This document shows positions 1 through 64,000 of a DNA stretch of 64,000 bases, one piece after another. The position numbers were made by a program, and so were the translations under genes. The stretch spans positions 11,798 to 75,797 of the forward strand of contig JBOGTC010000155.1 in the NCBI GenBank assembly GCA_050692055.1, given 5' to 3'. The notes under the pieces were generated by a model. It ran no database searches. It saw nothing but the letters and a program-made list of their open reading frames with translations, and had not been told where the DNA came from. This DNA comes from Candidatus Limnocylindria bacterium. Lineage in GTDB: Bacteria; Chloroflexota; Limnocylindria; QHBO01. How positions within the stretch are numbered: position 1 is the first letter of the stretch; every line of letters starts with the position of its first letter.

Positions 1-359
1 GAGGTCGCGGTGATGTAACCCAGTGGGCCCAGGGCGAACGCGTACCCCACGAGCGTCAACACCATCAGGCCCACCGTGGGCCAATGCGTGGCGCTCTCCT
101 CGGCTGCCGCCAGCTCCAGGAGGTCAGCGTCGGGTCGAACGGTGGTGCGGAGGATGAACAGGCCCGCGACGCCGATGAGGATGACTGCCACGGCCAGCGG
201 GATGGCGGCTGGCCCCACCGCCGAGTAGCCAGCGCCCCGGGCGATCTGGAAGGTGCCGTACAGGACGACGAGCCCCAGCGCCAACAGCGCCACGCCGACC
301 AGGCGCGGGCCGGTGGTCGAGACGCGCCGGCCTGGGCCGGCGTGGCCCTCATCGGTCAT
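1..359 (-). CDS. tctB: TctB-family small membrane subunit of tripartite tricarboxylate transporter (5' part only; gene runs off window start)
   Basis: Own minus-strand translation from ATG at 359: MTDEGHAGPGRRVSTTGPRLVGVALLALGLVVLYGTFQIARGAGYSAVGPAAIPLAVAVILIGVAGLFIL..., with hydrophobic helices. ATGA start/stop overlap with tctC. Absent from the ORF track because no stop lies inside the window. Confidence 0.6.
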   Translation of the reverse strand, partial: MTDEGHAGPGRRVSTTGPRLVGVALLALGLVVLYGTFQIARGAGYSAVGPAAIPLAVAVILIGVAGLFILRTTVRPDADLLELAAAEESATHWPTVGLMVLTLVGYAFALGPLGYITAT

Positions 360-1369
360 TGGATGAGCCCGATGTCGCGCAGCACCTCCTCGATGGTCGT
401 GCGCTCCTCCTCGAGGAAGGAGCTGAACTCGTCGCCGGTCTGTACGAACTCGGTCCAGCCGTTGGACTCGAGCGCTGCCTGCCAACCTTCGCTGGCGACC
501 ATCGCATCGATCATCCCCACGATCGCGTCGCGCTCCGCATCCTCGATGCCGGGGGCCGCCACGACGCCGCGCCAGTTGGACAGCACCACGTCGAGCCCGG
601 CCTCGCTCACGGTTGGCGCATCGATCCCCTCGATGGGCGCGTCGCTGGAGATGGCCAGGAAGCGCATCGCCCCGGCGTCGACCTGGTCGCGGAACTCGCT
701 CACCCCGGAGACGCCGGCCGAGACGGCGCCCGACAGGATGGCCGCCAGCGCCTCGCCACCGCCGGCGTGGGCGACGTAGTTGACGCCTGACGGCTCGATC
801 CCCGCCGCCTGGGCCATCAGGCCCACCAGGACGTGGTCGGTCCCTCCGGCCGAGCCGCCGCCCCAGCTGATCGAGGTCGGATCGGCCGTCCAGTCTGCGA
901 CCAGCTCCTCGAGGGACTGGTACGGCGACTCGGCGGCCACCGCCACCGCCACCCACTCGGTGGTCAGGCTGGCGATGGGCGTGACCTCCTCGAGGGTCAC
1001 CTCTGATTCGTTGGTCAGGATGCCACCGACCATCACCTGGCCCATCACCATGAGCTGGTGCGGATCCCCTGCGTGCTGCTCGACGAACTGGGCGAGGCCG
1101 ATGGTGCCGGCCGCGCCGCCGACGTTCGATACCTCCACGCTCTCGTCGATCACGCCCGCCTGCAGCGCCTCCTGCATGGCGCGCGCGGTGCTGTCCCAGC
1201 CGCCGCCTGGATCGGCCGGCGCCATGATCTCGAGCGTGCCGGTCGGGTAGTCGGCCGCCGCGCCATCGCCGTCACCGGCTGGCGCGCAGGCAGCGGCGAC
1301 CAGGAGCAGGGCTGCTGCGAGCGCAGCCGGTACGGTGCGCCGGCACTGGTCGAGCGATCTGCGGATCAT
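356..1369 (-). CDS. tctC: Tripartite tricarboxylate transporter substrate-binding protein (TctC/Bug family)
   Basis: 337-aa ORF. Lipoprotein-like N-terminus (LLLVAAAC). Sequence has Bug/TctC periplasmic-binding character. SD GGAGGAG upstream. Followed by tctB. Confidence 0.85.
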   Translation of the reverse strand: MIRRSLDQCRRTVPAALAAALLLVAAACAPAGDGDGAAADYPTGTLEIMAPADPGGGWDSTARAMQEALQAGVIDESVEVSNVGGAAGTIGLAQFVEQHAGDPHQLMVMGQVMVGGILTNESEVTLEEVTPIASLTTEWVAVAVAAESPYQSLEELVADWTADPTSISWGGGSAGGTDHVLVGLMAQAAGIEPSGVNYVAHAGGGEALAAILSGAVSAGVSGVSEFRDQVDAGAMRFLAISSDAPIEGIDAPTVSEAGLDVVLSNWRGVVAAPGIEDAERDAIVGMIDAMVASEGWQAALESNGWTEFVQTGDEFSSFLEEERTTIEEVLRDIGLIQ

Positions 1370-1573
1370 CGCCTCTCTCCTCCATCGGCTGCTGTGCTCG
1401 GGACCGCCAGTGTAGCCCCGCTGTCGAGGACTTCCGATATGCTGACGAGGCCCTGATGGACGGTCCCTTCGTCGGGTTCGCCTACATCGCTGCCCGCCGA
1501 TCGCGGATCGCCGCCCGCGCGGAGCGCGGGTCGGGGTCAGCGCGCATCGTGCTGCGCGGCCGGCGCACCTTCC

Positions 1574-1591
1574 GACTGAGCCGGCTCAGTC
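1574..1591. terminator. Perfect 18-bp palindrome GACTGAGCCGGCTCAGTC overlapping the GNAT stop codon
   Basis: Read directly from the sequence. No U-tract, so terminator function is uncertain. Confidence 0.25.
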
Positions 1592-2167
1592 GCCCTCCCA
1601 GCCCCTCGGCGGCTCCTGCGCCTTCCACTCGTCGCGAAGCAGGCCCATGACGTGCACGTCGTGGTGCTCGGCGCGCGCGAAGTGGGCGCGGCGCAGCGTA
1701 CCCTCGTGGACGAAGCCGGCCTTCTCATAGGATCGACGGCCCCGCTCGTTGCCGGCGTAGACGTGGAGCTGAATGCGCTCCAGGCGAAGCTCGCCGAAGC
1801 CGAAGTCGCAGATCGCGCGCAGCGCATCGGTTCCGTAGCCCTTGCCCCACTCGTCCTTCTCGCCGATCGCGATCCCGAACTCGGCGCTCCCGTTCTCGAG
1901 GTCGAGGCCATGGAGGCCGATGGTGCCGATGGCGTGGCCGTCAGCCAGCAGGCAGATGACGAAGAGGTAATCGGTCTTGCCCTGGTTGGCGAGCATGCGG
2001 TCGAACCAGCCTTCCTCCGCTGCCTGGCTCATCGGCGCGCGCATGGCGAGATTGCGCAGCACGTCGGCATCGTTGAACCAGCGCACGAAGCTCGGCACAT
2101 CGTCGCGCTCGGCCGGGCGCAGATAGACGTGCTCGCCGCGGATGATCGGCGTTCGGCTGTCGTTCAT
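1586..2167 (-). CDS. GNAT family N-acetyltransferase (RimJ/RimL-like)
   Basis: 193-aa ORF with GNAT core motifs (IGEKDEWGKGYGTDALRAI, RSYEKAGF). Confidence 0.85.
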   Translation of the reverse strand: MNDSRTPIIRGEHVYLRPAERDDVPSFVRWFNDADVLRNLAMRAPMSQAAEEGWFDRMLANQGKTDYLFVICLLADGHAIGTIGLHGLDLENGSAEFGIAIGEKDEWGKGYGTDALRAICDFGFGELRLERIQLHVYAGNERGRRSYEKAGFVHEGTLRRAHFARAEHHDVHVMGLLRDEWKAQEPPRGWEGD

Positions 2168-2228
2168 CGGTCCATCCGCTAGGCTTCGAAGCTCCCGAGC
2201 CCGAGTCTACCAAGGAGGACCGATACCG

Positions 2229-2672
2229 ATGGCCGCCGTCCGTACCGCAACCGTCACCTGGTCCGGCGACCTTGCCACTGGCAGCGGCACTGCCAGCGCC
2301 GGCACCAGCGGGCTCTTCACCGATCTGCCCGTCTCGTGGGCGTCGCGCACCGAGGCGCCCGGTGGCCGAACCTCGCCTGAGGAGCTGTTGGCCGCCGCCC
2401 ACGCCTCGTGCTATGCCATGGCGCTGTCCGGCGGCCTGGCTCGCGCCGGCACGCCGCCCGAGCACCTCCACGTCGAGGCGGAGGTGACCTTCGACAAGGT
2501 CGGCGATGCGTGGCGCGTGGTCTCCTCGCGGCTGATCGTGCTCGGCAGGGTTCCGGGCGCCACGCACGATGGCTTCTCCGCCGCCGCCGAGACGGCCAAG
2601 GACGGCTGCCCGATCTCCCAGGCCCTGCGTGGCAACGTCGAGCTCTCCGTGGAGCCAACCCTCGAGGAGTAG
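2229..2672 (+). CDS. osmC: OsmC family peroxiredoxin
   Basis: In-frame ATG at 2229 preceded by AAGGAGG. OsmC/Ohr-type Cys pair present (HASCYAM and KDGCPIS). Confidence 0.85.
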   Translation: MAAVRTATVTWSGDLATGSGTASAGTSGLFTDLPVSWASRTEAPGGRTSPEELLAAAHASCYAMALSGGLARAGTPPEHLHVEAEVTFDKVGDAWRVVSSRLIVLGRVPGATHDGFSAAAETAKDGCPISQALRGNVELSVEPTLEE

Positions 2673-2674
2673 GT

Positions 2675-4264
2675 TCAGCGGATGGCGTCGAGGATCTCGG
2701 GGGCGAGGCCGGCGTAGCGCTCGAGGAACTCCACGCGCTCGCGCTTGAAGCGTTCCACCCACGCACGGTACGCATCCAGGCGGCCGGTCCGCTCGTAGAG
2801 GCGCCTTGGCTGAAGCTTCTCCGGATCCGATACGCCGGGGACCGCTGATGCGACCTCGTAGCCGAAGTCGGGATCGCCCTCCCAGGTGATCGTCCCTTCG
2901 GCGATGGCCTCCACGATGGCGCCCGAATCCTCGATCGCGATCTTTTTCGAGGCATCGTCCTCATCGGTCCCGCCGACGCGGCCGGTGTTGAGCAGATAGA
3001 CCTCGAAATCGGTTGAGGCCATGAGCTCCAGGAAGCGGTTGGCCTGCATCTCGTCGCGCAGCGGGAAGAACGGGTTCGTCCCGGGCACGCGCAGCGCCTT
3101 GCCCTCCTCGGCGGCGCCGCCGGCCGAGGTGCCCTGCGTCTCGCCGAGCATGAAGTAGGCGGCCGCCTGCTCCGGCGCCAGGCGTGCGACGCCGGGGATG
3201 ATGTTGTCGTTGCGATTCAGGATCAGCAGGTAATCGACCGGGCCGATCTCGCGCGGGTCGCGCCAGATGCCCAGCGACTCCATGGGAAACGTCGCGCGGC
3301 CGTTCTTGGTGTACGAGGTGTCGAAGAAGTCGACATCGCCGCCGGCCTTGGCCTGCGAGACGTTCTCGAGGTAGGCGTCCGGCTTGACGACCGCGCCGTG
3401 GATCGCCGGCTCGTGCCGTGGATCGAGCCCGAACGTCTTGGCGAAGCAGCCGTTTTCGGTCCCGACCACGTGGCCGCCGGGGAAGAGGCCGATGAAATCG
3501 TCCTGCACCGGCTGCGAGTCGTTCTGTCGGGTAAAGGTCGTGGTGGTCTTGCCCGTGCCCGAGAGGCCGATGATGAGCATCGTCTTCTCGCCGCCGTCGG
3601 TCGGGATCACCTTGCAGCCGGCGTGCATGGCGAGGCCGCCCGCGGCATACACGCGCTCGTTCCACATCCGCAAGCCGCCCTTCTTGGACTCGCCGAAGTA
3701 ATCGGAGTTGAAGACGCGGCTGATGCCGGCCTCCAGGTCGACCGCGATGAGTCGCTCGTCGGGATAGCCGGGCATCGGCAGGTTGGGCGTGTAGATCATC
3801 ACCAGCTCCGGCTCCCACTCCTCGCCGGCCGAGTCGGGCGGGAAGTACAGGTGGCGCTGCATACCGGCGATGTTGGCGTTGGCCTCCTCGATGTACAGGC
3901 GCGCCCGCGCCCGATACTTCGGGTCGTTGCCGATGTACCCGTCCACCACGACCATTGGCTGCCGCGCGATGTGCTCGTCCTGCAGGCCGGCCACGCGCTC
4001 GTACTCGTCGCGCCTGATGGACTTGCCGGTGGTGATCGACGGGTCGTCGGTGACGAGATAGGTCGAGCCCGCGGACCGGCTGGTCGCGCGGGTCTGGACG
4101 TTGTAGTTGCCGAAGCTGGTGCGCCGCGCCTGCGGCATGCGACTGGTCAGCTCCTGCAGCTCCTCGGCGGAGGGATTGAATCGGACCGATGCGCCTGTGG
4201 CCAGGCGCTCTCCCTTCGGACCAAGGGGCGCAGCCGCTGCTGGCGGGTCGGCGAGCATGCTCAT
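2675..4264 (-). CDS. pckA: Phosphoenolpyruvate carboxykinase (ATP)
   Basis: P-loop GLSGTGKTT and overall ATP-PEPCK sequence. Start set at ATG 4264, with AAGGAG 8 nt upstream. The Arg-rich upstream extension in the track is rejected. Confidence 0.9.
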   Translation of the reverse strand: MSMLADPPAAAAPLGPKGERLATGASVRFNPSAEELQELTSRMPQARRTSFGNYNVQTRATSRSAGSTYLVTDDPSITTGKSIRRDEYERVAGLQDEHIARQPMVVVDGYIGNDPKYRARARLYIEEANANIAGMQRHLYFPPDSAGEEWEPELVMIYTPNLPMPGYPDERLIAVDLEAGISRVFNSDYFGESKKGGLRMWNERVYAAGGLAMHAGCKVIPTDGGEKTMLIIGLSGTGKTTTTFTRQNDSQPVQDDFIGLFPGGHVVGTENGCFAKTFGLDPRHEPAIHGAVVKPDAYLENVSQAKAGGDVDFFDTSYTKNGRATFPMESLGIWRDPREIGPVDYLLILNRNDNIIPGVARLAPEQAAAYFMLGETQGTSAGGAAEEGKALRVPGTNPFFPLRDEMQANRFLELMASTDFEVYLLNTGRVGGTDEDDASKKIAIEDSGAIVEAIAEGTITWEGDPDFGYEVASAVPGVSDPEKLQPRRLYERTGRLDAYRAWVERFKRERVEFLERYAGLAPEILDAIR

Positions 4265-4381
4265 GACGGCTGGATCTCCTTTGCTCGGGGCGGGTCGGGC
4301 GGAGCGAAGCCGGTGCCGGGCGGGCGCCGGAACGCGAATGTTCACCCAGATCGTACCAAGATCCGCTCCGCGAGCGGCCGA

Positions 4382-4948
4382 TCAGACGCCCTCGAACGGC
4401 GCCGGATAGACGATTCGCCCGTTGGATACCACGTCCGCGCCCGGTCGATCGCGGACCTGGAAGATGTCGTCGGGAACGTCGTAAGGGCCGCTGATGCCGG
4501 ACTCGGTCGCCGCGCGAAACCCGAATCGACCGAAGAAGGCGGGACTGCCGAGGACGACCGTGATCCGCTCATCGCGCCCGTCGGCCTGCTCGAGCACGGC
4601 TCGGACGAGGGCGCTGCCGATCCCCTGGTCGCGGTACGGCGCCAGCACCGCGACCGGCGCGAGCGCCAGGACGTCGCGTCGCTGCTGGTCGTCGGCCTCG
4701 GGCTCGAAGGAGACGAGGCTGACCAGGACGTGGCCGAGCACGCTGCCGTCGCCGGTGACGGCGACGAGCGAAAGCTCCGGGATGAAACCGGCCGACGAGC
4801 GCACCGCGTCGACGAGCTCCGCTTCGGCCGGCGTCGGGAAGCACGACCGGTGCAGCTCGTTGATCTGGTCGAGGTCGATCGGCTGCTCGGGGCGGATCGC
4901 CCATGCCGGGCTCTCGACCTCCGGCTCCGGCAGGGAGGCCATGTTCAT
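4382..4948 (-). CDS. GNAT family N-acetyltransferase
   Basis: The C-terminal 188 aa of ORF 4382..5311 (MNMASLPEP...) carry a GNAT core (VAVLAPYRDQGIGSALV). The N-terminal 121 aa of the track ORF are Arg/Gly-rich and look non-coding. Confidence 0.75.
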   Translation of the reverse strand: MNMASLPEPEVESPAWAIRPEQPIDLDQINELHRSCFPTPAEAELVDAVRSSAGFIPELSLVAVTGDGSVLGHVLVSLVSFEPEADDQQRRDVLALAPVAVLAPYRDQGIGSALVRAVLEQADGRDERITVVLGSPAFFGRFGFRAATESGISGPYDVPDDIFQVRDRPGADVVSNGRIVYPAPFEGV

Positions 4949-4986
4949 GGAACTCAACGAAGCACGTTCCGCGCCAAGGTGGCGCG

Positions 4987-6099
4987 TCAGCCGCCGATGC
5001 CGGTGAGTGCCCACAGGTCGCCGAACCGCGCCGCGCCATCCCTGCCGCCGAAGAGCAGCAGCCGGCCGCGGGCGGCGTCGCGAATGAGCTCGGCGCCCGC
5101 CCGCCCAGCCGGACCTTCGCCGGCGACCTCCATCGCGATCGCGCCGTCCGACCCGTCGTCGAAGCGCCACAGGTCGGCAAGGTATCCCTCTTCGAGGTCC
5201 TGTCCTCCGAACACGACGGTGGCGCCGTCCAGCCGCGTCCTCGCGTACAGGTTGCGATCCGGCGGCAGCGTGCCCTCGCGCCTGGTCCATGCCCCGTCCT
5301 GCAGCGCCCACAGGTCGCCGAGCGCCGTCACCCCGGTCGTCTGGCCGGCATACAGGGCCAGTCTTCCGTCATCGGTCCACCAGCAGCCGTGGAGGCAACG
5401 ATCGACCGGACGGCCGCCGTCGGCGGGCGTCTCATCGGTCCAGGTGCCGGACGTGAAGTCGTAGGCGACCGTGTCGGAGAACCGCCCCTGGTCCGACGTG
5501 AAGCCGTGGCTGATCCAGAGCCGTCCGTCGGTGCCGATGTCCGCGCAGCTTCCGTAGCGCTGGGCGGGCACGGCGCCGGCCGCCGGAAGCTCGGTCCAGG
5601 CATTCGTCTCGGGCGCGTACGACCACAGGTCATTGAAGAAGGTGGTCCCGGCCTGCCCGAAGACGATGACCAGGCCGATGCCCTCCACCCACTCCGCCTC
5701 GTGCCCGAAGCGCGCCGCCGGCGCCGGCGCCGGAGCCGGCAGCTCCGACCAGGCATCCGCGGCCAGGTCGTAGGCCCACAGGTCGCCGAAGACGGTGTCG
5801 CCGTCGCGCCCGCCGAACAGGTAGGCGATCTCCCCAGTGCCGTCGACCGTCCACGTGTGATCCTCGCGCGCCGTCGGGCCGCCCGCGACCGTGAGCTGCG
5901 CCCACGACGCGGGCTCCGGCGCCGCCTCAACGGTGGGTGAAGGACCCGGCGTGCCGCTGGCGGTCGCCATCGGCTGCTCGGTGGAGGTCGGGCTCGGGCG
6001 CTCGGTGCCGCCCGTCATCGGCGCAGACGGCGAGGCGCCCGGCTGGCTGCAGGCGGCCAGGAGGAGGAGGAGGACGAGAAGCGCAACGCGGGCCGGCAT
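4987..6099 (-). CDS. Kelch-repeat lipoprotein
   Basis: 370-aa ORF with lipobox LLLAAC. Repeated Kelch-like units (FGG.. / DLW.YD......W.EL). Confidence 0.7.
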   Translation of the reverse strand: MPARVALLVLLLLLAACSQPGASPSAPMTGGTERPSPTSTEQPMATASGTPGPSPTVEAAPEPASWAQLTVAGGPTAREDHTWTVDGTGEIAYLFGGRDGDTVFGDLWAYDLAADAWSELPAPAPAPAARFGHEAEWVEGIGLVIVFGQAGTTFFNDLWSYAPETNAWTELPAAGAVPAQRYGSCADIGTDGRLWISHGFTSDQGRFSDTVAYDFTSGTWTDETPADGGRPVDRCLHGCWWTDDGRLALYAGQTTGVTALGDLWALQDGAWTRREGTLPPDRNLYARTRLDGATVVFGGQDLEEGYLADLWRFDDGSDGAIAMEVAGEGPAGRAGAELIRDAARGRLLLFGGRDGAARFGDLWALTGIGG

Positions 6100-6165
6100 G
6101 TGACCCGCACCATAGCAATGGCCCCATGACGGACCGATGACGGCCGGCTCCCCGGCCGCAACGTG

Positions 6166-6975
6166 TCAGCCGCGTGCCTCGGGCGCGAGATGCCGATACA
6201 GCTCGGGGCGCCTGTTGCTCAGGGCAGGCTCCTGGTCGCGCTCGGCGGCGCCCTGGCGCAGGTCGACCTCGGCGATGATCGTCCCGGTGGCGTCACTGAC
6301 GGCCTCAGCCACGACCTCGCCGCGAGGGTTGACGATCATGCTGCGGCCGCACCACGTGGTCACCCCGTCGTCTCCGACCAGGTTCGCGGCAGCCACGAAC
6401 ACCTGGTTGTCCTGCGCGCGGGCCCGAGTGCGCAGCTCGAGGAGATACTCGTAGCCCACCGGCACGGCCGATGGAATCGCGACCAGCTCGGCGCCACGCA
6501 GCGCGAGCTCTGTGAAGACCTCGGGGAACGCGTGCTCGAAGCAGATCGCCAGGCCAACCCGCATCGCTCCCAGCCCGGCGACGACGAGCTCCTCCCCAGA
6601 CGCGAAGTAGCGACGCTCGGCCGGGTACAGGTGCGTCTTGCGGTAGCGTCCCACGAGGTGCCCTTCAGCTCCGATCACGAGGGCCGTGTCATAGACCTGC
6701 CCGTCGGCGCGCTCGAGGATCGTGCCGATGACGCCGACCCCTGCGTCGGCCGCGGCGCGGGAGAGACGGCGCACCGTCGGGCCATCCGGGATCGGCTCTG
6801 CCATTGCCGCGTGCTCGAAGCCCTCGCGGCGGTATCCGGTGCTGAACAGCTCGGGGAAGATGACCAGCTCGGCGCGGCCGGCAAGCGAGTGGATCATGGC
6901 TTCCGCATCCGCCAGGTTCGCCTGCAGCTCGCCCACGCGCGGCGCGGTCTGCGCCACCGCCACCCTGGCGCTCAC
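6166..6975 (-). CDS. Carbon-nitrogen hydrolase (nitrilase superfamily)
   Basis: Glu-Lys-Cys triad contexts present: FPELF, RKTHLY, LAICFE. Confidence 0.85.
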   Translation of the reverse strand: MSARVAVAQTAPRVGELQANLADAEAMIHSLAGRAELVIFPELFSTGYRREGFEHAAMAEPIPDGPTVRRLSRAAADAGVGVIGTILERADGQVYDTALVIGAEGHLVGRYRKTHLYPAERRYFASGEELVVAGLGAMRVGLAICFEHAFPEVFTELALRGAELVAIPSAVPVGYEYLLELRTRARAQDNQVFVAAANLVGDDGVTTWCGRSMIVNPRGEVVAEAVSDATGTIIAEVDLRQGAAERDQEPALSNRRPELYRHLAPEARG

Positions 6976-8129
6976 GCGATCGTCTCCGCGGCCTCGCCGA
7001 TCGCCTCGCCGCTGGAGCGGCGGATGACCAGCTCGGTGGGCAGGACGATGCGCGCCGTCTCGACGCGCCGTCCTTCGATGCGATCGATCACCATCCGAGC
7101 CGCGAGCCTGCCGAGCTGCTCGCGCGGCTGGCGGACCGCCGTCAGCGGGACAGACAGCACGGCGGCCGGCGGGTCGTCATCGAAGCTCGCGACGGCGAGC
7201 TGGTCCGGCACGCGCAGCCCGAGCTGCTCGGCGGCCTCGAGCACGTCGGCCGCAAGGTAGTCGTGCAGCGTGAAGACGGCGGTCGGTTGCTGGCGCTCGA
7301 GGAAGCGGGCGATGCGCGTGGCATGGCCCTTCACGCCGGCGGTGACGTCCCGCGGCCAGCGGATCGTGACCGCGAGCTCCGCGCACACCAGGCGGTCGTC
7401 GGCCGGGATGCCGTGCGCGAGCAACGCCTGCTCGTATCCCTGGAGCCGCTCGGCGACGGAGGTCGTGGTCAGGTTGTCGGTGCTGACGAAGGCGATGCGC
7501 CGATGGCCGAGCTGCGCCAGATGGGATACCGCCGCGTAGGCGCCGCCCACGTTGTCCGGCTGGACGGCGTCAATCGCCAGCCCGACCAGGTGCCGGTCGA
7601 TGAGGACGACCGGGAAGCCTGTCTCGACGAGATGGGCGAAGAGCGACGGATCCGGCTCGTAGTCCACCGGGTACACGACCAGGCCGCTCGCGCCCTCGTC
7701 CAGGATGCGATGGATGCGTCCTGCCTGCTGCTCGCGCGTCGATCCGCCACTGCCAACGAGCATGGCGTATCCGCACGAGTGCAGCTCATCCTCGAGCCAG
7801 CCGAGAAGATCCGGCACGTAGGGCTGGGCCACCGATGGGACCACCACCCCGACCACGCGTCGGCGGGCCTCGGGCCGGTTCGGGGATCCGTGCGTCACGA
7901 AGTTGCCGCGGCCCGGAACGGCCTCGATCAGCCCGTCGTCTCGCAGGGCGCGCAGCGCCTGGCGCAGCGTGCCGCGGCTCACCCCGAGCCGGGTGGCGAG
8001 ATCGGTCTCGGCCGGCAGGCGCGTGCCCGGGCCGTACCGGCCCTGCTCGATGGCCGCCGTCAACGCGCTCGCGATGCGGCGGTGGGCGGGAAGGCGCTCG
8101 GACGGCGGCGCAGGATCCCCGGTGCTCAT
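6972..8129 (-). CDS. AraR-like chimeric regulator (GntR-type wHTH plus LacI/PBP1 sugar-binding domain)
   Basis: N-terminus TDLATRLGVSRGTLRQALRALRDDGLI (GntR HTH) followed by a LacI-type periplasmic-binding fold. Start at ATG 8129. Divergent from the sugar ABC operon. Confidence 0.8.
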   Translation of the reverse strand: MSTGDPAPPSERLPAHRRIASALTAAIEQGRYGPGTRLPAETDLATRLGVSRGTLRQALRALRDDGLIEAVPGRGNFVTHGSPNRPEARRRVVGVVVPSVAQPYVPDLLGWLEDELHSCGYAMLVGSGGSTREQQAGRIHRILDEGASGLVVYPVDYEPDPSLFAHLVETGFPVVLIDRHLVGLAIDAVQPDNVGGAYAAVSHLAQLGHRRIAFVSTDNLTTTSVAERLQGYEQALLAHGIPADDRLVCAELAVTIRWPRDVTAGVKGHATRIARFLERQQPTAVFTLHDYLAADVLEAAEQLGLRVPDQLAVASFDDDPPAAVLSVPLTAVRQPREQLGRLAARMVIDRIEGRRVETARIVLPTELVIRRSSGEAIGEAAETIA

Positions 8130-8135
8130 GGGCGC

Positions 8136-8141
8136 AGTATA
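8136..8141 (-). promoter_or_regulatory. -10 box TATACT, 6 nt upstream of the ATG of the AraR-like regulator (leaderless layout)
   Basis: Minus strand reads cTATACTgcgcccATG. Confidence 0.4.
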
Positions 8142-8212
8142 GACCGCGCTGGCCGAGAGGCAAGCATGGTTGCTTCCTGTGTTCGCGTCCCTCTGGCATC
8201 CGGCCTCGACAG

Positions 8213-8236
8213 GCGGTATAGTCCGGCCTATACTGC
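8213..8236. promoter_or_regulatory. Inverted repeat GCgGTATAG-N6-CTATACtGC (candidate GntR-type operator) overlapping the TATACT -10 box of the ABC operon
   Basis: GTATAG at 8216-8221 and CTATAC at 8228-8233 are perfect complements. TATACT at 8229-8234 lies 41 nt upstream of ATG 8276. Confidence 0.4.
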
Positions 8237-8275
8237 CGTTCCAAGAGAACACCGCTGCGCATAGGGAGGGCGATC

Positions 8276-9589
8276 ATGGCTCGTGGCTCGACGTCCCGGC
8301 GGCCGTTGCAGGCACTGTCGCTGGCTCTGTTGCTCATCGTGACGGCTTGCACCGGGGGCAATGGCACCAGTCCTCCGCCGGCCGACGGAGTGGATGGCGA
8401 CGTATCGGGCAGCATCAGGGTGGTGCACGCCTGGGCCGGCGCCGAGGGGGAGGCCTTCCAGGCCGTGGTAGATGGATTCACCGACGCCAACGACGTCGAG
8501 GTCGACCTGGTCCAGATTCCGTTCGACGAGCTCAACTCGCAGATGGTCCAGCAGTTCGCCGCGGGCACGCCGCCCGATGTCGTCAGCACGCTGCCCGGCC
8601 TGATTCACTCGCTGGCGGCGCAGGACCTCCTGATGCCGATCGACGACGTGTGGGATCGGTGGGTCGCAGACGGCGAGTACTCGGAGGCCTTCCGCACGAT
8701 CGCGTCGCACGAGGGCACGGCCTACGGCGTCTTCTTCAAGGGCAACATCAACGGGCTGATCTGGCATCGCAATGACACGCTCGACGAGCTCGGCATCAGC
8801 CAGCCGGGCAGCTGGGAGGAGTTCACCGCCGCGCTCGACGACATCCAGGCCGATGGCACATACCAGCCCTTCGCGGTGGGCGCGGCAGACGTCTGGGTGC
8901 CGACGCAGTGGAGCGATGCGTTCGTGGCCAAGGTTGCCGGGGCCGAGGTGTTCAACGGCCTGATCGACGGCTCGGTGAGCTGGGACGACCCCGCGGTCGT
9001 CGACGCCTTCACCCAGTTCAGCGACTTCATCCAGGCCTACTGGCCGGACGACGCGCTCAACGTTGGCTTCACCGACGCGAACTGCGCCTGGGCCAGCGAG
9101 GGCCAGGCGGTCTACCAGAACCAGGGCGCCTTCGTCAACCTGACCACGCCGGCCAACTGCGGCGAGGAGCTTGACCCCGAGAGCGACTTCACGTTCTTCG
9201 AGATGCCTGCTCCGAACCCTGATTTCGGCGACGTGCGCTTCGTGTCCGGCGATCTCTTCAGCGTGGCACAGGCGACCGACAACCCGGATGCGGCCACGGC
9301 GTTCGTGGCCTACCTGGGCTCCGCCGAGGCGCAGGCGATCTGGGCCGAGCGCGGGGGGTTCATCGCGCCGAACGCCACGACCGATACCTCGGTCTATCCC
9401 ACGGAGAACGACCGCAAGGCGGCCGAGCTGTTCACCGCGGGCACCGCGGTGTACGACCTCGACGATGCCATCGGCGGCGAGATCCAGTCGGTGGAGCGGG
9501 AGGAGCTCGCGAACCTGATCGGCTCGGGCGACGTGGATGCCTTCATCCAGGCCATGGTCGACGTGACCGAACGGGTGCGCGGCGGCTGA
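8276..9589 (+). CDS. ABC transporter extracellular sugar-binding protein (family 1)
   Basis: 437-aa ORF. Lipoprotein signal (LLLIVTAC). SD GGGAGGG upstream. Followed by two permease genes. Confidence 0.85.
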   Translation: MARGSTSRRPLQALSLALLLIVTACTGGNGTSPPPADGVDGDVSGSIRVVHAWAGAEGEAFQAVVDGFTDANDVEVDLVQIPFDELNSQMVQQFAAGTPPDVVSTLPGLIHSLAAQDLLMPIDDVWDRWVADGEYSEAFRTIASHEGTAYGVFFKGNINGLIWHRNDTLDELGISQPGSWEEFTAALDDIQADGTYQPFAVGAADVWVPTQWSDAFVAKVAGAEVFNGLIDGSVSWDDPAVVDAFTQFSDFIQAYWPDDALNVGFTDANCAWASEGQAVYQNQGAFVNLTTPANCGEELDPESDFTFFEMPAPNPDFGDVRFVSGDLFSVAQATDNPDAATAFVAYLGSAEAQAIWAERGGFIAPNATTDTSVYPTENDRKAAELFTAGTAVYDLDDAIGGEIQSVEREELANLIGSGDVDAFIQAMVDVTERVRGG

Positions 9590-9611
9590 GCCGACTCGGC
9601 ATCATCCGTCC

Positions 9612-10607
9612 ATGGCCGAGACCGTGGCGGTCGAGCGGAGGCAGGGAGGCGGAGGACGGCGGATCGCCTATCTCTTCGTCCTCCCCGCCGCGCTCGTCTT
9701 CGCGCTGTTCTACCTGTGGCCGGCGTTCAACACGATCGTGTCGAGCCTCTTCACGTGGAGCATCCTGGCACCGTGGCAGGTGGCGGATCCGGGCTCATGG
9801 CGCTTCGCCGGCCTGGACAACTACGCCGATGTCCTGACCGACGGCCGGTTCTGGAATGCGGCGCTGAACACCGCCGTCTGGCTGGTCCTGTTTCCGGTGA
9901 TCGCCACGTTCCTGTCGCTGGCCCTGGCGATCCTGGTGTGGGAGGTGGGACATGCCGCGCGCGCCTACCGCACCGTGTTCGTGCTGCCGATGACGGTCTC
10001 GCTCACCGCGGCCGGGGTGCTGTGGGTCCTCGTCTACAACCCTGACTTCGGCGTCCTGCCTGCCGCGCTGCGCGCAGTGGGCCTCGAGGGCGCCACCCTC
10101 GATGCGGGACCCCTCCAGCTGCGCCTCACCGACTGGCTCTCCGATCCGGGATCGCTGGCTCTGGGACCCGTGACCATCGACCTCGTCAACCTCTCGGCGA
10201 TCATGCCTGCCATCTGGGCGCTGACCGGGTTCGGCGTCATCAGCTTCACCGCGGGGCTCACCGCGATCAGCCCCGAGCTCATCGAGGCGGCCCGGGTGGA
10301 GGGTGCCAACCGTTTCCAGGTCGCACGCCACGTGGTGGTGCCGCAGCTGCGCGGCGCCATGGTGATCGTGGCGGTGGTCTTCATCATCTACGCGCTGCGC
10401 ACGTTCGACGTGGTGTGGGTCACCACGCAGGGCGGCCCCGGCACGGACTCGGAGGTCGTGGCAATCCTGCTCTGGCGCGAGGCGCTCGCCTTCTTCGACA
10501 CACCATCGGCGGGGCATGCGACGGCCATCGCGGTCCTGCTCAGCGCCGTGATGGTGATCGGAGCCTACCCGTACCTGCGCCGGCTGCTGCGGGAGGCGCC
10601 GGGATGA
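9612..10607 (+). CDS. Carbohydrate ABC transporter permease (MalF-like)
   Basis: 331-aa polytopic membrane ORF within an ABC operon. Confidence 0.85.
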   Translation: MAETVAVERRQGGGGRRIAYLFVLPAALVFALFYLWPAFNTIVSSLFTWSILAPWQVADPGSWRFAGLDNYADVLTDGRFWNAALNTAVWLVLFPVIATFLSLALAILVWEVGHAARAYRTVFVLPMTVSLTAAGVLWVLVYNPDFGVLPAALRAVGLEGATLDAGPLQLRLTDWLSDPGSLALGPVTIDLVNLSAIMPAIWALTGFGVISFTAGLTAISPELIEAARVEGANRFQVARHVVVPQLRGAMVIVAVVFIIYALRTFDVVWVTTQGGPGTDSEVVAILLWREALAFFDTPSAGHATAIAVLLSAVMVIGAYPYLRRLLREAPG

Positions 10608-11449
10608 GCGGACGGCTGCGCGCGGTCGGATCGATCTGGTGGATCTATCTGCTGCTGAGCGTCCTGTCGATCCTGTGGCTGGTGCCGGTCATGACCGTAA
10701 TGATGACTGCCGTGCGGCCGCTCGGCGAGATCCGCGGCGGGTGGTGGGACATCGCCGGCGCGAGCTTCACGCTCGATAACTTCGTGGGCGCCTGGTCGGA
10801 GGCCGATCTGGGCTCAAAGGCGATCAACAGCCTGATCATCACCGGCTTCAGCGTTGCCTCGACGGTGGGCGTGGGGTCGCTGGCGGCATACGCGTTCGTG
10901 CGGCTGCGCTTCACCGGCCGCGGGCTGCTCTATTTCCTGCTCATCAGCACCATGATCGTGCCGGTCCAGATCATCCTCATCCCGCTGCTGCCGTGGTTCC
11001 GGACCCTCGGCTTCGCGGAGGGCACCTGGCAGCCGTTCCTGGGGATGGTCCTGGTTCACACCGCCTTCGGCCTGGGCTGGGCGGTCTTCATGATGGGCGC
11101 CTTCATGGCCGATGTCCCGAAGGAGCTGACCGAGGCCGGCCAGATCGACGGCGCCGGGCACTTCGAGATCTTCCGCCGCATCGTGCTGCCGCTGGCCCTG
11201 CCGGGGATCGTCAGCTTCGCGATCATCGACTTCGTGTTCGTCTGGAACGACCTGCTGCTGGGACTGACCCTGCTCGATGCCGACCACGCGCCGCTGACGG
11301 TGGGCATCGCCAACCTGCAGTCGGCTCACCTGGCGCAGCAGGACGTGATCAGCGCCGGTGCGCTGCTGGCCATCCTTCCGCCCCTCGTGCTGTTCGTTGC
11401 GCTGAACCGCTACTACGTGCGCGGCCTCTTCTCTGGCGGCGTCAAGTAA
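10604..11449 (+). CDS. Carbohydrate ABC transporter permease (MalG-like)
   Basis: Start at ATG 10604 (MSGRLRAVGSIWW...), with ATGA overlap on the upstream permease stop. Polytopic membrane protein. Confidence 0.85.
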   Translation: MSGRLRAVGSIWWIYLLLSVLSILWLVPVMTVMMTAVRPLGEIRGGWWDIAGASFTLDNFVGAWSEADLGSKAINSLIITGFSVASTVGVGSLAAYAFVRLRFTGRGLLYFLLISTMIVPVQIILIPLLPWFRTLGFAEGTWQPFLGMVLVHTAFGLGWAVFMMGAFMADVPKELTEAGQIDGAGHFEIFRRIVLPLALPGIVSFAIIDFVFVWNDLLLGLTLLDADHAPLTVGIANLQSAHLAQQDVISAGALLAILPPLVLFVALNRYYVRGLFSGGVK

Positions 11450-11498
11450 GCGGTCCCCGGCCCCCGAGCAGTGGCTGCTTCCCGTAATGCTCGCCTGC

Positions 11499-11639
11499 TG
11501 CAACTTATCCGAGCACCCGGCGCGTCGCGATCCACTCTCCGAGGCTCTCCGAGGCCGCAGCTTCGGTTAGTGCTCCGCTACGGGCACATTGATCCGATGT
11601 GACCGCCGCCGCATGCCGTCCCTACTCCGATAAGTTGCA
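11499..11639. repeat. Intergenic inverted-repeat element A (arms TGCAACTTATCcGAG / CTCcGATAAGTTGCA)
   Basis: 15-bp arms with one mismatch at 11499-11513 and 11625-11639. Internal CCGAGGC short repeats. Confidence 0.6.
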
Positions 11640-11732
11640 CACGCGCGGCAAGCGCCACCAGGCGAGCGAAGCCGGGAGAGGCCGCAGGCATGTTGACCCC
11701 ACTCCGCGCAGAGTGGGCTTCCCGCGGCGTCG

Positions 11733-11738
11733 TATAGT
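11733..11738 (+). promoter_or_regulatory. -10 box TATAGT, 7 nt upstream of the histidine kinase ATG (leaderless layout)
   Basis: Sequence cgTATAGTggaatccATG. Confidence 0.4.
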
Positions 11739-11745
11739 GGAATCC

Positions 11746-13419
11746 ATGGGGGACCGCCCACGATCTCCAGACGCCAACGGCGGTGCGCCGAGCAGGCCGG
11801 CGCGCCCGGAGCAGAGCCTCGACGATCGACTCATCGAATCAGAGCGCCGATTCAGCGAACAGGCCGTGCTCGAGGAGGCGCTGCGCCGCCAGTCGCTCGA
11901 GCTGGCGCGGCAGATGGAGTCCCAGCGGCGCCTGCTCGCCATCAACGAGAAGCTGCTCTCGATGCGCGACTCGCGCGAGGTGCTCGAAACCATCGCGGCC
12001 AGCCTCAAGCAGGTGGTCAGCTACGACAACCTCGGCATCTACCGCGTCGACCGCGAGGCGCAGGTGCTGCGCCCCGTCCTGGCCCGCGATCGGAATGCGA
12101 CCGAGGTGCTCGCCTACCCGGTGCCCTTCGGCAAGGGCCTGATGAATTGGGCGGTATCGCACCAGGAGCCGCTTCTCATCAACGACGCATTGAGTGACCC
12201 GCGCGCGATCCAGATCCCGGACACGCCCTTGGAGCCGGAGGCGATCGTGATCGTGCCGCTGGTCGTGGAGGGCGAGGTGTTGGGCGCACTCAACATCGGG
12301 CGCGTGGGGCGGGAGGAGGTCGCGTTCAGCGACACCGATTTCGAGCTGGTCCAGCTGTTCGCCAGCCAGGCCGCGATCGCCGTCGCCAACGCCCGCCTGT
12401 ACGACGAGCTGCAGGAGTCGGAGCGCCGCTACCGGTATCTCGTCGACCACTCGCCGGATATCGTCTGGTCGGTCGACGCCGAGGGACGCCTCACATTCCT
12501 CTCGGATTCCCTCCATGAACGAACCGGCTGGCAGCCGGCCGATCTCCTGGGCCGCCACTTCGGGATCCTGACCGATGCCGAGGCCCGCCCCGAGGCCGAC
12601 GCCGCGTTCCGCCGCATGCGCGAGCAGCCGGGCAAGGAGCAACGCCTGCGCATCGAGCTTCGGCTGAAGGGCAACCGTCGCGCGCCGGTGGAGATCACGA
12701 TGATCGGGAGCGAGGTGGACGGACGATTCACCGGCGCGCACGGAGCGGTCCGTGACGTGACCGAGCGTGAGCGTCTCGAGCTCTCGCTGCGCGAGCAGGC
12801 AGGGGAGCTGGCCGCTTCGGCCGAGCGCGCCAACCTCGCCCGCGAGCTTCACGACTCGGTGACGCAGGCGCTGTTCTCCATCGGCCTCACCCTGCGCAGC
12901 CTCGACCTCCTTCTGGAGACCGATGTCGACGCCGCGCGCACGAAGCTCATCGAGCTGCGCGAGCTTCAACGCGACGCGTTGTCCGAAATGCGCTCGCTCA
13001 TCTTCGAGCTGCGGCCGACGGACCTGGAGCAGGAAGGGCTGACCGCCGCCCTCCGCAGCCATGCATCCGCCGTCCAGGGACGCACCGGGTTGTCGGTCAG
13101 CGTCGACGCGGAGCTCCCGTCCCGGCCCGGGCTCGAGATCGAGGAGGCCCTCTATCGCATCGCCCAGGAGGCGCTGCACAACGTGGTGAAGCATGCCAAC
13201 GCCGGCGAGGTGCAGATCGGCCTCAGCGCGAACGGCGGCACCGTGTGCCTGACGGTTGCCGACGACGGCATCGGGTTCGATCCGGACTCGGTCGCTCGGG
13301 GACACATCGGCCTCATCGGCATGCGCCAACGGGCGGATCAGATCGGGGCCGAGCTGAGGATCAGCAGCACGGTGGGCGCCGGGACGCGCGTGGAGGTGTC
13401 CGCGCCGGCGGGGGATTGA
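11746..13419 (+). CDS. Cytoplasmic GAF-PAS sensor histidine kinase (HisKA_3/NarL-partner type)
   Basis: GAF-like and PAS-like regions are followed by the H-box ARELHDSVTQALF and a HATPase_c region (HNVVKHA, DDGIGF, GLIGMRQRA). No response regulator is adjacent. Confidence 0.85.
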   Translation: MGDRPRSPDANGGAPSRPARPEQSLDDRLIESERRFSEQAVLEEALRRQSLELARQMESQRRLLAINEKLLSMRDSREVLETIAASLKQVVSYDNLGIYRVDREAQVLRPVLARDRNATEVLAYPVPFGKGLMNWAVSHQEPLLINDALSDPRAIQIPDTPLEPEAIVIVPLVVEGEVLGALNIGRVGREEVAFSDTDFELVQLFASQAAIAVANARLYDELQESERRYRYLVDHSPDIVWSVDAEGRLTFLSDSLHERTGWQPADLLGRHFGILTDAEARPEADAAFRRMREQPGKEQRLRIELRLKGNRRAPVEITMIGSEVDGRFTGAHGAVRDVTERERLELSLREQAGELAASAERANLARELHDSVTQALFSIGLTLRSLDLLLETDVDAARTKLIELRELQRDALSEMRSLIFELRPTDLEQEGLTAALRSHASAVQGRTGLSVSVDAELPSRPGLEIEEALYRIAQEALHNVVKHANAGEVQIGLSANGGTVCLTVADDGIGFDPDSVARGHIGLIGMRQRADQIGAELRISSTVGAGTRVEVSAPAGD

Positions 13420-13428
13420 GGGCGAGGA

Positions 13429-13504
13429 TGGAGCGGGAGACGAGGCTCGAACTCGCGACATCCACCTTGGGAAGGTGGCGCTCTACCAACTGAGCTACTC
13501 CCGC
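13429..13504 (-). tRNA. tRNA-Gly (anticodon CCC), CCA encoded
   Basis: Minus strand reads GCGGGAGTAGCTCAGTTGGTAGAGCGCCACCTTCCCAAGGTGGATGTCGCGAGTTCGAGCCTCGTCTCCCGCTCCA, which folds as a cloverleaf. Anticodon loop is TTCCCAA. Confidence 0.9.
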
Positions 13505-13563
13505 CCGCGAGCCGGTCCGATCATAGCGCGGCACCGTCGCCGCGTCACTCGGACACGATGCGC

Positions 13564-14259
13564 TCAGCTCGCTGCGGCGCGGGCGGCCAGCTGGCGCAGG
13601 GCCCGATTCGGGTCGCGGCGCCACGGCGGGTAGTGGGACAGCGCGATCGTCTCCACATCGAGGGCGGCAAGGCGGTCGATGGTCGCGCAGGCCTGGGCGT
13701 AGTCATGGCTGAAGAGCGAGCTGGCGTATGTCAGGCGCCCGCGGATCACCTGCAGCACGTCGCCGGTGAACAGCAACCGATGGCGCTCGGCGTACAGGCA
13801 GATGCTGCCCGGCGTGTGGCCCGGGGTGTGGACCACGCGCAGGCCGCCCAGGACCGGGATGACGTCTCCATCCTCGACCGGCTCGGCGTCCGCCGGTGTC
13901 CGGGTCATGTAGGCGATCATGCGGTTGTGGCGGGCGACGCCGTCATCGGTCCGTGTCATGACCTGTCGCAGGCTCAGGCGCAGGCCGGCGAGGTCGGCGG
14001 GGTGCATGAGGACCGATACGTGCTCGCGGTCACGGACCAGCTCGTGGAGGCCGCCGATGTGATCAGGGTGGCCGTGCGTGCACACGATGCGCTCGACATC
14101 GTCCAGCGAACGCCCGATCGCGCGCAGACGGCGCTCGATCGCGCGCCGCGCGCCGATCATGCCGGCATCGATCAGCGTGACGCCCTGGCCCGGCTCGGCG
14201 ATCAGGAAGGTGTCGGCGCCCAGCAGCCGCACCTGGTGGACGCCGGGGGCGATCTCCAT
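13564..14259 (-). CDS. MBL-fold metallo-hydrolase
   Basis: HGHPDHIGG (HxHxDH) motif in a 231-aa ORF. Confidence 0.8.
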   Translation of the reverse strand: MEIAPGVHQVRLLGADTFLIAEPGQGVTLIDAGMIGARRAIERRLRAIGRSLDDVERIVCTHGHPDHIGGLHELVRDREHVSVLMHPADLAGLRLSLRQVMTRTDDGVARHNRMIAYMTRTPADAEPVEDGDVIPVLGGLRVVHTPGHTPGSICLYAERHRLLFTGDVLQVIRGRLTYASSLFSHDYAQACATIDRLAALDVETIALSHYPPWRRDPNRALRQLAARAAAS

Positions 14260-14295
14260 CGTCGGAAGATCATACGGCCGCTCGGCGCGGCGGCT

Positions 14296-14601
14296 CTACC
14301 GCAGCCAGAAGAGCCAGATGGCGTCGGCGACGCCCACGACCGCCCAGAAGCCAATGATCAGCGTGGGCCTGCGCAGGATGCATTTCGACCAGCTCACGCC
14401 CAGCGTGATGGAGCGCGCATAGAGGCCGATGGCGACCACGGACACCAGCAGCACGAAGACCGGCGGCGTCAGGACCCAGGCGATCAGCCCGGTCGTCCCC
14501 ATCTTGCAGAACGTGAAGGCCGCCTTCTCCCACTTCTCGGCCGGCGTCAAGGGCGGGCGGGCGAGCGCGGATGCGGAGACGTGGCCGGCGACGGTGCTCA
14601 T
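14296..14601 (-). CDS. Small integral membrane protein (101 aa), last gene of the radical-SAM operon
   Basis: MSTVAGHV... with about 3 hydrophobic helices. ATGA overlap with the radical SAM stop at 14598-14601. Confidence 0.5.
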   Translation of the reverse strand: MSTVAGHVSASALARPPLTPAEKWEKAAFTFCKMGTTGLIAWVLTPPVFVLLVSVVAIGLYARSITLGVSWSKCILRRPTLIIGFWAVVGVADAIWLFWLR

Positions 14602-16166
14602 GGCCGCGCGCTCGAGACGAGCCCGTCGAGCTGGACCAGCTGGCGAGCCCCCACCTGGCCGGCAGACGTCCGCTGCCGCAGCGAGCCGAAGAGCTGGCGC
14701 GCGCAGAACGGGATGCGCACCGGGTCCGAATCGCCGTCCACCGAGCCGACGTGCACGCAGCACTGCTGCAGGCGCTCGATGTTGAGCGTCCAGGCGTCCA
14801 TGAAGCTCTTCACGCTCAGGCGCTTCGTGCGCCGTCCGACTTCCGCCGCGGCTCCGGCCCGTCCGCCACGCACATAGCCGCCGACGCTGCGGAAGAATCC
14901 CGACAGGCCGATGTCGCAGGCCTCGCAGATATTGACGAGGTAGTCGACCAGCTCGGGGCGGCTGACCGTGGTCGTCTCGCTCATCATGCCGATGAGCGCC
15001 TCCCACAGCCCGTCGTCGGCCGCGATGCGGTTGCCCACCAGGCCCAGGTTGGCCCTCAGCCGCTCGAGCCCCACCAGGCTCGGGATGGACCGATGCCGCC
15101 CGTCGTCGCCGCGCACGAAGTAGGTGATGGCGCAGCAGTCGGGGTGGCTGCAGGGCAGGGCGATGAAGTCCTCGGCGCCGGCGCGGCCGTTCGACTGCGG
15201 CCCGATGCGCTTGAGCACCCCGGTGGTCGTCATCCGACGCATCGGGTCAATGGCGTTCGAGCGGCCGGAGCCGAAGACGGGCTGGTAGGCGACGCCGGCG
15301 ATGAAGTCGGTGTCGAAGGCGTACTCGGCCACGCGCCCGATCTCGTGGTCGTTGACGCCGTCGGCGACGACCATGACCAGGGTGGTGAAGATGCCGGCAT
15401 CGGTCAGGCGCCGAATGGCGGCCTCCTTCATGTGGCGCAGGTCCTCGCCGCGGTGGTGCAGGTGGGTGGCGAGCTCGAAGCCGTCGAACTGGAGGTAGAC
15501 CTCGACCCGGTCGCGCAGGTCGGCCAGGGCGGCCAGGAAGGCGTCGTCGCGCGCCACGCGGATGCCGTTGGTGTTGAGCAGGACGCGGGTCACCTTGCGA
15601 GCTGTGGCCTCGCGGATGATCTCGACGATCTCGGGGTGCACCGTGGGATCGCCGCCGGAGAGCATGAGCACGTCGATCTTCCCGCCTTCGCGCTCGATAG
15701 ACGCGTCGAGGGTGCGCAGGATGTGCGGCAGTCGCGCATAGCGGCCGATCCCCGGGCCCGACTCGGCGAAACAGGTCGGGCAGCGCAGGTTGCAGTTCTC
15801 GGTGACGTCGACGAGGAGGATGCAGGAGTGCTGCGTCTGGAGCTCGCCCAGACCCTGGCCGTAGCCCATCGGGATGGGCAGCACGTTATCCGGCGTATCG
15901 GGGATGATCTCGCGGGTCGGCACGCGCCACTGCTGCAGGTACTCCCACAGCTCGTAGTCCTCGTCGTAGAGGCTGACCACCTCGCCGTGCCCGCGACGGC
16001 AGTGGCGGCGGAGGTAGACCGATCCGTCCTGCAGCACGAGGTTGCCCTGCAGGATGTCGGTGGCATAGTCGACCTCGCGGTCGGGTTCCTCGGTGAAGCA
16101 TCGGCCGCAGACGGTCAGCACCATCCGCAGCGGGGTGTAGGGTCGGAGCGGAAGTGCGGTGGTCAT
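14598..16166 (-). CDS. Radical SAM protein (522 aa) with an N-terminal Cys/His mini-domain and a Cys-rich C-terminal domain
   Basis: CNLRCPTC (CX3CX2C), SGGDPT, LLNTNG; N-terminal CGRC...HCRRGH; C-terminal CSHPDCC, QQCCVHV, IPFCARQ. Start at ATG 16166 (MTTALPLRPY), with ATGA overlap on the upstream gene. Confidence 0.85.
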   Translation of the reverse strand: MTTALPLRPYTPLRMVLTVCGRCFTEEPDREVDYATDILQGNLVLQDGSVYLRRHCRRGHGEVVSLYDEDYELWEYLQQWRVPTREIIPDTPDNVLPIPMGYGQGLGELQTQHSCILLVDVTENCNLRCPTCFAESGPGIGRYARLPHILRTLDASIEREGGKIDVLMLSGGDPTVHPEIVEIIREATARKVTRVLLNTNGIRVARDDAFLAALADLRDRVEVYLQFDGFELATHLHHRGEDLRHMKEAAIRRLTDAGIFTTLVMVVADGVNDHEIGRVAEYAFDTDFIAGVAYQPVFGSGRSNAIDPMRRMTTTGVLKRIGPQSNGRAGAEDFIALPCSHPDCCAITYFVRGDDGRHRSIPSLVGLERLRANLGLVGNRIAADDGLWEALIGMMSETTTVSRPELVDYLVNICEACDIGLSGFFRSVGGYVRGGRAGAAAEVGRRTKRLSVKSFMDAWTLNIERLQQCCVHVGSVDGDSDPVRIPFCARQLFGSLRQRTSAGQVGARQLVQLDGLVSSARP

Positions 16167-16600
16167 ATCAGCACCGGTCCACTCATTGCCATACACGTCC
16201 CGCCGAGCAGGAGGGCGGAGATGAGCGGCGCCACCAGGGCCACGGCCATGCCCCGACCAAGAAGCGCGCGACCGATCAAGCCTGATAGCCCCAAGCCGAT
16301 CAGCAGCACCACGCCCAGCACCACCACCACGATCCAAACGTAGTCCGCGCTCGTCGCTCCCAGCAGGAGCCAGACGGTGGCCACCGCCAGGGCGGCCACG
16401 TGCAGGCCGATCGCCCACCGCCAGAATCGCGATCGAATGGCGCGGGCCTCAGCCAGCTGAGGCCCACGCGCCTCCATCTCACGTAGCGCCGCGTCGATCT
16501 CGGCCGGGTCGTGCCCGGCCGCGATCAGCTGCTTCCGCAGCGCCTCGGTGGTGTACTTGGATCCATGCTCGCGCAGGTACGCCTCGATCTCGGGTCGCAT
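16163..16600 (-). CDS. Membrane protein (145 aa) with a soluble helical N-terminal domain
   Basis: MRPEIEAYLREHGSKYTTEALRKQL... followed by 3-4 hydrophobic helices. SD GGGAG lies inside the end of the upstream gene. Confidence 0.55.
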   Translation of the reverse strand: MRPEIEAYLREHGSKYTTEALRKQLIAAGHDPAEIDAALREMEARGPQLAEARAIRSRFWRWAIGLHVAALAVATVWLLLGATSADYVWIVVVVLGVVLLIGLGLSGLIGRALLGRGMAVALVAPLISALLLGGTCMAMSGPVLI

Positions 16601-16604
16601 GTGT

Positions 16605-17417
16605 CTATCTCCCTTCCATGGCGATCAATGGTTGCGGCTTCGGGACGTGGTACACGCCGCCTCGCAGCTGTCGCGCGAAATGCAGAAGCAGGAGCGCGAC
16701 GAGCGGGATGAGGACGAGCTGCGGCCCGGTGAGGCCCAGCGCCTGCACCTCGTTGCCGCGCACGAACTCGACGCCGAAGCGGAAGAGGCCGTAGGCGAGC
16801 AGGTAGGCCTTGAGGGTGTCGCCGCGGACCGGGAGCAGCGGTCCACGCGCGGCGATCACTCCGAAGGCGGCGGCGTGGAAGCCGATCTCGTACAGCATGC
16901 TGGGGTGCATCGGTCCGTCGCAGCCAGGGCAGCGCGGGAAGGCCGCGGCGGTGGAGGCGTCGACGGTCATCGCCCACGGCAGGTCGGCCGGCGTGCCCAG
17001 CGGCAGCTCCGACAGGAAGCAGCCCACGCGGCCGATGGCGAGGGCCAGCGGGATGGCGGCGGCGTAGTAGTCGCCGGTCGAGACGGTGTAGCCAAGGGCG
17101 CGCTTGGACAGCACGATCGCCAGGTACCCGCCGGCCAGGCCGCCGATGATGCTCTTCGGCCCGTGGGTCAGCACGTAGCTCAGCGGCAGGCCAGCGGCGG
17201 CCACGTCGCCGATCGCCTCCCAGCTGGTCAGCAGGCGCGCGCCGACGGCGCCGCCCAGCAGCGCGCTCAGGCTGATCACAACGATGCGCGAGCCGAGCAT
17301 GCCGTCGCGGCGGAGCGCGCGGTAGTAGAGGGTGAAGCCGGCGACCAGGCCGAGCACGGTGAAGGCGTCGTGGGTCGCGATCGTCAGCGGGCCGATCTCG
17401 GCGAGGATCGGATGCAC
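16605..17417 (-). CDS. Divergent prolipoprotein diacylglyceryl transferase (Lgt) family paralog
   Basis: Polytopic membrane protein with an HPSMLYE motif. The Lgt signature region reads GRVGCFLSE instead of GRxGNFxNxE, and there is an extra CPGC insert. Confidence 0.75.
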   Translation of the reverse strand: MHPILAEIGPLTIATHDAFTVLGLVAGFTLYYRALRRDGMLGSRIVVISLSALLGGAVGARLLTSWEAIGDVAAAGLPLSYVLTHGPKSIIGGLAGGYLAIVLSKRALGYTVSTGDYYAAAIPLALAIGRVGCFLSELPLGTPADLPWAMTVDASTAAAFPRCPGCDGPMHPSMLYEIGFHAAAFGVIAARGPLLPVRGDTLKAYLLAYGLFRFGVEFVRGNEVQALGLTGPQLVLIPLVALLLLHFARQLRGGVYHVPKPQPLIAMEGR

Positions 17418-17446
17418 GGCCCGACCCTACGGCAGGCGCCCTGCGG

Positions 17447-18364
17447 TCAGACTGCGGCGCTGTTCAGCAGCCGTCGATACGAGTCGTAGCGCCCCTCTGA
17501 GATCGCGCCGGACTCGACGGCGGCGCGTACGGCGCAACGCGGCTCGTGCAGGTGGCTGCAATCATTGAACGCGCAGCCGCCGAGGAATGGCCGGAACTCG
17601 ACGAAGCACCAGGCGAGCTCGGTGGACGGGATCTGCCACAAGCCCAGCTCGCGGATGCCGGGCGTATCGGCCACGAAGCCGCCCTCGACGGGATGCAGCT
17701 CGGCCACCGAGGTCGTGTGCCGGCCCTTGCGCAGCGCCTCGCTGACGTCGGCCGTCGCCAGGCGCAGTCCGGGCTGGATGAGGTTGAGCAGCGTTGACTT
17801 GCCCACGCCTGACGGGCCGGCAACGATCGACAGGCGGCCCGCCAGACGCTGCCGGAGATCGTCGACCCCGTCACCGGTCCGGGCGCTGGCATACACGACC
17901 TCGTAGCCGATGGACCGATACGGCTCGAACATGCGCTCGGGCTCGTCGGCGCCGACGAGGTCCACCTTGTTGGCCACGACGATCGCCTCGATCTCGTTCT
18001 GCTCGGCCACGACCAGGAAGCGGTCGACCAGCCGGGGGTTCGGCGGCGGATCGGCGCAGGCGAAGACCGCCACGACGAGGTCGAGGTTGGCGACCATCAC
18101 GTCCTCGCGCCATGAGCCGCGCGGGCCGGGCTGGCGGCGGCTGAAGCGGCTGCGTCGCGGAGCGACCTCCTCGATGATGCCGGTCCCTTCGGGAAGCAGG
18201 CTGACCCTGACGCGGTCGCCGATGACGGCCAGGTCGCTCGACTGGCGCGTTCTCTTGAGCAGGCCGCGGATGCGGCACTCGACGAGCTCCGACTTCCCGT
18301 CCAAAGCGACGGTGTAGAAGCCGGATCGAGCGCGCAGCACGGTTCCGGTGAGCGTGTCGTTCAT
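17447..18364 (-). CDS. rsgA: Ribosome small-subunit-dependent GTPase A
   Basis: Circularly permuted GTPase motifs (VANKVDLV then GPSGVGKSTLLN) and a C-terminal zinc knuckle (C..C.H..EP.C). Start at ATG 18364, with ATGA overlap on the upstream GNAT. Confidence 0.85.
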   Translation of the reverse strand: MNDTLTGTVLRARSGFYTVALDGKSELVECRIRGLLKRTRQSSDLAVIGDRVRVSLLPEGTGIIEEVAPRRSRFSRRQPGPRGSWREDVMVANLDLVVAVFACADPPPNPRLVDRFLVVAEQNEIEAIVVANKVDLVGADEPERMFEPYRSIGYEVVYASARTGDGVDDLRQRLAGRLSIVAGPSGVGKSTLLNLIQPGLRLATADVSEALRKGRHTTSVAELHPVEGGFVADTPGIRELGLWQIPSTELAWCFVEFRPFLGGCAFNDCSHLHEPRCAVRAAVESGAISEGRYDSYRRLLNSAAV

Positions 18365-19230
18365 CCAAGCGCGCCGATGACGTTGCCGTAGATCGTCTCG
18401 AAGCGCCTGGTGACGCCGGAACCGCGCCGCATGCGCCCATCCCACGGATCGAGCTGCACGCCCAGATCGCGTAACCAGGCTGCGCCCGGCTCGTTGTCGA
18501 GCGGGAGGTTCGTGCTCAGCCAGCCGAGCTGTGGGGCCAGGCGGAACGCGGCGGAGAGCAGCGCCGACGCCGCGGCTGGATCATCCGCCAGCCACGGTCC
18601 GAGGCGTCCTCCCGCGTCTCGCAGCACGGCGTAACCCGCCAGCGAGCCATGACGTCGGACGAGGAGCGCGGGGCGGTCCGGATCCGCGAGCGTGGTGGCC
18701 AGCACCGGCGTGCGGTCACCCCCGAAGCGCGCCTCGTCGTATGCGGCGACTTCGGCGAGGCCCGAGGGCGGCGCGTCCGTGACCGCATCCTCCGGCGCGA
18801 CCGCCAGGTCGACGCTCCGCTCGATTCGGGCGCCGGCGTTGGAGCCTGCCAGCACGAATCCGTGGCGGGCATAGAGCTGGCGGCCGTCAGCGGTGGCGTT
18901 CAGCTCGACCTGCGTGCACCCGCGCTCGCCCTCCAGGAACGCCAGCACCGCCTCGAGAATGGCGCTGCCCAGGCCACGCCGGCGATGAGGGGCATCCACG
19001 ACCATGTTCCCCACGACGCCGAGCGCCCCGTAGCAGATGCCGGAGCCGACCGCCAGCACATCGCCCGTGCCATCGACCGCAAGGTAGCAGCGAGCGTGCG
19101 GCGCCGACATCGCGTCGCGCAGCGCCCATTCGAACGTATGCCAGCCGACCTGCGTGCGGAGGGCGGTGATGATGGGCAGGTCGTCCGGCGTGGCACGTCG
19201 CAGCGCGACGCCGTCGAGGAGCGAGGACAT
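18361..19230 (-). CDS. GNAT acetyltransferase with a C-terminal extension domain
   Basis: GNAT core NMVVDAPHRRRGLGSAILEAV. Start at ATG 19230. Confidence 0.7.
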   Translation of the reverse strand: MSSLLDGVALRRATPDDLPIITALRTQVGWHTFEWALRDAMSAPHARCYLAVDGTGDVLAVGSGICYGALGVVGNMVVDAPHRRRGLGSAILEAVLAFLEGERGCTQVELNATADGRQLYARHGFVLAGSNAGARIERSVDLAVAPEDAVTDAPPSGLAEVAAYDEARFGGDRTPVLATTLADPDRPALLVRRHGSLAGYAVLRDAGGRLGPWLADDPAAASALLSAAFRLAPQLGWLSTNLPLDNEPGAAWLRDLGVQLDPWDGRMRRGSGVTRRFETIYGNVIGALG

Positions 19231-19238
19231 GCGCCGCG

Positions 19239-19268
19239 AGTGTACCGGCGCGCGGCGGTCGCTAGCAT
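19239..19268. promoter_or_regulatory. Back-to-back divergent leaderless promoters: TACACT (minus, 8 nt to ATG 19230) and TAGCAT (plus, 8 nt to ATG 19277)
   Basis: agtgta at 19239-19244 and tagcat at 19263-19268, inside a 46-bp intergenic region. Confidence 0.4.
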
Positions 19269-19276
19269 GGCGCGAC

Positions 19277-20488
19277 ATGGAGGAGCTGGCTCGGCGTTAC
19301 CTCGGCCTTGTCGTGCGCATGGCACGCCATCGGCCCGACCTGCTCGAGGCGTTCGCAGGCCCTGACGAGCTGAGCGAGGCCGTAGCCGGCGAGGCCTTGA
19401 CACCGCTGTCGGAGCTGCACGACGAGGCGCTGCGGATCGAGGCGGACGCGAACGAGGCCCCCGCCATCTCGGATCCAGAGCGGCGTCGCGCGCGATGGCT
19501 GGCGCTGCAGGCGGCGGCCCTGGCCGCATCGGCGCGGGTGCTGCAGGGCGAGGAGATCGGCCTGCCGGATCTCGTCGAGTCGCTGTGCGACCTGGCCGCC
19601 GAGAGGACGCCGGAGCCGGAGCTGATCGCGGCTCACCGGTTGCTCGATGCGGCGCTGCCCCCCGGCGCTTCGCTGCGGGCCAGGCTCGCCGCCCATCGCG
19701 GTGCCATGGCCGTCCCGCCTGAGCACGTGCCCGCGGCCGTCGAGGCCCTCGCCGAGCTCTTGCGCGAGCGGGCCGCCAGCGACCTGGGACTGCCGGACGA
19801 CGAGTCGCTGGCCTTCGAGCCGGTTCACGCCGCCGGCGAGGCCTGGCACGTACGCGCCCACCCCGAGCGGCCGCTGCGCACGCGCCTCGAGCTGAACCTG
19901 TCCACCCCGTGGAGCGTGGACGAGATCGTTCGTGCCGCAGGCGGCGAGGCCTATCCCGGCGGGCACGCGGCGCGCACGATCCGCGAGGCCACCTCGGGCC
20001 GGACCCATCCGGAGCTCCTGGCCTGGATCCGGCCCGCTCCGGAGGCGAGCATCAGAGCTGGGATCGGCGCAGTCGGTCGCGAGGTGATCCTGGGCGACTT
20101 CGAGCTCGCCGCCGAGCTCCGCCGGATCGGCCGGCAGCTCGGGTTGCGCTGGGAGCCCGAGCGCGCGCTGGAGGTCGGGCGCGCCCGTGGTCGCCTTGCC
20201 GCTGCGGTCGCGAACGCGACCCTTCTGCTCCATCACGACGGCCTGCCGGCATCCGAGGTGCAGGCCTACCTCGCCGAGATCGCGCTCCTGGAGCCGGATG
20301 CGGCCGATCGAGTCATGTCGCTCCTGGCGGACCCGCTGCGCAGCGTCGAGCCCTTCGCCCGCGCCCACGCGCCGGGGCTGGTGCGCGAATGGCTGTCTCT
20401 CACCGGCCAGACCGATGGGCTGCGCAGGCTCATGGTCGAGCCGCTGACGCCCGGACAGCTTCGCGCCGAAGCCGGCGTAACTGCCTGA
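19277..20488 (+). CDS. Conserved hypothetical protein (403 aa, helical)
   Basis: Long ORF with high-GC3 coding character. Start at ATG 19277 (MEELARRYLG...). I recognise no family with confidence. Confidence 0.5.
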   Translation: MEELARRYLGLVVRMARHRPDLLEAFAGPDELSEAVAGEALTPLSELHDEALRIEADANEAPAISDPERRRARWLALQAAALAASARVLQGEEIGLPDLVESLCDLAAERTPEPELIAAHRLLDAALPPGASLRARLAAHRGAMAVPPEHVPAAVEALAELLRERAASDLGLPDDESLAFEPVHAAGEAWHVRAHPERPLRTRLELNLSTPWSVDEIVRAAGGEAYPGGHAARTIREATSGRTHPELLAWIRPAPEASIRAGIGAVGREVILGDFELAAELRRIGRQLGLRWEPERALEVGRARGRLAAAVANATLLLHHDGLPASEVQAYLAEIALLEPDAADRVMSLLADPLRSVEPFARAHAPGLVREWLSLTGQTDGLRRLMVEPLTPGQLRAEAGVTA

Positions 20489-20495
20489 GCCGCCC

Positions 20496-21653
20496 GTGGC
20501 GGAGCAGCCGGTCGACGTCCTGCTGATCGGTGGTGGTGTCGCGGCGGTGCGGTGTGCGCGCAGGTTGCGCCGTCGCAAGTTCGGCGGTTCGATCCTGCTG
20601 GTCGGTGACGAGCCTCACGCGCCGTACAACCGGCCGCCGCTCTCCAAGGAGCTGCTGCGCGACGAGGTGCGCACGGAGCTCGTGCTGGCTGAGCCGCCCA
20701 CTTGGTACGAGCGCCACGGCGTGGGGCTTCGGACCGATGTCGCTGTCACGCGGCTGGACGCCGGGGAGCGCCTGGCGACCCTGGCCGACGGATCGCGCAT
20801 CCGCTACGGCCGTTGCCTGCTGGCGACCGGGGCCGCGCCACGCCGTCCGCCGATTCCCGGGGCCGAACATGCGTTCCTGCTCCGGACGCTGGACGATGCG
20901 CTGCGCGTGCGCGCCCGCGCCCGCGACGCTCGCGGCGGCCATGCCGTCATCCTCGGCGGCGGGTTCATCGGGGTCGAGGTGGCGGCCTCCCTGGCGGCGG
21001 GCGGAATGCGGGTCACGGTGCTCGAGCTCGCTCCGGCGCTGTGGGGCGGGGTGCTCGGTTCGGAGCTGTCCGATTGGGCGCTGGACGTCCTGTCCGCCGC
21101 CGGCGTCACCGTCCGCGTGCGTACGGCCGCATCCCGCCTTGAGGCCGACGGCGCCTGGGTCGGCCCCGAGCGTCTCGAGGCCGATCTGCTGCTGGCGGGC
21201 GTCGGCGTCCTGCCGCGCGACGAGCTGGCGCGCGATGCCGGGCTGGCCTGCGACGACGGAATCCTGACCGATGCTTCTCACGCCACCTCCGCCTCGGACG
21301 TGTTCGCCGCCGGGGACGCGGCGCGCGTCGACGGGCTGCGCGTCGAGCATTGGCACGCGGCCCGGGAGGGCGGCGAGCGGGTGGCGCTGGCGATGCTCGG
21401 GAAGGCTCTGCCGCCGCCGCGCGCGCCGTGGGTCTTCTCCGAGTTCGCCGGACAGACACTGGACGTCTTCGGCGTGGCGTCGCCGGCCGACGAGAGGCAT
21501 ACGCTCGGCGACCTCGCCGCCGTGGCCTGGCTGCGCGACGGCGTGGCGATCCAGCTGGCGACGATCAATGGCGCCATCCCTGCAGATGCGGCCCGTGCCG
21601 CCATCGAGCGCGGCGCCGGCCTTGCCGAGCTCCAGGCGCTGGTTCCCGCTTGA
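20496..21653 (+). CDS. FAD-dependent pyridine nucleotide-disulfide oxidoreductase (ferredoxin reductase-like)
   Basis: N-terminal LLIGGGVAAVRCA dinucleotide fold, a second GGGFIGVEVA fold, and RPPLSK. Confidence 0.8.
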   Translation: MAEQPVDVLLIGGGVAAVRCARRLRRRKFGGSILLVGDEPHAPYNRPPLSKELLRDEVRTELVLAEPPTWYERHGVGLRTDVAVTRLDAGERLATLADGSRIRYGRCLLATGAAPRRPPIPGAEHAFLLRTLDDALRVRARARDARGGHAVILGGGFIGVEVAASLAAGGMRVTVLELAPALWGGVLGSELSDWALDVLSAAGVTVRVRTAASRLEADGAWVGPERLEADLLLAGVGVLPRDELARDAGLACDDGILTDASHATSASDVFAAGDAARVDGLRVEHWHAAREGGERVALAMLGKALPPPRAPWVFSEFAGQTLDVFGVASPADERHTLGDLAAVAWLRDGVAIQLATINGAIPADAARAAIERGAGLAELQALVPA

Positions 21654-21690
21654 TGCTGGCGGCCGCACTCCTCCGCTCTGCGCCGCGGCC

Positions 21691-21861
21691 GGATCACGCA
21701 CCTAATCTGCCGGCCATGCAAGTTGCGTGGCCGTCGACGGTCGCGAGGAGGCTCGCGGGTGGGTTTATTCGCACGACCAGAGAATTGAGGGGGTCATGAG
21801 CCCCTGTCCGGAGCCGGCTCGTCGCCCAACTTGCACCACCGGCAGATTGATCGGGTGATCC
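21691..21861. repeat. Intergenic inverted-repeat element B (three matched blocks per arm: GGATCAC, AATCTGCCGG, GCAAGTTG)
   Basis: Left arm 21691-21725 and right arm 21828-21861. The blocks are exact reverse complements. Confidence 0.65.
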
Positions 21862-21868
21862 GCCCCTG

Positions 21869-22636
21869 ATGCCCTCCACCATGTCGACCGCCGCCTATCT
21901 TCGCCGCATCGGTTACAACGGTCCACTGCGTCGCGACGCCGAGACGCTCGCGGCTCTGCAACGCGCCCACCTCCTCGCCGTGCCCTTCGACGCGCTGGAT
22001 TGCCACTTCGGCGTGCCCGTCTCGCTCGACCCTGCCGCCGTGTACGCCAAGGTCGTGGACCGCAAGCGCGGCGGCTTCTGTTACGAGCTCAACGGGTTGT
22101 TCGCATGGCTGCTCCACGAGCTCGGGTTCCGGGTCACCCGTCTGGCGGCCCGGCCCTTCACCCGCGAGGGCGAGCTGGCGCCGCCGTTCGCGCACCTGAC
22201 GCTCATGGTCGAGATCGACAACCGCCGATGGCTCGTCGACGTTGGCTTCGGCTACTGGTCGCTGGCACCGCTGGATCTTGACGATTCAGGGCAGCAGGCA
22301 GACGGCGATAGGCGCTTCATCGTGCAGCCGGATGGCGCGGGGATGCTGGCCGAAGAGGTTGGCGTATTGCGGCGACGCATCGGCTACCGGTTCACGCTGG
22401 AGCCGCGGCGGCTGGAGGATTTCGCTGCCCAATGCCAGGCCTACGCCACGGCGGTGGACTCGCCGTTCGTGGTGCGCGGCCCGCTCTCGCAGGCCCTTCC
22501 CGACGGCTGGGTGACGGTCACGCGGGAGGAGCTCATCGGCTCGAGGGGAGGCGTAATCCTGGACCGGCCGATCCGCGACGAGGCCGACTGGCGTGCCACC
22601 CTCCGCGAGCAGTTCGGCCTGAACCCCTACTCGTAG
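21869..22636 (+). CDS. Arylamine N-acetyltransferase
   Basis: NAT family N-terminus (YLRRIGY...) and catalytic Cys context RGGFCYELN. Confidence 0.85.
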   Translation: MPSTMSTAAYLRRIGYNGPLRRDAETLAALQRAHLLAVPFDALDCHFGVPVSLDPAAVYAKVVDRKRGGFCYELNGLFAWLLHELGFRVTRLAARPFTREGELAPPFAHLTLMVEIDNRRWLVDVGFGYWSLAPLDLDDSGQQADGDRRFIVQPDGAGMLAEEVGVLRRRIGYRFTLEPRRLEDFAAQCQAYATAVDSPFVVRGPLSQALPDGWVTVTREELIGSRGGVILDRPIRDEADWRATLREQFGLNPYS

Positions 22637-23562
22637 GGGTTGTCGACATCGTCGATGTGCAGGCTCCAGCCGGGGCAACCCTCGCCGACGAAGTGGTACT
22701 GGATCCCGTCCAGCTCGACCCGGGTGTCGGCGCGCTCCGCGCACTCGTCTGAGGCGAGCGGCTGGCCGACCACCGCGATGCCGAGCTCTGCGATGAGCTC
22801 ATCGGTTGCGGCTTCGCCTGCGTCGCCGCGGACGGCGTGGATCAGGGTCTCCATGGCCGCCAGCGCGAGCTGCTGGTTGGCGGCGTCGTCGGCGTCGTGG
22901 TAGCGCTCCCCACTGACATGGACCGCGAAGACGCGACCATCGGTCCAGGCCATTCCGTACAGATGCCCCATCTGGAACTGAACCGAGAAGCTCTGGTTCT
23001 GGGGCCTGCCGGGCCAGGCATCCATGGTGAGCACGCTCACCTCGCGCAGGATCAGCTCCTCCGGCGGGAGCCGCGCATTCCATCGGTCCGCGAGCTCCTG
23101 CATGTTGAGCCCCAGGTCCACGACCGCGGGATTGATCGTGGGCTCCGGCTGGACCGATGCCGGCGGCTCGTCGTCCGGGCACTGTTCCGGCGGAAGCGGC
23201 CCCGTCGTATTCGCGGCGACCCAGATGGGCGTGTCCCCGACCGCGTCCCATTCGACGTACTGCTGACCGGCCGGGAAGGCATTCAGCTCCGTGATCACCC
23301 AGAACTCGTGCGGTCGCTCCACCAGCACGTCGATGGCAAGCGCCTCGATCAGCTCGTCGCGCCCGCCTGCCCAGACCCACGGCTCCTCGATCCAGCCGAT
23401 GCCGCCGGGAAGCGCTTCGACGTCGGCCTCGAGCTCGGACCGATCGAGGAATGAGTGGCCATAGCCGCCGAAGAAGCAGGTCGTGCCGCCGATCCGTTCG
23501 GCGAGGATCATGTTGACCTCGTGCGCCAGGTCAACCTGCGGCGGCGGGGGCGTCTCGACCAC
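22627..23562 (-). CDS. Hypothetical protein (body of a probable secreted lipoprotein)
   Basis: 311-aa ORF starting at GTG with a Pro-rich linker (ETPPPPQ). I recognise no family. Confidence 0.5.
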   Translation of the reverse strand: MVETPPPPQVDLAHEVNMILAERIGGTTCFFGGYGHSFLDRSELEADVEALPGGIGWIEEPWVWAGGRDELIEALAIDVLVERPHEFWVITELNAFPAGQQYVEWDAVGDTPIWVAANTTGPLPPEQCPDDEPPASVQPEPTINPAVVDLGLNMQELADRWNARLPPEELILREVSVLTMDAWPGRPQNQSFSVQFQMGHLYGMAWTDGRVFAVHVSGERYHDADDAANQQLALAAMETLIHAVRGDAGEAATDELIAELGIAVVGQPLASDECAERADTRVELDGIQYHFVGEGCPGWSLHIDDVDNPYE

Positions 23563-23737
23563 GAACCGGACCCGATGGCAGCGGTTCCGCGGTCGGTGTC
23601 GGCATCGCCGTGGGCGCGGAGGTCACCAGCGGCGCATCGGTCGTGGTGGCGAGCGGCTCCGCCTGCCCGCAGGCGGCCAGAACCAGGACGATCTGCATCG
23701 CCAGCGCGCTGGATCCGGTCCGCGTCCGATACGCCAC
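22627..23737 (-). pseudogene. Possible frameshifted lipoprotein gene (signal-peptide ORF 23531..23737 plus body ORF 22627..23562)
   Basis: The 68-aa ORF encodes a lipoprotein signal (MQIVLVLAAC) plus a Thr/Pro linker. It overlaps the 5' end of the body ORF in another frame. Confidence 0.35.
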
Positions 23738-24009
23738 CGCTCTCTGACCCCTCTGGCCAGAATACGCCGCAGCTGGGTCCAGGGTTCAGGCGGGATCGCG
23801 CTCCCCGCGCTTGAAGAGGGCGGCTCAGAACAGGCCGCGTGACGTCTGACGGGTGGCCCCCGGGCACTGCCCTGCGCAGTCGTGGCACCATCAGCGCGTC
23901 GTCGTGGCACACGATCTCACGAGCGACGTCTGATGCGCGAAAGCGACAGCCGGATGCCGCCCGTCAGCCGAAGAACGGACGTTTGACCGATGCAGCCGGC
24001 TGGAGGACA

Positions 24010-24084
24010 ATGAGCATCGAACACCGACCAATTCAGTCGGGATTCGCCGAGAGGCGCGCCCGGCAGACATGCAGCGAGGAATGA
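24010..24084 (+). CDS. Candidate 24-aa upstream ORF coupled to sufB
   Basis: GGAGG lies 3 nt before ATG 24010. Peptide [24 protein letters not shown]. Its TGA overlaps the in-frame sufB ATG 24081 (ATGA). Confidence 0.2.
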
Positions 24085-25496
24085 TGGCCCTTCCAAACCC
24101 GGCACTGAGCCAGATCCCTGGCGGCTACAAGTACGGCTGGAGCGATCCCGAGGCGACGTCCCTGAACATCGCGAAGAAGGGGCTCGACGCGCAGGTCGTG
24201 GAGGAGATCAGCCGCTTCAAGGGCGAGCCCGAGTGGATGACCAAGCTGCGCCTCAAGGCGTATCGCCACTTCGAGGCGCGGCCAATGCCGACGTGGGGCG
24301 CGGACCTCGCACCAATCGACTTCCAGGACATCTACTACTACATCGCGCCCACCGACAAGGCCGTGCAGTCATGGGACGACGTGCCCGAGTACATCCGCCG
24401 CACCTATGACAAGCTCGGAATCCCCGAGGCGGAGAAGAAGTACCTCGCCGGGGTCGGCGGCCAGTACGACTCGGAGGTCGTCTACCACAACATCCGGGAG
24501 GACCTCGAGAAGCAGGGTGTCATCTTCATGGGCACCGACCAGGCCCTGAAGGAGCACCCGGAGCTCTTCCGCGAGTACTACGGCACGGTGATCCCGGCCA
24601 ACGACAATAAGCTGGCGGCGCTCAACACCGCCGTGTGGTCCGGCGGGAGCTTCATCTATGTCCCGAAGGGCGTCCACGTGGAGCTGCCGCTTCAGGCCTA
24701 CTTCCGGATCAATACCGAGAACATGGGCCAGTTCGAGCGCACGCTGATCATCGCCGATGAGGGTTCGAGCGTGCACTACGTCGAGGGCTGCACCGCCCCC
24801 ACGTACAGCACCGCCAGCCTGCACTCCGCGGTGGTCGAGATCATCGTCAAGAAGGGCGCCCGCGTACGCTACACGACGATCCAGAACTGGAGCCACAACG
24901 TCTACAACCTCGTCACCAAGCGCGCGGTGGCGCACGAGGACGCGGTGATGGAGTGGGTCGACGGCAACCTCGGCTCCAAGGTGACGATGAAGTACCCGAG
25001 CATCTACCTGCTCGGGGAGCGGGCGCACGGCGAGGTGCTGAGCATCGCCTTCGCCGGCAGCGACCAGCACCAGGACGCGGGCGGCAAGATCATCCACGCC
25101 GCGCCGAACACCACCTCGCTGATCACCAGCAAGTCGATCAGCCAGGGCACCGGCCGCACCTCATACCGCGGACTGGTGAAGGTGTATCCCGGCTGCAAGC
25201 ACTCGAAGAGCACGGTGCGCTGCGACGCCCTCATCCTCGACGAGGCGGCGCGCTCGGACACGTACCCCTACATGGAGATCGACGAGGAGGACGTGACCAT
25301 CGGCCACGAGGCAACCGTCTCGAAGGTCGGCAGCGAGCAGCTCTTCTACCTGATGAGCCGCGGCCTGTCCGAGAACGAGGCCGCGGCCATGATCGTGAAC
25401 GGCTTCATCGAGCCCATCGTCAAGGAGCTGCCGATGGAGTACGCGGTCGAGATGAACCGCCTCATCCAGCTCCAGATGGAAGGCGCGGTCGGATGA
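24069..25496 (+). CDS. sufB: Fe-S cluster assembly protein SufB
   Basis: 475-aa ORF with unmistakable SufB sequence. The start could instead be ATG 24081. Confidence 0.9.
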
Positions 25497-25610
25497 CGTG
25501 GGCCAGCCCCGGCTCCCCGCAGGCCCGATCCCTGGACGCCGGCTCTCTGGGCGGGCCGTCCGTGCAGGCCGGCTCACTGCACGCCGCGTGCTTGCCAAAC
25601 TCCGATCAGG

Positions 25611-25709
25611 GCCGGCTTAGGCAGCCTGCGGGCCGGTTTCGGCACGTCGCGACATACATTTACCCAGGTTTCGAGGGGCAGTTGGCCGCCGGACCTCGCC
25701 TAAGCCGGC
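25611..25709. repeat. Intergenic inverted-repeat element D between sufB and sufD (arms GCCGGCTTAGGC / GCCTAAGCCGGC)
   Basis: 12-bp perfect arms. Shares colinear blocks GGTTTCGGC and GACCTCGCCTAAG with element C at 48343-48462. Confidence 0.65.
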
Positions 25710-25809
25710 GGTGGTTGGAATCTGGCACGCTCGCCGCACCGCTCGCCGCACGGTTCGCGGCATCGTTCTTCCCGGCACCGCTCGCGTCACACGCATCGGA
25801 GGCTCGGGC

Positions 25810-27084
25810 ATGACGCTCCGGTCGGTCGCGCCTGTCGGCGGCACCCTCGACTTGGCCGCCATCGCCGCCATCGGCGACCGCTTCGGCGAGCCCGATTGGC
25901 TGCGGTCGTCGCGCACCGCCTGGTGGGCAATGACGCAGGAGACGCCCTGGCCGTCGGGCGCGGAGGAGGAATGGCGTCGAACCTCGCTCGACAGGCTGCC
26001 GAGGGAGGCGCCGCTGCTGGCCGACCCGCCGACGATGCGCTGCGCGCTGGATCCCAGGCTCGCTGATGCGGGGGTCGTGTTCAGCGACCTGCGCCTCGCC
26101 GTTCGCGACCATCCGGACCTGGTCTGCCGGTACCTGGATGACGCCGCCGGTGCCCTCGGCGCAGGCGAGACGGCCGGCTCGCACGGTCACTTCTGGGCCC
26201 TCGCCCACGCAGCCTGGACCGGCGGCACGTTCCTCTACGTACCGCCGGGCGTGGAGGTCGACGGCACGCTCGCCGCACACCTCGCGCAGCCCGGGAGCGC
26301 GAGCACCTATCTTCCGCTGACCCTGATCGTGGCGGAAGAGGGAAGCTCGGTCACGCTCCTGGAGGAGATCCGTTCCGACGACGGAGAGAGCTCCTGGTAC
26401 GGCGGCGTCGTCGACATCCGTGCTGCTGCCGGCGCGCGCGTTCGCTACGCCAGCCTACAGGCGCTGGGTGACGAGGCCTGGTACATCGGGGCACAGCGCG
26501 TCGAGGTCGGCCAGGACGCCACGGTCACCACCCTGAACGCCGAGGTCGGCTCGAAGATCACGAAGCTGGGGCTCGACGTGCGGATGACCGGCAAGGGGAG
26601 CACCTCGAAGCTGCTCGGGCTGCTCGCCGCCGGCGACGACCAGCACATCGATATCAACGCCGTGCAGGACCTCGCCGGGGATCACACGACCAGCGACCTG
26701 CTCTACCTGTCGGCCCTGTACGACCGCGCGCGCGCCGCCTTCTACGGCGTGACGCGGGTGCGACAGGGAACGAAGCAGACGAGCAGCTACCAGGAGTGCC
26801 GCAACCTGCTGCTCTCGCCCGAGGCCGGCGCGGAGCCGATTCCGGTGCTCGAGATCGAGGCCAACGACATCCTGCGCTGCGGCCACGGGGCCACCGCCGG
26901 GGCGATCGATCCGACGCAGATGTTCTACGCCCAGACGCGCGGCCTCGATCCGGATGCCGCCGAGCGCATGATCGTGCGCGGCTTCTTCGAGCAGGTCGTG
27001 GGCCAGCTCCACGACGAGACGATCCGCGAGCGCGTGCTCGGCGAGCTAGCGCACCGCATCGGCTCGGTCGAGGTGACCGCATGA
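25810..27084 (+). CDS. sufD: Fe-S cluster assembly protein SufD
   Basis: SufD family sequence. Start at ATG 25810 with GGAGG 8 nt upstream. The Arg-rich upstream extension is rejected. Confidence 0.85.
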   Translation: MTLRSVAPVGGTLDLAAIAAIGDRFGEPDWLRSSRTAWWAMTQETPWPSGAEEEWRRTSLDRLPREAPLLADPPTMRCALDPRLADAGVVFSDLRLAVRDHPDLVCRYLDDAAGALGAGETAGSHGHFWALAHAAWTGGTFLYVPPGVEVDGTLAAHLAQPGSASTYLPLTLIVAEEGSSVTLLEEIRSDDGESSWYGGVVDIRAAAGARVRYASLQALGDEAWYIGAQRVEVGQDATVTTLNAEVGSKITKLGLDVRMTGKGSTSKLLGLLAAGDDQHIDINAVQDLAGDHTTSDLLYLSALYDRARAAFYGVTRVRQGTKQTSSYQECRNLLLSPEAGAEPIPVLEIEANDILRCGHGATAGAIDPTQMFYAQTRGLDPDAAERMIVRGFFEQVVGQLHDETIRERVLGELAHRIGSVEVTA

Positions 27085-27422
27085 GCGCCCTCCAACGCCG
27101 GGCCGAGAGCGGCTTCGTGACCGTGGCGCGCGCCTCCGAGATCGAGCCGGGCACGGTGCGCGTGGTGGAGATCGACGGCCGCTCCCTGTGCGTGGGCCTG
27201 ACCGAGGACGGGGAATGGGGCGCCATCGACAACGTCTGTACACACGACGGCGGCGTCCTGGGCGAGGGGGAGCTGGACGATACCGGCGTCGAGTGTCCGC
27301 GCCACGGTGCTCGCTTCGACCTCTTCACCGGCCGCGTGCTGGCGCTGCCGGCTGTCCGGCCCGTGGCGGCCTACGTGGCTCGCCTCGAGGGCGACGAGGT
27401 CCAGGTGGAGCTGGAGCCGTAG
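27081..27422 (+). CDS. Rieske (2Fe-2S) ferredoxin-like protein of the suf operon
   Basis: CTHDGG ... CPRHGARF Rieske motifs. ATGA overlap with the sufD stop. Confidence 0.8.
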   Translation: MSALQRRAESGFVTVARASEIEPGTVRVVEIDGRSLCVGLTEDGEWGAIDNVCTHDGGVLGEGELDDTGVECPRHGARFDLFTGRVLALPAVRPVAAYVARLEGDEVQVELEP

Positions 27423-27426
27423 CCAC

Positions 27427-27957
27427 ATGAAGATCAGCACGCGCACCGAGTACGGCATCCGGATCCTCGCCACGTTGGCGCGGTCAGAGGACGGGGCGTG
27501 CCTGTCGCTCAGCGAGATCGCTCGGCGCGAGAAGCTGCCGCACGCCTACCTGGAACACCTCGTTGGCGACCTGCGCCGTGCAAACCTCGTGACTGCCACG
27601 CGCGGCGCCTCGGGCGGGTACCGCTTGGCGCGACCGGCCGCCCGGATCGGCATGACCGAGGTCGTGCGCGCGCTCGAGGGCCCCATCCTGGAGATGCCGT
27701 GCGCCGGCGCGGACAACCTCGAGGCCTGCGACCGGCCGCAGCCGTGCAGCGTGCACGAGGTGTTCCAGCGCATCTACGAGTCGCTGCACGGGACGCTCGG
27801 CGCGACGACCCTGGATGACGTCGCCGCCAGCACCGGTGGCCCGCCGTATCCACCGCAGGTGCGCCGAAAGCGCGCTGCACAGGCCGCCCTCGCCGCACGC
27901 CAGAAGCAGAACCAGCACCGAACCATCCCACTAGGAGCACGACAAGCAGACTCATGA
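27427..27957 (+). CDS. Rrf2 family transcriptional regulator embedded in the suf operon
   Basis: MKISTRTEYGIRILATLA... Rrf2 wHTH, with a Cys cluster (PCAGADNLEACDRPQPC) suited to Fe-S ligation. Confidence 0.8.
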   Translation: MKISTRTEYGIRILATLARSEDGACLSLSEIARREKLPHAYLEHLVGDLRRANLVTATRGASGGYRLARPAARIGMTEVVRALEGPILEMPCAGADNLEACDRPQPCSVHEVFQRIYESLHGTLGATTLDDVAASTGGPPYPPQVRRKRAAQAALAARQKQNQHRTIPLGARQADS

Positions 27958-28802
27958 CCGATGAACTGGTGATCCGCGGGCTCGACGTGAGCATCGCTGG
28001 CAAGAAGATCCTCCGCGGCCTCGACCTGACCGTGAAGCAGGGCGAGGTGCACGCGCTGATGGGGCCTAACGGCTCCGGCAAGACGAGCCTGGCCTACACG
28101 CTGATGGGCCATCCCGACTACGTCGTGGACGCCGGCACCATCAGCTGGGCGGGCTCCGACCTGCTCGGCCTGGCGCCGGACAAGCGTGCGCGGCTGGGCC
28201 TCTTCCTCGCCTTCCAGTATCCGAGCGCCATCCCCGGCGTCACTGTCGCAAGCTTTCTGCGCAACATCTACAACGCCGTCCACCATCCGCAGCAGCCGGC
28301 GCCGGAAGAGACAGGGCAGGTGCCGAAGTACACCGGCATCCCGCTGGCGAAGTTCCGCAGGCTGATGGAGGAGAAGATGGCGCTGCTGCGCATCGATCCT
28401 GCCTTCGCCGCGCGCTACGTCAACGAGGGTTTCTCCGGCGGCGAGAAGAAGCGCCTGGAAATGCTCCAGATGGCCGTGCTTGGCCCGAAGATGGCGATCC
28501 TGGACGAGACGGATTCCGGCCTCGACATCGACGCGCTCAAGAGCGTGGCCGAGGGCATCAACGCCAGCCTGTCGCCCGAGATGGGCGTGCTGATGATCAC
28601 GCACTACCAGCGCATGCTGAACTACGTGAAGCCCGGGTTCGTGCACGTCCTGCTCGACGGCCGCGTGGTGATGTCGGGCGGCGAAGAGCTCAGCCACCAG
28701 CTCGAGGCGAACGGCTACGACTGGGTGCGCGAGCAGGTGGGCCTGCCGGCCGGGACCGGCGACGAGGCCGCCGTGCCCGAGCCGGTCGCGGCGCAGCACT
28801 AG
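27954..28802 (+). CDS. sufC: Fe-S cluster assembly ATPase SufC
   Basis: Walker A GPNGSGKTS, signature FSGGEKKR, Walker B AILDETDSGLD. Confidence 0.9.
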   Translation: MTDELVIRGLDVSIAGKKILRGLDLTVKQGEVHALMGPNGSGKTSLAYTLMGHPDYVVDAGTISWAGSDLLGLAPDKRARLGLFLAFQYPSAIPGVTVASFLRNIYNAVHHPQQPAPEETGQVPKYTGIPLAKFRRLMEEKMALLRIDPAFAARYVNEGFSGGEKKRLEMLQMAVLGPKMAILDETDSGLDIDALKSVAEGINASLSPEMGVLMITHYQRMLNYVKPGFVHVLLDGRVVMSGGEELSHQLEANGYDWVREQVGLPAGTGDEAAVPEPVAAQH

Positions 28803-28812
28803 ACCGATCTCG

Positions 28813-30090
28813 ATGGCGATTCCGCAGGCCGCCACCCCACTGCCGAAGGCCGGCGCCTTCGATGGAGCCGCGCTGCGCGCGGGCTTCCCGGTCTTCGAAC
28901 GTGCGCACAAGTCCGGGAAGCCGGTCGCTTACCTGGACTCGGCCTCCTCGTCGCAGAAGCCTCGGGCGGTCATTGACGCCGTGGCCGATGCCTACGCCCA
29001 CCACTACGCCAACGTGCACCGCGGCATCTACGAGCTGAGCGTCGACGCCGACGCCCGCTATGAGGGCGCGCGCCGCGCGCTGGCTCGGTTCATCGGCGCC
29101 CCGAGCGATCGCGAGGTCGTGTTCGTGCGTAACGCGACGGAGGCCATCAACCTGGTCGCCTACTCCTGGGGCCGCAGCAACCTGCGCGCCGGGGACCTGA
29201 TCCTCAGCTCCGTGATGGAGCACCACGCCAACCTGGTGCCGTGGCAGCAGCTGGCGACCGAGACCGGCGCCTCCCTCGAGTACGTGGCCATCACGGACGA
29301 CGGCCGGCTCGACCTCGACGACCTTCGCGCGCGGCTGGCGCGCGGCCCGAAGCTGGTCGCCTTCAGCCAGGTCAGCAATGCCCTTGGCACCATCAACCCG
29401 GTGGCCGAGGTCACGCGCCTGGCGCACGAGGCCGGCGCGCTCGTCGTGCTGGACGCCGCCCAGTCCGTGCCGCACATGCCGGTCGATGTCACCGCGCTGG
29501 GCGTCGACTTCGCGGCGCTGTCCGGCCACAAAATGCTCGGGCCTTCGGGAATCGGCGCGCTCTGGGCTCGGCGCGAGCTGCTCGACGCCATGCCGCCCTT
29601 CCTGACCGGCGGCTCCATGATCAGCCGCGTATCGCTGGAGGGCACCGAGTGGAACGAGGTGCCGTGGAAGTTCGAGGCCGGCACGCCGGCCATCGCGGAG
29701 GCTGCCGGCCTGGCCGCCGCCATCGGCTACCTGGAGGGCATCGGCATGGAGAACGTCCGTGCCCACGAGCGCTGGCTGTTCGAGCACGCCTGGGCTGCGC
29801 TGGGCGAGCTGCCCGGCATTCGCCGCCTGGGCCCGGACGACCCCGACCAGCACGCCGGCGTCATCAGCTTCGTGGCCGACGGCATCCATCCTCACGACAT
29901 GGCCACCATCCTGGACCAGCATGCCGTCGCGGTGCGTGCGGGCCACCACTGCGCGCAGCCGGTGATGCAGCGCTACGACCTGCCGGCCACCACCCGCGCC
30001 AGCTTCTATGTCTACAACGACCTCGACGACGTCGAGCGGCTGGTGACCGCCGTTCGAGCTGCGCAGAAGGTCTTCGGGGTCGCGGCGTGA
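28813..30090 (+). CDS. sufS: Cysteine desulfurase SufS
   Basis: Class V aminotransferase. PLP-Lys context SGHKMLGPSG. Active-site Cys context RAGHHCAQP. Confidence 0.9.
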   Translation: MAIPQAATPLPKAGAFDGAALRAGFPVFERAHKSGKPVAYLDSASSSQKPRAVIDAVADAYAHHYANVHRGIYELSVDADARYEGARRALARFIGAPSDREVVFVRNATEAINLVAYSWGRSNLRAGDLILSSVMEHHANLVPWQQLATETGASLEYVAITDDGRLDLDDLRARLARGPKLVAFSQVSNALGTINPVAEVTRLAHEAGALVVLDAAQSVPHMPVDVTALGVDFAALSGHKMLGPSGIGALWARRELLDAMPPFLTGGSMISRVSLEGTEWNEVPWKFEAGTPAIAEAAGLAAAIGYLEGIGMENVRAHERWLFEHAWAALGELPGIRRLGPDDPDQHAGVISFVADGIHPHDMATILDQHAVAVRAGHHCAQPVMQRYDLPATTRASFYVYNDLDDVERLVTAVRAAQKVFGVAA

Positions 30091-30524
30091 TGGACAACCT
30101 GTACCGCGACTTCATCCTCGAGCACTACCGCGCGCCTCACAACAAGGGCGTGCTCGATCCGCACGACCTTCATTTCGCCGATTCGAACCCAACCTGCGGC
30201 GACGAGCTGTCGATGACGATCCAGCTCGACGACGGCAAGGACCGCGTCGCCGATGTGGCCTTCGACGGCCGCGGCTGCGCCATCAGCCAGGCATCAGCCT
30301 CCATCTTGACCGATGAGCTGCGCGGCTTGAGCCTCGACGAGCTGCGCGAGATCGACCCGCGCGACGTGCTCGAGAACCTCGGCGTGCCCATAGGTCCGGC
30401 CCGCCTGAAGTGCGCGCTGCTCAGCTACAAGGTGCTGCAGGGCGCGGTCATCGGCGCGGAGGCGCGGTGGCCGGATGAGGCTGAGGTCCTCGCCGGCGCG
30501 AACAAGGGAGGCTCCGCGCCGTGA
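30090..30524 (+). CDS. sufU: Fe-S scaffold / sulfur acceptor SufU (IscU-like)
   Basis: MDNLYRDFILEHYRAPHNKG..., with conserved Cys in NPTCGD, GCAISQAS and LKCALL. Start overlaps the sufS stop. Confidence 0.85.
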   Translation: MDNLYRDFILEHYRAPHNKGVLDPHDLHFADSNPTCGDELSMTIQLDDGKDRVADVAFDGRGCAISQASASILTDELRGLSLDELREIDPRDVLENLGVPIGPARLKCALLSYKVLQGAVIGAEARWPDEAEVLAGANKGGSAP

Positions 30525-31642
30525 GCATGCGGGAGGTCGGCACGGCCGAGGCGCGGCGACTGGCCGAGGAAGAGGGCTACCGGGTCATCGACGTGCGCGA
30601 GCAGGTCGAGTGGGACGAGGGCCACATCCCCGGCGCGACGCACATCCCGCTGGCGGACGTGCCGGCCCGGATCAGTGCCGAGGTGCCGGATCTCGCCACG
30701 CCGATCCTGCTGCACTGCCTGTCCGGCGCGCGATCCGGCCGCGCGATGGTCCACCTGGATTCGATCGGCTACACGAACCTCGCCAACCTCGGTGCGCACC
30801 TTCGCGAATGGCGCGCCAGCGGCGGCGCGTGGGAGGAGCCGGTTGCAGTGCTCAGCGACGCCCAGCGGCGCCGCTACAGCCGCCAGACTCTCATCCCCGA
30901 GATCGGCCAGGAGGGACAGCGCAGGCTGCTCGACTCGCGCGTGCTGCTCATCGGCGCCGGTGGCCTGGGCTCGCCGATCGCGCTCTATCTCGCGGCGTCG
31001 GGCGTGGGGACCATAGGCCTGGTCGATGACGACGTGGTCGATGAGTCGAACCTCCAGCGGCAGGTGCTGCACGGGACGGATCGGATCGGCATGAAGAAGG
31101 TCGACTCGGCCGAGCTCACGCTGCGTGGCCTCAATCCCGAGACGCGCGTCGTCAAGCACGAGGAGCGGTTGGGCGCTGACAACGTCGAGCGGCTCATCGC
31201 CGAGTACGACGTGATCGTTGACGGGACCGATAACTTCGACACCCGGTACGTCCTCAACGATGCCGCCGTGAAGCTGCGCAGGCCGGTGGTGCACGGCTCG
31301 ATCTACCGCTGGGACGGCCAGGTCACGACCTTCGTCCCGTTCGAGGGGCCGTGCTACCGATGCATGTACCCCACTCAGCCGCCGGACGAGCTGGCGCCCG
31401 GATGCTCGGTTGCAGGCGTGCTCGGCGTCCTGCCGGGCATCGTGGGCCTGATCCAGGCCAACGAGGTGTTCAAGCTGCTGCTCGGCGTGGGCGACACGCT
31501 CGCGGGGCGCCTCCTCATGTTCGACGCCATGGGCACGGCCTTCGACGAGGTCCGCATCTGGCGCGATCCGGCGTGCCCGGCCTGCGGCGAGGGTTCCGTG
31601 GCGGTGGAGCCTGTACCGGTCTCGGCGGCCGCCCGCTCGTGA
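30521..31642 (+). CDS. Rhodanese-ThiF/MoeB fusion (MoeZ-like E1 adenylyl/sulfurtransferase) with the rhodanese domain N-terminal
   Basis: N-terminal rhodanese with active loop HCLSGARSG. ThiF fold LIGAGGLGSP. Zinc CYRC...CPAC. GTGA overlap with the sufU stop. Confidence 0.85.
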   Translation: MSMREVGTAEARRLAEEEGYRVIDVREQVEWDEGHIPGATHIPLADVPARISAEVPDLATPILLHCLSGARSGRAMVHLDSIGYTNLANLGAHLREWRASGGAWEEPVAVLSDAQRRRYSRQTLIPEIGQEGQRRLLDSRVLLIGAGGLGSPIALYLAASGVGTIGLVDDDVVDESNLQRQVLHGTDRIGMKKVDSAELTLRGLNPETRVVKHEERLGADNVERLIAEYDVIVDGTDNFDTRYVLNDAAVKLRRPVVHGSIYRWDGQVTTFVPFEGPCYRCMYPTQPPDELAPGCSVAGVLGVLPGIVGLIQANEVFKLLLGVGDTLAGRLLMFDAMGTAFDEVRIWRDPACPACGEGSVAVEPVPVSAAARS

Positions 31643-31802
31643 CGTCGTGGCGTTATTCCTCACGGACTGAACCGTCGACCGAGCCGCTCTTACCGCCATC
31701 CTGCGGGCTCAGGTCTGAATCTGGCGACTCCAGGCCAGATCTCGGGCACGGATGCAGACACCACATGAATTTGGCGAGAGACACACGAGACACACAGGAC
31801 CG

Positions 31803-32072
31803 ATGAGCACGATCCGCATTCCGCCCGTCCTGCGCGACAGCGTGAACGGCGAGCGCAGCGTCGCCGTCAGCGGCTCGACCGTGTCCGAGGCGCTCGACGA
31901 CCTGTTCGGTCAGCATCCCGCGCTGCGCGACCGCGTAACCGAGGACGGCGCGCTGAGCCGCTTCATCAATGTCTACGTCAACGACCGAGACGTGCGCTAC
32001 CGCGACGGGCTCGACACGCCGATCGGCGCCGACGACACGATCATCATCCTGCCGGCCATGGCCGGCGGTTGA
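31803..32072 (+). CDS. cysO: MoaD/ThiS/CysO-type ubiquitin-like sulfur carrier
   Basis: 89 aa ending ...ILPAMAGG (C-terminal Gly-Gly). Sits next to cysM and mec. Confidence 0.75.
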   Translation: MSTIRIPPVLRDSVNGERSVAVSGSTVSEALDDLFGQHPALRDRVTEDGALSRFINVYVNDRDVRYRDGLDTPIGADDTIIILPAMAGG

Positions 32073-32110
32073 GCCCAACCGGACCGATGCCGGTCGGTGC
32101 GCGCCGCCTT

Positions 32111-32290
32111 CAACGGTCATCTGCGCTCCTGGAGCGCATAGGCCGCCGATCTCGCGCCGGGAGTAGTGCCGACTCGTCAAGTGCTCGCCTGGAGCGCGTA
32201 AGCCGCCGATCCCGTGCGGTGAGCAGCGCCGAACGGTCATATGCGCACCCGGAGCGCGTAAGCCGGCAGAAGCTGGATGAGGTGCCTCCT
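32111..32290. repeat. About three copies of a 60-bp tandem repeat between cysO and cysM
   Basis: GGAGCGC(A/G)TA recurs at 32131, 32191 and 32251. AACGGTCAT recurs at 32112 and 32232. Units 1 and 2 match at about 44 of 60 positions by eye. Each unit holds a near-palindrome (GCGCTCCTGGAGCGC). Confidence 0.75.
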
Positions 32291-32352
32291 GCTGAGCGTG
32301 CCCGCGCATCTGAGCCCGCGTCAGCAGCGGCTAACGCGCTTCTCCGCGGCGT

Positions 32353-33324
32353 ATGACCAGTCACGGGTCTGCCGCCGCCACGAGCGGCCGAGCCATGCAG
32401 GACCTGGTGGCTGCCATCGGCAACACGCCGATGATCGAGCTCCGGCGCCTGGCACCGCACGCCGGAGTTCGCCTGTACGCGAAGCTCGAGGGCAACAACC
32501 CGACGGGATCGGTCAAGGACCGCGTGGCACGCGCGATGATCGACGACGCGCTGGCGTCCGGCGCCCTGCGGCCCGGCCAGGCGATCCTGGAGCCGTCGAG
32601 CGGCAACACCGGCATCAGCCTGGCGATGATCGGGTCGCGGCTCGGCCACGCGGTGCGGATCGTGATGCCGGACAACACGACGCCCGAGCGCGAGCAGCTC
32701 CTGCGCCTGTACGGCGCGGAGATCGTCTTCTCGCCGGGTGCCGAGGGCTCGAACGGCGCCATCCGGCTGGCGCAGCAGCTCGCCGATGCCGATGCGACGC
32801 TCTACATGCCGTACCAGTACGGCAACGAAGCCAACCCGCGGGCGCACGAGGAGACCACCGGGCCGGAGATCCTGGCGCAGGTGCCGGAGATCGACGTCTT
32901 CGTCGCCGGGCTCGGCACCGGCGGGACGCTGACCGGGGCGGGCCGATTCCTGAAGCGCGAACGGCCCGGCGTACGGATCGTGGCTGCTGAGCCGCTGCCC
33001 GGGGAGCAGGTCCAGGGGCTGCGGTCGCTCGATGAGGGCTTCGTGCCTCCGGTCCTCGACGAATCGGTCCTCGACGACAAGTACCTTGTCAACAACCGCG
33101 ATGCGGTCATCGGCCTGCGCCGGCTGCTGCGCGAGGAGGGCATCTTCGCCGGCCTGTCCTCCGGAGCCGCCCTCGCCGTCGCGGTGCGGGTCGCACGCGA
33201 CATGGGGCGCGGGCACGTGGTCGTCCTGCTGGCTGACGGCGGCTGGAAGTACCTCTCGGCAGATCTTTGGACCCGCGACCTCGACGCCCTGGAGGATGAG
33301 CTGGAGGGCTCGCTCCTCTGGTGA
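32353..33324 (+). CDS. cysM: CysO-dependent cysteine synthase (CysM-type, PLP)
   Basis: PLP-Lys context NPTGSVKDR, plus SSGNTG. The start may instead be ATG 32395 (MQDLVAAIGNTPMIEL). Confidence 0.85.
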   Translation: MTSHGSAAATSGRAMQDLVAAIGNTPMIELRRLAPHAGVRLYAKLEGNNPTGSVKDRVARAMIDDALASGALRPGQAILEPSSGNTGISLAMIGSRLGHAVRIVMPDNTTPEREQLLRLYGAEIVFSPGAEGSNGAIRLAQQLADADATLYMPYQYGNEANPRAHEETTGPEILAQVPEIDVFVAGLGTGGTLTGAGRFLKRERPGVRIVAAEPLPGEQVQGLRSLDEGFVPPVLDESVLDDKYLVNNRDAVIGLRRLLREEGIFAGLSSGAALAVAVRVARDMGRGHVVVLLADGGWKYLSADLWTRDLDALEDELEGSLLW

Positions 33325-33758
33325 GCCGGACCGATACGGACCGATCCGTGACGGTCCCAGGTGCCCTCGCCCTGGCCATGCTCGACCACGCCCGCGCCGA
33401 TCTGCCGAACGAGGCCTGCGGCCTGCTCTCGGGCTCGCTGGCGGAGGGGCGCGCGCTGGCGTTCCATCCGGCGCGCAACGCCGAGGCCAGCCCGCTGCGC
33501 TACAACGTCCATCCGGACGATCTCGTGCGCATCACGTTCGAGATCGAGGATGCCGGCCAGGACCTTGTCGCCATCTTCCACTCCCACACGCGTTCGCCGG
33601 CCGTCCCATCGGCCACCGATCGTCGTGCGGCCCAGTATCCCGACGCGTTCTATCTGCTGCTCACCCTCGCGGACCCCGACGCGCCGCCTGACCGTGCGTT
33701 CCGCGCATGGCGCATCCATGGCGGACAGAGCTTCGAGGTCCCGTTGCGGATCGACTGA
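33321..33758 (+). CDS. mec: JAMM/MPN+ metalloprotease Mec (CysO-cysteine hydrolase)
   Basis: JAMM motif HSHTRSPAVPSATD. Overlaps the cysM stop. Confidence 0.8.
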   Translation: MSRTDTDRSVTVPGALALAMLDHARADLPNEACGLLSGSLAEGRALAFHPARNAEASPLRYNVHPDDLVRITFEIEDAGQDLVAIFHSHTRSPAVPSATDRRAAQYPDAFYLLLTLADPDAPPDRAFRAWRIHGGQSFEVPLRID

Positions 33759-33773
33759 CGCGGTCGGATCGAG

Positions 33774-34517
33774 TCAGCAGTCGTACGAGGCGTCTGCCGT
33801 GATGTGGGCGCTCGGCGCATGGATGGCCAGGTCCATGCCGCATGAGCCCTCCTCGCCGCCGGACCGATAGCTGAGCACGAACTGGCCCTCGTCGGGTGGC
33901 GGCAGCCACCGCGCCGACGCGAGGGCGAGCCCGTCAAGGTTGCCACTCCCCAGGATGGAGTGTGCCAGCGCGTCGAGCTGCGGCAGGAGCGCCTGAGGAA
34001 AGCCGCGCAGGTTGCTCGAGACCAGCTCCACGGCGGCGGTGGATGGCGTGACTTCGAAGACGTAGAGATCCTCGCCGACCGCGCCATCGGGCGCGCCCGA
34101 CACCTCCAGGGAGCAGGTCTGCTGGCCGCATGAACCGCTGGCAACGAGCTGCTGCCACGGATCGGACGCATCGAAGGCCCAGATCGCCTGGGCAACGGCG
34201 GTGGCGATCGCCTCGGTCTGGAGCTCGTCCGGCACGCCACCGGGACGACGAGACGTGCCCATTGCCTCGAGGACATCGACGCCGTCGTGGTGCCGGCCCG
34301 GCTCTGGAACGTCGAATCCGAGCGGGGACGGAGGCGAGCCCATCGGGAGAGGCGTCGGCGAGCGGCTCGACCCCGGAGGCGCGACCGATGTCGGCGTGGC
34401 AGTGGGCGCGGCGGTCGCGTCGGCCGTGGTCGTTGGGGCGTCCGCAACGCAGGCCGTGGCCAATGCCATCAGGCCGACCGTCAAGGCGGCGGCCGCGCGG
34501 CTAGGAGCCGAGCGCAC
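33774..34517 (-). CDS. Hypothetical lipoprotein downstream of the S8 protease
   Basis: GTG 34517 gives VRSAPSRAAAALTVGLMALATAC (lipobox). Thr/Pro linker, 4 Cys in the body. Overlaps the protease 3' end by 17 nt. Confidence 0.5.
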   Translation of the reverse strand: MRSAPSRAAAALTVGLMALATACVADAPTTTADATAAPTATPTSVAPPGSSRSPTPLPMGSPPSPLGFDVPEPGRHHDGVDVLEAMGTSRRPGGVPDELQTEAIATAVAQAIWAFDASDPWQQLVASGSCGQQTCSLEVSGAPDGAVGEDLYVFEVTPSTAAVELVSSNLRGFPQALLPQLDALAHSILGSGNLDGLALASARWLPPPDEGQFVLSYRSGGEEGSCGMDLAIHAPSAHITADASYDC

Positions 34518-37065
34518 GATGCAGGAAGGCGACCATCTGGCCCCGCGTGACGGCGGCGTTCGGGCAGTATCGGGTCCCGCCGCAGCCGCTCGTGACGCCG
34601 GCGGCCGCGACGCGGTTGATGTTGTCCTCGTGGATGCTCGCGTTGTCATCGGTGAAATAGTCGCGTCCCGTCGCGCCATAGTCGAAAGCGCGCGCCAGGA
34701 AGGAGGCCATCTCGGCTCGCGTCACCGCGTGGGTGGGGCAGAAGCGGCCTGCGCTGCAGCCGGTGGTGATGCCCGAGGCGGCCAGGCGGTTGATGTCGCC
34801 ATGGTGGATGCTGCGCCCGTCATCGGTGTAGAAATCGCGGCCGGTGGCCGGCAGGCCGAGCGCGCGAACGAGGAAGCTCGCCATCTGCTCGCGAGTCACG
34901 GGCGCATCCGGGCAGAAGCGGGTGCCGCCACAGCCGGTGGTGATGCCCTCGCGCAGCGCCCAGAGGATGTCCGCGCGGAACATGGAGCCCTCGATGTCGG
35001 TGAACGGGTCGCTGATGAGCCAGGCGATGGCATACGGCTCGGAGGACGCGTCGAATCGGTCGTGCGTGACGCGGGCGGTCATCGTGCCGGACCGCGACGC
35101 CACGATGTCGACGACCTCGTAGTTGTTGTCGAACGAGTAGGAGCCGACCACGCGGCCGCCGGGTTCCGTGACGCGCAGGTCGAGGTCCGCCGTGAGCGCG
35201 TTCGCCTTTGACAGGTTGCTGGAGCCGGAGGTATGGCTGCTCCAGGCGAGCACCACCCGCACGCGTTGCCCGGTCGTCACCGCGATCTCCCTCGTCACCG
35301 TCTGCCCGCGGCTCATGGTTCCGACGACGTAGTCACCCCACTCGTTGTTGCTCGACAGCATCCGGTTCGACAGCCGGGCGGACACGGTGCCCACGCCCTC
35401 GTGATCGGTGTTGACCGATCCGTTCGGCATCGGCGTGCGTCGGGTGGCGCCGGCCATGATCAGCGCGCGCACCGCCTCCGGCCAGCTGAGCAGCGTGGCG
35501 TCACGGGCCACGAGCTGGGCGGCGACCCCGGCCACGATGGGTGCGGCGACGCTCGTCCCGCTGCCGATCATGCCGTTCGCCGTCCGCACATTGACTGATG
35601 GCGCGGAGACGTTCGGCTTGTTGAAGTCGCCATGCCGATTCCACGCCGTGCCGGACGGGTCGCGGTAGCTGGCGCCGTTGGAGCCGGGGTAATACCACAG
35701 CCGGTCGTCCGAGGTCGAGGAGGTCCCGCGGTCGTCGATGCCGCCCACGGTCAGGACGTTCCAGCCGGTGCCCGGCGAGAGGACGTCCCAGTGCCCGAAC
35801 GTGCCGTAGTTGCCGGACGAACCGACCACGACGCGATTGTCCTCCCAGCCGATGGAGTCGAAGTAGCGCCGCCCCTCCTCCGAGCCAACCGCGGTGTCCT
35901 GGGCGATGCTGGTGTTCACGATGTCCGCGTCCCCGCCGGATGGCGAGACCGCCCAGTCCGCCGCCGCGATGATCGCGCGGTCGGTCGTCACGCTGGGCGA
36001 GTAGCCGCCGGTCCCTGCGCTCACGATGTCGGCGCCCGGTGCGACGCCACGCCACGTTCCGTTCAAGCTGGCGACGGCGCCGGCCACCCAGGTGGGATGG
36101 TTCGCACCTCCCGAGGCGTAGGCCAGCCGTCCGCTCGTGCTGTACGACTTGACGACCTGCCCGGCCAGGTCGCCGGTGGTGTGGACGTTGTGGTACTCGA
36201 CCACGGCGACCCGGCTGCCGTTGCCCTGGTCGCCGCTGCCGCTGGTCCAGTTGGCGCCGACGGCCGCGCCGGCCGTCGCCATCGTCGACTCCGAACCCTG
36301 CTCCAGGCCCAGGCTCAGCACGTCTGCTCGCTCGGCCAGCTCGGTCATCGCGCCGGCGGGCAGATCGGCGAACAGGAGCGGCGCCGATGTGCTGGCGTAG
36401 GCGACGGTGCCGCCGAGCTCCCCGATCCGCGCCTCGACCCCGGCGCGGGCCTCGTCGTAGATGGCGCGTCGAGCCTCCCACAGCTCGGCGCGGATGGCGC
36501 GCGCGGAGTCCATGGTCGTGGCCATGGGACGCTCACCGACCCAGGTGAGCTCCGGATGTCGGTCCCGGACGGCCTGCTCGGCGGCGGCCGTATCGGCCTC
36601 GACCCAGATCGCGACCGGGAGCTGCCGGTCGGCATCATCCGCGACCGGGAGCTGCCGGTCGGCATCATCCGCGACCGCGGCCTGGAGCGCGCTGTCGGCC
36701 TTGCGGGCCAGCGGCGCCATGGCGGCGGCCGCCGCAGCGGCTCGCTCGGCCAGGAGCTCCGGGCCACCCACCTTGCCATCCGGCATCACGTACACGGAGT
36801 GCACCGTCCCGGTCGTCTCGTCCACGAGCTTGCCGGCCCAGAACCCGTCCTCCGCGGCGGTCGTCGATGGGCTCGTCGGTTCGTGGACGATCTGGAGGTC
36901 ATTCGGCGCTCGGCCGAGCTCCTCGGCGAGGTGTCGTGCGGCTCGCTCCGCCTCTGGCTCTGCGGCCCGGACCTGCACCGGTCCGGCAAGGACCGATGCG
37001 ACGAGCCCCAGCGAGAGACAGGCCCCGGCCGTTCGTCTCAGGAGCGTGACGCGTCCGCGATGCAT
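34501..37065 (-). CDS. Secreted subtilisin-like (S8) protease with three C-terminal SLH-like repeats
   Basis: Signal peptide. NHPTWVAG (His), SSGNYG (oxyanion Asn), SGTSVAAPIVAG (Ser). Three repeats of F.D......I..L...GIT.GC....FCP...VTR.QMA.FL.RA. Confidence 0.8.
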   Translation of the reverse strand: MHRGRVTLLRRTAGACLSLGLVASVLAGPVQVRAAEPEAERAARHLAEELGRAPNDLQIVHEPTSPSTTAAEDGFWAGKLVDETTGTVHSVYVMPDGKVGGPELLAERAAAAAAAMAPLARKADSALQAAVADDADRQLPVADDADRQLPVAIWVEADTAAAEQAVRDRHPELTWVGERPMATTMDSARAIRAELWEARRAIYDEARAGVEARIGELGGTVAYASTSAPLLFADLPAGAMTELAERADVLSLGLEQGSESTMATAGAAVGANWTSGSGDQGNGSRVAVVEYHNVHTTGDLAGQVVKSYSTSGRLAYASGGANHPTWVAGAVASLNGTWRGVAPGADIVSAGTGGYSPSVTTDRAIIAAADWAVSPSGGDADIVNTSIAQDTAVGSEEGRRYFDSIGWEDNRVVVGSSGNYGTFGHWDVLSPGTGWNVLTVGGIDDRGTSSTSDDRLWYYPGSNGASYRDPSGTAWNRHGDFNKPNVSAPSVNVRTANGMIGSGTSVAAPIVAGVAAQLVARDATLLSWPEAVRALIMAGATRRTPMPNGSVNTDHEGVGTVSARLSNRMLSSNNEWGDYVVGTMSRGQTVTREIAVTTGQRVRVVLAWSSHTSGSSNLSKANALTADLDLRVTEPGGRVVGSYSFDNNYEVVDIVASRSGTMTARVTHDRFDASSEPYAIAWLISDPFTDIEGSMFRADILWALREGITTGCGGTRFCPDAPVTREQMASFLVRALGLPATGRDFYTDDGRSIHHGDINRLAASGITTGCSAGRFCPTHAVTRAEMASFLARAFDYGATGRDYFTDDNASIHEDNINRVAAAGVTSGCGGTRYCPNAAVTRGQMVAFLHRALGS
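36611..36670. repeat. Perfect 30-bp in-frame tandem duplication inside the protease gene
   Basis: gcgaccgggagctgccggtcggcatcatcc occurs twice back to back, encoding DDADRQLPVA x2. Confidence 0.95.
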
Positions 37066-37175
37066 GGCCTCTTCCTGCGCGCTCTCGCGTATGACATTGT
37101 CACACGCGCCTATGCCTCCATGGTTGGCGGATGCGGCACGCTGGTCAATGGGAGTTCGGTGGTAGCCTTTCGGCC

Positions 37176-38312
37176 ATGGTCACCCTGGCGCCCGAGGGGG
37201 CGAGCTTCAGCACCGAGGTGCATCTCGAGCGGCTCGAGCGCGCATCGGCCTCGGCGGCGGATCGCGCCATCGATGCGCTGCTCATCACGCCCTCCCGCGA
37301 TTACGCGTACCTCCTCGGCTACAACCCGCCTGCCCTCGAGCGCCTTACCTGCCTGGTGGTGCGCGCCGATGGTGAGCCCGCATTGGTCGTGCCGCGCCTC
37401 GAGGAGGCGCTCGCGCGCCACGAGCTCGGCGACGTCGGAGACGCGCTCGCGATCCACGCCTGGGACGAGACCGACGACCCCTATCGGCTGGTTGCCTCGC
37501 TCGTCGGCGGGGCCCTGCGCGTGGCCGTGCAGGACCAGATGTGGGCCCGATTCACGCTGCGCCTGCGTGCCGCTCTCGACCCGGCCGAGGTCGTCGAGGC
37601 AGGGCATGCCATGAGCGCGCTGCGGCGGACCAAGAGTCCCGACGAGATCGAGCGACTACGTGTCGCGGCTCGTGCCGCCGACCAGGCGATGACCGCCATC
37701 ACGGCCGAACGACTCGCGGGTCGGACAGAGGCCGAGGTGAGTGGCCGCATCCGCCAGCTGCTGCTGGAAGCCGGCCACGACACGGCCGAGTTCGGCATTG
37801 TCGCCTCGGGCCCGAACTCGGCGAGCCCGCACCACGTCCCCGGGAAGCGTGTCATCGAGGCCGGTGACGCAGTCGTGCTCGACATCGGTGGCACCCGGGC
37901 CGGCTATGCCTCGGATACGTCGCGCACCGCCTTCGTCGGCGAGGCCCCGGCCGACTTCGCCGCGCTGTACGCCGTGCTGCAACGCGCGCAGGACGCGGCC
38001 TGCGAGGCGGTCCGGCCCGGCCTCGCCTGCGCGGAGCTCGATGCCGTGGCGCGCGCCATCATCGCCGATGCGGGATACGGCGAGGCCTTCATTCATCGCA
38101 CCGGCCACGGGATCGGCATGGAGGTCCACGAGGAGCCTTACATCGTCGCCTCGAATCCCGACCCGCTTGTCGCCGGACACGTGTTCAGCGTCGAGCCGGG
38201 GATCTACATCCGCGGGCAGTGGGGCGCCCGGATCGAGGACATCGTCGTCTGCACCGATACGGGCGGTGAGCGCCTCAATCTCACCTCCCGCGACCTGTAC
38301 ATCGTGGACTGA
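37176..38312 (+). CDS. M24 family Xaa-Pro aminopeptidase/dipeptidase
   Basis: Pita-bread metal ligand contexts (VLDIGG, DTSRT, HRTGHGIGMEVHEEP, SVEPGIY). Start at ATG 37176. Confidence 0.8.
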   Translation: MVTLAPEGASFSTEVHLERLERASASAADRAIDALLITPSRDYAYLLGYNPPALERLTCLVVRADGEPALVVPRLEEALARHELGDVGDALAIHAWDETDDPYRLVASLVGGALRVAVQDQMWARFTLRLRAALDPAEVVEAGHAMSALRRTKSPDEIERLRVAARAADQAMTAITAERLAGRTEAEVSGRIRQLLLEAGHDTAEFGIVASGPNSASPHHVPGKRVIEAGDAVVLDIGGTRAGYASDTSRTAFVGEAPADFAALYAVLQRAQDAACEAVRPGLACAELDAVARAIIADAGYGEAFIHRTGHGIGMEVHEEPYIVASNPDPLVAGHVFSVEPGIYIRGQWGARIEDIVVCTDTGGERLNLTSRDLYIVD

Positions 38313-38342
38313 GCAGACGCGCCGCGGCAGGCGGGATTGGTG

Positions 38343-38365
38343 GACTTAGCCAACCTGGCTAAGTC
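38343..38365. terminator. Hairpin GACTTAGCC-aacct-GGCTAAGTC between convergent genes
   Basis: Perfect 9-bp stem with a 5-nt loop. No clear U-tract. Confidence 0.35.
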
Positions 38366-38392
38366 AGGCAGCCAGACGAGATTGCTCTTCGG

Positions 38393-39049
38393 CTACCGAC
38401 GCTCACGGTGGGAGCTGACGAGGGCGACCAGCACCTGGTCGATCGCGGCGTTGGCCTCGTGGAAAGCGGTCGTCACGTCGGAGACCTCTGCCGCGCGACG
38501 GCGGAGATGGCCGGTGATCGCGTCGAGAACCGGAGAGCGGAAGAAGAGGAACGCCTCGACCGTCTCGGCCAGCGAGAGACCCGCCTTCGAGGCCTCGGCG
38601 CCGTAGAGCGAGCCCATCTTCTCGGCCTCCTCCAGGAGCAGCTGTCGCTCGGCCTTTCTGGAGGCTGCCACGTACTCGATGACCAGGTTGAAGGTGCGCT
38701 GCCCCCAGCGGCGGAAGTCGTCTCGCTGGTCGGCGGAGAGACGCGCCTGCCACGGCTGGCCCGAGTACCCGGTGCGCTGCATGCGCCGATGCAGCTCGCC
38801 GACCATGGTCTGCGCCGAGTCGGGCAGCCGCTCCATCCCGTACCGATGTCGCCGCGGCGCATTGATCATCGCCTCCAGGCTGGAGCGCAGGAAGCGGCGG
38901 TGCCCGCCGGGAGTCTGGTAGCTCTGCACCTTGGCGCTGTCGGCCCAACGGCGAAGGGTGTCCGGCCCCACGCCGACGAGGCGCGAGGCAGCGCCCAAGG
39001 GGAGCCATGGGTCGTCCGGGTCAGTGGCGGGTGGCTTGCGATCGGGCAC
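38393..39049 (-). CDS. HTH (MerR/excisionase-type) DNA-binding protein with a helical C-terminal domain
   Basis: N-terminus WLPLGAASRLVGVGPDTLRRWADSAKV is an HTH_17-like motif. Confidence 0.6.
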   Translation of the reverse strand: MPDRKPPATDPDDPWLPLGAASRLVGVGPDTLRRWADSAKVQSYQTPGGHRRFLRSSLEAMINAPRRHRYGMERLPDSAQTMVGELHRRMQRTGYSGQPWQARLSADQRDDFRRWGQRTFNLVIEYVAASRKAERQLLLEEAEKMGSLYGAEASKAGLSLAETVEAFLFFRSPVLDAITGHLRRRAAEVSDVTTAFHEANAAIDQVLVALVSSHRERR

Positions 39050-39090
39050 GGCGGCTCTCGAGAAACCTCCGAAATCTGTGACTTGCGCCT

Positions 39091-39120
39091 ACGCTAGCGA
39101 TTGGGCCAGGTCCGCGTCAA
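39091..39120 (-). promoter_or_regulatory. Sigma-70-like promoter TTGACG-N18-TAGCGT for the HTH protein gene
   Basis: Minus strand reads TTGACGcggacctggcccaatcgcTAGCGT. Confidence 0.4.
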
Positions 39121-39128
39121 ATCCGCCG

Positions 39129-39650
39129 TCAGGTGCCGGCCTGGAGCTCCGGGTTCAGCTCCGCCCCCACGAGCGTAGCCGCGACCGTGGCGTATCGGTC
39201 CAGGATCAGCGGCCAGCCGATCTCGGCGGCGAGGGCGTCGCGGTACCCGGCGCCGCCCGGGCCATGACGCTCGAAGCCGCGATGCTCGAGCTCGATCCGC
39301 GTGCCGCCGTCATCGGGCTCGAACCGGATCTCGACCTCGCTGGCGCGAGCCGGGTTCGGTTCCGGGACGCGGTCCGGGGCGATCTGCCAGCTGACGACGA
39401 GGCGGCTGCCGGGCTCCCAGGTGGTGACGCGGCCCCAGCTCGAGGAGAAGCCGAGCGGTCCGTGCTCGTAGAGCAGCCCGCCGGGCCGTGGCTCCATGCC
39501 GATCGACTCGAGCACGTCGCCGGACCAGGTGTACTCGCGCGGCCACCAGGTCCCGAACCGGTCGGTGAAGGCGCGAAATGCCGCCTCGGGCGGCAGCGGC
39601 ACCCGCACGCCGAGCCGGATCGGCTCGACAGTGGCGGCGGGCGCCGGCAT
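39129..39650 (-). CDS. SRPBCC / AHSA1-like domain protein
   Basis: 173-aa ORF with typical START/AHSA1-like N-terminal wording (AFRAFTDRFGTWWP). Confidence 0.7.
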   Translation of the reverse strand: MPAPAATVEPIRLGVRVPLPPEAAFRAFTDRFGTWWPREYTWSGDVLESIGMEPRPGGLLYEHGPLGFSSSWGRVTTWEPGSRLVVSWQIAPDRVPEPNPARASEVEIRFEPDDGGTRIELEHRGFERHGPGGAGYRDALAAEIGWPLILDRYATVAATLVGAELNPELQAGT

Positions 39651-39653
39651 CGA

Positions 39654-41084
39654 TCAGCCGCCCCGCAGCTTCTTGGGAGCAACGGCCCCGAGCTCGGCCC
39701 ACAGGTGGACCAGCGAGGCCATGCCGTCACGCACGTTCCGGAGCGGCATCCACTCGTTGGGCGCGTGGAAGTTTCCATTGGGCGAGGCGAAGCCGACCAT
39801 CACCGTCTTCAGGCCGAGCTGTGCGTCGAGCGCCGCCACGACCGGGATCGATCCGCCTGAGCGGGTGAAGAGCGGCTTCTTCCCGAAGCCCGCCTCCAGC
39901 GCGCGCGAGGCCAGGGCCACGGCCGGGTGGTCGAGCGGCGTGATGGCGGGGGCGCCACCATGGATGATCTTGACCTCCGCGCGCACGGTGGACGGCGCGA
40001 TCGACTCGAGGTGCGACTTCACCTGGCGCTCGATCTCGCGATGGTCCTGGTTCGGCACCAGCCGCGTGCTGAACTTGGCCGCGGCCCAGGCCGGGATGAT
40101 CGTCTTGGCGCCCTCGCCCTGGTAGCCGCCCCAGATGCCGTTGATATCGAAGGTGGGACGCGCGGAGAGCCGCTCGGCGAGGGGATACCCACGCTCGCCT
40201 TCCGAGGCCTCCGGGACGCCGATCCCGGAGCGCCACTCCTCCTCGTCGAAGGGCACGGCCGCATGGGCGGCACGCTCCTCATCGGTCAGCTCGGCGACGC
40301 GATCGTAGAAGCCGGGGACCGTGAAGCGACCCTCGCCGTCCTGCAGCGAGGCGAGGAGACGAACGAGGACGTTCGCCGGGTTGTCGACCCCGCCTCCGAA
40401 CTGCCCGGAATGGATGTCGTGGGCGGGTCCGGAGACGCGCATCTCCCAGTAGGCGATGCCGCGCAGCCCGTAGCCGATTGCCGGCGTGCCGTCGTCGTCG
40501 ACGATGTCGCCGTCGCTCACCACGCAGAAGTCCGCCTTGATCAGCTCGGAGTGATCGGTGATGAATTGCTCGACCGGCTCGGAGCCGACCTCCTCGTCGC
40601 CCTCGAAGAGGAATCGCAGGTTCAGTGGCAGGCGGCCTGCCGTCGCCAGCCAGGCCTCCGCCGCCTTGAGATGCATGAAGAGCTGACCCTTGTCGTCGCC
40701 GGCCCCACGGGCGTACACGCGCTCGTCCTCGTGGCGCGGCTCGAACGGGGGTCGTACCCACTCGTCGAGCGGATCCGGCGGCTGGACGTCGTAATGGCAG
40801 TAGATCAGCACGGTGGGCGCATCCGGGCCGGCGCCCATCCACTCGGCGGTGACGATCGGATGGTGGCTCGTCTCGTGGACCGTAGCCCTGTCGATGCCGA
40901 TACGGGTCAGCTCGCCGGCGATCCACTCCGCTGCGCGCCGGACCTCGCCGGCGCGATCCGGATCGGCGCTGACGGATTCGATGCGCAGGAAGTCGTCGAG
41001 CTGTGCGAGGTGCTCGGCATGGTGATCGCGCAGGTGGGCGAGGGCGGCCTCGGTGGCCGCGGAGGTGTCGGTCAGAGTGGTCAT
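39654..41084 (-). CDS. M20 family dipeptidase
   Basis: HYDVQP and GAGDDKG metal-site contexts. Start at ATG 41084 (MTTLTDTS...). Confidence 0.85.
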   Translation of the reverse strand: MTTLTDTSAATEAALAHLRDHHAEHLAQLDDFLRIESVSADPDRAGEVRRAAEWIAGELTRIGIDRATVHETSHHPIVTAEWMGAGPDAPTVLIYCHYDVQPPDPLDEWVRPPFEPRHEDERVYARGAGDDKGQLFMHLKAAEAWLATAGRLPLNLRFLFEGDEEVGSEPVEQFITDHSELIKADFCVVSDGDIVDDDGTPAIGYGLRGIAYWEMRVSGPAHDIHSGQFGGGVDNPANVLVRLLASLQDGEGRFTVPGFYDRVAELTDEERAAHAAVPFDEEEWRSGIGVPEASEGERGYPLAERLSARPTFDINGIWGGYQGEGAKTIIPAWAAAKFSTRLVPNQDHREIERQVKSHLESIAPSTVRAEVKIIHGGAPAITPLDHPAVALASRALEAGFGKKPLFTRSGGSIPVVAALDAQLGLKTVMVGFASPNGNFHAPNEWMPLRNVRDGMASLVHLWAELGAVAPKKLRGG

Positions 41085-41090
41085 GCCGGA

Positions 41091-41096
41091 ATGATA
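41091..41096 (-). promoter_or_regulatory. -10 box TATCAT, 6 nt upstream of the M20 peptidase ATG (leaderless layout)
   Basis: Minus strand reads cTATCATtccggcATG. Confidence 0.4.
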
Positions 41097-41145
41097 GGCC
41101 GATCCGCGGCTGCAACCGGGGGCCGCCGGGCAGCGTCTCGCTGGC

Positions 41146-41709
41146 ATGGCCGGCCTTCGGATCCTCAACGCGCGCCTCTTCCTCTCGTTGCTGCTCGCCA
41201 TGTCAGCCCTGTTGCTGCCCGTCGAGCGGGTGACGGCGTGCAGCTGCGCGATGTCGACGCCAGAGGAGGAGGCGGCCCGATCCGATGCTGTCTTCAGCGG
41301 TACCGTGGTGGCCACCGAGCAGGTCCCGAATGTCGGTGTGCCGGCCGGATCCGACGAGCCAACGACGATCTACACCTTCGCGGTCGACGGGGTCGTGCGC
41401 GGTACCGTTGGATCGCAGCATCCGGTGCTCGCAGGGGGCGATGGAGCCAGCTGCGGCATGAGCTTCGGCATGGATGAGCGCTGGCTCGTGTTCGCCATCT
41501 ACGACGGCCCCATGCTCACGACCGGCCTGTGCAACGGCAATCTACCGCTCCCTGCTGACGAGGAACCACCCCTGCCGATCTCGACGCCGGTGGAATCAGC
41601 CCCCGAGCCGGAGGGCTTGAATGTGCCATTGCCGGTTGTGCTGAGTCTCGGCGCCGTCGCGCTGCTGGCGATCGTGTCGCTGTGGGTCTTCCGACGTGCC
41701 GAGCGCTGA
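41146..41709 (+). CDS. Secreted/anchored protein with an N-terminal CSC motif (TIMP/NTR-like candidate) and a C-terminal TM helix
   Basis: Signal peptide ends VTA|CSC, followed by DAVFSGTVVA. Cys at mature positions 1, 3, 72 and 98. C-terminal hydrophobic anchor plus RRAER. Confidence 0.5.
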   Translation: MAGLRILNARLFLSLLLAMSALLLPVERVTACSCAMSTPEEEAARSDAVFSGTVVATEQVPNVGVPAGSDEPTTIYTFAVDGVVRGTVGSQHPVLAGGDGASCGMSFGMDERWLVFAIYDGPMLTTGLCNGNLPLPADEEPPLPISTPVESAPEPEGLNVPLPVVLSLGAVALLAIVSLWVFRRAER

Positions 41710-41742
41710 GCTGGCGCGCGACGACGAGCGACGGGGCGCGAG

Positions 41743-42018
41743 CTACCCGAAGACGCCGAAGACGAACCCGAAGAAGAGAGCCAGGGCGATGGCCGGAACG
41801 AAGCTGGCCGCGCGCAGGAATGCAGGCCAGCGGGGATCGGCCAGGAACGCGTAGGCCGGGATGCTGGCCGGAAAGAGCAGCACCGCCGCCGACCATCCGA
41901 TGCGGCTCCGCACGCTCAGGTCGGGCCGCTCCTGGATGTCGAGCCAGTAGGCGCCGATCATGATGAAGCCGGCCACGGCGCTCACGGCGAACAGGGTCCA
42001 GATCAGGGGCAGCAGCAT
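41743..42018 (-). CDS. Small membrane protein (91 aa)
   Basis: Three hydrophobic segments with coding-like GC3. Confidence 0.5.
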   Translation of the reverse strand: MLLPLIWTLFAVSAVAGFIMIGAYWLDIQERPDLSVRSRIGWSAAVLLFPASIPAYAFLADPRWPAFLRAASFVPAIALALFFGFVFGVFG

Positions 42019-42178
42019 CGCGGACCGATGCTAGCAGTCGTCCGCAGATCGCCCTGAGCGGCCGCGGCGGCGCTCGACAACCCCAGCCGCTCGGCCCACG
42101 CCCACGCCCCGCCTCAGTGGCAACAGCGGCGCCAACCGACGATGCAGCAGCGCATGCCCGCCGGCCGGTTAGCGTGGG

Positions 42179-42988
42179 CTACTCCCCCGGCTGTGCCCGG
42201 CGCCGCGCGACGTCGTCGGCGCCGTTGAGCAGATCGGTCAGGAAGGAGAGCGGCCGGCGACGGGGAACCGGCGGCTCATACTGTGGCAGCAGCGCCGCCA
42301 CGCCTTCGCGGATCCGCTCCTCGAGGGCGGCGCGGGCCTCGCGTCCGCGGGCGCCCGATGTGGGAATCGGCACTCCGAAGCGAACGATGATGCGCCTGCG
42401 GAACCAGAGGTCGGTCGACCCGATGGTGGCGCACGGCACGATCGGCACGCCCGACGCGGAGGCGAACGCCGCGGCGCCCTCCTCGAACGGCAGCAGCTCG
42501 GACTCGCGGAAGCCGATCCGCCCCTCGGCAAAGATCCCGAGCACGCCCTCCGCGGCGAAGACGCGACGCACCGCCCGAACTGCCGAGGTGAGCGACGTCT
42601 TCTCCGGGTTGTAGGGGATCATGCCGCCGAAGAAGGCCATCACCCGGTTCTTGAAGCCGCGGCTGAAGTCCGCCTCCTTCGGCCCGAACCAGGTGATGCG
42701 CGGCTCGAGCGGCGCGACCGCCATCACCAGCATCGGATCGAAGCCGTTGTGGTGGTTGGCGACGAGCTGGAAGGGTGGGGCGGGCCATCTGTCCAGGCCC
42801 TGCGCCCGAAGGTCGAACAGGAGCCGCATGACGGCGCGGCTCAGCCTCCATTCGAGCCGATAGCGCCAGGTGACGCGCACGCTGAGCTCGCGCGGCCCGG
42901 TGCGGCGGACCTGGTCGGCGGCCGCGCTCACGAGACGCACCGCGAAGGCGGGCAGCCCGAACCGCACCGGTGTGCAAGACACCTGCAC
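42179..42988 (-). CDS. 1-acyl-sn-glycerol-3-phosphate acyltransferase (PlsC family)
   Basis: HX4D motif NHHNGFD and FAEGRIG block. Start position uncertain. Confidence 0.75.
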   Translation of the reverse strand: MQVSCTPVRFGLPAFAVRLVSAAADQVRRTGPRELSVRVTWRYRLEWRLSRAVMRLLFDLRAQGLDRWPAPPFQLVANHHNGFDPMLVMAVAPLEPRITWFGPKEADFSRGFKNRVMAFFGGMIPYNPEKTSLTSAVRAVRRVFAAEGVLGIFAEGRIGFRESELLPFEEGAAAFASASGVPIVPCATIGSTDLWFRRRIIVRFGVPIPTSGARGREARAALEERIREGVAALLPQYEPPVPRRRPLSFLTDLLNGADDVARRRAQPGE

Positions 42989-43043
42989 ACCGGCAGGACG
43001 GCGCTTACTGGCCGCTTATCACGCGATCCGATCGCGGTCAGGT

Positions 43044-44351
43044 TCATGCCGGCACCGGCTGCGGCTCCACCGCCGCAGCTCCCTCCTCCCGCCGGCGTGG
43101 GTCGACCTTCAGCAGCGCCAGGCCGGCGGCCACGACGAAGAGCGCGGCCACGATCATGGCGACCCGCGGACCCAGTGGATCGGTTGGGTTGCCGGAGAAG
43201 ATGCCGGTGAGGTCGAGGGCGACGCCGCCAACCAGGAGGAAGACGGGCTGGGCCATCGCCGTGCCCGCGTTGAGGATCCCCATGTAGCGCCCGGAGGTGT
43301 GCTTGGGGATGACATCGGTCATGAGCGCCCAGTCGACTGACAGGAACGTCCCCATGCCCAGGCCGAACAGGACGAACGAGGAGATCGCGAGGGCCGGGCT
43401 GGGTGCCGCGGCGACCCCGAGGAGCCCCCCGGCGGCGAGCCCGCTTGCTGCCCAGATGACCGGCCGCCGGCCGAAGCGGTCCGAGAGCCGCCCGCCCGGG
43501 ATGGCGGCGAGGGCGGTGGCGGCGCCGATGATCGCCGTGCCGATGAAGAACGTCTCGTTTGCCTCGGCGCGCGTCTGTCCCAGCGAGCGCATGAAGTACG
43601 CGATCCCGAAGGTCGTGGCCGCGTAGCCGGCCAGGAAGAAGAGGCGCACGGCGAGCACCCAGAGCAGGTTCGCCTGCTGCAAGATGTCGCGGCCCCAGGC
43701 CGACAGGGCGATCTCGCGCCAGCTCCTGGTGCGCGCCGGCGCGGTGCGGCCCTCGTCGACCGTGAAGACGAGGATGATCATCGTGAGGAGCTCCACGGCA
43801 CCGAGCGCGATGGTGGGCAGGAAGAACTCGCCGCCGCCCGCCCACGTCGTGGCGATCCCAATGCCGCCCACCGTGCCCAGCACGATCATCGTCCCCATCA
43901 GACCGCTGGCCATCCCCACCTGCCCCGCGGGCACGAGGTCCGGCACGTAGCCCTGGAACGGGCCCTGCGCGAAGTTCGAGCTGAACTGCAGCAGGAAGTA
44001 GAAGGCCACGATCGAGACGAACTCGTTCGAGCTCGCCAGGCCGAAGAGGAAGGCCATGTCGAGCAGGGTGCCGATCACGATGTACGGCTTCCGACGCCCC
44101 CAGCGGCTGACCGTGTAGTCGCTGATGTTGCCGATGGTGGGCTGCACGAGGATGGGCGCGACGGCACCGGCGAAGACGGTGATCGCCGTGAGCATGCCGA
44201 GGCGAGCGGGGTCGATCTCGTCGAGCCGCTGAGGGAGGATCACCGAGTTGAGTCCGCCCCAGATGGCGACGATGCCGAACCAGTACACCGACAGCGTCAG
44301 CAGCTGGTGCAGCGGCAGGAGCGGTCGCTCCGGGTGCGCGGACTGGGTCAT
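43044..44351 (-). CDS. MFS transporter
   Basis: About 12 hydrophobic segments. Start set at ATG 44351 (MTQSAHPE...). Confidence 0.8.
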   Translation of the reverse strand: MTQSAHPERPLLPLHQLLTLSVYWFGIVAIWGGLNSVILPQRLDEIDPARLGMLTAITVFAGAVAPILVQPTIGNISDYTVSRWGRRKPYIVIGTLLDMAFLFGLASSNEFVSIVAFYFLLQFSSNFAQGPFQGYVPDLVPAGQVGMASGLMGTMIVLGTVGGIGIATTWAGGGEFFLPTIALGAVELLTMIILVFTVDEGRTAPARTRSWREIALSAWGRDILQQANLLWVLAVRLFFLAGYAATTFGIAYFMRSLGQTRAEANETFFIGTAIIGAATALAAIPGGRLSDRFGRRPVIWAASGLAAGGLLGVAAAPSPALAISSFVLFGLGMGTFLSVDWALMTDVIPKHTSGRYMGILNAGTAMAQPVFLLVGGVALDLTGIFSGNPTDPLGPRVAMIVAALFVVAAGLALLKVDPRRREEGAAAVEPQPVPA

Positions 44352-44479
44352 CGGTCCGTTGGCCTCTGCGTTACGGGCAAGGTACGCGCGATGCGTTGCG
44401 CTGGCGCGAGGATTACGCACGCGACCTGCGGCGTGACTGCGGCGATGACACCGGATGCGGCCGTGTGGCCCATCGGCGC

Positions 44480-44485
44480 TAGAAT
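44480..44485 (+). promoter_or_regulatory. -10 box TAGAAT, 6 nt upstream of the lgt GTG start (leaderless layout)
   Basis: Sequence gcTAGAATctcgggGTG. Confidence 0.4.
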
Positions 44486-44491
44486 CTCGGG

Positions 44492-45379
44492 GTGATCGAT
44501 CCCATCGCCGTCGAGATCGGCCCGTTCCAGCTTCACTGGTACGGCATCATCATCGCCTCCGCCGTGCTGATCGCCGCCCTGCTCGGCGCGCGCGTGGCGC
44601 GGATGCTGGGCGAGAGCCCCGACGACGGGTGGTCGATGCTGCTGCTGGTCGTGGTCCTGGCCGTCGTCGGCGCCCGGATCTACCACGTCATCCACCAGTG
44701 GGACTTCTATCTCGTCAACCCGGCCCTCATCCCGCAGATCTGGAACGGCGGAATCGGCATCCCGGGCGCGGTCGCCGGCGGCGCACTGGCGATCTTCCTG
44801 TACACGCGTTCGAAGGGACTCACTACGGCCCGCTGGCTCGATATCTTCGCGCCGGCGCTGCTGCTGGGCCAGGTCATCGGCCGTCTCGGCAACTTCGTGA
44901 ACCAGGAGCTGTACGGACCGCCCACCGACCTGCCGTGGGGCATCCCGATCGAGGCCGCGAACCGCGTGCCGCCCTGGAATGACCTCAACGCCTACCCGGT
45001 CGAGTCCACCGTCTTCCATCCGCTGTTCGCCTACGAGGCGCTGCTCAACCTGGTCGGCATGGTGGTGCTGCTGCTCGTCATTCGACGCTTCGGGCATCGG
45101 CTCTTCGCCGGCGACCTGGCCCTGATGTACATCATCTGGTACGGCGCCGTGCGTGCTGTCCTAGAGACCTTCCGCACCGACAACTGGGTGATCCTGGGCG
45201 TGCCGACCGCGATCTGGGTGGGCGTCATCGGCTTCGTGCTGGCCGGAGCCTGGCTCCTGTACCGCCATCGCCGCGGCTGGGGCTCGCCGATGATCCGACC
45301 CAGCCAGGAGCCGCCACCAAAGGGGACCGGCGAGGCCACCGCCGAGCATCGGCCCGGCCCGGAGGCTTCACCTGGCTGA
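44492..45379 (+). CDS. lgt: Prolipoprotein diacylglyceryl transferase (canonical copy)
   Basis: Contains the full Lgt signature GRLGNFVNQELYG. Confidence 0.85.
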   Translation: MIDPIAVEIGPFQLHWYGIIIASAVLIAALLGARVARMLGESPDDGWSMLLLVVVLAVVGARIYHVIHQWDFYLVNPALIPQIWNGGIGIPGAVAGGALAIFLYTRSKGLTTARWLDIFAPALLLGQVIGRLGNFVNQELYGPPTDLPWGIPIEAANRVPPWNDLNAYPVESTVFHPLFAYEALLNLVGMVVLLLVIRRFGHRLFAGDLALMYIIWYGAVRAVLETFRTDNWVILGVPTAIWVGVIGFVLAGAWLLYRHRRGWGSPMIRPSQEPPPKGTGEATAEHRPGPEASPG

Positions 45380-45401
45380 GCGGTCGGGCATCCTGCCCGA
45401 T

Positions 45402-46427
45402 GTGACCGCAGCGGTGGGCGGCACTCCGCTGGTCGCGCTCGATCGAGTGGCCGCCGACGTCCGGCCGCAGATGATCGCGAAGCTCGAGCACATGAATCCG
45501 GGTGGATCGGTCAAGGACCGGATCGCGCTGCCGATGATCGAGGCGGCCGAGGCGGCCGGGCTCCTGGGGCCCGGCGGCGTGATCGTGGAGCCGACGAGCG
45601 GCAACACCGGCGTGGGCCTGGCGCAGGCGGCCGCGGTCAAGGGTTATCGGTGCATCTTCGTCATGGCCGACAAGCAGTCGGAGGAGAAGCGCGCGCTGCT
45701 GCGCGCGTACGGGGCGGAGGTCGTGGTGTGCCCCACCGACGTCGATCCCGACGACGAGCGCAGCTATTACCGCGTCTCGGACCGATTGGCGCGCGAGACG
45801 CCCGGCGCCTGGAAGCCGGACCAGTACTCGAACCCGGCGAACCCCGAGGCGCACTACTACACCACGGGGCCGGAGATCTGGGAGGCGACCGAGGGTCGCG
45901 TCTCGCACCTGGTGATCGCCATCGGCACCGGCGGCACGATCAGCGGTGCCGGTCGGTACCTCAAGGAGCGCAGCTCATCGGTCCAGATCGTGGGGGCCGA
46001 TCCGGCGGGCAGCGTGTACTCCGGCGGTACGCCGCGCGCCTACCTGACCGAGGGAATCGGCGAGGACTTCTGGCCTGCGACCTACGACACCGAGATGTGT
46101 GACCTCATCGTGCGTGTCTCGGACCGCGACTCGATGCTCACCGCCCGCGTCGCGACCGCCCGTGAGGGGATCCTGATGGGTGAGTCGTGCGGCACGGCGC
46201 TGTGGGCCGCGCTCCAGGTCGCGCGGGACCTGGACGATCCCGACGCGATGTTCGTGGTGCTGCTGCCGGACTCCGGCCGCAACTACGTCGGCAAGCTCTA
46301 CAACGACGACTGGCTGCGCTCGAACGGGCTGCTGGGCACCGGCGAGGAGGTTGCCGACTACGACTGGCGCGCCACGCGCCCGCAAGTCGTGCTGCGAGGC
46401 TCGGAGATCCCCCGCGCGTCGCGTTGA
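45402..46427 (+). CDS. Cystathionine beta-synthase-like PLP enzyme (CysK/CBS fold, no CBS pair)
   Basis: PLP-Lys context NPGGSVKDR, plus TSGNTG. Adjacent to the cystathionine gamma-lyase gene. Confidence 0.8.
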   Translation: MTAAVGGTPLVALDRVAADVRPQMIAKLEHMNPGGSVKDRIALPMIEAAEAAGLLGPGGVIVEPTSGNTGVGLAQAAAVKGYRCIFVMADKQSEEKRALLRAYGAEVVVCPTDVDPDDERSYYRVSDRLARETPGAWKPDQYSNPANPEAHYYTTGPEIWEATEGRVSHLVIAIGTGGTISGAGRYLKERSSSVQIVGADPAGSVYSGGTPRAYLTEGIGEDFWPATYDTEMCDLIVRVSDRDSMLTARVATAREGILMGESCGTALWAALQVARDLDDPDAMFVVLLPDSGRNYVGKLYNDDWLRSNGLLGTGEEVADYDWRATRPQVVLRGSEIPRASR

Positions 46428-46502
46428 AGCGTCGTTGCGCGCGGTCCGTCAGCCGCTGGACGGAGCCTCCGGCGGCGACGCTCGTGCCACAATGGCCGCC
46501 GC

Positions 46503-47687
46503 ATGAACCCCCCCGAGCACCGGCAAGACCAGTTCGAGACGCTGGCCGTGCACTCCGGCGCCGATCCCGATCCCCAGACCGGCGCCGTGGTACCGGCCAT
46601 CCAGATGAGCACCACGTTCAAGCAGGACGGCGTCGGCGGTACCCGCCAGGGCTTCGAGTACGGTCGCTCCGACAATCCAACGCGCCGCGCTCTGGAGAGC
46701 GCCATCGCCACGCTCGAGGGTGGAGCTCACGGGCTCGCCTACGCCTCCGGGCTGGCGGCGACACAGAACGTCCTCTACCTGCTGGATCCCGGTGACCGGC
46801 TCCTCATGAGCGACGATGTCTACGGCGGCACCTGGCGCCTCGCGGCACGGGTGTGGCGGCGGTACGGCATCCAGACCGATGCCGTCGACCTGCGTGACCT
46901 CGACGCGGTCGCAACCGCCCTGGCCGCGGACGGGGCAAAGGCGCCGCGGATGATCTGGATCGAGACTCCGACCAACCCGATGCTCAAGCTGGTCGACATC
47001 GCTGCCGTCGTGCGGCTGGCAGCCAGCGCCGGCGCGCTGACCGTGGTCGACAACACGTTCGCCACGCCGTACCTGCAGCGTCCGCTCGAGCTCGGCGCCG
47101 ACCTCGTGCTTCACTCGGCGACGAAGTATCTCGGCGGCCACTCGGACGTGATCGGCGGCCTCGTTGCCACGCGTTCTGACGACCTCGCGGAGCGGCTGCG
47201 CTTCACGCAGAACGCGGCCGGCGCCGTGCCGAGCCCCTTCGACTGCTGGCTCGTCATGCGCGGCATGCGCACGCTGGCGGTGCGCATGGAGCGCGCCTGC
47301 GCCAATGCGCTGGTGCTTGCACTGTGGCTTGCCGAGCGGCCGGAGGTCGCGCGCGTCCACTATCCCGGCTCGTCCGATCATCCCCAGCGCGACCTCGCCG
47401 AACGCCAGATGCGGTTGCCCGGCGGCATGCTCTCCTTCGAGCTGCATGGCGGGGAGGAGCGCGCCCGCCGGTTCGTGGCCGCCACGCGCCTCTTCACCCT
47501 GGCCGAGTCGCTGGGCGCGGTCGAGTCGCTCATCGAGCTGCCCGCCGCCATGACCCACATGTCGGTCGCCGACTCGCCGCTCGCGGTGCCGCCCGGGCTC
47601 GTGCGCCTCAGCGTGGGCATCGAGGCCGCCGATGACCTCGTCGCCGACCTCGACGCTGCCTTCGTCGCATCGGCCCCGCTGCGCTAG
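46503..47687 (+). CDS. Cystathionine gamma-lyase/synthase (Cys/Met metabolism PLP family)
   Basis: PLP-Lys context HSATKYLGGHSD. Family-typical N-terminus (TLAVHSG). Confidence 0.85.
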   Translation: MNPPEHRQDQFETLAVHSGADPDPQTGAVVPAIQMSTTFKQDGVGGTRQGFEYGRSDNPTRRALESAIATLEGGAHGLAYASGLAATQNVLYLLDPGDRLLMSDDVYGGTWRLAARVWRRYGIQTDAVDLRDLDAVATALAADGAKAPRMIWIETPTNPMLKLVDIAAVVRLAASAGALTVVDNTFATPYLQRPLELGADLVLHSATKYLGGHSDVIGGLVATRSDDLAERLRFTQNAAGAVPSPFDCWLVMRGMRTLAVRMERACANALVLALWLAERPEVARVHYPGSSDHPQRDLAERQMRLPGGMLSFELHGGEERARRFVAATRLFTLAESLGAVESLIELPAAMTHMSVADSPLAVPPGLVRLSVGIEAADDLVADLDAAFVASAPLR

Positions 47688-47697
47688 GCAAGGACTG

Positions 47698-48237
47698 ATG
47701 CAGAACGAGGACCGTCGCGATGAGCTGCCGAAACTGGCGGCCGACAGCCCCACCGAGATGGTCGAGGACGAGCGCGGACAAGTCTTCGAGCGCCTGTCCA
47801 GCGGGACGGCCACGCTGCTGCTGGCCTGGCTGATCGGCGTCGGCGCGCTGACCACGCTGCTCGGCGGCTGGCTGTTCGTGTGGGCTGCGACCGGCGAGCA
47901 GCTCGGCCTGGGCGCGCTGTTCGGTGGGTTCGGCTTCTACGTGGCGCTGGCCGGCGCCTCAGGTCCGTGCATCCTGTGGCTCACCGGACGCGCCCAGGGT
48001 CACTCCCTGGCCTGGTTCGCCCTCACTGCGGCCAAGATGGCCCTGGTCATGGTCGGCATCGTGATGGTCATGGTCATGCTCGCCACGCTCCTGCTGGCCG
48101 GCGCGCTGCCGGGTTCCGGGGCTCTGGCCGCGGCCGCCATCATGGTCGTCATGGCGCTGGCGGTCAGCGTCGTCTGGGCCGCCGCCACGTGGGCGGCCGA
48201 CCGCTGGATCGCCCGCGCCCGCATCGCCGAGGACTGA
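47698..48237 (+). CDS. Hypothetical membrane protein
   Basis: Start at ATG 47698 (MQNEDRRDEL...), followed by 4 hydrophobic helices. Confidence 0.5.
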   Translation: MQNEDRRDELPKLAADSPTEMVEDERGQVFERLSSGTATLLLAWLIGVGALTTLLGGWLFVWAATGEQLGLGALFGGFGFYVALAGASGPCILWLTGRAQGHSLAWFALTAAKMALVMVGIVMVMVMLATLLLAGALPGSGALAAAAIMVVMALAVSVVWAAATWAADRWIARARIAED

Positions 48238-48342
48238 CCGCGGCCTGCGGCCACGGCTTGCGCCGCGTCCGAGGCTTCGGGCTTCAGGCTCCGCGCTTCG
48301 GGGCTTCGGGCGAAGGTGCTCCCTGCCCCAATGCTCGTTCGT

Positions 48343-48462
48343 TGCAACGTATTCCATCAGGAAGGTTGGTTTCGGCCAGGCACAGTGGGTCAATGCGTCC
48401 CCACCGAATCAGTGAGGGCACGTGCCACCCTCTCGGGCAAGCGCGACCTCGCCTAAGTTGCA
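48343..48462. repeat. Intergenic inverted-repeat element C (arms TGCAACgTA / TAaGTTGCA)
   Basis: Shares GGTTTCGGC and GACCTCGCCTAAG with element D. Its right arm matches the right arm of element A at 12 of 15 positions. Confidence 0.5.
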
Positions 48463-48611
48463 TCCGCCGCGCATTGAGCTAACGACAAGGCGCCCGCGCT
48501 CCCCGCGGCCCGCGCGTCCGACGGCGCCCGTCGCCGGCACGGACCACGTGAGAGCGTCAGCGGAGCGTCTGGCCGAGTGGAGCGAGGAAGCGAGCCTGCC
48601 ACTCCATCGGT

Positions 48612-50327
48612 CTAGGCAGACTCCATCTCCGCGCGAAGATCCTTGCGCAGCACCTTGCCGATCATCGTCTTGGGCAGCTCGTCGCGGACCTCGATCGCGG
48701 ACGGCACCTTGTAGCGGGCGAGGTTCGTCCGGCAGTGCTCGAGCAGCTCCTCCATCGAAGCCGATGCGCCGGGTGCCAGCACCACGAACCCATACGGCAC
48801 CTCGCCGTGGCGCTCCTCCGCGATGCCGATGACGGCCGCGTCCGCCACCGCGGGGTGCGAGAGCAGCACCTCCTCGACCTCGCGCGGGTAGACGTTGATG
48901 CCGCCCACGATGATGAGGTCCTTCTTGCGGTCGACGATGGTGAAATAGCCGTCCTCGCTCATCTGCGCCATGTCTCCAGTGCGCAGCCAGCCATCAGGCG
49001 ACAGGCAGGCGGCCGTCTCCTCGGGCCGCTCCCAGTAACCCGGCATGACCTGCGGTCCGCGCACCTCCATCTCGCCGACCGCGCCCACCGCGACGGGTGA
49101 TCCGGTTTCCGAATCCACGATCCGCGCCTCGGTCGAGGGGAACGGCAGCCCGATGGTGCCGTTGCGCCGAGCGCCTTGCACGGGATTGCAGTGCGTGACC
49201 GGCGACGCCTCGGTCAGGCCGTAGCCCTCCACCACGCGGCCGCCGGTGACCGCCTCGAAGTCGCGCTGCACCTCTGGCGCGAGCGGCGCCGCGCCGCTGA
49301 TGCAGGCCTCGATCGAGCGCAGGTCGTGCTTGCCGACCGTGGGATGGTGGGCCAGCGTCGCGTACATGATCGGCGCACCGGGAAACAGGCGCGGCCGGTG
49401 CTTGCCGATCGCCTTGAGCACCATCTCGGGATCGAAGCGGGGAAGCAGGATCAGCGTTGCGCCCGTCAACATGCCGTAGTTCATGTCCACGGTGAGGCCG
49501 TAGATGTGGAACAGGGGCAGCGGGCACAGGATGCTCACCGGCGTCTGCGCCACGGATGGGAACCACGACGCGACCTGGTGCGCGTTGGCGATCAGGTTGC
49601 GGTGCGTCAGCATCGCCGCCTTCGGGATGCCGGTGGTGCCGCCCGTCGGCTGCAGAACGGCGATGTCATCGTGCCCGGCCGCAGACTCGAATCGCTCAGC
49701 AGGCGCATCCGCAACGAGCCTGAACAGGCTGGGCGTGGCGTCGGAGTGCGGCTGCGGGTTCCACCTGCCCTCACGCTTGGCCTTGAGCGGGTAGAGCCAC
49801 TTGATCGGCACCGGTAGCGAGTCCTGGATGCCGGTGACCACGTAGCGCCCCGGCTTGCCCGACTCCTGGGCGCGGACGCGGTCGAGGCGCGGCACGAGCA
49901 GGTCAATGCAGACCGATACCTTTGGCTTCACCTGCTCGAACAGGACCGAAAGCTCGCGCTCGACGTACAGCGGATTCATCGGCACCGCGATGGCGCCCGC
50001 GCGCAGCGCGCCCATGAAGGCGATGACGAAGGCCGGGCTGGTGGGCAGGTGCAGGCTCACGCGATCGCCCTTCTCGACCCCCATGCCGCGCAGGACGTGG
50101 GCGAACCTGTCCGCCGCGCTGTCGAGCTCGCCGTACGAGGTCTTCGCGCCGAAGAAAAGGAGCGCCGTGTGGTCCGGTGCCCGCTGCGCGGCCGTGCGCA
50201 GCAGCGCGTCCACCGGCATGTCGGGGATTGGAATCTCCGCGGGCACGCCGTCCTCGTAGTGCGCGATCCAGGGCCGCTCCGGCGGCGCCGGGATGCCGGG
50301 CTGCTGTTGCTCGATGGTCGAGGTCAT
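48612..50327 (-). CDS. fadD: Long-chain fatty acid-CoA ligase
   Basis: AMP-binding motif TGGTTGIPKAAMLTHRN. Sits in the beta-oxidation operon. Confidence 0.85.
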   Translation of the reverse strand: MTSTIEQQQPGIPAPPERPWIAHYEDGVPAEIPIPDMPVDALLRTAAQRAPDHTALLFFGAKTSYGELDSAADRFAHVLRGMGVEKGDRVSLHLPTSPAFVIAFMGALRAGAIAVPMNPLYVERELSVLFEQVKPKVSVCIDLLVPRLDRVRAQESGKPGRYVVTGIQDSLPVPIKWLYPLKAKREGRWNPQPHSDATPSLFRLVADAPAERFESAAGHDDIAVLQPTGGTTGIPKAAMLTHRNLIANAHQVASWFPSVAQTPVSILCPLPLFHIYGLTVDMNYGMLTGATLILLPRFDPEMVLKAIGKHRPRLFPGAPIMYATLAHHPTVGKHDLRSIEACISGAAPLAPEVQRDFEAVTGGRVVEGYGLTEASPVTHCNPVQGARRNGTIGLPFPSTEARIVDSETGSPVAVGAVGEMEVRGPQVMPGYWERPEETAACLSPDGWLRTGDMAQMSEDGYFTIVDRKKDLIIVGGINVYPREVEEVLLSHPAVADAAVIGIAEERHGEVPYGFVVLAPGASASMEELLEHCRTNLARYKVPSAIEVRDELPKTMIGKVLRKDLRAEMESA

Positions 50328-50344
50328 TGCTCCCTCCTCCGTTC

Positions 50345-52126
50345 TCAGGCCGGGTATCCGCCGCGGCCGACAACGGCGGCCGCGACACGTCGTCCGATGG
50401 CGATGCGGTCGACCGGCTCGCCGCGCAGCAGGCGTCGGATGCCGGCAACCAGGGTTCGTGCTTCGTCTCCCTCAGCCAGGCTGGCGGCCAGCTGCCGGCC
50501 GCGGCCCTCGATCGCCAGCGACCGATCCGCGACGACCAGCCGGGCGAGGTCGGCATGGACCGATGCGGCCGCGCCCTCCGCCGCCTGCTTCGCCCGCTCG
50601 ACCGAGCTTTCCATGGCGAACAGGTCGATGGTCAGGTCGGCCAGGTCGCTGAGGATCTCCTGCTGCTCCTCGAGGCCCGTGCCATGCCGCTGCACCGCGG
50701 CGCCGGCCAGCAGCAGCGTGGCGGTGCGTGCTGCCGCGACCGCCGCGTCCTCGGCCGCGAAGGCGCCATCGAAGCTCGGCGGATCGCCGCCGAGCAGGGC
50801 CTCCTGCGCTCGCCGCGCCGGCCCGAGCAGGTCGAGCCGGCCTGTCATGGCGCGCTTCAGCAGCGTCCCCGGCACCAGCAGCCGGTTGATCTCGTTCGTA
50901 CCTTCCCAGATGCGATGGATGCGCGCATCGCGGTAGTAGCCGGCGGCTGGATACTCCTCGATGTAGCCGTAGCCGCCGTGGACCTGCACCAGCTCGTCGA
51001 CGACGTAGGCCAGCTCCTCCGACGCCAGCACCTTGGCGATGGAGCACTCGATCGCGTATTCCTCGAGCGCGGCTCGGATGGCGTCCGGCGACGAGGCGTC
51101 CTCCGCAGCCGCCAGGCTTGCCTCGAGCAGGCCCGCGATGCGATAGACGGTCGACTCCACGGCATAGGTGCGGGCGGCGATCGCGCTGAGCTTGGCGCCG
51201 ATGAGCGGGAACTCGGCCAGCCTGCGGCCGAAGGCCGTGCGCTCCGCCGCGTAGCCCGTCGCGATGCCGAGGGCTGGTCGCATGCCGCCCAGGCACGCCG
51301 CGGCCAGCTTGAAGCGACCGACGTTCAATACGTTGAAGGCGACGCGGTGCCCCTTGCCGGCCTCACCGAGCAGGTTGTCGGCCGGCACCACCACGCCGTC
51401 GAGCGTCACCGGGCAGGTCGAGCAGCCATGGAGGCCCATCTTCTCCTCCTCGGCGCCGATGCTCAGCCCCGGCGTGGAGCGCTCGACCAGGAAGGCGCTG
51501 AACGCCTCGCCGTCGATCTTGGCGTAGACCGTGAACAGGTCGGCGAAGGCGGCGTTGGTGATGAACTGCTTGCTGCCGTCCAGGCGCCACGAGCCATCGG
51601 GCTGGCGCGTGGCGCGGGTGCGGATGCCCATGGCGTCTGAGCCGGCGGCCGGCTCGGTCAGGGCGTAGGCTCCGACGCGCGTGCCATCGGCAAGTCCGGG
51701 AAGGTAGCGGCGCTTCTGCTCATCGGTTCCGAAGAAGACGGTCGGCAGGGTGCCGATGCCGGTGTGGGCCGAGTAGGTCACGGCGAACGACCCGGCGGTC
51801 GCGATCGCCTCGTTGACAACCACGCTGCTGATGCGGTCGAGCCCCGCCCCGCCATACGCCTCGGGCACGTCGATGCCAAGGTACCCGTCGCGCCCGAGCT
51901 GTTCGAGCAGGGCGCGATGCGTGCCATGGTCGCGGCCCTCGACCTCGGCGCGGCGCGGGCCGACCTCCTTGGCGACGAAGGCCGCGACGGCCTCGCGGAT
52001 GGCGCGGTGCTCGTCGCTGAGCCGCTCCGGCGTGAACACCGACGCGGCCTGCACCGGTCCGATCATGAAGCTGCCGCCACCCGCCGCGGCCGCGGCCTCG
52101 GCGCGCCCTGCGGCTTCGACGGTCAC
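50345..52126 (-). CDS. Acyl-CoA dehydrogenase (long form with a C-terminal helical domain)
   Basis: ACAD fold sequence. The start is either GTG 52126 (GTGA overlap with the thiolase stop) or ATG 52066. Confidence 0.8.
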   Translation of the reverse strand: MTVEAAGRAEAAAAAGGGSFMIGPVQAASVFTPERLSDEHRAIREAVAAFVAKEVGPRRAEVEGRDHGTHRALLEQLGRDGYLGIDVPEAYGGAGLDRISSVVVNEAIATAGSFAVTYSAHTGIGTLPTVFFGTDEQKRRYLPGLADGTRVGAYALTEPAAGSDAMGIRTRATRQPDGSWRLDGSKQFITNAAFADLFTVYAKIDGEAFSAFLVERSTPGLSIGAEEEKMGLHGCSTCPVTLDGVVVPADNLLGEAGKGHRVAFNVLNVGRFKLAAACLGGMRPALGIATGYAAERTAFGRRLAEFPLIGAKLSAIAARTYAVESTVYRIAGLLEASLAAAEDASSPDAIRAALEEYAIECSIAKVLASEELAYVVDELVQVHGGYGYIEEYPAAGYYRDARIHRIWEGTNEINRLLVPGTLLKRAMTGRLDLLGPARRAQEALLGGDPPSFDGAFAAEDAAVAAARTATLLLAGAAVQRHGTGLEEQQEILSDLADLTIDLFAMESSVERAKQAAEGAAASVHADLARLVVADRSLAIEGRGRQLAASLAEGDEARTLVAGIRRLLRGEPVDRIAIGRRVAAAVVGRGGYPA

Positions 52127-53364
52127 GCCGCCACCTCCTCCGGCTCTTCCGTCCTGCCCGATGCGGAGCGAGCCGGCTGGCGGCCGCCCAGCCACTCGAT
52201 GACGCCGGCCGCGCCCTGGCCGCCGCCGACGCACATCGTCACCAGGCCGTAGCGCGCCTCGCGTCGCGCGAGCTCGGCGAGGATCTGGACGGACAGCTTG
52301 GCCCCGGTTGCGCCGAGCGGGTGGCCGAGCGCAATGGCGCCGCCATTCACGTTCGTCGTCTCCTCGTCGAGCCCCAGCCGGCGGACGACCGCGATCACCT
52401 GCGCCGCGAACGCCTCGTTGAGCTCGGTGACGCCGATGTCATCCAGCGTCAATCCCGCCTTGCGCAGCGCCTTCGGCACCGCATCCACCGGACCGATGCC
52501 CATGATCTCCGGCGCGACTCCCGCCGTGGCGAAGCTGACCAGCCGTCCGAGCGGCTCGAGGCCCAGCTGGGCCGCCCGCTCACCGGTCATGACCACCAGC
52601 GCCGCGGCCCCGTCGCTCATCTGGGAGGAGTTGCCTGCCGTGACCGTGCCTTCCTGCGCGAAGACCGGCTTGAGGCTTGCCATCTGCGCGGGGTCGGCGT
52701 CGTGGCGAATGCCCTCGTCGGTGTCGAACGTCTCATCGTGGTCCGATGGACGGCCGTCATCGTCCACCTCGGTGCGATGCGCCTCGACGGGCGCGATCTC
52801 GTCCACGAACCGGCCGGCTCGCTGCGCGGCCGACGCCCGCTGGTGCGAGCGCAGGCCCCACACATCCTGGTCGTCGCGGCTCACGTCGAAGCGCTCGCTC
52901 ACACGCTCGGCGGTGAGGCCCATGCTCAGGTAGACGCCGGGGCGCGTGTCCGACAGGCCGGGGTCGGGCGTGAACCGGTGGCCGATCATCGGCACGAAGC
53001 TCATCGACTCCATCCCGCCGGCGATGACCACGTCGTGCATGCCCGTCTGGACCGAAGCGCTGGCCAGCGCGAGCGCCTGCAGGCCCGATGCACAGAAGCG
53101 GTTGATGGTCATGGCGCTGGCGCTGACCGGGATGCCTGCCCCCAGCGCCACCTGGCGCGCGATGTTCAGGCCCTGGGCTCCCTCCGGCATCGCGCAGCCC
53201 AGGACGAGGTCCTCGATCTCGGCCGGGTCGAGGACGGGCGCCCGCGCGAGCACGGCGCGCACGGCGCTCATCGCCAGCTCCTCGGGAGGAGTCTGGCGCA
53301 GCATGCCGCGCGGCGCCTTGCCCACCGCGGTGCGGGCGGCGGAGACGATGACGGCGTCACGCAT
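52123..53364 (-). CDS. fadA: Acetyl-CoA C-acyltransferase (thiolase)
   Basis: Active-site contexts NRFCASGLQA, GHPLGATG and CVGGGQG. Confidence 0.9.
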   Translation of the reverse strand: MRDAVIVSAARTAVGKAPRGMLRQTPPEELAMSAVRAVLARAPVLDPAEIEDLVLGCAMPEGAQGLNIARQVALGAGIPVSASAMTINRFCASGLQALALASASVQTGMHDVVIAGGMESMSFVPMIGHRFTPDPGLSDTRPGVYLSMGLTAERVSERFDVSRDDQDVWGLRSHQRASAAQRAGRFVDEIAPVEAHRTEVDDDGRPSDHDETFDTDEGIRHDADPAQMASLKPVFAQEGTVTAGNSSQMSDGAAALVVMTGERAAQLGLEPLGRLVSFATAGVAPEIMGIGPVDAVPKALRKAGLTLDDIGVTELNEAFAAQVIAVVRRLGLDEETTNVNGGAIALGHPLGATGAKLSVQILAELARREARYGLVTMCVGGGQGAAGVIEWLGGRQPARSASGRTEEPEEVAA

Positions 53365-53395
53365 GGGTATTGGTCCTCATCGGTTCAGTGATCCT

Positions 53396-55726
53396 TCAGT
53401 TGCGGAGCGGCTTGCCGGTCTTGAGGGTGTGACGGATCCGGTCGCGGGTCAGCCGCTCGCCGAGCAGGCGCAGGAAGGCCTCGCGCTCGAGGTCAAGGAG
53501 GTGCCCTTCGGACACGAGCGTTCCCTCGGCCACGTCCCCGCCGCTCATCACGCGAGCCAGCTCGAGCACGATCTTGCGGTCATGCTCGCTGATCTGGCGC
53601 GCGGCGAGCTGGTTGTAGCTGAGCGCCTCGGCGGCGGCGATGCCACGGCGGCCGAGCACCGGGATGCGGATCTCTCCCGGCGGTCGGTAGCCGGTATCGG
53701 ACAGCTCGCGCGCGGCGCGGGCGGCATCGGACCACTGGCGATCGGGGTCGGCGGTGATCTGGTCGCAGTCGCGCAGGATCATGAGCTCGCGGGCCTCCGG
53801 CGCGCCCATCGCCACGCGGGCGCTGGCCACGGTCGTGAACACGTGCTGGAAGATCGGGAAGAGATCACCGCGGGCGCCGTCCGGCAAGCGCTCGGCGGCG
53901 CGGCGGGCCATGGCGGTCGAGCCGCCGGCGGCCGGGATGAGGCCCACGCCCACCTCCACCAGGCCGATGTACGTCTCGGCCAGCGCCTGCGCCCGATCGG
54001 CCGCTAGCACGATCTCGGTGCCGCCGCCCAGGGTGCGGCCGCGAGGCGCCGCGACGACCGGCACGGGGGCATAGCGGATCGCCTGCATCGCGCCCTGGAA
54101 GCGTCGGATGGCGCGATCGAGCTCGTCCCATTCGCCGTCCTCGGCCTCGATCAGCAGCAGAGCCAGGTTCGCGCCCACGCTGAAGTCGGTCGCCTGGGTG
54201 CCGATCACCAGCCCGTCGTAGCGCTCGGCGGCCAGCTCCACGCCGCGCCCGATCATGGCGATGGTGTCGATGCCGATGACGTTGAGCTTGCCGTGCAGCT
54301 CCAGCCCCAGGATCTTCTCCGGCAGCTCCAGGACCGATGCCGACGCGTTGGACGGCAAGTCCGCCTGACGCCCGCGCTCTCTCGCCGCGCCGATGTCGAG
54401 CCAGCCGGGGCGTGGATCGACCTGCTCCAGCGTATCGGTCCGGAAGCTCCACGCAGAGCCGTCGCGATAGAGCACGCCCTCACCTTCGTTGACCTTGACG
54501 TGGAGCAGTGGAGGCTCCCCGCCGCCCAGCGGCACCAGGCGCGCCGTCGTCTTGGCGTCCAGGGCGTCGATGATCTCGAACGGCCCCAGCTCCCAGGCGA
54601 AGCCCCAGCGCATGGCGCGATCGACGTCGGTGACGGTGTCGGCGATCTGCGGGCCAACTGTCGCGGCGTACTCGATCCCGGCCGCGAAGAGACGGCTCAG
54701 GAACTCGCCCGCCCGGTCCTCGGCACCCAGCAGCAGGTTCAGGCGCCTGCCGAGGTCGCTTTCGTTGCGCGCCATCTCGACGGCGCCGGACTGCATGCGC
54801 CGACGCGGCCGATACTCGCCGCTCTCCAGGTCGAGGGCGAGGATCTCGCCGCTCTCCTTGCGGAAGAACCCGGCGCCAGTCTTCTCGCCGAGCGCGCTGC
54901 GCTCCACGAGCCCGCGCATGACCGGCGGCACGGCGAATGCCTCCCGCTCGGCCGGATCGGTCAATGCCTCGGCGCAGTGGTCCGCCACCGCGGTGGCCAC
55001 GTCGATGCCCACCAGGTCGAGCGTGCGGAAGGTCGCGCTCTTCGGCCGCCCGATGAGCGGGCCGGTCAGGTCGTCGACCTCGTCCGGGCCCAGGCCGAGC
55101 TGCTGGGCGGTGCGAAGCGCGACGAGCAGCCCATGCACGCCGAGCCGGTTGGCAATAAAGGCGGGCGTGTCCCTGGCCATGACGGTGCCCTTGCCCAGGT
55201 GGCGCGAGGCGAACTCGGCCAGCGCCGCGACGGCAGCGCCATCGGTCTCGGCCAGGGGGATCAGCTCGAGCAGGCGCGTGTAGCGGGGCGGGTTGAAGAA
55301 GTGGGTGCCGAAGAAGCGCGACTGGAAGGCGGGGGAGCGGCCGTCGGCGAGCGCCGCGATCGACAGGCCGGAGGTGTTCGTGGTCACGATCGGCGATCCT
55401 GCCGCCGCTCCCAGGGCGGCATCCACGCGGGCCAGCAGGTCGCGCTTGGCTTCGAGCTGCTCCACGATCGCCTCGAGCACCCAGTCCGCGCCCGTCACCG
55501 CGTCCTCGAGCTCGTCGAGGCCACCGGTGCCGACGTTGCGGGCATCCGATGCGAGGTACAGCGGTGCCGGGCGCAGCTGCGCCACGCGCTCGAGGCCGCG
55601 CCGCGCCGCGCCTGCGTCCACGTCGAGGAGGCGAACGCGGGATCCGGCGCCGGCCAGCAGACAGGCGATCTGAGCGCCCATGGTGCCTGCGCCGAGCACG
55701 ACGACGTTCGGATAGCGCGGCGTCAT
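53396..55726 (-). CDS. Bifunctional 3-hydroxyacyl-CoA dehydrogenase / enoyl-CoA hydratase (dehydrogenase domain N-terminal, FadN-like order)
   Basis: Start at ATG 55726 (MTPRYPNVVVLGAGTMGAQIA), with ATGA overlap on the TetR stop. C-terminal crotonase-like part. Confidence 0.85.
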   Translation of the reverse strand: MTPRYPNVVVLGAGTMGAQIACLLAGAGSRVRLLDVDAGAARRGLERVAQLRPAPLYLASDARNVGTGGLDELEDAVTGADWVLEAIVEQLEAKRDLLARVDAALGAAAGSPIVTTNTSGLSIAALADGRSPAFQSRFFGTHFFNPPRYTRLLELIPLAETDGAAVAALAEFASRHLGKGTVMARDTPAFIANRLGVHGLLVALRTAQQLGLGPDEVDDLTGPLIGRPKSATFRTLDLVGIDVATAVADHCAEALTDPAEREAFAVPPVMRGLVERSALGEKTGAGFFRKESGEILALDLESGEYRPRRRMQSGAVEMARNESDLGRRLNLLLGAEDRAGEFLSRLFAAGIEYAATVGPQIADTVTDVDRAMRWGFAWELGPFEIIDALDAKTTARLVPLGGGEPPLLHVKVNEGEGVLYRDGSAWSFRTDTLEQVDPRPGWLDIGAARERGRQADLPSNASASVLELPEKILGLELHGKLNVIGIDTIAMIGRGVELAAERYDGLVIGTQATDFSVGANLALLLIEAEDGEWDELDRAIRRFQGAMQAIRYAPVPVVAAPRGRTLGGGTEIVLAADRAQALAETYIGLVEVGVGLIPAAGGSTAMARRAAERLPDGARGDLFPIFQHVFTTVASARVAMGAPEARELMILRDCDQITADPDRQWSDAARAARELSDTGYRPPGEIRIPVLGRRGIAAAEALSYNQLAARQISEHDRKIVLELARVMSGGDVAEGTLVSEGHLLDLEREAFLRLLGERLTRDRIRHTLKTGKPLRN

Positions 55727-56319
55727 GGCTCCGGCTCCCGCTGCGGCCGGGCGAGGCCGCCGAGGAAGAGGCTGACGAAGCCGTCCGCGATCTCGTCGAC
55801 GCTCAGCTCGCCGCTGGGGCGGTACCACTGCGTGAACCAGTTGCAGGCCGAAAGGACGCCGATGCCGGCCAGCCGCACGTCGAACGGCCGCAGCTCGCCG
55901 CACTCGATGCCGTCGTTGATCGTCGCGCGCCAGCGGGCCTCGTAGGCGTCGCGTCGCGCGATCATCTCGGCACGCCGTTCCGGGCTGAGCGAGCGCAGCT
56001 CGATCTGGATCAGGCTCAGCTCGTCCGCATGGTCGGCCGCCACGCGCAGGTGCTCGTGGATGGCTGCCCGCAGGCGGTCGACCGGAGGAGCATCGCCGTC
56101 CAGGATCGGCTCCACCCGCCGCTCGAGCAGGTCGAGCGCGCCCGACAGGATCGTCCACAGCAGATCGTCCTTCGACGCGATGTAGTGGTACAGGCTGCCG
56201 CGGTTCATGCCGAGCGCCTCGCCGAGATCCTGCATCGAGGTCGCGTGGAAGCCGCGCTGCCGGAAGAGGCGGGTGGCCGCCTGGAGGAGCTCGGCTTCGC
56301 GCGGTCGTGTGGCGATCAT
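55723..56319 (-). CDS. TetR family transcriptional regulator of the beta-oxidation operon
   Basis: HTH RGFHATSMQDLGEALGMNRGSLYHYIASK. Start at ATG 56319. Confidence 0.8.
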   Translation of the reverse strand: MIATRPREAELLQAATRLFRQRGFHATSMQDLGEALGMNRGSLYHYIASKDDLLWTILSGALDLLERRVEPILDGDAPPVDRLRAAIHEHLRVAADHADELSLIQIELRSLSPERRAEMIARRDAYEARWRATINDGIECGELRPFDVRLAGIGVLSACNWFTQWYRPSGELSVDEIADGFVSLFLGGLARPQREPEP

Positions 56320-56361
56320 CACCGGTCCTGCGGTCGCGTGGCCGGACGGAGTCCCTGGAGT

Positions 56362-56375
56362 CAAACGAACGTTTG
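56362..56375. promoter_or_regulatory. 14-bp perfect palindrome CAAACGAACGTTTG (candidate TetR operator), just downstream of a TACCCT -10-like box
   Basis: Read directly from the sequence. It lies 43-56 nt upstream of the TetR start. Confidence 0.45.
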
Positions 56376-56628
56376 GTCGAGGGTAGCGCAGCGGCGGTCG
56401 CGGCGTCAAGGTCCGCAGCCAAGAGCCAGACCGGATCTACGAAGAGGCGGAAGGCGGTAAGCCGCCAGTAAGCGGCCGGTAAGGGCCGATATGCATAGTG
56501 GCCGTATGCCACTCAGCAGACATCGCGGCGGCCGCCGACGCGGCCCGGCCGCCACCATCGGTCTCATCGCGAGGACGTCCGCCGCCGTCATCAGGCGCCA
56601 ACGGCGCGAGCGTCGCGCATTCGCTGCC

Positions 56629-57201
56629 ATGCCCAAGCCGGTGCCCTGGGATTGGGCGCAGCCGCGCCTGATGCCATTGCTGGCCGGTCCGTACTTCGAC
56701 AGCCCCGGCGAGGAGCTCATCCGCAGCGTGCTCGATCCCGGCATCGCCGTGGCCTTCGGCATGGACCTCGGGCACGGCGTCCTGCCATTCGTCGACGTCA
56801 CGGTCGCGCGACGCTGGGAGTGCAGTGCGGAGCAGATCCGGGATACGGCGATGACGAACCTCGTCGAGCGCGCGGCGAAGATCGAGCCAAGTATGGTGAC
56901 GAGCGGGACGCTCAGTGGCCACCTCGTCCGGCTGCTCCGACGGCCGGCGGGCTGGACGTCTTCCGTCCTGCTCGTGCCTGAGGAGCTCAAGCGGCTGTTC
57001 GGTGCGCAGGATCAGGTCTTCGCCGCCGCCGGCCACTCCACGCTCATCAGCCTGCCCGTAGACATTCCCCCCAAGGTTGCGGCGTACCTGACGCTGGACT
57101 TCGAGCGGAAGGAGCTATATCCCCTGATGCTCGACCCGTTCGCGCTAGTGGCTGGGGAGCTCATCTGGGATGGTGCCACGAATGAGTTCGATGACGACTA
57201 G
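56629..57201 (+). CDS. Hypothetical protein
   Basis: Coding-like from MPKPVPWDW... onward. The upstream Arg-rich part of ORF 56491..57201 is doubtful. Confidence 0.45.
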   Translation: MPKPVPWDWAQPRLMPLLAGPYFDSPGEELIRSVLDPGIAVAFGMDLGHGVLPFVDVTVARRWECSAEQIRDTAMTNLVERAAKIEPSMVTSGTLSGHLVRLLRRPAGWTSSVLLVPEELKRLFGAQDQVFAAAGHSTLISLPVDIPPKVAAYLTLDFERKELYPLMLDPFALVAGELIWDGATNEFDDD

Positions 57202-57223
57202 AGAGGGCCGTTGACGGCCGGCA

Positions 57224-57988
57224 TCAGACATCGTAGTCGGCGAGGGGCTCGGCAACCTCCACCGCGGACCCGAACGTCTCGCCCGCGGCGGAGCGCGAGC
57301 CAGCGGCGCCGTCCTCGACCGGCAGGTGGGTGAGAAGGAGCCGCTTCGCTCCCGCCGTGCGTGCCGCCTCCCCTGCCTCGGCTGGCAGGAGGTGGCCACG
57401 GGGCTCTGGCGGCTGGGCGTCCTCATCGAGCGAGCGCAGCGTGGCCTCGCACAGGAAGAGGTCGGCCTTTTCGGCCAGGTCGAGCACGCCGCCGCAGGGA
57501 GCCGAGTCGGCGGAGTATGCGAGCAGGCGGCCGTCGGCTTCGACGCGGAAGCCCCAGCACGGAACGAAGTGCTTGGTCTCGACCGGCGTCAGCGTCAGGC
57601 CGTCGAAGTCGAGCGGCGTTGAGCCGTCGTGCTCGGACAGGCGGAACGTGTCCTCGAAATGCCTGGCGTTGCCGGCGCCGCGCGCGAGGTCCAGCAGCTG
57701 GTTGGCGCTGCCGGGAGGGAGGATGACCTGCAACCGCTCCTCGCGAGGTCGGCTGCGCCAGGGCATGACATAGCGCAGCGTCACGAGGTCGAGCATGTGG
57801 TCGGTGTGCATGTGGCTGATGACGATCGCGCTCAGCTCGTCCGGATGATGGAGGCGCAGCAGCTGCGACACGACGCCGGGGCCGATGTCGACGAGCAGCC
57901 GCGTCGTTCCGCCTTCGACGAGGTACCCGGCGCAGGCCTCGCCGGGATTGGGATACGCGGGGGAGCGGCCGAGAACCGTGAGGCGCAT
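57224..57988 (-). CDS. MBL-fold metallo-hydrolase (RNase Z/Lactamase_B_2-like)
   Basis: ISHMHTDH motif in a 254-aa ORF. Confidence 0.75.
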   Translation of the reverse strand: MRLTVLGRSPAYPNPGEACAGYLVEGGTTRLLVDIGPGVVSQLLRLHHPDELSAIVISHMHTDHMLDLVTLRYVMPWRSRPREERLQVILPPGSANQLLDLARGAGNARHFEDTFRLSEHDGSTPLDFDGLTLTPVETKHFVPCWGFRVEADGRLLAYSADSAPCGGVLDLAEKADLFLCEATLRSLDEDAQPPEPRGHLLPAEAGEAARTAGAKRLLLTHLPVEDGAAGSRSAAGETFGSAVEVAEPLADYDV

Positions 57989-57991
57989 CGG

Positions 57992-58423
57992 TCAGGCGTG
58001 CGCGCGCTGTCGCGTCACGGCATGCGGCCGCAGGTACATCGCCCGATGGCCGTGCGACTCGGGGACGAAGCCGAGCGCGGCAAAGAACTCGACGGCGGCC
58101 GGGGTGCTGACGAGGGCGACCAGGCGCCGGTCGGCGCATCGGTCCAGTGCCAGGCGCACGAGCGCCGAGCCGATGCCGGCCCGCTGTCGATCGGGCCGGA
58201 CGATGACGTCCCACAGCGTGGCGTGCAGGCCACCGTCATCGAGCAGCCGCGCTACGCCGATCAGCTTGCCGGCCGCCGTGCGCGCGGCGAACCAGGTACA
58301 GGAGCGCGCGATGGCATCCAGGCGCCAGCGCTCACGCCGCGGCCAGTCGACCCAGGCATAGGCGGCGTTGACCTCGTCGGGCGTGAGGCCGGCGTCGGCC
58401 TCGTACCGGACGTCATCGTGCAC
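57992..58423 (-). CDS. GNAT family N-acetyltransferase
   Basis: GNAT core VIVRPDRQRAGIGSALV. GTG start at 58423, placed after the gltA stop. Confidence 0.7.
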   Translation of the reverse strand: MHDDVRYEADAGLTPDEVNAAYAWVDWPRRERWRLDAIARSCTWFAARTAAGKLIGVARLLDDGGLHATLWDVIVRPDRQRAGIGSALVRLALDRCADRRLVALVSTPAAVEFFAALGFVPESHGHRAMYLRPHAVTRQRAHA

Positions 58424-58431
58424 GTCGGCGC

Positions 58432-59739
58432 TCAGCGCTGCTCGATTGCGACGTAGTCTCGGACATCGGGCCCGATGTAGATCTGGCGGGGCCGGCCGAT
58501 CTTCGTCTCCTCCGCCTCGAGCATCTCCTTCCACTGGGCGATCCAGCCCGGCAGGCGCCCGATGGCGAAGCAGTTGGTGAACATGTTCTTCGGAAAGCCA
58601 ATGGCGCGGTAGATCAGGCCGGAGTAGAAGTCGACGTTGGGATAGAGCTTGCGGCTGACGAAGTAGTCGTCGGAGAGGGCGACCTCCTCCAGCCGCTGGG
58701 CGACCTCGTAGAGCCGGTCATCCGCGCCGGTGGCGGCCAGCACACGGTCCGCGGCGGCCTTGATGATCTTCGCTCGCGGGTCGAAGTTCTTGTAGACCCG
58801 GTGCCCGAAGCCGGCGAGGCGGAAGGAGTCGTCGGGATCCTTCGCCTTGTCGACCCACTTCTGGACGTTGCCGCCGTCGGCCACGATGCGCTCCAGCGTG
58901 TTGATGACGGCTTCGTTGGCGCCACCGTGCAGCGGGCCCCACAGCGCGCTGATGCCGGCGCTGATGCTGGCGTACAGGTTGGTGTGCGCCGAGCCGACCA
59001 TGCGCACCGTCGAGGTGGAGCAGTTCTGCTCGTGATCCGCATGAAGGATGAGGAGCAGGTCGAGCGCCTGGGCGACTTGGGGATTCACGTCGTATGCCTC
59101 GGACGGCACCGCGAACATCATGTGCAGCAGGTTGGCGGCGTAGCCCAGGTCGTTGCGCGGATAGACGTAAGGCTGGCCAATGGCCTTCTTGTAGGCCCAG
59201 GCAGCCAGGGTCGGCAGCTTGGCGATGAGGCGGTTGATGGTGACCTCGACCGCATCGGCCTCGAAGATCTCGTGGCTGTCGGGGTAGAAGGTGGACATGC
59301 CAACCGTGCCCGATGCGAGCACCGCCATGGGATGGGCGTCGTGTGGGAAGGAGTCGAAGAAGTGGCGCATCTCCTCGCGGATGAGGGTGTGATGCGTCAC
59401 CTCCTGCACGAAGCCATCAAGCTGCTCGCGCGTCGGCAGCTCGCCCCAGATGAGCAGGTATGCGACCTCTAGGAAGGTGGACCGCTCGGCCAGCTGATCG
59501 ATGGGGTAGCCGCGGTATCGCAGGATGCCCTGCTCGCCGTCGAGGTAGGTGATGGCGCTGGTGCACGCGCCGGTGTTTCCGTACCCGGGATCCAGGGTGA
59601 TGAGCCCGGTCTTCGCGCGCAGCGTGCTGATGTCGATGCCCGTGTCGCCGTCGCTGCCCTCCACGATCGGCAGCTCGAGCTCGTGGTCGCGCGCGAGCAG
59701 CCTCGCCCTGTCGGTCCGCGTCAGCGTCTCGTTCCTCAT
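58432..59739 (-). CDS. gltA: Citrate synthase
   Basis: 435-aa type II citrate synthase sequence ([17 protein letters not shown]). Confidence 0.9.
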
Positions 59740-60731
59740 CCCAGCAGGTCCATCACCGCGTCACGCTCCTCGAGGAGCTCGCTCAGGGTGGCGTCGACTT
59801 TGCCCTGCGCCCAGGCGCCGTGCTCGATGCCCGGCACGATCTCGACCGCGCCGGGGGCCGATGCGCGCAGCGGGTAGCCGAAGACGATCCCCTCCGGCAC
59901 GTCGTACCCACCGTCGGCGGGGGCGGGGACGGCGGACGAGAAGACTTCGCCGCTCGGCTGCGTGATGTTGCGCACGGTATCGATCACCGCGTTCGCCGCG
60001 CTTGCGGCGCTCGACTGTCCGCGCGCCTTGATGATGGCCGCGCCGCGCTGCTGGACCGTGCTGATGAACTCACCCTGCAGCCAGGCCTCGTCGTCGATCA
60101 CGTCGGTTGCCGGCCGGCCGCCGATCGTGGCGTGCCACGCATCGGGGAATTGCGAGGAGGAGTGGTTGCCCCAGATGGCCAGGCCCTGCACATCACTCAC
60201 CGCGACGCCGGACTTCGCCGCCAGCTGCGATCTGCCGCGGTTCTCGTCGAGCATGGTCATGGCGAACCATCGGTCCTTCGGCATGGCGTGACGCTCGGCT
60301 GCCGTCGAGCCGATCAGGGCGTTCGTGTTGCACGGGTTGCCCACCACCAGGACGCGACAGTCGTCTGCCGCGTTGTGCGCGATGGCCTCGCCCTGCTCGG
60401 TGAAGATGCTGCCGTTGATGCTGAGCAGGTCCTTGCGCTCCATCCCCTCCCTGCGCGGCACGGCGCCGACCAGCAGCGCCCAGTTGGCGTCGGCGAAGGC
60501 CTCCTCCGTGTCGGATGTGCACAGCACTCGACTCAGCAGCGGAAATGCGCAATCGTCGAGCTCCATGCGCACGCCATCCAGAGCGGGCAGCGCGGCTTCG
60601 AGCTCAAGCAGCTGGAGGTCGACCTTCGTGGCTGGTCCGAACATCTGTCCCGAGGCGATGCGAAAGAGGAGGGCGTAGCCGATCTGCCCGGCGGCGCCGG
60701 TGACGGCCACCCTGACGTGCGGGTCGGGCAT
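59736..60731 (-). CDS. mdh: Malate dehydrogenase (LDH-like MDH family 2)
   Basis: [21 protein letters not shown]. Start at ATG 60731 with SD AGGAGAGAG. ATGA overlap with the gltA start. Confidence 0.9.
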
Positions 60732-60794
60732 CTCTCTCCTGGTTGGTTGGGCGCGCAAGTCGAGCTTGAGTGTAGCGCAGGCTCCGGGCCACGC

Positions 60795-61298
60795 TCAGCG
60801 TGAGCGCGACCAGTCCTCGACCGCGGATGCCATGGAGGCGAAGGCGATGCGGGGCAGCCAGTCGAGGATCGCCGAGCGGGTGACCCAGGCGTGTTCGCTG
60901 GACTCGGCGTCCAGCGTGACCGGTGCATCCGGGGTCACCTGCCGGGCGCGATACACCGCCGTGACGACATTCGAGGCCGGCGAGTGATAGACACCGGTCA
61001 GGGCGAGCAGCTCGACGGCGACGCCTGCCTCCTCCCGCGTCTCGCGCAGCGCCCCCTGTTCGAACGACTCGCCCGGATCCAGGTAGCCGGCCGGCAGATC
61101 CCAGGCGCCGATGCCCGGCTCGACGGCGCGCTTCAGAAGCAGGACCGATGGCTCAGCGTCGCCATCGGCCTGGCGCTCGAGCAGCACCGCCGCCGCCGGC
61201 TTGGGGTTGGCATGCCAGCGCCATCCGCATCGGTCGCAGAGGAGAGGCTCCTCGTGAGGGTTTGAGCAATGCGGGCAGGCCGGGACGTGGAGGCTCAC
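60795..61298 (-). CDS. NUDIX hydrolase with an N-terminal zinc ribbon
   Basis: CPHC...CDRC, then the Nudix box GESFEQGALRETREEAG. Confidence 0.8.
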   Translation of the reverse strand: MSLHVPACPHCSNPHEEPLLCDRCGWRWHANPKPAAAVLLERQADGDAEPSVLLLKRAVEPGIGAWDLPAGYLDPGESFEQGALRETREEAGVAVELLALTGVYHSPASNVVTAVYRARQVTPDAPVTLDAESSEHAWVTRSAILDWLPRIAFASMASAVEDWSRSR

Positions 61299-61311
61299 GT
61301 CCGGCAGGGTA

Positions 61312-61635
61312 TCAGGAGATCTGGACGAGCCCCGTCAGGCTGGCGCCGATGCCGGCGAAGCGCTCCCGGAACCCGGGCGCGAATCCATACCAGATGTTCG
61401 TTCCGCGCCGCTCAGATATGAGGATGCCGGCCTCGCGCAGCACCTTGAGGTGATGGCTGATGGTCGGCTGAGTGACGTTGCAGCACTCGGTGAAGTCGCA
61501 GGCGCAGATCGCTTCGCCGCCGGCCTCGCCGAGCTGCCGGAGGATCGAGAGGCGGGTGGCATCGGCCATGGCGGACAGCAGCTGGACGTCTGGATCGGTG
61601 GCTCGCATGGTGGCAGCCAGTTTATCCAGAGACAT
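61312..61635 (-). CDS. arsR: ArsR/SmtB family metal(loid)-responsive repressor
   Basis: Start at ATG 61635 (MSLDKLAA...). HTH NVTQPTISHHLKVLREAG. Thiolate-rich alpha3 site ICACDFTECC. Confidence 0.85.
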   Translation of the reverse strand: MSLDKLAATMRATDPDVQLLSAMADATRLSILRQLGEAGGEAICACDFTECCNVTQPTISHHLKVLREAGILISERRGTNIWYGFAPGFRERFAGIGASLTGLVQIS

Positions 61636-61640
61636 ATATA

Positions 61641-61670
61641 TTGACAAGTATCGATGTAGCGCACTATCCT
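61641..61670 (+). promoter_or_regulatory. Sigma-70-like promoter TTGACA-N18-TATCCT in the AT-rich arsR divergent region
   Basis: TTGACA at 61641-61646 and TATCCT at 61665-61670. This is the most AT-rich stretch of the locus. Confidence 0.45.
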
Positions 61671-61704
61671 GAGGCGCCGACACGGACCGATGAGGGAACC
61701 ACGA

Positions 61705-61878
61705 ATGAGCCTCAACCATTTCCTGCTGGCGGATGCGACACATGCCGACCGCCTGCGCACGGCGGACGAGGCTCGCGCTCGTCGGGCCCTGCGCCGCGCG
61801 CTCGAGTGCTGCCGACGTTCGCTGCTGAGCCTGCTCGGCATCCAGCGCCGCGGAACTCCCTGCGGAGCCGCCTGCTGA
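61705..61878 (+). CDS. Candidate 57-aa helical protein ending ...TPCGAAC
   Basis: GAGGGA lies 7 nt before ATG 61705. High GC3. Contains CC and a C-terminal CxxxC. No family recognised. Confidence 0.3.
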   Translation: MSLNHFLLADATHADRLRTADEARARRALRRALECCRRSLLSLLGIQRRGTPCGAAC

Positions 61879-61920
61879 AGCTCGACCCGTCGCCAAGAGC
61901 CAGCGAAAGGAGGTGAGACG

Positions 61921-62001
61921 ATGCTCAGACGCGCCTGTGGCTGCGACTGCGACTGCGGTGACTGCGGCCCTGACTGCTGTCCGACCGGTCCCTGCTGCTG
62001 A
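61921..62001 (+). CDS. 26-aa Cys-rich peptide MLRRACGCDCDCGDCGPDCCPTGPCC (metallothionein-like candidate)
   Basis: AAAGGAGG lies 6-7 nt upstream of ATG 61921. 9 Cys in 26 residues. Too short for the ORF track. Confidence 0.55.
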   Translation: MLRRACGCDCDCGDCGPDCCPTGPCC

Positions 62002-62007
62002 ACTGAA

Positions 62008-62046
62008 CGGCCGGGGAGCGACAAGGCATGGTCGTACCCCCGGCCG
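62008..62046. terminator. Hairpin CGGCCGGGG-N21-CCCCGGCCG between the convergent peptide gene and arsC
   Basis: 9-bp GC stem. Large loop and no U-tract. Confidence 0.25.
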
Positions 62047-62053
62047 CCGTCGA

Positions 62054-62521
62054 CTATTCGCGAATGCGGGTCGGTTCGGGAATCGGCAGGTCGTCCCGGC
62101 CCGCGGCCAGGATGAACATATGGACCCGGTCGCGGATGACATCGCGAGCCTCGCGAAAGGCCGCCAGTCGCGCTTCCTCGTCACCTTCCACAGCCGACGG
62201 ATCGTCGATGCTCCAGTGGGCCTGGTTCTGCACGCCGGGAATGGTTGGGCACGCCTCGCGAGCCTGGTCGCAGACCGTGATCAGCCAGGTGAAGGCCTCA
62301 CCCAGGAACGGCCCCAGGGTCTTCGATGACTGGCGACGGATGTCGATTCCGATCTCGTCCATGACCGCGATCGCCTCCGGACGCACCTGCGTCGCTTCGG
62401 TTCCGGCGCTGAAGGCCTCGAACGTCTCGCTGCCCCACGCGCGCAGCATCCCCTCGGCCATCTGGCTTCGAGCGCTGTTGTGGGTGCAGACGAAGAGAAC
62501 ACGCCTCGGATCTGTGCTCAT
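62054..62521 (-). CDS. arsC: Arsenate reductase (LMW-PTP/thioredoxin-coupled ArsC type)
   Basis: CTHNSARS (CX5R P-loop) and downstream Cys residues. Confidence 0.85.
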   Translation of the reverse strand: MSTDPRRVLFVCTHNSARSQMAEGMLRAWGSETFEAFSAGTEATQVRPEAIAVMDEIGIDIRRQSSKTLGPFLGEAFTWLITVCDQAREACPTIPGVQNQAHWSIDDPSAVEGDEEARLAAFREARDVIRDRVHMFILAAGRDDLPIPEPTRIRE

Positions 62522-62529
62522 CGCTACCG

Positions 62530-62535
62530 ATGCTA
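62530..62535 (-). promoter_or_regulatory. -10 box TAGCAT, 8 nt upstream of the arsC ATG (leaderless layout)
   Basis: Minus strand reads gTAGCATcggtagcgATG. Confidence 0.4.
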
Positions 62536-62591
62536 CGCCGCCGATGTCAACGCCGTGTCAAGGACCGTCAATGTCCACATTGGGGATGCCG

Positions 62592-62633
62592 TGTGGATAA
62601 GTCCGGTAAGTCGCTGATAAGTCGGGGATAAGG
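62592..62633. repeat. Four about-10-bp-phased direct repeats G(A/G)TAAG(T/G)C, the first embedded in a perfect DnaA-box-like TGTGGATAA
   Basis: GATAAGTC at 62596, GTAAGTC at 62606, GATAAGTC at 62616, GATAAGG at 62627. Confidence 0.6.
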
Positions 62634-62776
62634 GGTATTGCGTGGGGTTCCGAGCGGCACCTATGCTCTGGTTGTTCCGAAGGGGCAGCCAACGGCACCA
62701 GAGATTGCATCAACGGTCCGGCGGCGGTTCCTTCGGGACTTTTCTATGTGCGCGGCCCTGTGCCCCGGCCGCGTTG

Positions 62777-62839
62777 CCCCTTCGCGTCGCGTTCCCCCTT
62801 CGCGTCGCGTTTCGCCGCCTCCGTTCCGCCGCCTCCGTT
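62777..62839. repeat. Two short tandem duplications (17-mer CCCCTTCGCGTCGCGTT x2; 11-mer CCGCCTCCGTT x2)
   Basis: Read directly from the sequence at 62777/62795 and 62815/62829. Confidence 0.8.
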
Positions 62840-62860
62840 GCCCCGTCTGCGTTGCATGAG

Positions 62861-62979
62861 ATGGAGGTAACGGCGAAGAAGTGAGCCGAAACGGCCGGAA
62901 GTTCGCCGCCTGTTGCATGAGGTGCAACCAGCGGGGAACGCGGCCCGGAGATCGGCCCTTACTTCCCTGTTACCTCCAT
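62861..62979. repeat. Intergenic inverted-repeat element E (arms ATGGAGGTAAC / GTTACCTCCAT)
   Basis: 11-bp perfect arms 97 bp apart. Internal hairpin GTTGCAtgaggTGCAAC. Confidence 0.6.
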
Positions 62980-63020
62980 GTGGTGAAAATTTCTGCGGAA
63001 GCTCCGGGGTATCCGGGCGG

Positions 63021-63758
63021 TCAGGCTTCTCGTCCGAGGTCTCGCTGCAGGCGTCGGACGACCTCGGCCGTCTCATCGTCCGGACCATGGCCGGGTTCGG
63101 AGGCGGGCCCGGCGAAGGTACCGAACTGGCGATCACCTGCGTCGCCCAGCCCCGGCACGATGTACCCGCGCTCGTTCAGGTGGGAGTCGACCGCCGCCAC
63201 GTGAATGTCGACGTCCGGGTGCGCAGCCGAGAGGGTGGCGATCCCCTCCGGCGCGGCGATGAGCGACACCTGCTTCACCCGCGCGGCGCCCCATGCTTTG
63301 AGAATGTCGACGGTCGCGGCGGCCGAACCGCCGGTGGCCAGCATCGGGTCGAGGATGAGGCACACCTGGACCGTCGCCGCGTCGGGCAGCTTGTTGTAGT
63401 ACTCGACCGGCTTGAGCGTCCGCTCGTCGCGGTACAGGCCGATGTGCCACACCTCGGCCGTCGGCAGTAGCTCGAGCATGGCATCGACCATCCCCAGGCC
63501 GGCGCGCAGGATCGGGATCAGGCCCACGCGGGGCTCGAGCACGGCGCCGTCCATCGGCTCCAGCGGAGTCTCGATCGGCGTAGGCTGGGTGGCAAGGTCG
63601 GCCATCGCCTCGTAGCCGAGCAGCCAGGTCAGCTCGCGGACGAGCTCGCGAAACGTCTTGGGCTCGGTGCCCTTGTCGCGCAGCAGCGACAGCTTGTGCG
63701 CCAGCAGCGGATGGCGGCTGACGTGGACCGATGTCGGGAGGGCGGGCGCGTCTGGCAT
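63021..63758 (-). CDS. upp: Uracil phosphoribosyltransferase
   Basis: PRPP-binding [12 protein letters not shown] and [12 protein letters not shown]. Has a short C-terminal extension. Confidence 0.9.
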
Positions 63759-63766
63759 CGGCGCCG

Positions 63767-63772
63767 ATTCTA
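63767..63772 (-). promoter_or_regulatory. -10 box TAGAAT, 8 nt upstream of the upp ATG (leaderless layout)
   Basis: Minus strand reads gacTAGAATcggcgccgATG. Confidence 0.4.
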
Positions 63773-64000
63773 GTCCTCGGCAGGGTGCTTAGCCGCCGCT
63801 CCGCAGGTCCGAACGCACCTCCGCTGTCTGCGCCGGCCGATCCGCTGCCCGATGACCACGAGCTGATACGAAATCGCGCAAGCTTGACACGGGACTACCT
63901 CCACTGGCGGCATGCTGGTAGGCTTACCATCCTTACACGACCCATCGCGCAACGGACCGTGCCCAGGCCGTCGCTCGGCCCGTACCAGGAGGAGGAGGAG

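Follow-up and report, generated by a model that had tools for sequence, protein, structure and literature searches.

The three known unpolarised hyper-abundant words, DUS of the Neisseriaceae and USS of the Pasteurellaceae (together 'DUES') and HIP1 (GCGATCGC) of cyanobacteria, are all linked to natural transformation (10.1101/2025.10.24.684340 for DUS and USS; 10.1101/2024.09.10.611283 and 10.64898/2026.06.24.733823 for HIP1), which by analogy may serve as a literature prior. We analyzed a 64-kb stretch of DNA (the window) from a MAG of Candidatus Limnocylindria (Chloroflexota), an uncultured soil bacterium, in which the compact word [G>T,A]GACCGAT[G>A], in its commonest form GGACCGATG, is hyper-abundant. 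Going by the literature searched, such abundance has not been reported for Chloroflexota. The word resembles DUES in being short (9-12 nt), non-palindromic and sharply specific, at ~1 copy per kb, on both strands without replication polarity, and both in genes (in several frames) and between them. Like DUES it is common to a family- to class-level clade, displays lineage 'dialects' and is rare in recently acquired DNA. It differs in its host phylum, uncultured Chloroflexota (no report of competence in Limnocylindria was found in the literature searched); in its setting, since about half of DUS and USS copies lie in terminators, many as inverted-repeat hairpins (10.1101/2025.10.24.684340), whereas GGACCGATG forms no hairpin or terminator pairs; and in lacking detected positional conservation at the available divergences. 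An uptake role here is a candidate.

HIP1 is likewise a hyper-abundant octamer of coding and non-coding DNA in a single clade, with variants in some lineages and one-mismatch deviants clustered at the outer positions, and its function was long missing before the link to natural transformation. HIP1, however, is a palindrome with known methyltransferase sites, while GGACCGATG is non-palindromic and has no known methyltransferase; the excess is 15- to 300-fold for HIP1 and about 10- to 40-fold for GGACCGATG; and HIP1 sites are conserved between genomes (PMC5861425), unlike those of GGACCGATG. Chi (read by RecBCD/AddAB) and KOPS/SRS (FtsK/SpoIIIE) are also non-palindromic, over-represented and lineage-specific, 5-8-mers read by a DNA-translocating machine, but are co-oriented with replication, whereas GGACCGATG is symmetric within every contig. 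The TaqII-type Type IIG site of the Thermus family, GACCGA, equals the first six bases of GACCGAT. By contrast with such restriction sites, which a host genome usually either avoids or carries at neutral frequency, GGACCGATG is enriched ten-fold.

Abundance and genomic setting of the word

An exact search finds 39 copies of the octamer GGACCGAT in the window, 24 on the plus strand and 15 on the minus strand; 27 of them extend to GGACCGATG and 8 to GGACCGATA. The first-pass annotation had claimed at least 38 copies, about 26 and 8 of them so extended; all 38 of its coordinates are correct, and one copy (58138, minus strand) was overlooked. Gene calls at 57992-58423 and 61705 are from contig L081, which is identical to the window contig. 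The octamer copies are:

2166..2173, minus: GGACCGATG; its ATG probably starts a GNAT acetyltransferase gene (1586-2167); left arm of inverted pair
2217..2224, plus: GGACCGATA; overlaps Shine-Dalgarno (AAGGAGGA) of OsmC-like gene; right arm of inverted pair
2963..2970, minus: in PEPCK gene, sense
4183..4190, plus: in PEPCK gene, antisense
5371..5378, minus: in Kelch-repeat gene, sense
5434..5441, minus: in Kelch-repeat gene, sense
6131..6138, plus: intergenic
13945..13952, minus: in metallo-beta-lactamase-fold gene, sense
14010..14017, plus: in metallo-beta-lactamase-fold gene, antisense
15087..15094, plus: in radical-SAM gene, antisense
16909..16916, minus: in Lgt-family gene, sense
17912..17919, plus: in RsgA GTPase gene, antisense
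20731..20738, plus: in pyridine-nucleotide-disulphide oxidoreductase gene, sense
22939..22946, minus: in ORF 22627-23562 (without Pfam family), sense
23082..23089, minus: in ORF 22627-23562, sense
23151..23158, plus: in ORF 22627-23562, antisense
23437..23444, plus: in ORF 22627-23562, antisense
31224..31231, plus: in ThiF/rhodanese gene, sense
31797..31804, plus: ATG (31803) is a plausible start of a ThiS/CysO-like gene
32081..32088, plus: intergenic, shortly past ThiS-like gene
33063..33070, minus: in PLP-dependent (CysM-like) gene, antisense
33328..33335, plus: first copy of a tandem pair (10 bp spacing), immediately 3' of CysM-like stop codon
33338..33345, plus: second tandem copy, after CysM-like gene
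33861..33868, plus: intergenic
36990..36997, plus: close to 5' end of S8 peptidase/SLH gene, antisense
39194..39201, minus: in AHSA1/SRPBCC gene, sense
42022..42029, plus: intergenic, 3 nt upstream of start codon of minus-strand gene 41743-42018
44350..44357, minus: ATG (44351) is a plausible start of an MFS transporter gene
45779..45786, plus: in second PLP-dependent gene, sense
45977..45984, minus: in second PLP-dependent gene, antisense
50557..50564, plus: in acyl-CoA dehydrogenase gene, antisense
52490..52497, plus: in thiolase gene, antisense
54331..54338, plus: in 3-hydroxyacyl-CoA dehydrogenase/enoyl-CoA hydratase gene, antisense
54434..54441, minus: in 3-hydroxyacyl-CoA dehydrogenase/enoyl-CoA hydratase gene, sense
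58138..58145, minus: the overlooked copy; in small acetyltransferase gene (57992-58423), sense
60269..60276, minus: in lactate/malate dehydrogenase gene, sense
61142..61149, plus: in NUDIX gene, antisense
61684..61691, plus: intergenic, 13-21 nt upstream of called start (61705) of 57-aa ORF
63725..63732, plus: in first 11 codons of uracil phosphoribosyltransferase gene, antisense

Sibling words are scarce in the window, with 11 copies of AGACCGAT, 7 of CGACCGAT and 15 of TGACCGAT; their scarcity had been recognised, with less exact figures of about 7, 10 and 15. Only a few copies of GGACCGAT are expected by chance, as had been estimated: 3.85 ± 2.06, with a maximum of 9, in 100 dinucleotide-preserving shuffles of the window, and 4.8 under an order-3 Markov model. 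The excess holds for exact k-mer counts set against a Markov-corrected expectation, and GGACCGAT ranks first among all 8-mers of the window (z = 15.7), as GGACCGATG does among 9-mers (z = 17.7). The 7-mer core GACCGAT has 72 copies, and among one-mismatch variants of the 9-mer only those differing at position 1 or 9 are over-represented. Across the host genome and its relatives, GGACCGATG is about ten-fold above expectation, on both strands and in every reading frame. Its density of 0.42-1.1 copies per kb lies within the range of USS and DUS.

Copies within genes occupy all six frame and orientation classes (sense phases 5/9/5, antisense phases 1/3/10), in agreement with the earlier claim that every frame is used; 19 are sense and 14 antisense relative to transcription. 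Frame usage is uneven, antisense phase 2 accounting for 10 of the 14 antisense copies. This unevenness and the over-representation itself are what a coding artefact, or a dispersed-repeat remnant (the conserved core left by a degraded mobile element), would have in its favour, and either origin is scarcely credible. In 300 synonymous-codon shuffles, which keep all protein sequences and codon usage unchanged, coding territory contains 2.3 ± 1.5 copies of GGACCGAT, whereas 32 are observed; codon usage thus offers no explanation, as the annotation had argued. Together with the recruitment of rare codons for the word, this refutes the coding artefact. Thr-Asp following a G-ending codon is encoded by ACC-GAT in 65% of cases, while GAT makes up merely 25% of Asp codons; the corresponding figure in GC-rich Actinobacteria is 6%. 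In PEPCK, 21 of 81 sequences encode a conserved Ile-Gly-Leu as ATC-GGT-CTG, in which GGT is a rare codon, and a variable loop has become GGTDA. The words TCGCCTAC and AGGCCGATG are also over-represented, but are confined to essentially one frame and strand, and are therefore coding effects. The dispersed-repeat remnant is refuted as well: flanks are conserved neither in the 39 window sites nor in 185 non-redundant sites, no longer repeat family, tandem array or Rfam family containing GGACCGATG was found, and the copies originated by substitution, not insertion. GGACCGATG is a DNA-level signal, the product of neither codon usage nor protein sequence.

A translation-initiation or promoter-proximal element, belonging to the ribosome-binding or start region or serving as a global regulator's operator, would account for several placements. 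Three or four copies form or adjoin start codons (2166, 31797, 44350, 42022), the copy at 2217 overlaps a Shine-Dalgarno sequence, and 18 of the 39 copies are intergenic or within the first 15% of an ORF. Among the start codons proposed earlier, 31803 and 44351 are plausible, but 61690 is not called as a start, the gene call being at 61705; position 2167 is a further plausible ATG start overlapping a copy. At least 12 related lineages share the inverted pair 2166/2217, which lies in the spacer between the GNAT and OsmC-like genes. The entire spacer is conserved, however, not the word alone, and weaker constraint by itself predicts enrichment at gene starts. More than half of the copies are far inside genes, and their occurrence in all frames and both orientations largely refutes an initiation element, which we consider very unlikely.

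Strand symmetry and spacing

Strand counts taken contig by contig agree with a symmetric binomial (chi2 27.9, 39 d.f., p = 0.91), and polarity models of 65:35 and 75:25 are worse by 10 and 41 log-likelihood units, respectively. The lack of strand polarity excludes Chi- and KOPS-type signals; of the classes suggested in the first-pass annotation, a DNA-level signal stands, while a polar motif does not. The uptake sequence and the protein-binding word suggested there are both still candidates, and we favour the former. An unpolarised Chi-like signal would be a word read on single-stranded DNA by the clade's AddAB/RecBCD/AdnAB-type helicase-nuclease, which would then stop degrading and start to load RecA; as breaks have two ends (e.g. 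after desiccation), either orientation would be under selection. It would agree with a non-palindromic, lineage-specific 7-9-mer with drifting flanks, as known Chi sites have this size range and a similar density; selection for density instead of position is plausible, and phages would gain from carrying the word. Yet every characterised Chi known to us is co-oriented with replication, and the excess of GGACCGATG exceeds that of Chi in E. coli, which leaves this signal unlikely. For HIP1, a mode of action that partly resembles Chi has been put forward (10.1101/2024.09.10.611283).

Spacing of the core GACCGAT is near Poisson (largest gap 4.0 kb, P about 0.55). Two 7.8-kb deserts described earlier are real for the 8-mer, but given this spacing are weaker evidence than claimed. 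One of them coincides with a lineage-specific insertion beside a tRNA gene:

6163..13419, no strand: word-poor segment with no 8-mer and four 7-mer cores; sugar ABC transporter and GAF/PAS histidine kinase

The segment is missing from the syntenic region in all related loci and adjoins tRNA-Gly(CCC) at 13429-13504. The genome-wide, unpolarised and roughly Poisson distribution, together with sharp specificity, is compatible with a site for an abundant chromosome-structuring or nucleoid-associated protein, where selection would keep about 1 site per kb for compaction or domains without conserving positions. No nucleoid protein known to us combines a 9-bp non-palindromic specificity with some 1000 sites per Mb, and such a protein by itself leaves the clade-specific flank drift and the scarcity in the lineage-specific insert unexplained; we judge it improbable. 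A chromosome-structuring role was proposed for HIP1 by Xu et al. (PMC5861425).

Distribution and turnover among relatives

Comparison with related genomes, a check proposed in the first-pass annotation, restricts the dense word to one clade: GACCGAT reaches 0.45-1.15 copies per kb in clades whose PEPCK shares at least about 73% identity with that of the window, but 0.05-0.15 per kb in clades further removed, in Dehalococcoidia and in 1.1 Mb of equally GC-rich Actinobacteria. Flank preferences form dialects, with the -1 and +1 positions varying among clades (p = 6e-6 and 9e-4). Few individual sites are shared: at about 76% nucleotide identity, 2 of ~25 aligned window sites are retained, and of the window sites only 33063..33070 (minus strand) recurs at its orthologous position in L005 and L007. 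GACCGAT sites show no better conservation than 7-mers of the same composition (0.215 vs 0.223; 0.252 vs 0.351; 0.785 vs 0.70), and therefore density is maintained while positions turn over. According to Xu et al. 2018 (PMC5861425), such a pattern is the signature of continual replenishment, not of site-specific selection. Two putative phage contigs (L210, L230/L282) have 0.5-0.9 cores per kb versus 0.15 in other GC-rich viral contigs, though ascertainment and a collagen-like tail-fibre gene make this weaker evidence. An uptake drive explains their density no better than would a process inside the cell, for example selection or biased repair.

Candidate processes maintaining the word

A clade-specific methyltransferase, orphan or Type IIG-like, could have GACCGAT as its target; near-sites would then become sites by methylation-dependent repair (mismatch or very-short-patch-type) or through biased gene conversion in heteroduplex. 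Methyltransferase-linked repair is Elhai's model for HIP1 (PMC4390886), in which the same outer-position pattern points to a shorter methylated core inside HIP1; the one-mismatch deviations of our word also cluster at the first and last positions. The absent positional conservation is compatible with replenishment through biased repair, and host-like density in putative phage contigs is expected if the bias affects any DNA replicating in the cell. TaqII, a bifunctional Type IIG restriction-methylation enzyme, recognises 5'-GACCGA-3' (PMC3280180), so this enzyme class is able to read such non-palindromic words, although the resemblance is a lead only. The 64-kb window contains no gene for competence, pilus, methyltransferase or nuclease. 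Very-short-patch repair produces a modest increase in targets and depletes one specific T variant, whereas no single transition variant is strikingly depleted among the one-mismatch words here. A 10- to 40-fold excess against strong GC3 bias, moreover, requires a force on all neighbouring words. We regard a methyltransferase origin as possible but doubtful. Since the effect of HIP1 on transformation is methylation-dependent (10.1101/2024.09.10.611283), methylation and a transformation tag may be halves of one mechanism.

Our preference, held tentatively and drawn from genome sequences, is that GGACCGATG may be a DNA tag peculiar to the lineage, whose abundance biased transmission sustains, most likely through a preference in transformation uptake or recombination. 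The lineage-specific insertion lacking the 8-mer beside the tRNA gene supports a tag. Methylation-linked biased repair or density selection would be expected to leave the same genomic signatures, and this, the lack of competence or pilus genes in the window and the absence of inverted pairs of the word within 40 nt count against a tag of this kind. We infer both a protein that recognises the word and a role for transformation. As a transmitted tag, GGACCGATG, with its core GACCGAT and tolerant outer positions, would be a 'self' word specific to soil Limnocylindria, read on DNA by a clade-specific sequence-recognising protein. A constant transmission bias would let word-bearing DNA beat word-less alleles and hold about 0.4-1 copy per kb, the most likely route being preferred uptake and/or recombination of word-bearing DNA in natural transformation. 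Point substitution would create copies where constraint permits, at synonymous sites, in variable protein loops, at gene starts and in spacers. As new copies arise and old ones decay, the density of the word would therefore remain stable while its positions shift.

Abundance and anatomy of the word

An exact search of both strands finds the 8-mer GGACCGAT 39 times in the window, 24 times on the plus strand and 15 times on the minus strand. The first-pass annotation had listed these copies by eye; every coordinate in its list is correct, and a single minus-strand copy at 58138 was overlooked. The over-representation that it claimed is confirmed: 100 dinucleotide-preserving shuffles contain 3.85 ± 2.06 copies with a maximum of 9, an order-3 Markov model predicts 4.8, and 300 synonymous-codon shuffles, which preserve the proteins and codon usage, contain 2.3 ± 1.5 copies versus 32 observed in coding territory. 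Three null models of rising stringency all fall short of the observed count. GGACCGAT is the most over-represented 8-mer of the window (z = 15.7), and its extension GGACCGATG is the most over-represented 9-mer (z = 17.7). The base following the 8-mer is G at 27 of the 39 sites and A at 8, while the sibling words AGACCGAT, CGACCGAT and TGACCGAT occur 11, 7 and 15 times. At a G+C content of 70%, the window carries 0.6 8-mers and 1.1 core 7-mers (GACCGAT) per kb. A short word in genome-wide excess at approximately one copy per kb is a trait of the DNA uptake sequences of Neisseriaceae (DUS) and Pasteurellaceae (USS), and it is found both in the window and in related loci.

The signal is short and sharply bounded. 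Flanks outside the word carry no information in the alignment of the 39 window sites, nor in that of 185 non-redundant GACCGATG sites gathered across related loci, and flank logos display none beyond positions -1 to +9. The base preceding GGACCGAT is seldom G (2 of 39 sites). The excess of one-mismatch variants is confined to position 1 (T 10, A 6) and position 9 (A 8), and all internal variants remain at background, so the signal reads [G>T,A]-GACCGAT-[G>A]: a strict 7-bp core with base preferences at one flanking position on either side. The word is not palindromic, as GGACCGATG has CATCGGTCC for its reverse complement. A longer element containing the word is rejected by the flank logos, the repeat finder, Rfam and the tRNA scan: in the window the word belongs to no repeat family and no RNA family, and Rfam detects only a tRNA, identified by ARAGORN as tRNA-Gly(CCC). 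Dispersed repeats of the REP or MITE type are rejected as well, as the copies have neither conserved flanks nor a repeat family and approximately 80% of them lie inside ORFs.

The 72 copies of the core in the window are spaced nearly as a Poisson process, with 8 gaps below 120 bp versus 9 expected and a largest gap of 4.0 kb (P about 0.55). The two 7.8-kb stretches devoid of the 8-mer, which had been singled out as deserts, are therefore only marginally unusual, and for the core 7-mer such deserts are not significant. No inverted word pairs up to 40 nt apart are present in the window, the nearest being separated by 52–70 nt, and the inverted pairs at terminators that are typical of DUS and USS, if not strictly defining, are not found there. 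Pairing at a fixed distance was also considered and rejected: an excess at 25–75 bp stems mostly from one orthologous intergenic pair, resampled. Two tandem copies 10 bp apart (GGACCGATACGGACCGAT) lie at 33328–33345, directly 3' of the CysM-like stop codon, and a similar ACCGAT-ACCGATG duplication is found at 2220–2232; these instances hint that local duplication may account for a minor share of the copies.

Action at the DNA level

Gene calls in the window are approximate, being derived from GC3, and Pfam annotation identifies ordinary metabolism.

Gene content of the window (Pfam)
PEPCK, a sugar ABC transporter and a histidine kinase
the suf operon and a ThiS/ThiF/CysM/JAB sulfur-carrier cluster
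beta-oxidation genes, citrate synthase and malate dehydrogenase

The sulfur-carrier cluster (30521–33758: ThiF/rhodanese, ThiS-like, PLP-dependent CysM-like and JAB-domain genes) adjoins the suf operon, an arrangement which presumably matches the mycobacterial protein-thiocarboxylate (CysO-type) cysteine pathway. Its ThiS-like/CysM-like spacer contains a 60-bp tandem duplication of 75% identity (32116–32235), and a perfect 30-bp tandem duplication is located inside the S8 peptidase/SLH gene (36610–36669).

Frame independence, another observation of the first-pass annotation, holds: the word occupies all six frame and orientation classes (sense phases 5/9/5, antisense phases 1/3/10). Two other over-represented words of the window served as internal controls. 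TCGCCTAC (12 copies versus 1.8 expected; for example at 5461, 12110, 29156 and 46735) always lies on the coding strand in a single phase, reading x-Ala-Tyr, and AGGCCGATG (16 versus 2.9 expected) lies in antisense phase 2 in 11 of its 15 genic copies, reading Ile-Gly-Leu. The excess of both is a plain coding effect. GGACCGAT is a DNA-level signal and not one of protein or RNA. Approximately 46% of the word copies lie between genes or in the opening 15% of an ORF, compared with approximately 28% of the sequence, as expected from weaker constraint.

Context-dependent codon choice displays the word-making force directly. Where Thr-Asp follows a codon ending in G, ACC-GAT spells the pair 65% of the time in the window and 59% of the time in related loci, versus 6% in GC-rich Actinobacteria; GAT makes up 25% of Asp codons overall. 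In a codon alignment of 81 PEPCK sequences the word appears at about 20 columns, which correspond to roughly twelve separate positions when columns that differ by a 3-nt alignment offset are counted as one. At a conserved Ile-Ile-Gly-Leu the rare codon GGT replaces GGC and creates the word in 21 of these sequences, and in a variable loop the peptide is rewritten to Gly-Gly-Thr-Asp-Ala where the word is present. Word-free sequences align with word-bearing columns at equal length, so the copies arise through substitution, and an origin by insertion is rejected. Explanations of the word as a regulatory element, a coding artefact or the remnant of a repeat can essentially be discarded.

The first-pass annotation had also offered polar and Chi-like motifs as candidates. 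A word co-oriented with replication would produce lopsided strand counts on each contig. The counts instead fit a symmetric binomial (chi-square 27.9, 39 d.f., p = 0.91), the core splits 40:32 in the window, and mixture models with a polarity of 0.65, 0.75 or 0.9 lower the log-likelihood by 10, 41 and 182 relative to 0.5. The GC skew of a contig and the strand bias of the word correlate weakly and negatively by rank (rho = -0.44, p = 0.04, 22 contigs), with no over-dispersion in the counts. Strand bias of the polar kind is thus not observed, and this symmetry excludes signals of the Chi, KOPS and SRS types unless a Chi without polarity is assumed, for which no precedent is known; we consider such an unpolarised Chi-like site very unlikely. 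A binding site for a nucleoid protein, which would also be a DNA-level signal, appears equally improbable. Occurrence in both orientations without polarity, inside and between genes, is a trait shared with DUS and USS.

Clade restriction and positional turnover

Eight proteins of the window match exactly NCBI proteins of Candidatus Limnocylindria bacterium that are encoded on a 76-kb MAG contig. We compared the window with SufB loci from one genome per species and with PEPCK loci from metagenomes (80 loci in each set, L001–L080 and L082–L161).

Density of the word and its core
Limnocylindria-type loci: GGACCGAT 2–9 per 10 kb; GACCGAT 0.45–1.15 per kb
GC-rich Actinobacteria (1.1 Mb): GGACCGAT about 0.2 per 10 kb; GACCGAT about 0.08 per kb
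Dehalococcoidia: GGACCGAT 0–0.6 per 10 kb
Metagenomic clades with PEPCK up to 68% identical: GGACCGAT 0–0.8 per 10 kb; GACCGAT 0.05–0.15 per kb

Measured against the Actinobacterial control, enrichment across the clade is about 10-fold for the core and about 20-fold for the 9-mer; in the window it is about 40-fold for the 9-mer. The word is clearly restricted to one clade. This clade-level pattern is reproduced in independent assemblies, one of which holds a 10.9-kb contig identical to part of the window (L081), and the observation of abundance is solid. Preferences at the bases before and after the core appear to vary by clade (chi-square p = 6e-6 and 9e-4, values that are optimistic given small samples and repeated orthologous sites): one clade prefers G/A, another G/T, and two have no preference for G. 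We rejected CTGACCGA as a separate dialect of locus L083, since it is probably a Leu-Thr-Asp/Glu coding word and is independent of the following T. The word-free sister contig WNGF01000372.1 (PEPCK 64% identical) has CATGGCCA(G) as its top word, with 9 copies on both strands versus 0.7 expected; judged from a 21-kb sample, this could be an abundant word of that lineage's own.

The positions of the word turn over. Among SufB-region relatives (~76% nucleotide identity), approximately 25 site-by-relative comparisons reveal a single retained window site, 33063, in two relatives. We extended the comparison to every pairwise HSP between Limnocylindria-type loci, using composition-matched 7-mers as controls.

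Fraction of sites conserved, by HSP identity
70–80%: GACCGAT 0.215; control 7-mers 0.223
80–88%: GACCGAT 0.252; control 7-mers 0.351
88–97%: GACCGAT 0.785; control 7-mers 0.70

In the two lower identity bands the word sites are no better conserved than the controls, and site-specific selection is not supported: density is maintained, positions are not. In this respect the word differs from the cyanobacterial highly iterated palindrome HIP1, whose sites are conserved between genomes (PMC5861425). By the logic of that same conservation argument, the word looks continually replenished.

One occurrence is clearly position-conserved, the only such case found: the inverted pair at 2166/2217 in the spacer between divergent OsmC-like and GNAT genes, which at least 12 lineages share (orthologous spacers in L100, L105, L111, L112, L113, L120, L135, L137, L138, L140, L146 and L157). 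The whole spacer (2160–2235) is strongly conserved across lineages. The layout is ATCGGTCC-N38-44-GGACCGAT; one arm overlaps the OsmC-like gene's Shine-Dalgarno sequence, AAGGAGGA, and the second abuts or supplies the GNAT start codon.

The 8-mer-free stretch 6139–13944 largely coincides with a segment encoding the sugar ABC transporter and GAF/PAS histidine kinase (6163–13419), which contains no 8-mer and has no counterpart at this location in approximately 70 related loci. Since it adjoins tRNA-Gly(CCC) (13429–13504), the segment is probably a lineage-specific insertion, and it looks like one that has not acquired the word.

Viral contigs were scanned for the inverted-pair arrangement, which yielded 120 contigs, a few of them with many additional word copies. 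In IMGVR_UViG_3300012179_000240 (L230/L282) the core occurs 10 times within 16 kb; this contig codes for phage helicases, a Cas4-type exonuclease and a Sak4-like annealing protein, and its phage relatives are too distant to be informative. In IMGVR_UViG_3300010043_000174 (L210) it occurs 13 times within 15 kb, including six copies that lie outside the collagen-like fibre gene; the proteins encoded there include a tail fibre of 1273 aa and an excisionase-like protein. The core density in these two phage-like contigs (0.5–0.9 per kb) resembles that of the host and is three to five times that of other GC-rich viral contigs (0.15 per kb). They are possibly Limnocylindria phages, in which case the word-making force would reach phage DNA, and this would slightly favour a bias or protective role within the cell over a pure uptake drive. 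Given ascertainment, multiple testing and the collagen-like tail-fibre gene, the phage result is suggestive only. Two further viral contigs contain arrays of the 7-mer, one recurring about every 33 bp (L179, 5014–5149) and one alternating in orientation at 17–45 bp intervals (L226, 2003–2151); both are local repeats unrelated to the genome-wide word.

Possible mechanism and significance

To our knowledge, only a few hyper-abundant unpolarised genomic words have been described (DUS, USS and HIP1), and each turned out to mark the recognition of a lineage's own DNA in gene exchange. In DUS and USS, biased uptake followed by homologous replacement constitutes a molecular drive. The findings on the Limnocylindria word require a protein reading 9 bp of non-palindromic sequence with sharp specificity. 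They also require a force strong enough to overcome a GC3 bias of 88% at hundreds of sites in every Mb, one that operates on density instead of particular sites, symmetrically on both strands, while co-evolving within one clade.

Because DUS, USS and HIP1 share the signature of the word, we rank a transformation-linked self tag first, as a tentative reading of its function drawn from this analogy. That GGACCGATG would specifically be a transformation self tag, enhancing uptake or recombination, outside Proteobacteria and Cyanobacteria is possible, if somewhat doubtful. HIP1 boosts natural transformation by as much as 100-fold, an effect that depends on methylation (10.1101/2024.09.10.611283), and it co-varies phylogenetically with DNA-uptake genes (10.64898/2026.06.24.733823). 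HIP1 is palindromic, whereas GGACCGATG is not. Pfam finds neither competence machinery nor a ComP-type minor pilin receptor in the 64-kb window. A methyltransferase coupled to biased repair, as in Elhai's HIP1 model (PMC4390886), is the main rival, though a rather unlikely one; it is favoured by the concentration of word deviations at the outer positions and by the Type IIG enzyme TaqII, which reads GACCGA (PMC3280180). In view of the HIP1 data, the transformation tag and the methyltransferase with repair may be parts of one mechanism.

Literature searches found no mention of the word or of any hyper-abundant oligonucleotide in Limnocylindria or other Chloroflexota, and nothing on Limnocylindria repeats, competence or methylation; the TaqII site aside, GGACCGATG and GACCGAT returned only primers and unrelated matches. 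The phenomenon is of a known type, the lineage-specific hyper-abundant DNA word. Its sequence, its host phylum and some of its properties are new, namely the non-palindromic form, the lack of terminator hairpins and the lack of positional conservation.

The word would offer a simple clade marker for metagenomic contigs, islands and phages, its core being ~10-fold denser than in equally GC-rich genomes, and would make the hypothesis testable through reader-protein bait, long-read methylomes and gene-content correlation across MAGs. Even if it is linked to repair and not to uptake, the word strongly shapes synonymous codon choice in these genomes. If the transformation reading is true, it would be the fourth such example, in an uncultured soil class: Limnocylindria, a widespread class of soil Chloroflexota, would recognise self DNA by its sequence and exchange it through natural transformation, and the lineage dialects of the word would delimit gene-exchange communities, so that horizontal gene flow in one of the least tractable groups of the soil could be followed from sequence alone.

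Follow-up and report, generated by a model that had tools for sequence, protein, structure and literature searches.

The closest known structural relative of the enzyme considered here is GDGT-MAS/Tes (M. jannaschii MJ0619, PDB 7TOL/7TOM; NCBIfam NF045702), which joins lipid tails by C-C coupling and is built from four parts: a rubredoxin-like domain, a linker, a radical SAM core, and a C-terminal domain holding a cluster and a lipid pocket. Bacterial phospholipids occupy the pockets of the GDGT-MAS crystal, and Met439 and Tyr459 are invariant in archaeal Tes (PMC9433317). Since archaeal Tes alone is sufficient for GDGT synthesis in a heterologous host (PMC8941075), partners are not intrinsically needed by Tes-type enzymes. 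Bacterial radical SAM enzymes, namely the Acidobacteria Tes homologues and Mss (Thermotogota, Bacillota), which we compared by description only, have been proposed or shown to couple glycerolipid fatty-acyl tails, giving iso-diabolic or diabolic acid lipids (PMC8941075, PMC13159169, PMC13274423, PMC13023045), and the literature searched mentions no Lgt partner for these enzymes. The same superfamily contains the radical SAM (seleno)protein TrsS (NCBIfam NF045646). The reference points for Lgt are the E. coli enzyme (PDB 5AZB/5AZC; TIGR00544) and MSMEG_5408, the second Lgt homologue of M. smegmatis, reported to be a minor, non-essential Lgt with exactly Y26H and N146C (PMC13251419; bioRxiv 10.1101/2025.01.07.631728). 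Our literature search found no papers joining the Lgt family with the Tes-like radical SAM family.

The window, i.e., the whole 64,000-nucleotide stretch analysed, derives from a soil Chloroflexota genome, and its minus-strand block 14296-17417 carries four tightly packed genes, in agreement with a preliminary description made from the sequence. The features discussed are as follows:

13564-14259, minus strand: MBL-fold hydrolase, flanking the cassette on the same strand
14296..14601, minus strand: M101, a 101-aa two-helix membrane protein (sequence; no Pfam/NCBIfam family)
14598..16166, minus strand: 522-aa radical SAM enzyme of the Tes/GDGT-MAS superfamily (NCBIfam, PDB search, fold match)
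14694..15152, minus strand: its C-terminal auxiliary-cluster and lipid-pocket domain, with C339, C344, C414, C417, C469, C470 and C488 (7TOL alignments, conservation)
15771..15794, minus strand: its radical SAM cluster motif CNLRCPTC, residues 125-132, with C125, C129 and C132 (invariant in the alignment)
15966..16118, minus strand: its N-terminal rubredoxin-like zinc-ribbon domain, with C20, C23, C56 and H60 (alignment; weak Pfam Zn_ribbon_HMPTM match)
16163..16600, minus strand: M145, a 145-aa membrane protein with three hydrophobic segments (hydropathy)
16193..16210, minus strand: lipobox-like L-L-G-G-T-C codons of M145, Cys136 being 16193-16195 (sequence, family C-termini)
16605..17417, minus strand: 270-aa Lgt-family paralog of the 'GRxGC' type (Pfam LGT 104.5 bits, E 7e-30)
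16920..16931, minus strand: CPGC of the paralog, residues 163-166, located in its shortened extracytoplasmic head (sequence, alignment)
17007..17033, minus strand: altered Lgt signature GRVGCFLSE, residues 129-137 (read from the sequence)
17447-18445, minus strand: rsgA, flanking the cassette on the same strand
44492-45379, plus strand: canonical housekeeping lgt (HWYG, GRLGNFVNQELYG), a comparator outside the cassette (TIGR00544 173 bits, cut-off 118.9)

A spacer of 4 nt (ACAC) separates the Lgt-like ORF from the 145-aa ORF, whose stop overlaps the radical SAM start in an ATGA (16163-16166), and a second ATGA (14598-14601) joins the radical SAM stop to the start of the 101-aa ORF. This spacing, already noted in the preliminary description, was confirmed, and judged from these junctions the cassette genes in this window show translational coupling. 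The flanks rsgA and the MBL hydrolase lie on the same strand, as had been said, and the synteny comparison shows that neither is retained as a neighbour across related loci.

The radical SAM protein is, on its modelled fold, a full-length structural homologue of GDGT-MAS/Tes. A PDB sequence search retrieved 7TOL (E 6.6e-36), a profile search against 7TOL covered residues 40-486 (E 3.2e-49), and Foldseek matched the AF2 model (pLDDT 90.4) to 7TOM/7TOL over the full length with TM 0.75-0.79, the next-best match having TM 0.35. The whole four-domain architecture is shared, including the CX3CX2C motif and the C-terminal cysteines at the HxxC, CC and FC positions, while the rubredoxin ligands of GDGT-MAS (C9X2C12X20C33X2H36; PMC9433317) are matched by C20, C23 and C56, invariant among relatives, and the near-invariant H60. 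Every motif listed earlier (CNLRCPTC, SGGDPT, NTNG, CGRC...HCRRGH, CSHPDCC, QQCCVHV, IPFCARQ) is present. The suspected likeness to Tes/GDGT-MAS is thereby borne out as superfamily membership by NCBIfam, PDB search and whole-length fold match, and the closest match is this lipid enzyme, not a non-lipid family. Overlooked at that stage was that several Tes-defining features are wanting. Identity is only 22-23%; the ligands C73, C77 and C80 of the Tes N-terminal [4Fe-4S] cluster, [Fe4S4]N, are replaced by L, Q and G within a conserved P-I-P-M-G-Y..G-L-G loop, so that all three are absent in the alignment to 7TOL; and K453 and V473 occupy the positions of Met439 and Tyr459. The rubredoxin-like domain carries a clade-specific insertion of ~12 aa (residues ~25-41), Cys 339, 414 and 417 are additional and conserved, and the protein, unlike Tes, has genomic partners in the Lgt paralog and the small Cys-bearing membrane proteins. 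It belongs to a separate subfamily within the superfamily, because it lacks the [4Fe-4S] cysteines, has both archaeal-invariant residues replaced and falls below the cut-offs of the NCBIfam models for TrsS (222.4 bits vs 490) and Tes (177.8 bits vs 450). TrsS is nonetheless the top model, and a TrsS-like relative (P0147) adjoins a Cys-bearing membrane protein (DsbD_TM), which would fit an enzyme sharing the role of the uncharacterised TrsS family, a role unrelated to lipid-tail coupling. We regard this as very unlikely, since the score lies far under the cut-off, the TrsS-type context differs (DsbD_TM protein and methyltransferase, without LGT), and TrsS is listed among selenoprotein families (PMC13188914) while no in-frame UGA interrupts this ORF.

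The Lgt copy had been described as a divergent paralog in a stretch that also has a canonical lgt, and both parts of that claim proved right: TIGR00544 gave 52.3 bits for the paralog (cut-off 118.9), and the lgt at 44492-45379 passed with 173 bits. The paralog, which is 100% identical to a Ca. Limnocylindria MAG protein at NCBI annotated 'prolipoprotein diacylglyceryl transferase', matched 5AZB in phmmer (E 2e-7), and its previously listed motifs are likewise present. In E. coli numbering it retains D129, G142, R143, G154, H196 (as H-P-x-x-L-Y, within HPSMLYE at residues 171-177), R239, E243 and R246, including the phosphatidylglycerol-binding and catalytic arginines, whereas Y26H, H103I and N146C are substituted and E151 is displaced or replaced. 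Cys133 (codon 17019-17021) stands at the position of N146, an essential residue of E. coli Lgt. C133 is at least 90% conserved among Chloroflexota and Eremiobacterota paralogs, and N146C occurs in all 11 aligned radical-SAM-linked paralogs, from 7 lineages. R143, G154, R239, E243, R246 and D129 are kept throughout the Chloroflexota clade, this window included, and distant paralogs deviate at single positions only (R143 to K in L087, D129 to N in L089). The CPGC motif, earlier described as an extra insert, in fact belongs to a periplasmic head that E. coli Lgt and the canonical lgt both exceed in length. Among close relatives its residues C163, P164, G165 and C166 are each conserved to at least 90%, CPYC or CPFC also occurs among relatives, and in the alignment Eremiobacterota-type paralogs are without it; a redox-active or disulfide motif is possible. 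A Leptospira Lgt with N146C partly complements E. coli (PMC13251419), which makes transferase competence of the paralog plausible and also means that N146C by itself is no proof of a new activity.

The survey of related genomes that the preliminary description had proposed placed the Lgt paralog on the strand of the radical SAM gene and upstream of it in 75/78 loci (counting only those with enough upstream sequence) and a homologue of the 101-aa protein downstream in 71/82, an arrangement beyond chance that leaves the cassette genes syntenic in related genomes. The Lgt-radical SAM pairing recurs in six further lineages (the clades of P0124, P0125, P0142, P0154, P0159 and P0203), with differing gene order and radical SAM identity down to ~28-32%, and spans Chloroflexota- and Eremiobacterota-named genomes together with Omnitrophota- and Wallbacteria-named relatives. 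In two lineages the cassette includes a methyltransferase of the ICMT/PEMT family, which in eukaryotes methylates C-terminal lipidated Cys. Neither small protein is universal, as M145-type genes are lacking within 7 kb of the Eremiobacterota cassettes and one Chloroflexota subclade is missing M101. The Y26H and N146C changes are shared with MSMEG_5408, a likeness of reported residues only, and that paralog is regarded as a low-activity Lgt (PMC13251419; bioRxiv 10.1101/2025.01.07.631728), which could suggest that the copy here is likewise a redundant or low-activity housekeeping paralog in an incidental neighbourhood. We disfavour this as most improbable, given adjacency maintained through seven lineages and several gene orders, the translational coupling in this window and the lack of conservation of the flanking genes.

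The two small proteins, left unrecognised in the preliminary description, are the most informative signal in the cassette on account of their conserved Cys motifs. M145, which has no Pfam or NCBIfam family, begins with a ~60-aa domain predicted to be cytoplasmic (the topology of M145 and M101 rests on hydropathy) and carries Cys136 nine residues before its C-terminus. Between the Lgt paralog and the radical SAM gene this family is represented by 1-3 genes in tandem, and L093 has as many as 6. Its members have variable N-domains (helical domain or zinc ribbon) and a constant C-terminal hydrophobic helix, at whose predicted outer end stands a near-invariant G-x-C. The Cys is present in 91/97 distinct C-termini, with Gly at -2 in 83/86 and a median of 22 uncharged residues before it, and is followed by a tail of 3-15 aa or an acidic Cys-containing domain of 135-164 aa. 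The succession of a basic loop, a ~22-aa uncharged helix, small residues and finally a Cys at the outer face of the membrane recalls a lipoprotein signal peptide, although the motif sits on the third helix or the C-terminus and not at the N-terminus, and it fails the [GAS]-1 rule of the canonical lipobox because Gly is at -2, with a bulky residue or Thr at -1 (Thr in this window). The Cys near the C-terminus, the short tail and the ICMT-family gene also recall eukaryotic CAAX/prenyl-Cys processing, and the cassette has no conserved Lsp or CAAX protease; both comparisons are analogies only. M101, too, has no Pfam or NCBIfam family, and its homologues are annotated 'hypothetical protein' throughout. 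Its C32 (in A-F-T-F-C-K, codon 14506-14508) and C74 (in K-C-x-L-R-R-P, codon 14380-14382) are invariant in two phyla, both motifs being kept in Chloroflexota, Eremiobacterota and the P0124 and P0125 clades, and M101 accompanies radical SAM proteins without [Fe4S4]N cysteines. The conserved motifs make M145 and M101 likely acceptors or partners, and M145 is proposed as the acceptor substrate.

Our best explanation, held tentatively and at somewhat short of even odds, is that the four genes form a dedicated protein-lipidation pathway in which radical chemistry on the tails reshapes a glycerolipid serving as anchor or donor. In its favour speak the Tes-like fold, the retained Lgt arginines, the conserved Lgt-radical SAM pairing, the Cys motifs of the small proteins with the tandem copies of M145-type genes, and the ICMT-family gene of two lineages. 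The Lgt paralog would take a diacylglyceryl-type group off a phospholipid and attach it to the G-x-C cysteine of M145-type proteins, reproducing the geometry of a lipoprotein signal peptide in their C-terminal part. The Tes-like enzyme would use a 5'-deoxyadenosyl radical and its C-terminal [4Fe-4S] cluster on the hydrocarbon tails of this glycerolipid, acting on the donor ahead of transfer or on the anchor once it is attached, and would be expected to yield an anchor with coupled tails that is macrocyclic or spans the membrane. M101, whose two invariant Cys are predicted to lie on opposite membrane faces, may serve as a membrane adaptor or thiol relay linking the cytoplasmic radical SAM enzyme with the outward-facing Lgt paralog. 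Sidedness counts against such a module, since predictions put the active site of Lgt and the Cys of G-x-C at the outer leaflet while the radical SAM enzyme is cytoplasmic. A three-helix protein also has no obvious need of a lipid anchor, and the cassettes without M145-type or M101 genes, the mismatch to the canonical lipobox and the sufficiency of archaeal Tes by itself count against the module as well.

The whole-length homology to GDGT-MAS would also suit a bacterial membrane-spanning-lipid synthase that couples the fatty-acyl tails of free lipids tail to tail, with the Lgt paralog handling the glycerolipid (e.g., backbone or head-group transfer, or phosphatidylglycerol presentation) and the small proteins as structural subunits or anchors, not substrates. 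Acidobacteria Tes homologues are tied to iso-diabolic tetraesters and brGDGTs (PMC8941075; PMC13023045, the latter citing Chen et al. 2025), and Chloroflexota Tes homologues have been tallied as candidate brGDGT producers (PMC11868695). Other superfamily members lie within fatty-acid-type clusters (KS/KR/ACP, FabA), and lipid genes occur near some loci, L091 having a DAG kinase-like gene nearby and L089 an acyltransferase/AMP-binding fusion. We nevertheless consider such a pathway possible but rather unlikely, as it leaves unexplained why G-x-C is near-invariant, why the small proteins are multiplied in tandem with differing N-domains, why M101 keeps an invariant pair of Cys and why N146C is universal; Tes suffices by itself in a heterologous host (PMC8941075), and this subfamily has neither the [Fe4S4]N cysteines nor Met439 and Tyr459, both invariant in archaeal Tes.

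The small genes resemble precursors, standing in tandem and pairing a variable 'leader' domain with a constant C-terminal core, which could alternatively point to RiPP-like direct protein modification. The radical SAM enzyme would then work on the small proteins, e.g., joining a conserved Cys sulfur to a lipid-tail or peptide carbon, and the Lgt paralog would have a secondary part, for example in lipidating the product further or handling it. A substrate carbon-sulfur bond is an intermediate in Tes chemistry (PMC9433317), and conserved Cys are numerous in all four proteins. This is improbable, however, with a lipid enzyme as nearest structural relative, peptide maturases matching the core only (TM ~0.3), no RRE or SPASM domain detected by Pfam or NCBIfam, and the target Cys predicted by hydropathy to lie across the membrane from the enzyme.

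Returning to the lipidation pathway, we infer, as the preliminary description had hypothesised, that the radical chemistry would act on a diacylglyceryl lipid or a lipoprotein anchor. A Tes relative, a specialised Lgt copy and small Cys-bearing membrane proteins together make up a widely conserved, hitherto undescribed membrane cassette, in which the small proteins look like dedicated targets of the cassette's own Lgt copy.

The four minus-strand genes of the cassette (14296-17417) follow one another with a 4-nt gap and two stop/start overlaps, and are listed here with a nearby GNAT gene and the canonical lgt that served as comparator.

Genes of the cassette, the GNAT gene and the canonical lgt
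18361-19278, minus strand: two-domain GNAT acetyltransferase gene, ATGA overlap with rsgA
16605-17417, minus strand: Lgt-like ORF (the Lgt paralog), then a 4-nt gap before M145
16163-16600, minus strand: ORF of M145, a membrane protein of 145 aa, ATGA overlap with the radical SAM ORF
14598-16166, minus strand: radical SAM ORF, 522 aa, ATGA overlap with M101
14296-14601, minus strand: ORF of M101, a membrane protein of 101 aa
44492-45379: canonical lgt, TIGR00544 score 173, above the cut-off of 118.9

All the motifs quoted in the preliminary description were found in the sequence, and its placement of a canonical lgt in the same window agrees with the TIGR00544 score. The CPGC of the Lgt paralog, which it had described as an insertion, proved in the alignment to be a motif within a head region that is shorter than that of canonical Lgt. 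An ATGA stop/start overlap at 18361-18364 (minus strand) joins the GNAT gene to the start of rsgA, whose true start is probably the ATG at 18362-18364 (Met28 of the longest ORF), and the GNAT gene, rsgA, the cassette and an MBL hydrolase gene therefore form one tightly packed same-strand chain. Module membership of rsgA and the MBL hydrolase was rejected, as they neighbor the cassette in the closest relatives only, and in several of these they adjoin each other apart from the cassette. Directly downstream of the MBL hydrolase gene lies a tRNA-Gly(CCC) (13429-13504, minus strand), tRNA being the only match of an Rfam search, and a GAF-PAS-HisKA_3-HATPase sensor histidine kinase gene (11599-13419, plus strand) converges on this tRNA/MBL end of the gene string. 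A promoter and terminator scan of 13300-19400, which is uninformative at 70% G+C (the approximate value for the window), gave no match inside the cassette, and the sole sigma-70-like promoter match of the scanned region was at 13548-13520. The closest database matches of the window are Candidatus Limnocylindria (Chloroflexota) MAGs.

The curated model nearest to the radical SAM protein was TrsS (NF045646, 222.4 bits, cut-off 490), followed by Tes/GDGT-MAS (NCBIfam NF045702, 177.8 bits, equivalog cut-off 450), and since both scores fall below the cut-offs the protein belongs to neither of these equivalogs; the intein-containing Tes model NF045703 gave 106.9 bits (cut-off 1700). Among solved structures the only strong match was the tetraether synthase 7TOL (E 6.6e-36 with the single sequence), and a 15-sequence profile matched it with E 3.2e-49, spanning residues 40-486. 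An AF2 model built from a 41-sequence alignment (pLDDT 90.4, pTM 0.91) matched 7TOM/7TOL over the whole chain with TM 0.75-0.79 (Foldseek with 7TOM: E 1.6e-37, TM 0.75/0.79, 537 columns), the next match being SkfB at TM 0.35, with other radical SAM structures matching in the core only (TM ≤0.35). The modeled fold of the whole protein is that of Tes/GDGT-MAS, for which chemistry and structure have been described (PMC9433317, PMC8941075), and tail-to-tail C(sp3)-C(sp3) coupling of glycerolipid chains by the radical SAM protein is a prediction.

Comparison with the GDGT-MAS cofactor sites (PMC9433317) brought out both likenesses and differences. The CX3CX2C motif is present as C125, C129, and C132 and is invariant in 41 sequences, while a rubredoxin-like site (sought as CX2C...CX2H) is recognizable as C20-X2-C23...C56-X3-H60, invariant or near-invariant, in which the His is preceded by an additional residue and ~12 aa are inserted. 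C344 (HPDC), C469/C470 (QQCC), and C488 (PFC) align with HQHC, RCC, and PFC of GDGT-MAS and may serve as [Fe4S4]C ligands. In contrast, the Cys of the [Fe4S4]N site (C73, C77, C80) are replaced by L, Q, and G in the radical SAM protein, with the His of the site retained as H113; in the clade these positions have become a conserved PIPMGYxxGLGxLQTQHSC loop, and the Cys are absent in 84 of 84 clade loci. GCPxDCGLC is retained in L086, L087, and L088, related loci whose enzymes are more Tes- or TrsS-like. Met439 and Tyr459, which do not vary among 1000 archaeal homologues (PMC9433317), are replaced by K453 and V473, both invariant within the clade; since the M439A variant keeps robust activity, loss of Met439 does not exclude activity. 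The insertion in the rubredoxin-like domain, EEPDREVDYATDILQGN, is clade-specific (~12 residues, radical SAM residues ~25-41, window 16118-15966, minus strand), has invariant positions P28, R30, Y34, D37, L39, Q40, and G41, and could be a candidate docking surface for a partner protein.

The distribution of the cassette was assessed by scanning a single genome from each GTDB species, which gave at least 599 pattern matches, at least 554 of them encoding a relative. The best 80 of these at least 554 relatives were kept and belong almost entirely to Chloroflexota (Limnocylindria and "Chloroflexia" MAGs) together with an Eremiobacterota clade at 50-55% identity. An exhaustive search of representatives retrieved 4672 relatives at E ≤0.001, with a steep fall in score beyond the query clade (from 782 to 439 and 400, and on to ~240 bits). 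The survey of co-occurrence proposed in the preliminary description bore out the association of the Lgt paralog with the radical SAM gene: among loci with enough flank, 75 of 78 had the paralog upstream in the same orientation, the exceptions being one Lgt paralog on the opposite strand and two loci without one, and cassettes linking the two also occur in remote relatives, as listed here.

Remote relatives of the radical SAM protein (representatives, identity to the query) with their LGT gene
P0124, 43%: LGT upstream
P0125, 42%: LGT downstream
P0142, 34%: LGT upstream
P0154, 30%: LGT upstream
P0159, 32%, in a cluster that includes an Omnitrophota MAG protein: small proteins, radical SAM, ICMT/PEMT, DUF4395, LGT
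P0203, 28%, Wallbacteria MAG: layout as in P0159

In a crude neighbor-joining tree, LGT-linked enzymes occur in at least three places. Coincidence as the explanation of the pairing would have to accommodate these remote cassettes along with the 75 of 78 loci, and we consider it scarcely credible. The remaining genes vary more: M101 lies downstream of the radical SAM gene in 71 of 82 loci, Eremiobacterota cassettes run from the Lgt paralog through the radical SAM gene to M101, a search within 7 kb of them finding no gene of the M145 type, and one Chloroflexota subclade has M145 and lacks M101.

Several observations concern the loci themselves. Cassette position in the genome differs among close relatives, and in L001 (a 3.29-Mb contig, GCA_013390565.1), where the cassette has three M145 copies, IS/transposase genes (rve, DDE) bracket it at a distance (597-2412 and 16126-17445). 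The contigs L014, L015, L028, L035, L040, L049, and L080 carry a radical SAM gene 55-82% identical to the Chloroflexota query and are filed under names unrelated to it (Angelobacter, Methylomirabilota, Rubrobacter, Clostridia, Verrucomicrobiia, and Rhodospirillales); they are probably mis-binned and not evidence of horizontal transfer. In L089 (4604-8215) and L093 (2021-9086), where the radical SAM proteins group with those of Omnitrophota and Wallbacteria MAGs, the order is 1-6 tandem zinc-ribbon small proteins (C-terminal G-[AS]-C), radical SAM, ICMT/PEMT-family methyltransferase, DUF4395, LGT, followed in L093 by a hydrolase gene.

Other members of the superfamily stand in different contexts. 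The TrsS-like relative P0147 has DsbD_TM and methyltransferase neighbors and no LGT, whereas the cassette carries LGT; TrsS itself is listed solely as a selenoprotein family (PMC13188914). TrsS-like chemistry, to which the nearest curated model would point and against which this difference in context stands, appears to us very improbable for the cassette. TrsS-/Tes-like relatives in L086 (169-3438) and L090 (5001-7321) are accompanied by a half-size DsbD_TM protein and/or a SAM methyltransferase; the L090 protein clusters with Hodarchaeales (Asgard) MAG sequences, and the superfamily member of a Hodarchaeales archaeon has a methyltransferase neighbor. Membrane partners that carry Cys seem to recur in the superfamily. 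Still other members lie beside fatty-acid-synthase-like genes, as in L092 (1-6404; KS, KR, ACP, nitroreductase, and two tandem Tes-like genes, no LGT) and L088 (660-8857; FabA, KR, further radical SAM and B12-radical SAM genes, no LGT), fatty-acid or polyketide-like clusters with the look of free-lipid pathways.

Bacterial Tes homologues have been proposed as brGDGT/iso-diabolic-acid enzymes (PMC8941075; also Chen et al. 2025, as cited in PMC13023045), those of Chloroflexota have been counted as candidate brGDGT producers (PMC11868695), and Mss is covered by PMC13159169 and PMC13274423; no acidobacterial Tes was identified among our representatives. The main rival to the lipidation of small proteins discussed below is a complex that synthesizes free membrane-spanning lipids, a role that the Tes/GDGT-MAS fold would allow; we judge such a complex unlikely here.

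The Lgt paralog scores 104.5 bits with Pfam LGT (PF01790; cut-off 24.9, E 7e-30) and 52.3 bits with TIGR00544, below the cut-off of 118.9, as it is below every NCBIfam Lgt equivalog, and it is therefore a member of the family and not an equivalog. Homology to 5AZB (the E. coli Lgt structure) spans residues 2-230, and the AF2 model, made from a shallow alignment of sequences 75-79% identical, had an unusably low pLDDT of 45.6. We aligned the paralog with E. coli Lgt (whose numbering is used), the canonical lgt of the window, and radical-SAM-linked paralogs from six other lineages. The Chloroflexota-clade paralogs, that of the window included, retain D129, G142, R143, G154, H196-P, Y201, R239, E243, and R246, and more distant ones show single exceptions (R143 to K in L087, D129 to N in L089, H196 to Q in L079). 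Each of the 11 radical-SAM-linked paralogs has Cys in place of N146, Y26 is replaced by H, S, G, or A (the sole exception being Y in L089), and E151 is either shifted in position or exchanged for L, C, or D. Two subtypes can be distinguished, GRxGCFLSELPLG (window) and GRxxCFxGGCCYG (Eremiobacterota and others).

In E. coli Lgt, Y26, H103, R143, N146, G154, and R239 are indispensable (PMC13251419); the paralog has R143, G154, and R239 and carries Y26H, H103I, and N146C. Loss of H103 was discarded as evidence of divergence: the canonical lgt has P at this position, and since H103 is thus absent from the canonical gene of the same genome too, only Y26 and N146 are diagnostic. Distant Lgts include N146C and E151C/D variants, the second M. 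smegmatis homologue MSMEG_5408 carries exactly Y26H and N146C, and a Leptospira N146C Lgt partially complements E. coli (all PMC13251419). The residue pattern taken together with these published N146C variants suggests that the paralog has probably remained a transferase dependent on phospholipid, its specificity for donor and/or acceptor being altered; N146C alone is no proof of a new reaction.

M145, M101, and their remote counterparts matched no family in Pfam, NCBIfam, or profile searches, and public annotation calls the small proteins "hypothetical protein". An iterative search of the related loci showed that one to three M145-family genes, in tandem, separate the Lgt paralog from the radical SAM gene. 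Of 97 distinct C-termini, 91 have a Cys among their last 32 residues, usually with 7-14 residues between it and the end, with Gly at -2 (83/86), I/L/T/S/V at -1, and a preceding uncharged run of median 22 residues. The tail after this Cys is 3-15 residues long in 66 cases, and most remaining members continue into an acidic domain of 135-164 aa with two more Cys. Taking a lipobox to be an N-terminal signal peptide ending in [LVI][ASTVI][GAS]C, M145 falls outside the definition, as its L-G-G-T-C sits on the third hydrophobic segment and has Thr at -1. Hydropathy and charge would place the N-domain in the cytoplasm and the Cys where the third hydrophobic segment has its outer end, a geometry that may be likened to a lipoprotein signal peptide and lipobox relocated C-terminally, with Gly at -2 instead of -1.

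An M145 subtype of ~290 aa (L016, 5679-6548; also L004-L020) has the N-domain, three helices, and L-G-G-S-C, then an acidic ~140-aa extension that ends in I-S-G-T-x-x-W-x-C-E and holds a second Cys; the acidic domain is probably extracytoplasmic, and this Cys is likely to be in a disulfide. This subtype (LGGSC) would be the only one to fit the PROSITE lipobox pattern. Counterparts of M145 flank the Lgt/radical SAM pair in the remote cassettes of L084, L085, L087, L089, L091, and L093, the last with six tandem copies; their N-domains are unrelated and often zinc ribbons, and a Cys again lies close to where the last hydrophobic segment stops, being present in 11 of 13.

The M101 family has two invariant Cys, in A-F-[TS]-[FL]-C-K and [RK]-C-[FW]-x-[KR]-x-P. 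Both motifs hold in Chloroflexota, Eremiobacterota, and the P0125 clade, and in the P0124-clade protein both Cys persist within sequence that has diverged further. The positive-inside rule would put the pair on opposite membrane faces. The DUF4395 proteins of L089/L093 start with F-x-F-C-R-W (compare A-F-T-F-C-K of M101), with weak hhalign support; hhalign matched F-x-F-C-[KR] only (probability 13%), we assert no homology of M101 to DUF4395, and no functional literature on DUF4395 was found. Conserved Cys in both small-protein families would also suit a direct modification of these Cys; we regard it as improbable.

The analyses show homology, architecture, residue patterns, synteny, and conserved motifs, and the mechanism proposed next is inferred from them. 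The most economical reading, which we advance tentatively and with less than even confidence, is lipidation of the M145-type proteins. At the outer leaflet, the Lgt paralog would lipidate the Cys of their G-x-C; the Tes-like enzyme would use radical C-C coupling to remodel hydrocarbon tails, either those of the donor lipid or those of the anchor once attached; and M101 would bridge the partners on the cytoplasmic side and those facing outward. Two cassette variants include an ICMT-family gene, in keeping with the processing of a C-terminal Cys that bears a lipid. Lipidation has its weak points in the sidedness of the partners, the absence of M145 in Eremiobacterota, and the non-canonical lipobox. 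A more specific form of it, which we hold doubtful, is a new post-translational modification in which the N146C Lgt puts a glycerolipid on the C-terminal G-x-C and the Tes-like enzyme cross-links the tails. Its product would be a macrocyclic or membrane-spanning protein anchor and, in some phyla, with an ICMT-like methyltransferase acting next, a bacterial counterpart of CAAX-type C-terminal lipidation.

The enzyme families are already known. We found no paper in the searchable literature connecting an Lgt paralog to radical SAM enzymes, Tes-like or otherwise, and as far as that literature shows, the apparently obligate pairing, the N146C hallmark tied to it, and the two Cys-bearing small-protein families are undescribed. 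Bacterial Tes homologues are the leading candidate enzymes for brGDGT and iso-diabolic-acid lipids, whose source organisms are a long-standing problem for palaeoclimate proxies. The differences in cofactor sites, together with the lock to an Lgt paralog and Cys-bearing small proteins, suggest that a large Chloroflexota/Eremiobacterota subfamily has a different or more elaborate function than Tes, and a "Tes homologue" should thus be assigned to a subfamily before it is taken to indicate brGDGT potential. If the protein-anchor model is true, it would constitute a new post-translational modification and change how environmental genomics reads "Tes homologues", many of which, in Chloroflexota and other bacteria, would have been counted for brGDGT without being free-lipid synthases. 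The model also offers a functional hypothesis for the puzzling Y26H/N146C Lgt paralogs of M. smegmatis and elsewhere, and provides a small gene set with predicted substrates (Cys136 of M145) that could reveal a new type of protein lipid anchor.

Follow-up and report, generated by a model that had tools for sequence, protein, structure and literature searches.

A short cysteine-rich peptide gene conserved beside an ArsR-type repressor in Candidatus Limnocylindria, and its possible role in arsenite binding

Accounts of bacterial arsenic resistance name efflux, reduction, methylation and a few chaperones, and intracellular sequestration by dedicated thiol peptides is regarded as a eukaryotic strategy. 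In eukaryotes, metallothioneins and phytochelatins chelate As(III) (PMC8618186). The locus studied here lies in a 64,000-nucleotide stretch of DNA from Candidatus Limnocylindria (Chloroflexota), and this whole stretch is called the window below. Between a divergent arsR gene and a convergent arsC gene it carries an open reading frame of only 26 codons, nine of which encode cysteine. Is this a gene, and could its product be a bacterial thiol peptide for arsenic? An earlier note on the same DNA had pointed out the locus, and our analysis confirmed the observation with minor coordinate corrections only; each part of its interpretation that could be checked by computation also held.

The peptide gene is located at 61921-62001 on the forward strand and encodes MLRRACGCDCDCGDCGPDCCPTGPCC, with 26 aa, nine Cys and four Asp, just as read previously from the ATG at 61921. 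A Shine-Dalgarno (SD) sequence, AAAGGAGG with the core GGAGGTGA, is indeed present 7 nt upstream of the ATG, but at 61906-61913, one base off the position 61907-61914 that had been claimed. The family of this peptide has at least 16 distinct members of 12-26 aa with 6-9 Cys (for example MCCDPDCCSDCC, one of the 12-13-mers), found in Candidatus Limnocylindria MAGs and soil metagenomes, and all sequences of the family come from MAGs or metagenomes of uncultured organisms. Every member starts with ATG and has the strong SD (GGAGGTGA) 6-9 nt upstream of it, with the form GAAAGGAGGTGAG kept before each one. ATG, strong SD and a Cys-Cys-stop end were present in all of the first-found loci (7/7), ATG and SD were seen again in the later members, and TGC-TGC-stop ends all members but one. 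Products of this size are in the range of leader peptides, and might be unstable in the cytoplasm unless loaded.

Ten of the peptides together contain 69 Cys among 187 residues (37%), followed by Gly, Asp, Pro and Ser; they have no His, Phe, Tyr or Trp, and the Cys residues are arranged in CC, CxC and CCxxxCC motifs. This composition shows the low mass, the approximately 30% Cys in CxC, CC or CxxC and the few or no aromatic residues by which metallothioneins are operationally recognized. The nine Cys with interspersed Asp of the window peptide would equally fit an M(II)3Cys9 cluster.

The ORF shows the marks of coding-type selection. Among close relatives, variable columns fall at codon positions 1, 2 and 3 in the ratio 3/2/10, a third-position bias, and the sole indel is one codon. 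Invariant columns make up 48 of 66 in the ORF (73%) versus 4 of 60 past the stop (7%), and only one of 28 in the spacer upstream of the SD. The pattern of Asp, Gly and Pro is conserved along with that of Cys. Position is also informative: in about 0.95 Mb of related loci, nine of the ten distinct mini-ORFs that are rich in Cys and have ATG and a strong SD lay within 350 nt downstream of an ArsR operator, a zone that occupies 4.2% of the search space (P = 3.8e-12). The ORF is thus far beyond chance. As an independent prediction test, loci were reached through homologues of the upstream gene ORF-A, and the unannotated peptide was present in 12/12 of them. Conservation of the small ORF beside ArsR in relatives, which the earlier note had chosen as its own refutation test, was found.

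It might still be argued that the frame is a functionless chance ORF, or what is left of a decaying ArsM 3' end, in G+C-rich DNA: DNA with 70% G+C readily yields TGC-rich frames, gene callers never picked the ORF, and its motifs are like those of ArsM tails. The positional enrichment, the SD and ATG kept in all copies, the third-position bias with its codon-sized indel, the sharp fall of conservation at the stop and the successful prediction all speak against this reading, which we regard as extremely improbable and which appears effectively refuted by the conservation data. The ArsM remnant in particular was rejected because the window locus has no ArsM similarity and selection on the ORF appears to be of the coding type. 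From the SD, the ATG and this selection, we infer that these 26 codons are a true gene of Candidatus Limnocylindria and are translated.

No counterpart of the peptide was found in protein collections. Pfam gave no match at E <= 1 for the window peptide or three other members, and NCBIfam gave none for the peptide. Five peptides tried by exact look-up were all absent from 15 billion proteins. The 40-aa stop-to-stop translation found nothing among 5.8 billion proteins, and an exhaustive HMMER search of 1.84 billion proteins with it returned no relative, only one irrelevant 577-aa repeat protein. The peptide had been thought unrelated to SmtA/BmtA and MymT; this held, and it matched no other curated family either. 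The peptides were absent from every protein database searched; that gene callers pass over ORFs of such length would keep them out of sight there. A RiPP precursor was also considered. There was no NCBIfam or Pfam match to precursor families (SCIFF/ranthipeptide, methanobactin and similar), and the idea was rejected because maturase genes are absent, with no radical-SAM, MbnBC-like or protease/transporter genes in any locus.

The gene divergent from the peptide (61312-61608, reverse strand) encodes a 98-aa repressor of the ArsR/SmtB family, with 45.7 bits to HTH_5 (PF01022) and 75.4 bits to NF033788 (cutoff 55), which agrees with the previous assignment; its ICACDFTECC segment had been noted as well. 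This segment is a putative thiolate sensing site, C35-A-C37-D-F-T-E-C42-C43, in the alpha3 region, and its four Cys (C35, C37, C42, C43) are invariant across 10 members of the ArsR clade. The closest solved structure is 6J0E, the As-responsive ArsR of C. glutamicum. The CxCD aligns with the CVCD of the CadC-like Lmo1102, and CadC is among the PDB matches; C35-x-C37-D...C42-C43 takes the alpha3 position of CVCD sites, with a spacing unlike that of R773 ArsR. The CxCD alpha3 sites of CadC-type proteins also sense Cd, Pb and Zn. The winged-helix HTH_5 domain and the genomic association with ars genes are both as in As(III)-responsive ArsR repressors, which bind As(III) at a site of three thiolates, for example of the Cys32/34/37 type in alpha3.

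A putative ArsR operator, the palindrome ATATTGAC-N4-GTCAATAT (here ATATTGACAAGTATCGATGT), is located at 61638-61657, in overlap with the -35 box of each divergent promoter. The 64-kb window has a single occurrence, versus 0.00 expected. Both ArsR and the peptide gene have the conserved palindrome upstream in all Limnocylindria loci, often in two tandem copies, and in locus L001 a perfect copy lies beside the peptide gene with ArsR 1.8 kb off. ArsR would be the protein bound there. The forward promoter, TTGACA-N18-TATCCT at 61641-61670, is sigma-70-like with a consensus score of 10/12 and serves ORF-A and the peptide; the arsR promoter, TTGTCA-N17-TAAACT, runs from 61647 to 61619 on the reverse strand, divergent from it. 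A consensus promoter scan of the region gave 2 promoter-like sites versus 0.1 expected. The earlier note had described the forward promoter as lying in an AT-rich stretch, and this stretch is the lowest-GC 50-nt segment of the whole window (36% versus 70% on average). The true -10 box of the ORF-A/peptide promoter is uncertain, and may lie elsewhere, because the relatives carry an AT-rich hexamer at the right edge of the operator. The proposed SmtB/SmtA-like layout is strengthened by the conserved operator common to the peptide gene and the divergent ArsR.

ORF-A, which had been noted as a possible upstream 57-aa frame ending in CGAAC, proved to be real and to belong to a conserved family. It is located at 61705-61878 on the forward strand (alternative start 61690, 62 aa), ends in ...GTPCGAAC, and forms with the peptide gene a short operon divergent from arsR. 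About 20 cluster representatives of 49-62 aa make up its family. They all bear the name "hypothetical" and are all from Limnocylindria wherever the source is named; in GCA_975322505.1 a gene caller picked ORF-A. In these proteins a long basic helix precedes the C-terminal tail, and Cys is conserved in CR[RQ]xL[LF]G..P..C-x2-3-C; the AF2 model is a single helix of residues 3-43 (pLDDT 75). The motif is confined to loci that also have the Cys peptide. In the window, ORF-A and the peptide share a frame, with TGA and 14 codons between them. A fusion of the two by selenocysteine or readthrough was rejected because the frames differ in L003 and L081.

Downstream of the peptide, a G+C-rich hairpin at 62008-62046 lies between the peptide stop and the arsC stop (RNAfold, -28 to -44 kcal/mol) and is probably a bidirectional terminator without U-tract. 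The strict terminator scan of the locus gave no site because the hairpins lack a T-run. Strong hairpins likewise follow the peptide stop in L003, L006, L008, L091/92, L146, L162-164, L169-170 and L171-173. In about half of the locus types the peptide is followed by co-directional genes. The next gene in L007 and L009 is DinB/YfiT-like and begins 12-21 nt past the stop, and in L003, L008, L085 and L165-170 DUF47-Pit genes lie beyond a hairpin. Loci with such genes might allow a regulatory role. Seven locus types (the window, L001, L006, L091/92, L146, L162-164 and L171-173) have no co-directional downstream gene and have a strong hairpin or a convergent gene instead. Often the peptide gene makes up a transcription unit by itself. 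The idea of a known riboswitch or sRNA was rejected because the Rfam scan of 60500-64000 found no credible RNA family.

The gene convergent with the peptide, previously called an LMW-PTP-type arsenate reductase, is found at 62054-62521 on the reverse strand and encodes 155 aa of the thioredoxin-coupled type. It matches PF01451 with 64.8 bits and has the CTHNSARS (CX5R) loop and the Cys pair VCDQAREAC; its score to TIGR02691 is 121.6 bits, below the cutoff of 174.3, and we call it arsenate reductase-like. The window, L006 and L009 have arsC next to the peptide gene but L001 lacks it, which makes it a neighbour and not a constant partner. ArsM adjoins the same ArsR/operator clade in at least 18 ArsR-anchored loci and in 10/10 ORF-A-anchored loci that extend past ArsR, with 288-291 bits to NF008823 (cutoff 263). 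ArsP_1 permeases are also adjacent to this clade, and these neighbours resemble Cu/Zn efflux families weakly. In the fetched part of the window locus there was no efflux pump and no ArsM.

Many ArsM proteins of these lineages end in a linker and a Cys tail, such as GCGCGSGGCC, GCCGGDGCC, ACCGSDCCS and DLCCGSGGCCG, and these tails are the only other Cys/Gly/Asp segments ending in CC-stop in about 1 Mb. They share with the peptides CC-x2-3-CC, CGCG, the CC-stop end, the richness in Gly, Ser and Asp and the same regulon. A linker of 20-40 aa ties the tails to the enzyme, whereas the peptides are free, each with an SD of its own and often with a separate operator/promoter and terminator. In L021 the tail stands as a separate mini-ORF: a tail-less ArsM is followed after 43 nt by MPDLCECEYCTCETCDASC, which has its own SD. 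The literature searched on ArsM Cys tails reported no function for them. Through ArsM and these tails of the same motifs, the context points to arsenic over Cd, Cu or Zn as the probable ligand.

We lean towards the view that the product is an ArsR-derepressed thiol peptide that binds As(III), either as a mini-metallothionein or as a stand-alone ArsM tail; we infer its metal or metalloid binding and its inducibility from the sequence. ArsR dimers would repress both promoters from the overlapping palindrome, as the conservation of this element suggests. As(III), possibly Sb(III) or methyl-As(III), would bind the CxCD...CC thiolates and release the repressor, as the family is known to work. The very strong SD would then allow abundant synthesis of a Cys/Asp/Gly/Pro peptide, whose 6-9 thiols may hold As(III) in two or three As(Cys)3 units per peptide and thus buffer free arsenite. 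Judging from the fusion pattern, the peptide is probably also a thiol carrier that passes As(III) to ArsM or other ars proteins, and the C-terminal Cys tail of ArsM appears to do the same job in cis. The fold of the hairpin suggests that the transcript would end there before the convergent arsC. Overall, this would be a miniature, arsenic-dedicated metallothionein, or a gene-encoded phytochelatin, with SmtB/SmtA-style control.

Other functions should be compared with this one. The peptide may be a metallothionein for soft metals (Cd, Zn, Cu(I), Pb, Hg), with ArsR as a sensor like SmtB, CadC or CmtR, metal-thiolate clusters, and arsenic only incidental. The likeness of the CxCD to the CVCD of Lmo1102, CadC among the PDB matches, a composition with nine Cys that suits an M3S9 cluster, the SmtB/SmtA layout of repressor and peptide, the weak match of nearby ArsP_1-type permeases to Cu/Zn efflux models and a DUF1059-like small Cys protein in some operons all agree with it. 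Nevertheless, the genes that constantly accompany the ArsR/operator clade are for arsenic, namely ArsM, with a score over the curated cutoff, and ArsC; metal P-type ATPase, CDF and Mer genes were not seen beside it, the Cys motifs are fused to ArsM and not to metal transporters, and the top PDB match is the As-responsive ArsR. The peptides also have no His, unlike almost all bacterial metallothioneins (PMC12193353). We consider this unlikely.

The same sequence could act as a regulatory leader ORF, in which the Cys codons stall ribosomes when Cys-tRNA is low (for example when arsenite drains thiols) and so tune the downstream genes, the peptide itself being functionless. The length of 12-26 codons is typical of leader peptides, the consecutive C-terminal Cys codons are as in Ms5788A-type sORFs (bioRxiv 10.1101/834739), and the closely spaced DinB/YfiT-like gene in two loci and the hairpin before DUF47-Pit genes in others offer possible targets. 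This idea loses weight because many copies stand alone and end in a terminator; in the seven locus types mentioned above the next gene is convergent or distant. Furthermore, the genes are not leaderless and their SD is among the strongest possible, the downstream genes, where there are any, are not for cysteine metabolism, a paused ribosome would cover nearly the whole ORF and leave no space for an ORF-borne antiterminator, and the junctions of L007 and L009 fold without a specific duplex hiding the next RBS. Nor would it account for the conserved Asp, Gly and Pro pattern or for the same motif as a protein tail on ArsM. Such a leader has a small probability in our judgement, and a similarly small one is given to a gene-encoded low-molecular-weight thiol that works as reductant or co-substrate and not as chelator, e.g. 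as partner of a DinB/YfiT-like S-transferase or as electron donor of ArsC, if the lineage should have no glutathione, mycothiol or bacillithiol. In L007 and L009 the peptide gene shares a transcript with the gene of a DinB_2/MST/YfiT-like protein and is probably coupled to it in translation, and it adjoins the thioredoxin-type ArsC in the window, L006 and L009. But each of these neighbours occurs in a minority of loci, and the scores to the thiol-transferase equivalogs lie far under the cutoff (58 versus 160 bits).

The preferred reading, an arsenite-binding peptide, can be placed beside known systems. With SmtB/SmtA (BmtA) it shares an ArsR/SmtB repressor (61312-61608, reverse strand) divergent from a small Cys-rich sequestering product, an operator in the common promoter, predicted here at 61638-61657 over both promoters, and presumably derepression by the ion. 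SmtA is a 56-aa protein with a Zn4Cys9His2-type cluster and a zinc-finger-like fold (Pfam PF02069), whereas the present peptides have 12-26 aa, no His, no sequence similarity to it and an arsenic (ArsM/ArsC) context instead of zinc, and they do not match the PF02069 profile (~50-70 aa, Cys/His pattern). MymT, the mycobacterial Cu metallothionein of 53 aa, and the fungal Cu-metallothioneins are also tiny, Cys-rich and gene-encoded, with CxC and CC; they have no sequence relationship to ours, their inducers and ligands differ (Cu(I)), and regulation here is of the ArsR type. The Neurospora crassa metallothionein has 26 aa, so a peptide of about this length can be functional. Several members of our family have only 12-16 aa, below any metallothionein known to us.

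ArsD is a protein of about 120 aa with a thioredoxin-like fold. ArsD and AntC of the ant operon (PMC12641948) are small ars/ant proteins that bind As(III)/Sb(III) via cysteines and pass it to a partner. The present loci have no ATPase partner. Phytochelatins and eukaryotic metallothioneins are thiol-rich, As(III)-binding and arsenic-induced (PMC8618186), and the same chemistry is proposed here; phytochelatins are made enzymatically from glutathione in eukaryotes or cyanobacteria, whereas the present peptides would be ribosomal, bacterial and ArsR-controlled. The polycysteine sORF attenuators of mycobacteria (Canestrari et al., bioRxiv 10.1101/834739) are also unannotated short ORFs with consecutive terminal Cys codons at operon heads in high-G+C bacteria. 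However, they are leaderless and precede cysteine-metabolism genes whose RBS is sequestered in a duplex until the paused ribosome opens it, whereas the present genes carry a strong SD, belong to arsenic loci and in many cases are monocistronic units closed by a terminator. Compared with the "Cys ribulon", the consecutive C-terminal Cys codons are present; leaderless starts are not, as the SD stands before every member and the 5' region in the window holds another ORF, and DinB/YfiT-like or DUF47-Pit genes are found in place of cysteine-metabolism genes with a duplex-hidden RBS.

It is possible, and we put it forward tentatively, that this is the first natural bacterial, arsenite-inducible, gene-encoded thiol chelator or carrier, a ribosomal "phytochelatin", with the smallest metallothionein-like products known (12-26 residues), acting as a detachable Cys tail of ArsM that feeds As(III) to methylation and accompanied by ORF-A as a second new small protein with three Cys. 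The absence of these genes from a collection of 15 billion proteins shows how much functional coding capacity metagenome annotation leaves out below about 30 codons. For arsenic biosensors and bioaccumulation strains, such minimal peptides come as ready-made parts together with their operator and repressor. Conserved, ArsR-controlled Cys peptides of 12-26 aa would be a new kind of bacterial arsenic-handling part and would add a component to the ars toolkit in an abundant uncultured soil lineage, and the matching ArsM tails suggest a route of As(III) to the methyltransferase in organisms that possibly have no glutathione.

The window has a G+C content of 70%, and its ArsR-family gene (61312-61608, minus strand; 98 aa, ...GEAICACDFTECCNVTQPTISHHL...) scored 75.4 bits against NF033788 (cutoff 55) and matched HTH_5. 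On the plus strand there are ORF-A, a small ORF of 57 aa (61705-61878, alternative start 61690; MSLNHFLL...GTPCGAAC), and the nine-Cys ORF which we call the Cys peptide (61921-62001; 26 codons, MLRRACGCDCDCGDCGPDCCPTGPCC), preceded by the Shine-Dalgarno (SD) sequence AAAGGAGG (61906-61913). A hairpin (62008-62046) separates it from a convergent LMW-PTP ArsC-like gene (62054-62521), which matched PF01451 and reached 121.6 bits against TIGR02691, under the cutoff of 174. The promoter scan gave two sites in this region with 0.1 expected, TTGTCA-17-TAAACT (61647-61619, minus strand) and TTGACA-18-TATCCT (61641-61670, plus strand), and so recovered the plus-strand promoter proposed in the earlier note; the lowest-GC 50-nt stretch of the entire 64-kb window (36%) falls here. 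The coordinates in that note were correct for all features except the SD, which it had placed one base off. Neither the Cys peptide nor ORF-A matched Pfam or NCBIfam, and the Rfam scan of the locus matched no family. ORF-A and the Cys peptide share one reading frame (61705-62001), with TGA (61876-61878) and 14 sense codons between them; judged from the sequences this is probably coincidence and not readthrough or selenocysteine, because the same-frame arrangement is not conserved in the related loci L003 or L081.

All sequence data came from MAGs or metagenomes. The exact ArsR and the 57/62-aa ORF-A are present in NCBI MAGs of Candidatus Limnocylindria (Chloroflexota), in which ORF-A was called by one gene caller and the 26-aa ORF by none. 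Scanning GTDB species representatives with ArsR gave 14 Limnocylindria/Chloroflexia loci (54-73% identity), followed by Actinomycetota (~45-50%), and a metagenome scan with the ArsR clade alignment added 80 further loci. A six-frame search for Cys-dense segments, run blind, picked up tiny ORFs in six of these 14 species, all on the strand that diverges from ArsR: MPRGCCDPDCCPGDCC (L001), MRKDDGCCDGCCESTGGACC (L003), MCCDPDCCSDCC (L006), MARRTDGCDCDCCCCGGCC (L007), MCCDPGCCDGPCC (L008) and MEPTRCDCDCCSEGCCSPGCC (L009). In all six, the ATG lies 6-9 nt past a near-identical strong SD (GAAAGGAGGTGAG) and the ORF ends with TGC-TGC-stop. Metagenome loci carried MACCDCPGPCCPGGC (L091/92), MVRSGCCDSDCCGSGSDCCGSGCC (L146), M(MK)MRSNDGCCDDGCCEATGGACC (L085) and a partial copy (L081). 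The small ORF is thus conserved beside ArsR genes of relatives, a point which the earlier note had left to be checked.

With formal criteria (an ATG, a strong SD, a length of 8-45 aa and at least 30% Cys), ~0.95 Mb of sequence gave 10 distinct matches. The zone reaching 350 nt downstream from the putative ArsR operator covers 4.2% of strand positions and holds nine of the 10 (P = 3.8e-12). Cys-rich matches that lacked an SD were either wrong-frame junk with much Trp, Arg and hydrophobic residues or C-terminal tails of ArsM. When five close loci were aligned, 3, 2 and 10 columns were variable at codon positions 1, 2 and 3, the sole indel was exactly one codon, and invariant columns numbered 48/66 in the ORF, 4/60 directly past the stop and 1/28 in the pre-SD spacer. 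Because of this codon-position bias, the one-codon indel and conservation confined to the ORF, we consider it translated and selected, and on these sequence patterns it is very probably a real coding gene.

The putative operator, which lies upstream of every Cys peptide copy, is a palindrome, ATATTGAC-N4-GTCAATAT (61638-61657 in the window); usually there are two tandem copies, overlapping by 4 nt, in the stretch that separates arsR from the peptide operon. It encloses the TTGACA box and occurs once in the 64-kb window, with 0.00 expected. In L001, 1.8 kb separates arsR from the Cys peptide gene, which has its own perfect operator copy 36 nt before its SD; this argues for a direct regulon member and not a bystander of the arsR promoter. 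We consider membership in the ArsR regulon likely. C35, C37, C42 and C43 of ArsR are invariant across the clade, its CxCD motif aligns with the CVCD sites of the CadC type, and its closest relative with a solved structure is 6J0E, an As-responsive ArsR from C. glutamicum.

The possible 57-aa ORF of the earlier note proved to belong to a conserved family of 49-62 aa (MDL[VG][TL]EL..HEAE..R.RR..CR[RQ]RL[LF]G..P...C-x2-3-C) with ~20 cluster representatives, every one named "hypothetical" and from Limnocylindria wherever the source was named. In the AF2 model of ORF-A, residues 3-43 form a single long helix (pLDDT 75) and the tail, which bears Cys, is flexible; the three conserved Cys of ORF-A could form one As(III) site. 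Retrieving 12 loci through ORF-A homologues gave an independent anchor, by which the prediction of a nearby Cys peptide could have failed. ArsR was divergent from ORF-A in 12/12, ArsM adjoined ArsR in 10/10 reaching far enough, and an SD-led, unannotated Cys-rich ORF lay 23-175 nt past ORF-A in 12/12 (MRSVRFGCCD[ND]GCQGGCDCGCC, MMTMR[SR]NDGCCDGGCCEATGGACC or MWRNDDCCDGGCCEATGGACC). In L007 (~3777-3890, minus strand) an ORF-A homologue keeps its C-terminal motif (...CRAFILGIFPVRAACSRC-stop) with the N-terminal part in another frame, and appears frameshifted or truncated, through an error of assembly or through decay of the copy. L010 and L011 have no Cys peptide and carry a different 58-59-aa ORF (MSLYYSPRLVKLLTEERLREA...TCAC-stop) on the divergent strand, ~90 nt upstream of the ArsR start, after the operator and before a divergent ArsM; its database entry is "hypothetical protein", on up to 19 contigs, and it may be distantly related to ORF-A.

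What follows the Cys peptide gene is variable. In the window, L001, L006, L091/92, L146, L162-164 and L171-173 there is a strong hairpin and then a convergent or distant gene, with no co-directional gene; in L007 and L009 a DinB_2/MST/YfiT-like gene starts 12-21 nt past the stop; in L003, L008, L085 and L165-170 there is usually a hairpin, in some loci a DUF1059-like mini-protein, and then DUF47 (PhoU_div) and a PHO4/Pit transporter. The variable cargo and the many monocistronic cases speak for the peptide itself as the product. The DUF47 and PHO4/Pit operon is operator-controlled, its DUF1059-like Cys protein, where present before DUF47, has 59-70 aa, and the arrangement hints that uptake of phosphate (or arsenate) is regulated in response to arsenic.

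Several other elements were seen nearby. Between arsC and upp lies a non-coding element of ~85 nt (window 62655-62739, plus strand; L001 1927-2011 and L006 3148-3414, minus strand), whose window and L001 copies share 92% identity, above the conservation of flanking genes; in L006 it is either duplicated or extended. The element folds as a long hairpin (CCGAAGGGGCAGCC...GGCGGTTCCTTCGGG), has one copy in the window, matched no tRNA or Rfam family, and could be a new sRNA or 3'-UTR element. The spacer between it and upp (62764-62988) is repeat-rich and strain-specific, with tandem direct repeats of 18 nt (62770-62805) and 14 nt (62808-62835) and a 27-nt inverted repeat (62852-62878/62962-62988). 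In Nonomuraea (L047 528-587, L052 566-625, L061 1011-1070, all minus strand) an ORF ~3 kb from the ArsR of the same locus starts with the triple-CC motif MT(T/S)xCCTPxAQETCCALEAKxxCCG. In a Chloroflexia MAG (L013 3331-3390, plus strand) a Cys-rich segment (...MMNCGCGGCGGSCDCCGTADS...) just upstream of ArsR, on the same strand, could be a small ORF of its own or the last part of a larger protein.

The methyltransferases adjoining this ArsR clade scored 288-291 bits against NF008823 "arsenite methyltransferase" (cutoff 263). Many end in a 20-40-aa linker and a Cys tail, such as ...GCGCGSGGCC, ...GCCGGDGCC, ...GCCGRDGCC, ...DLCCGSGGCCG and, in Nocardia, ...ACCGSDCCS (L002 4305-5120, L003 2811-3617, L005, L008, L016, L045, L082, L085, L087, L094 and others); tail-less ArsM end directly past ...KATKPA. 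Tailed forms are many in Limnocylindria and some occur in Actinomycetota, and we found no description of the function of these tails in the literature. In an Actinomycetota MAG (L021 2953-3012, minus strand), an SD-led 19-aa ORF (MPDLCECEYCTCETCDASC) lies 43 nt past a tail-less ArsM with no ArsR operator nearby, and by its sequence looks like a detached tail. The same module thus occurs as part of an As(III) enzyme and also on its own, and a gene-fusion (Rosetta-stone) argument would place the free peptides in As(III) handling.

The gene structure, conservation, operator linkage and context of the Cys peptide are matters of observation; for its function, we lean slightly towards As(III) binding. 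A soft-metal metallothionein would fit the composition of the peptide and the CadC-like motif of ArsR, but the gene company does not fit, and we regard it as unlikely. We give still less weight to a Cys-codon leader like the mycobacterial polycysteine sORFs, which are leaderless, stand ahead of cysteine genes and require an RBS-hiding duplex (bioRxiv 10.1101/834739), whereas the Cys peptide gene has a strong SD, terminators with nothing downstream are frequent, and folds of the L007 and L009 junctions showed no such duplex. Equally doubtful is a gene-encoded thiol co-substrate for DinB/YfiT-like enzymes or ArsC, as its basis is minority contexts. A chance ORF or pseudogene is extremely improbable, being excluded by the operator-zone enrichment, the codon-position bias, the one-codon indel and the conservation stopping at the stop.

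As the earlier note had claimed, the peptide showed no kinship with BmtA/SmtA or MymT, and family scans placed it in no curated family. The protein databases searched held neither a relative nor an exact copy, and we found no description of the family in the literature. Known bacterial metallothioneins have 50-70 aa and nearly always His (PMC12193353), whereas the Cys peptides have 12-26 aa and no His. The sequence family is new, and it stands out by its unusually small size, the arsenic context and the fused/free relation to ArsM.

Under As(III) binding, the system would work like SmtB/SmtA, with a repressor controlling a thiol-rich sequestering peptide. We infer that ArsR binds the operator and represses, and that As(III) is the inducer which releases it. 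The strong SD would then give abundant peptide, and the hairpin would end the transcript or, in cargo operons, reduce downstream gene expression. Chelation of As(III) by metallothioneins and phytochelatins in eukaryotes (PMC8618186) is a precedent for this chemistry: the thiols would bind As(III) with three Cys per As, so that 6-9 Cys would hold 2-3 As per peptide. The Cys peptide would thus buffer arsenite, and may hand As(III) to ArsM as the Cys tail would in cis.
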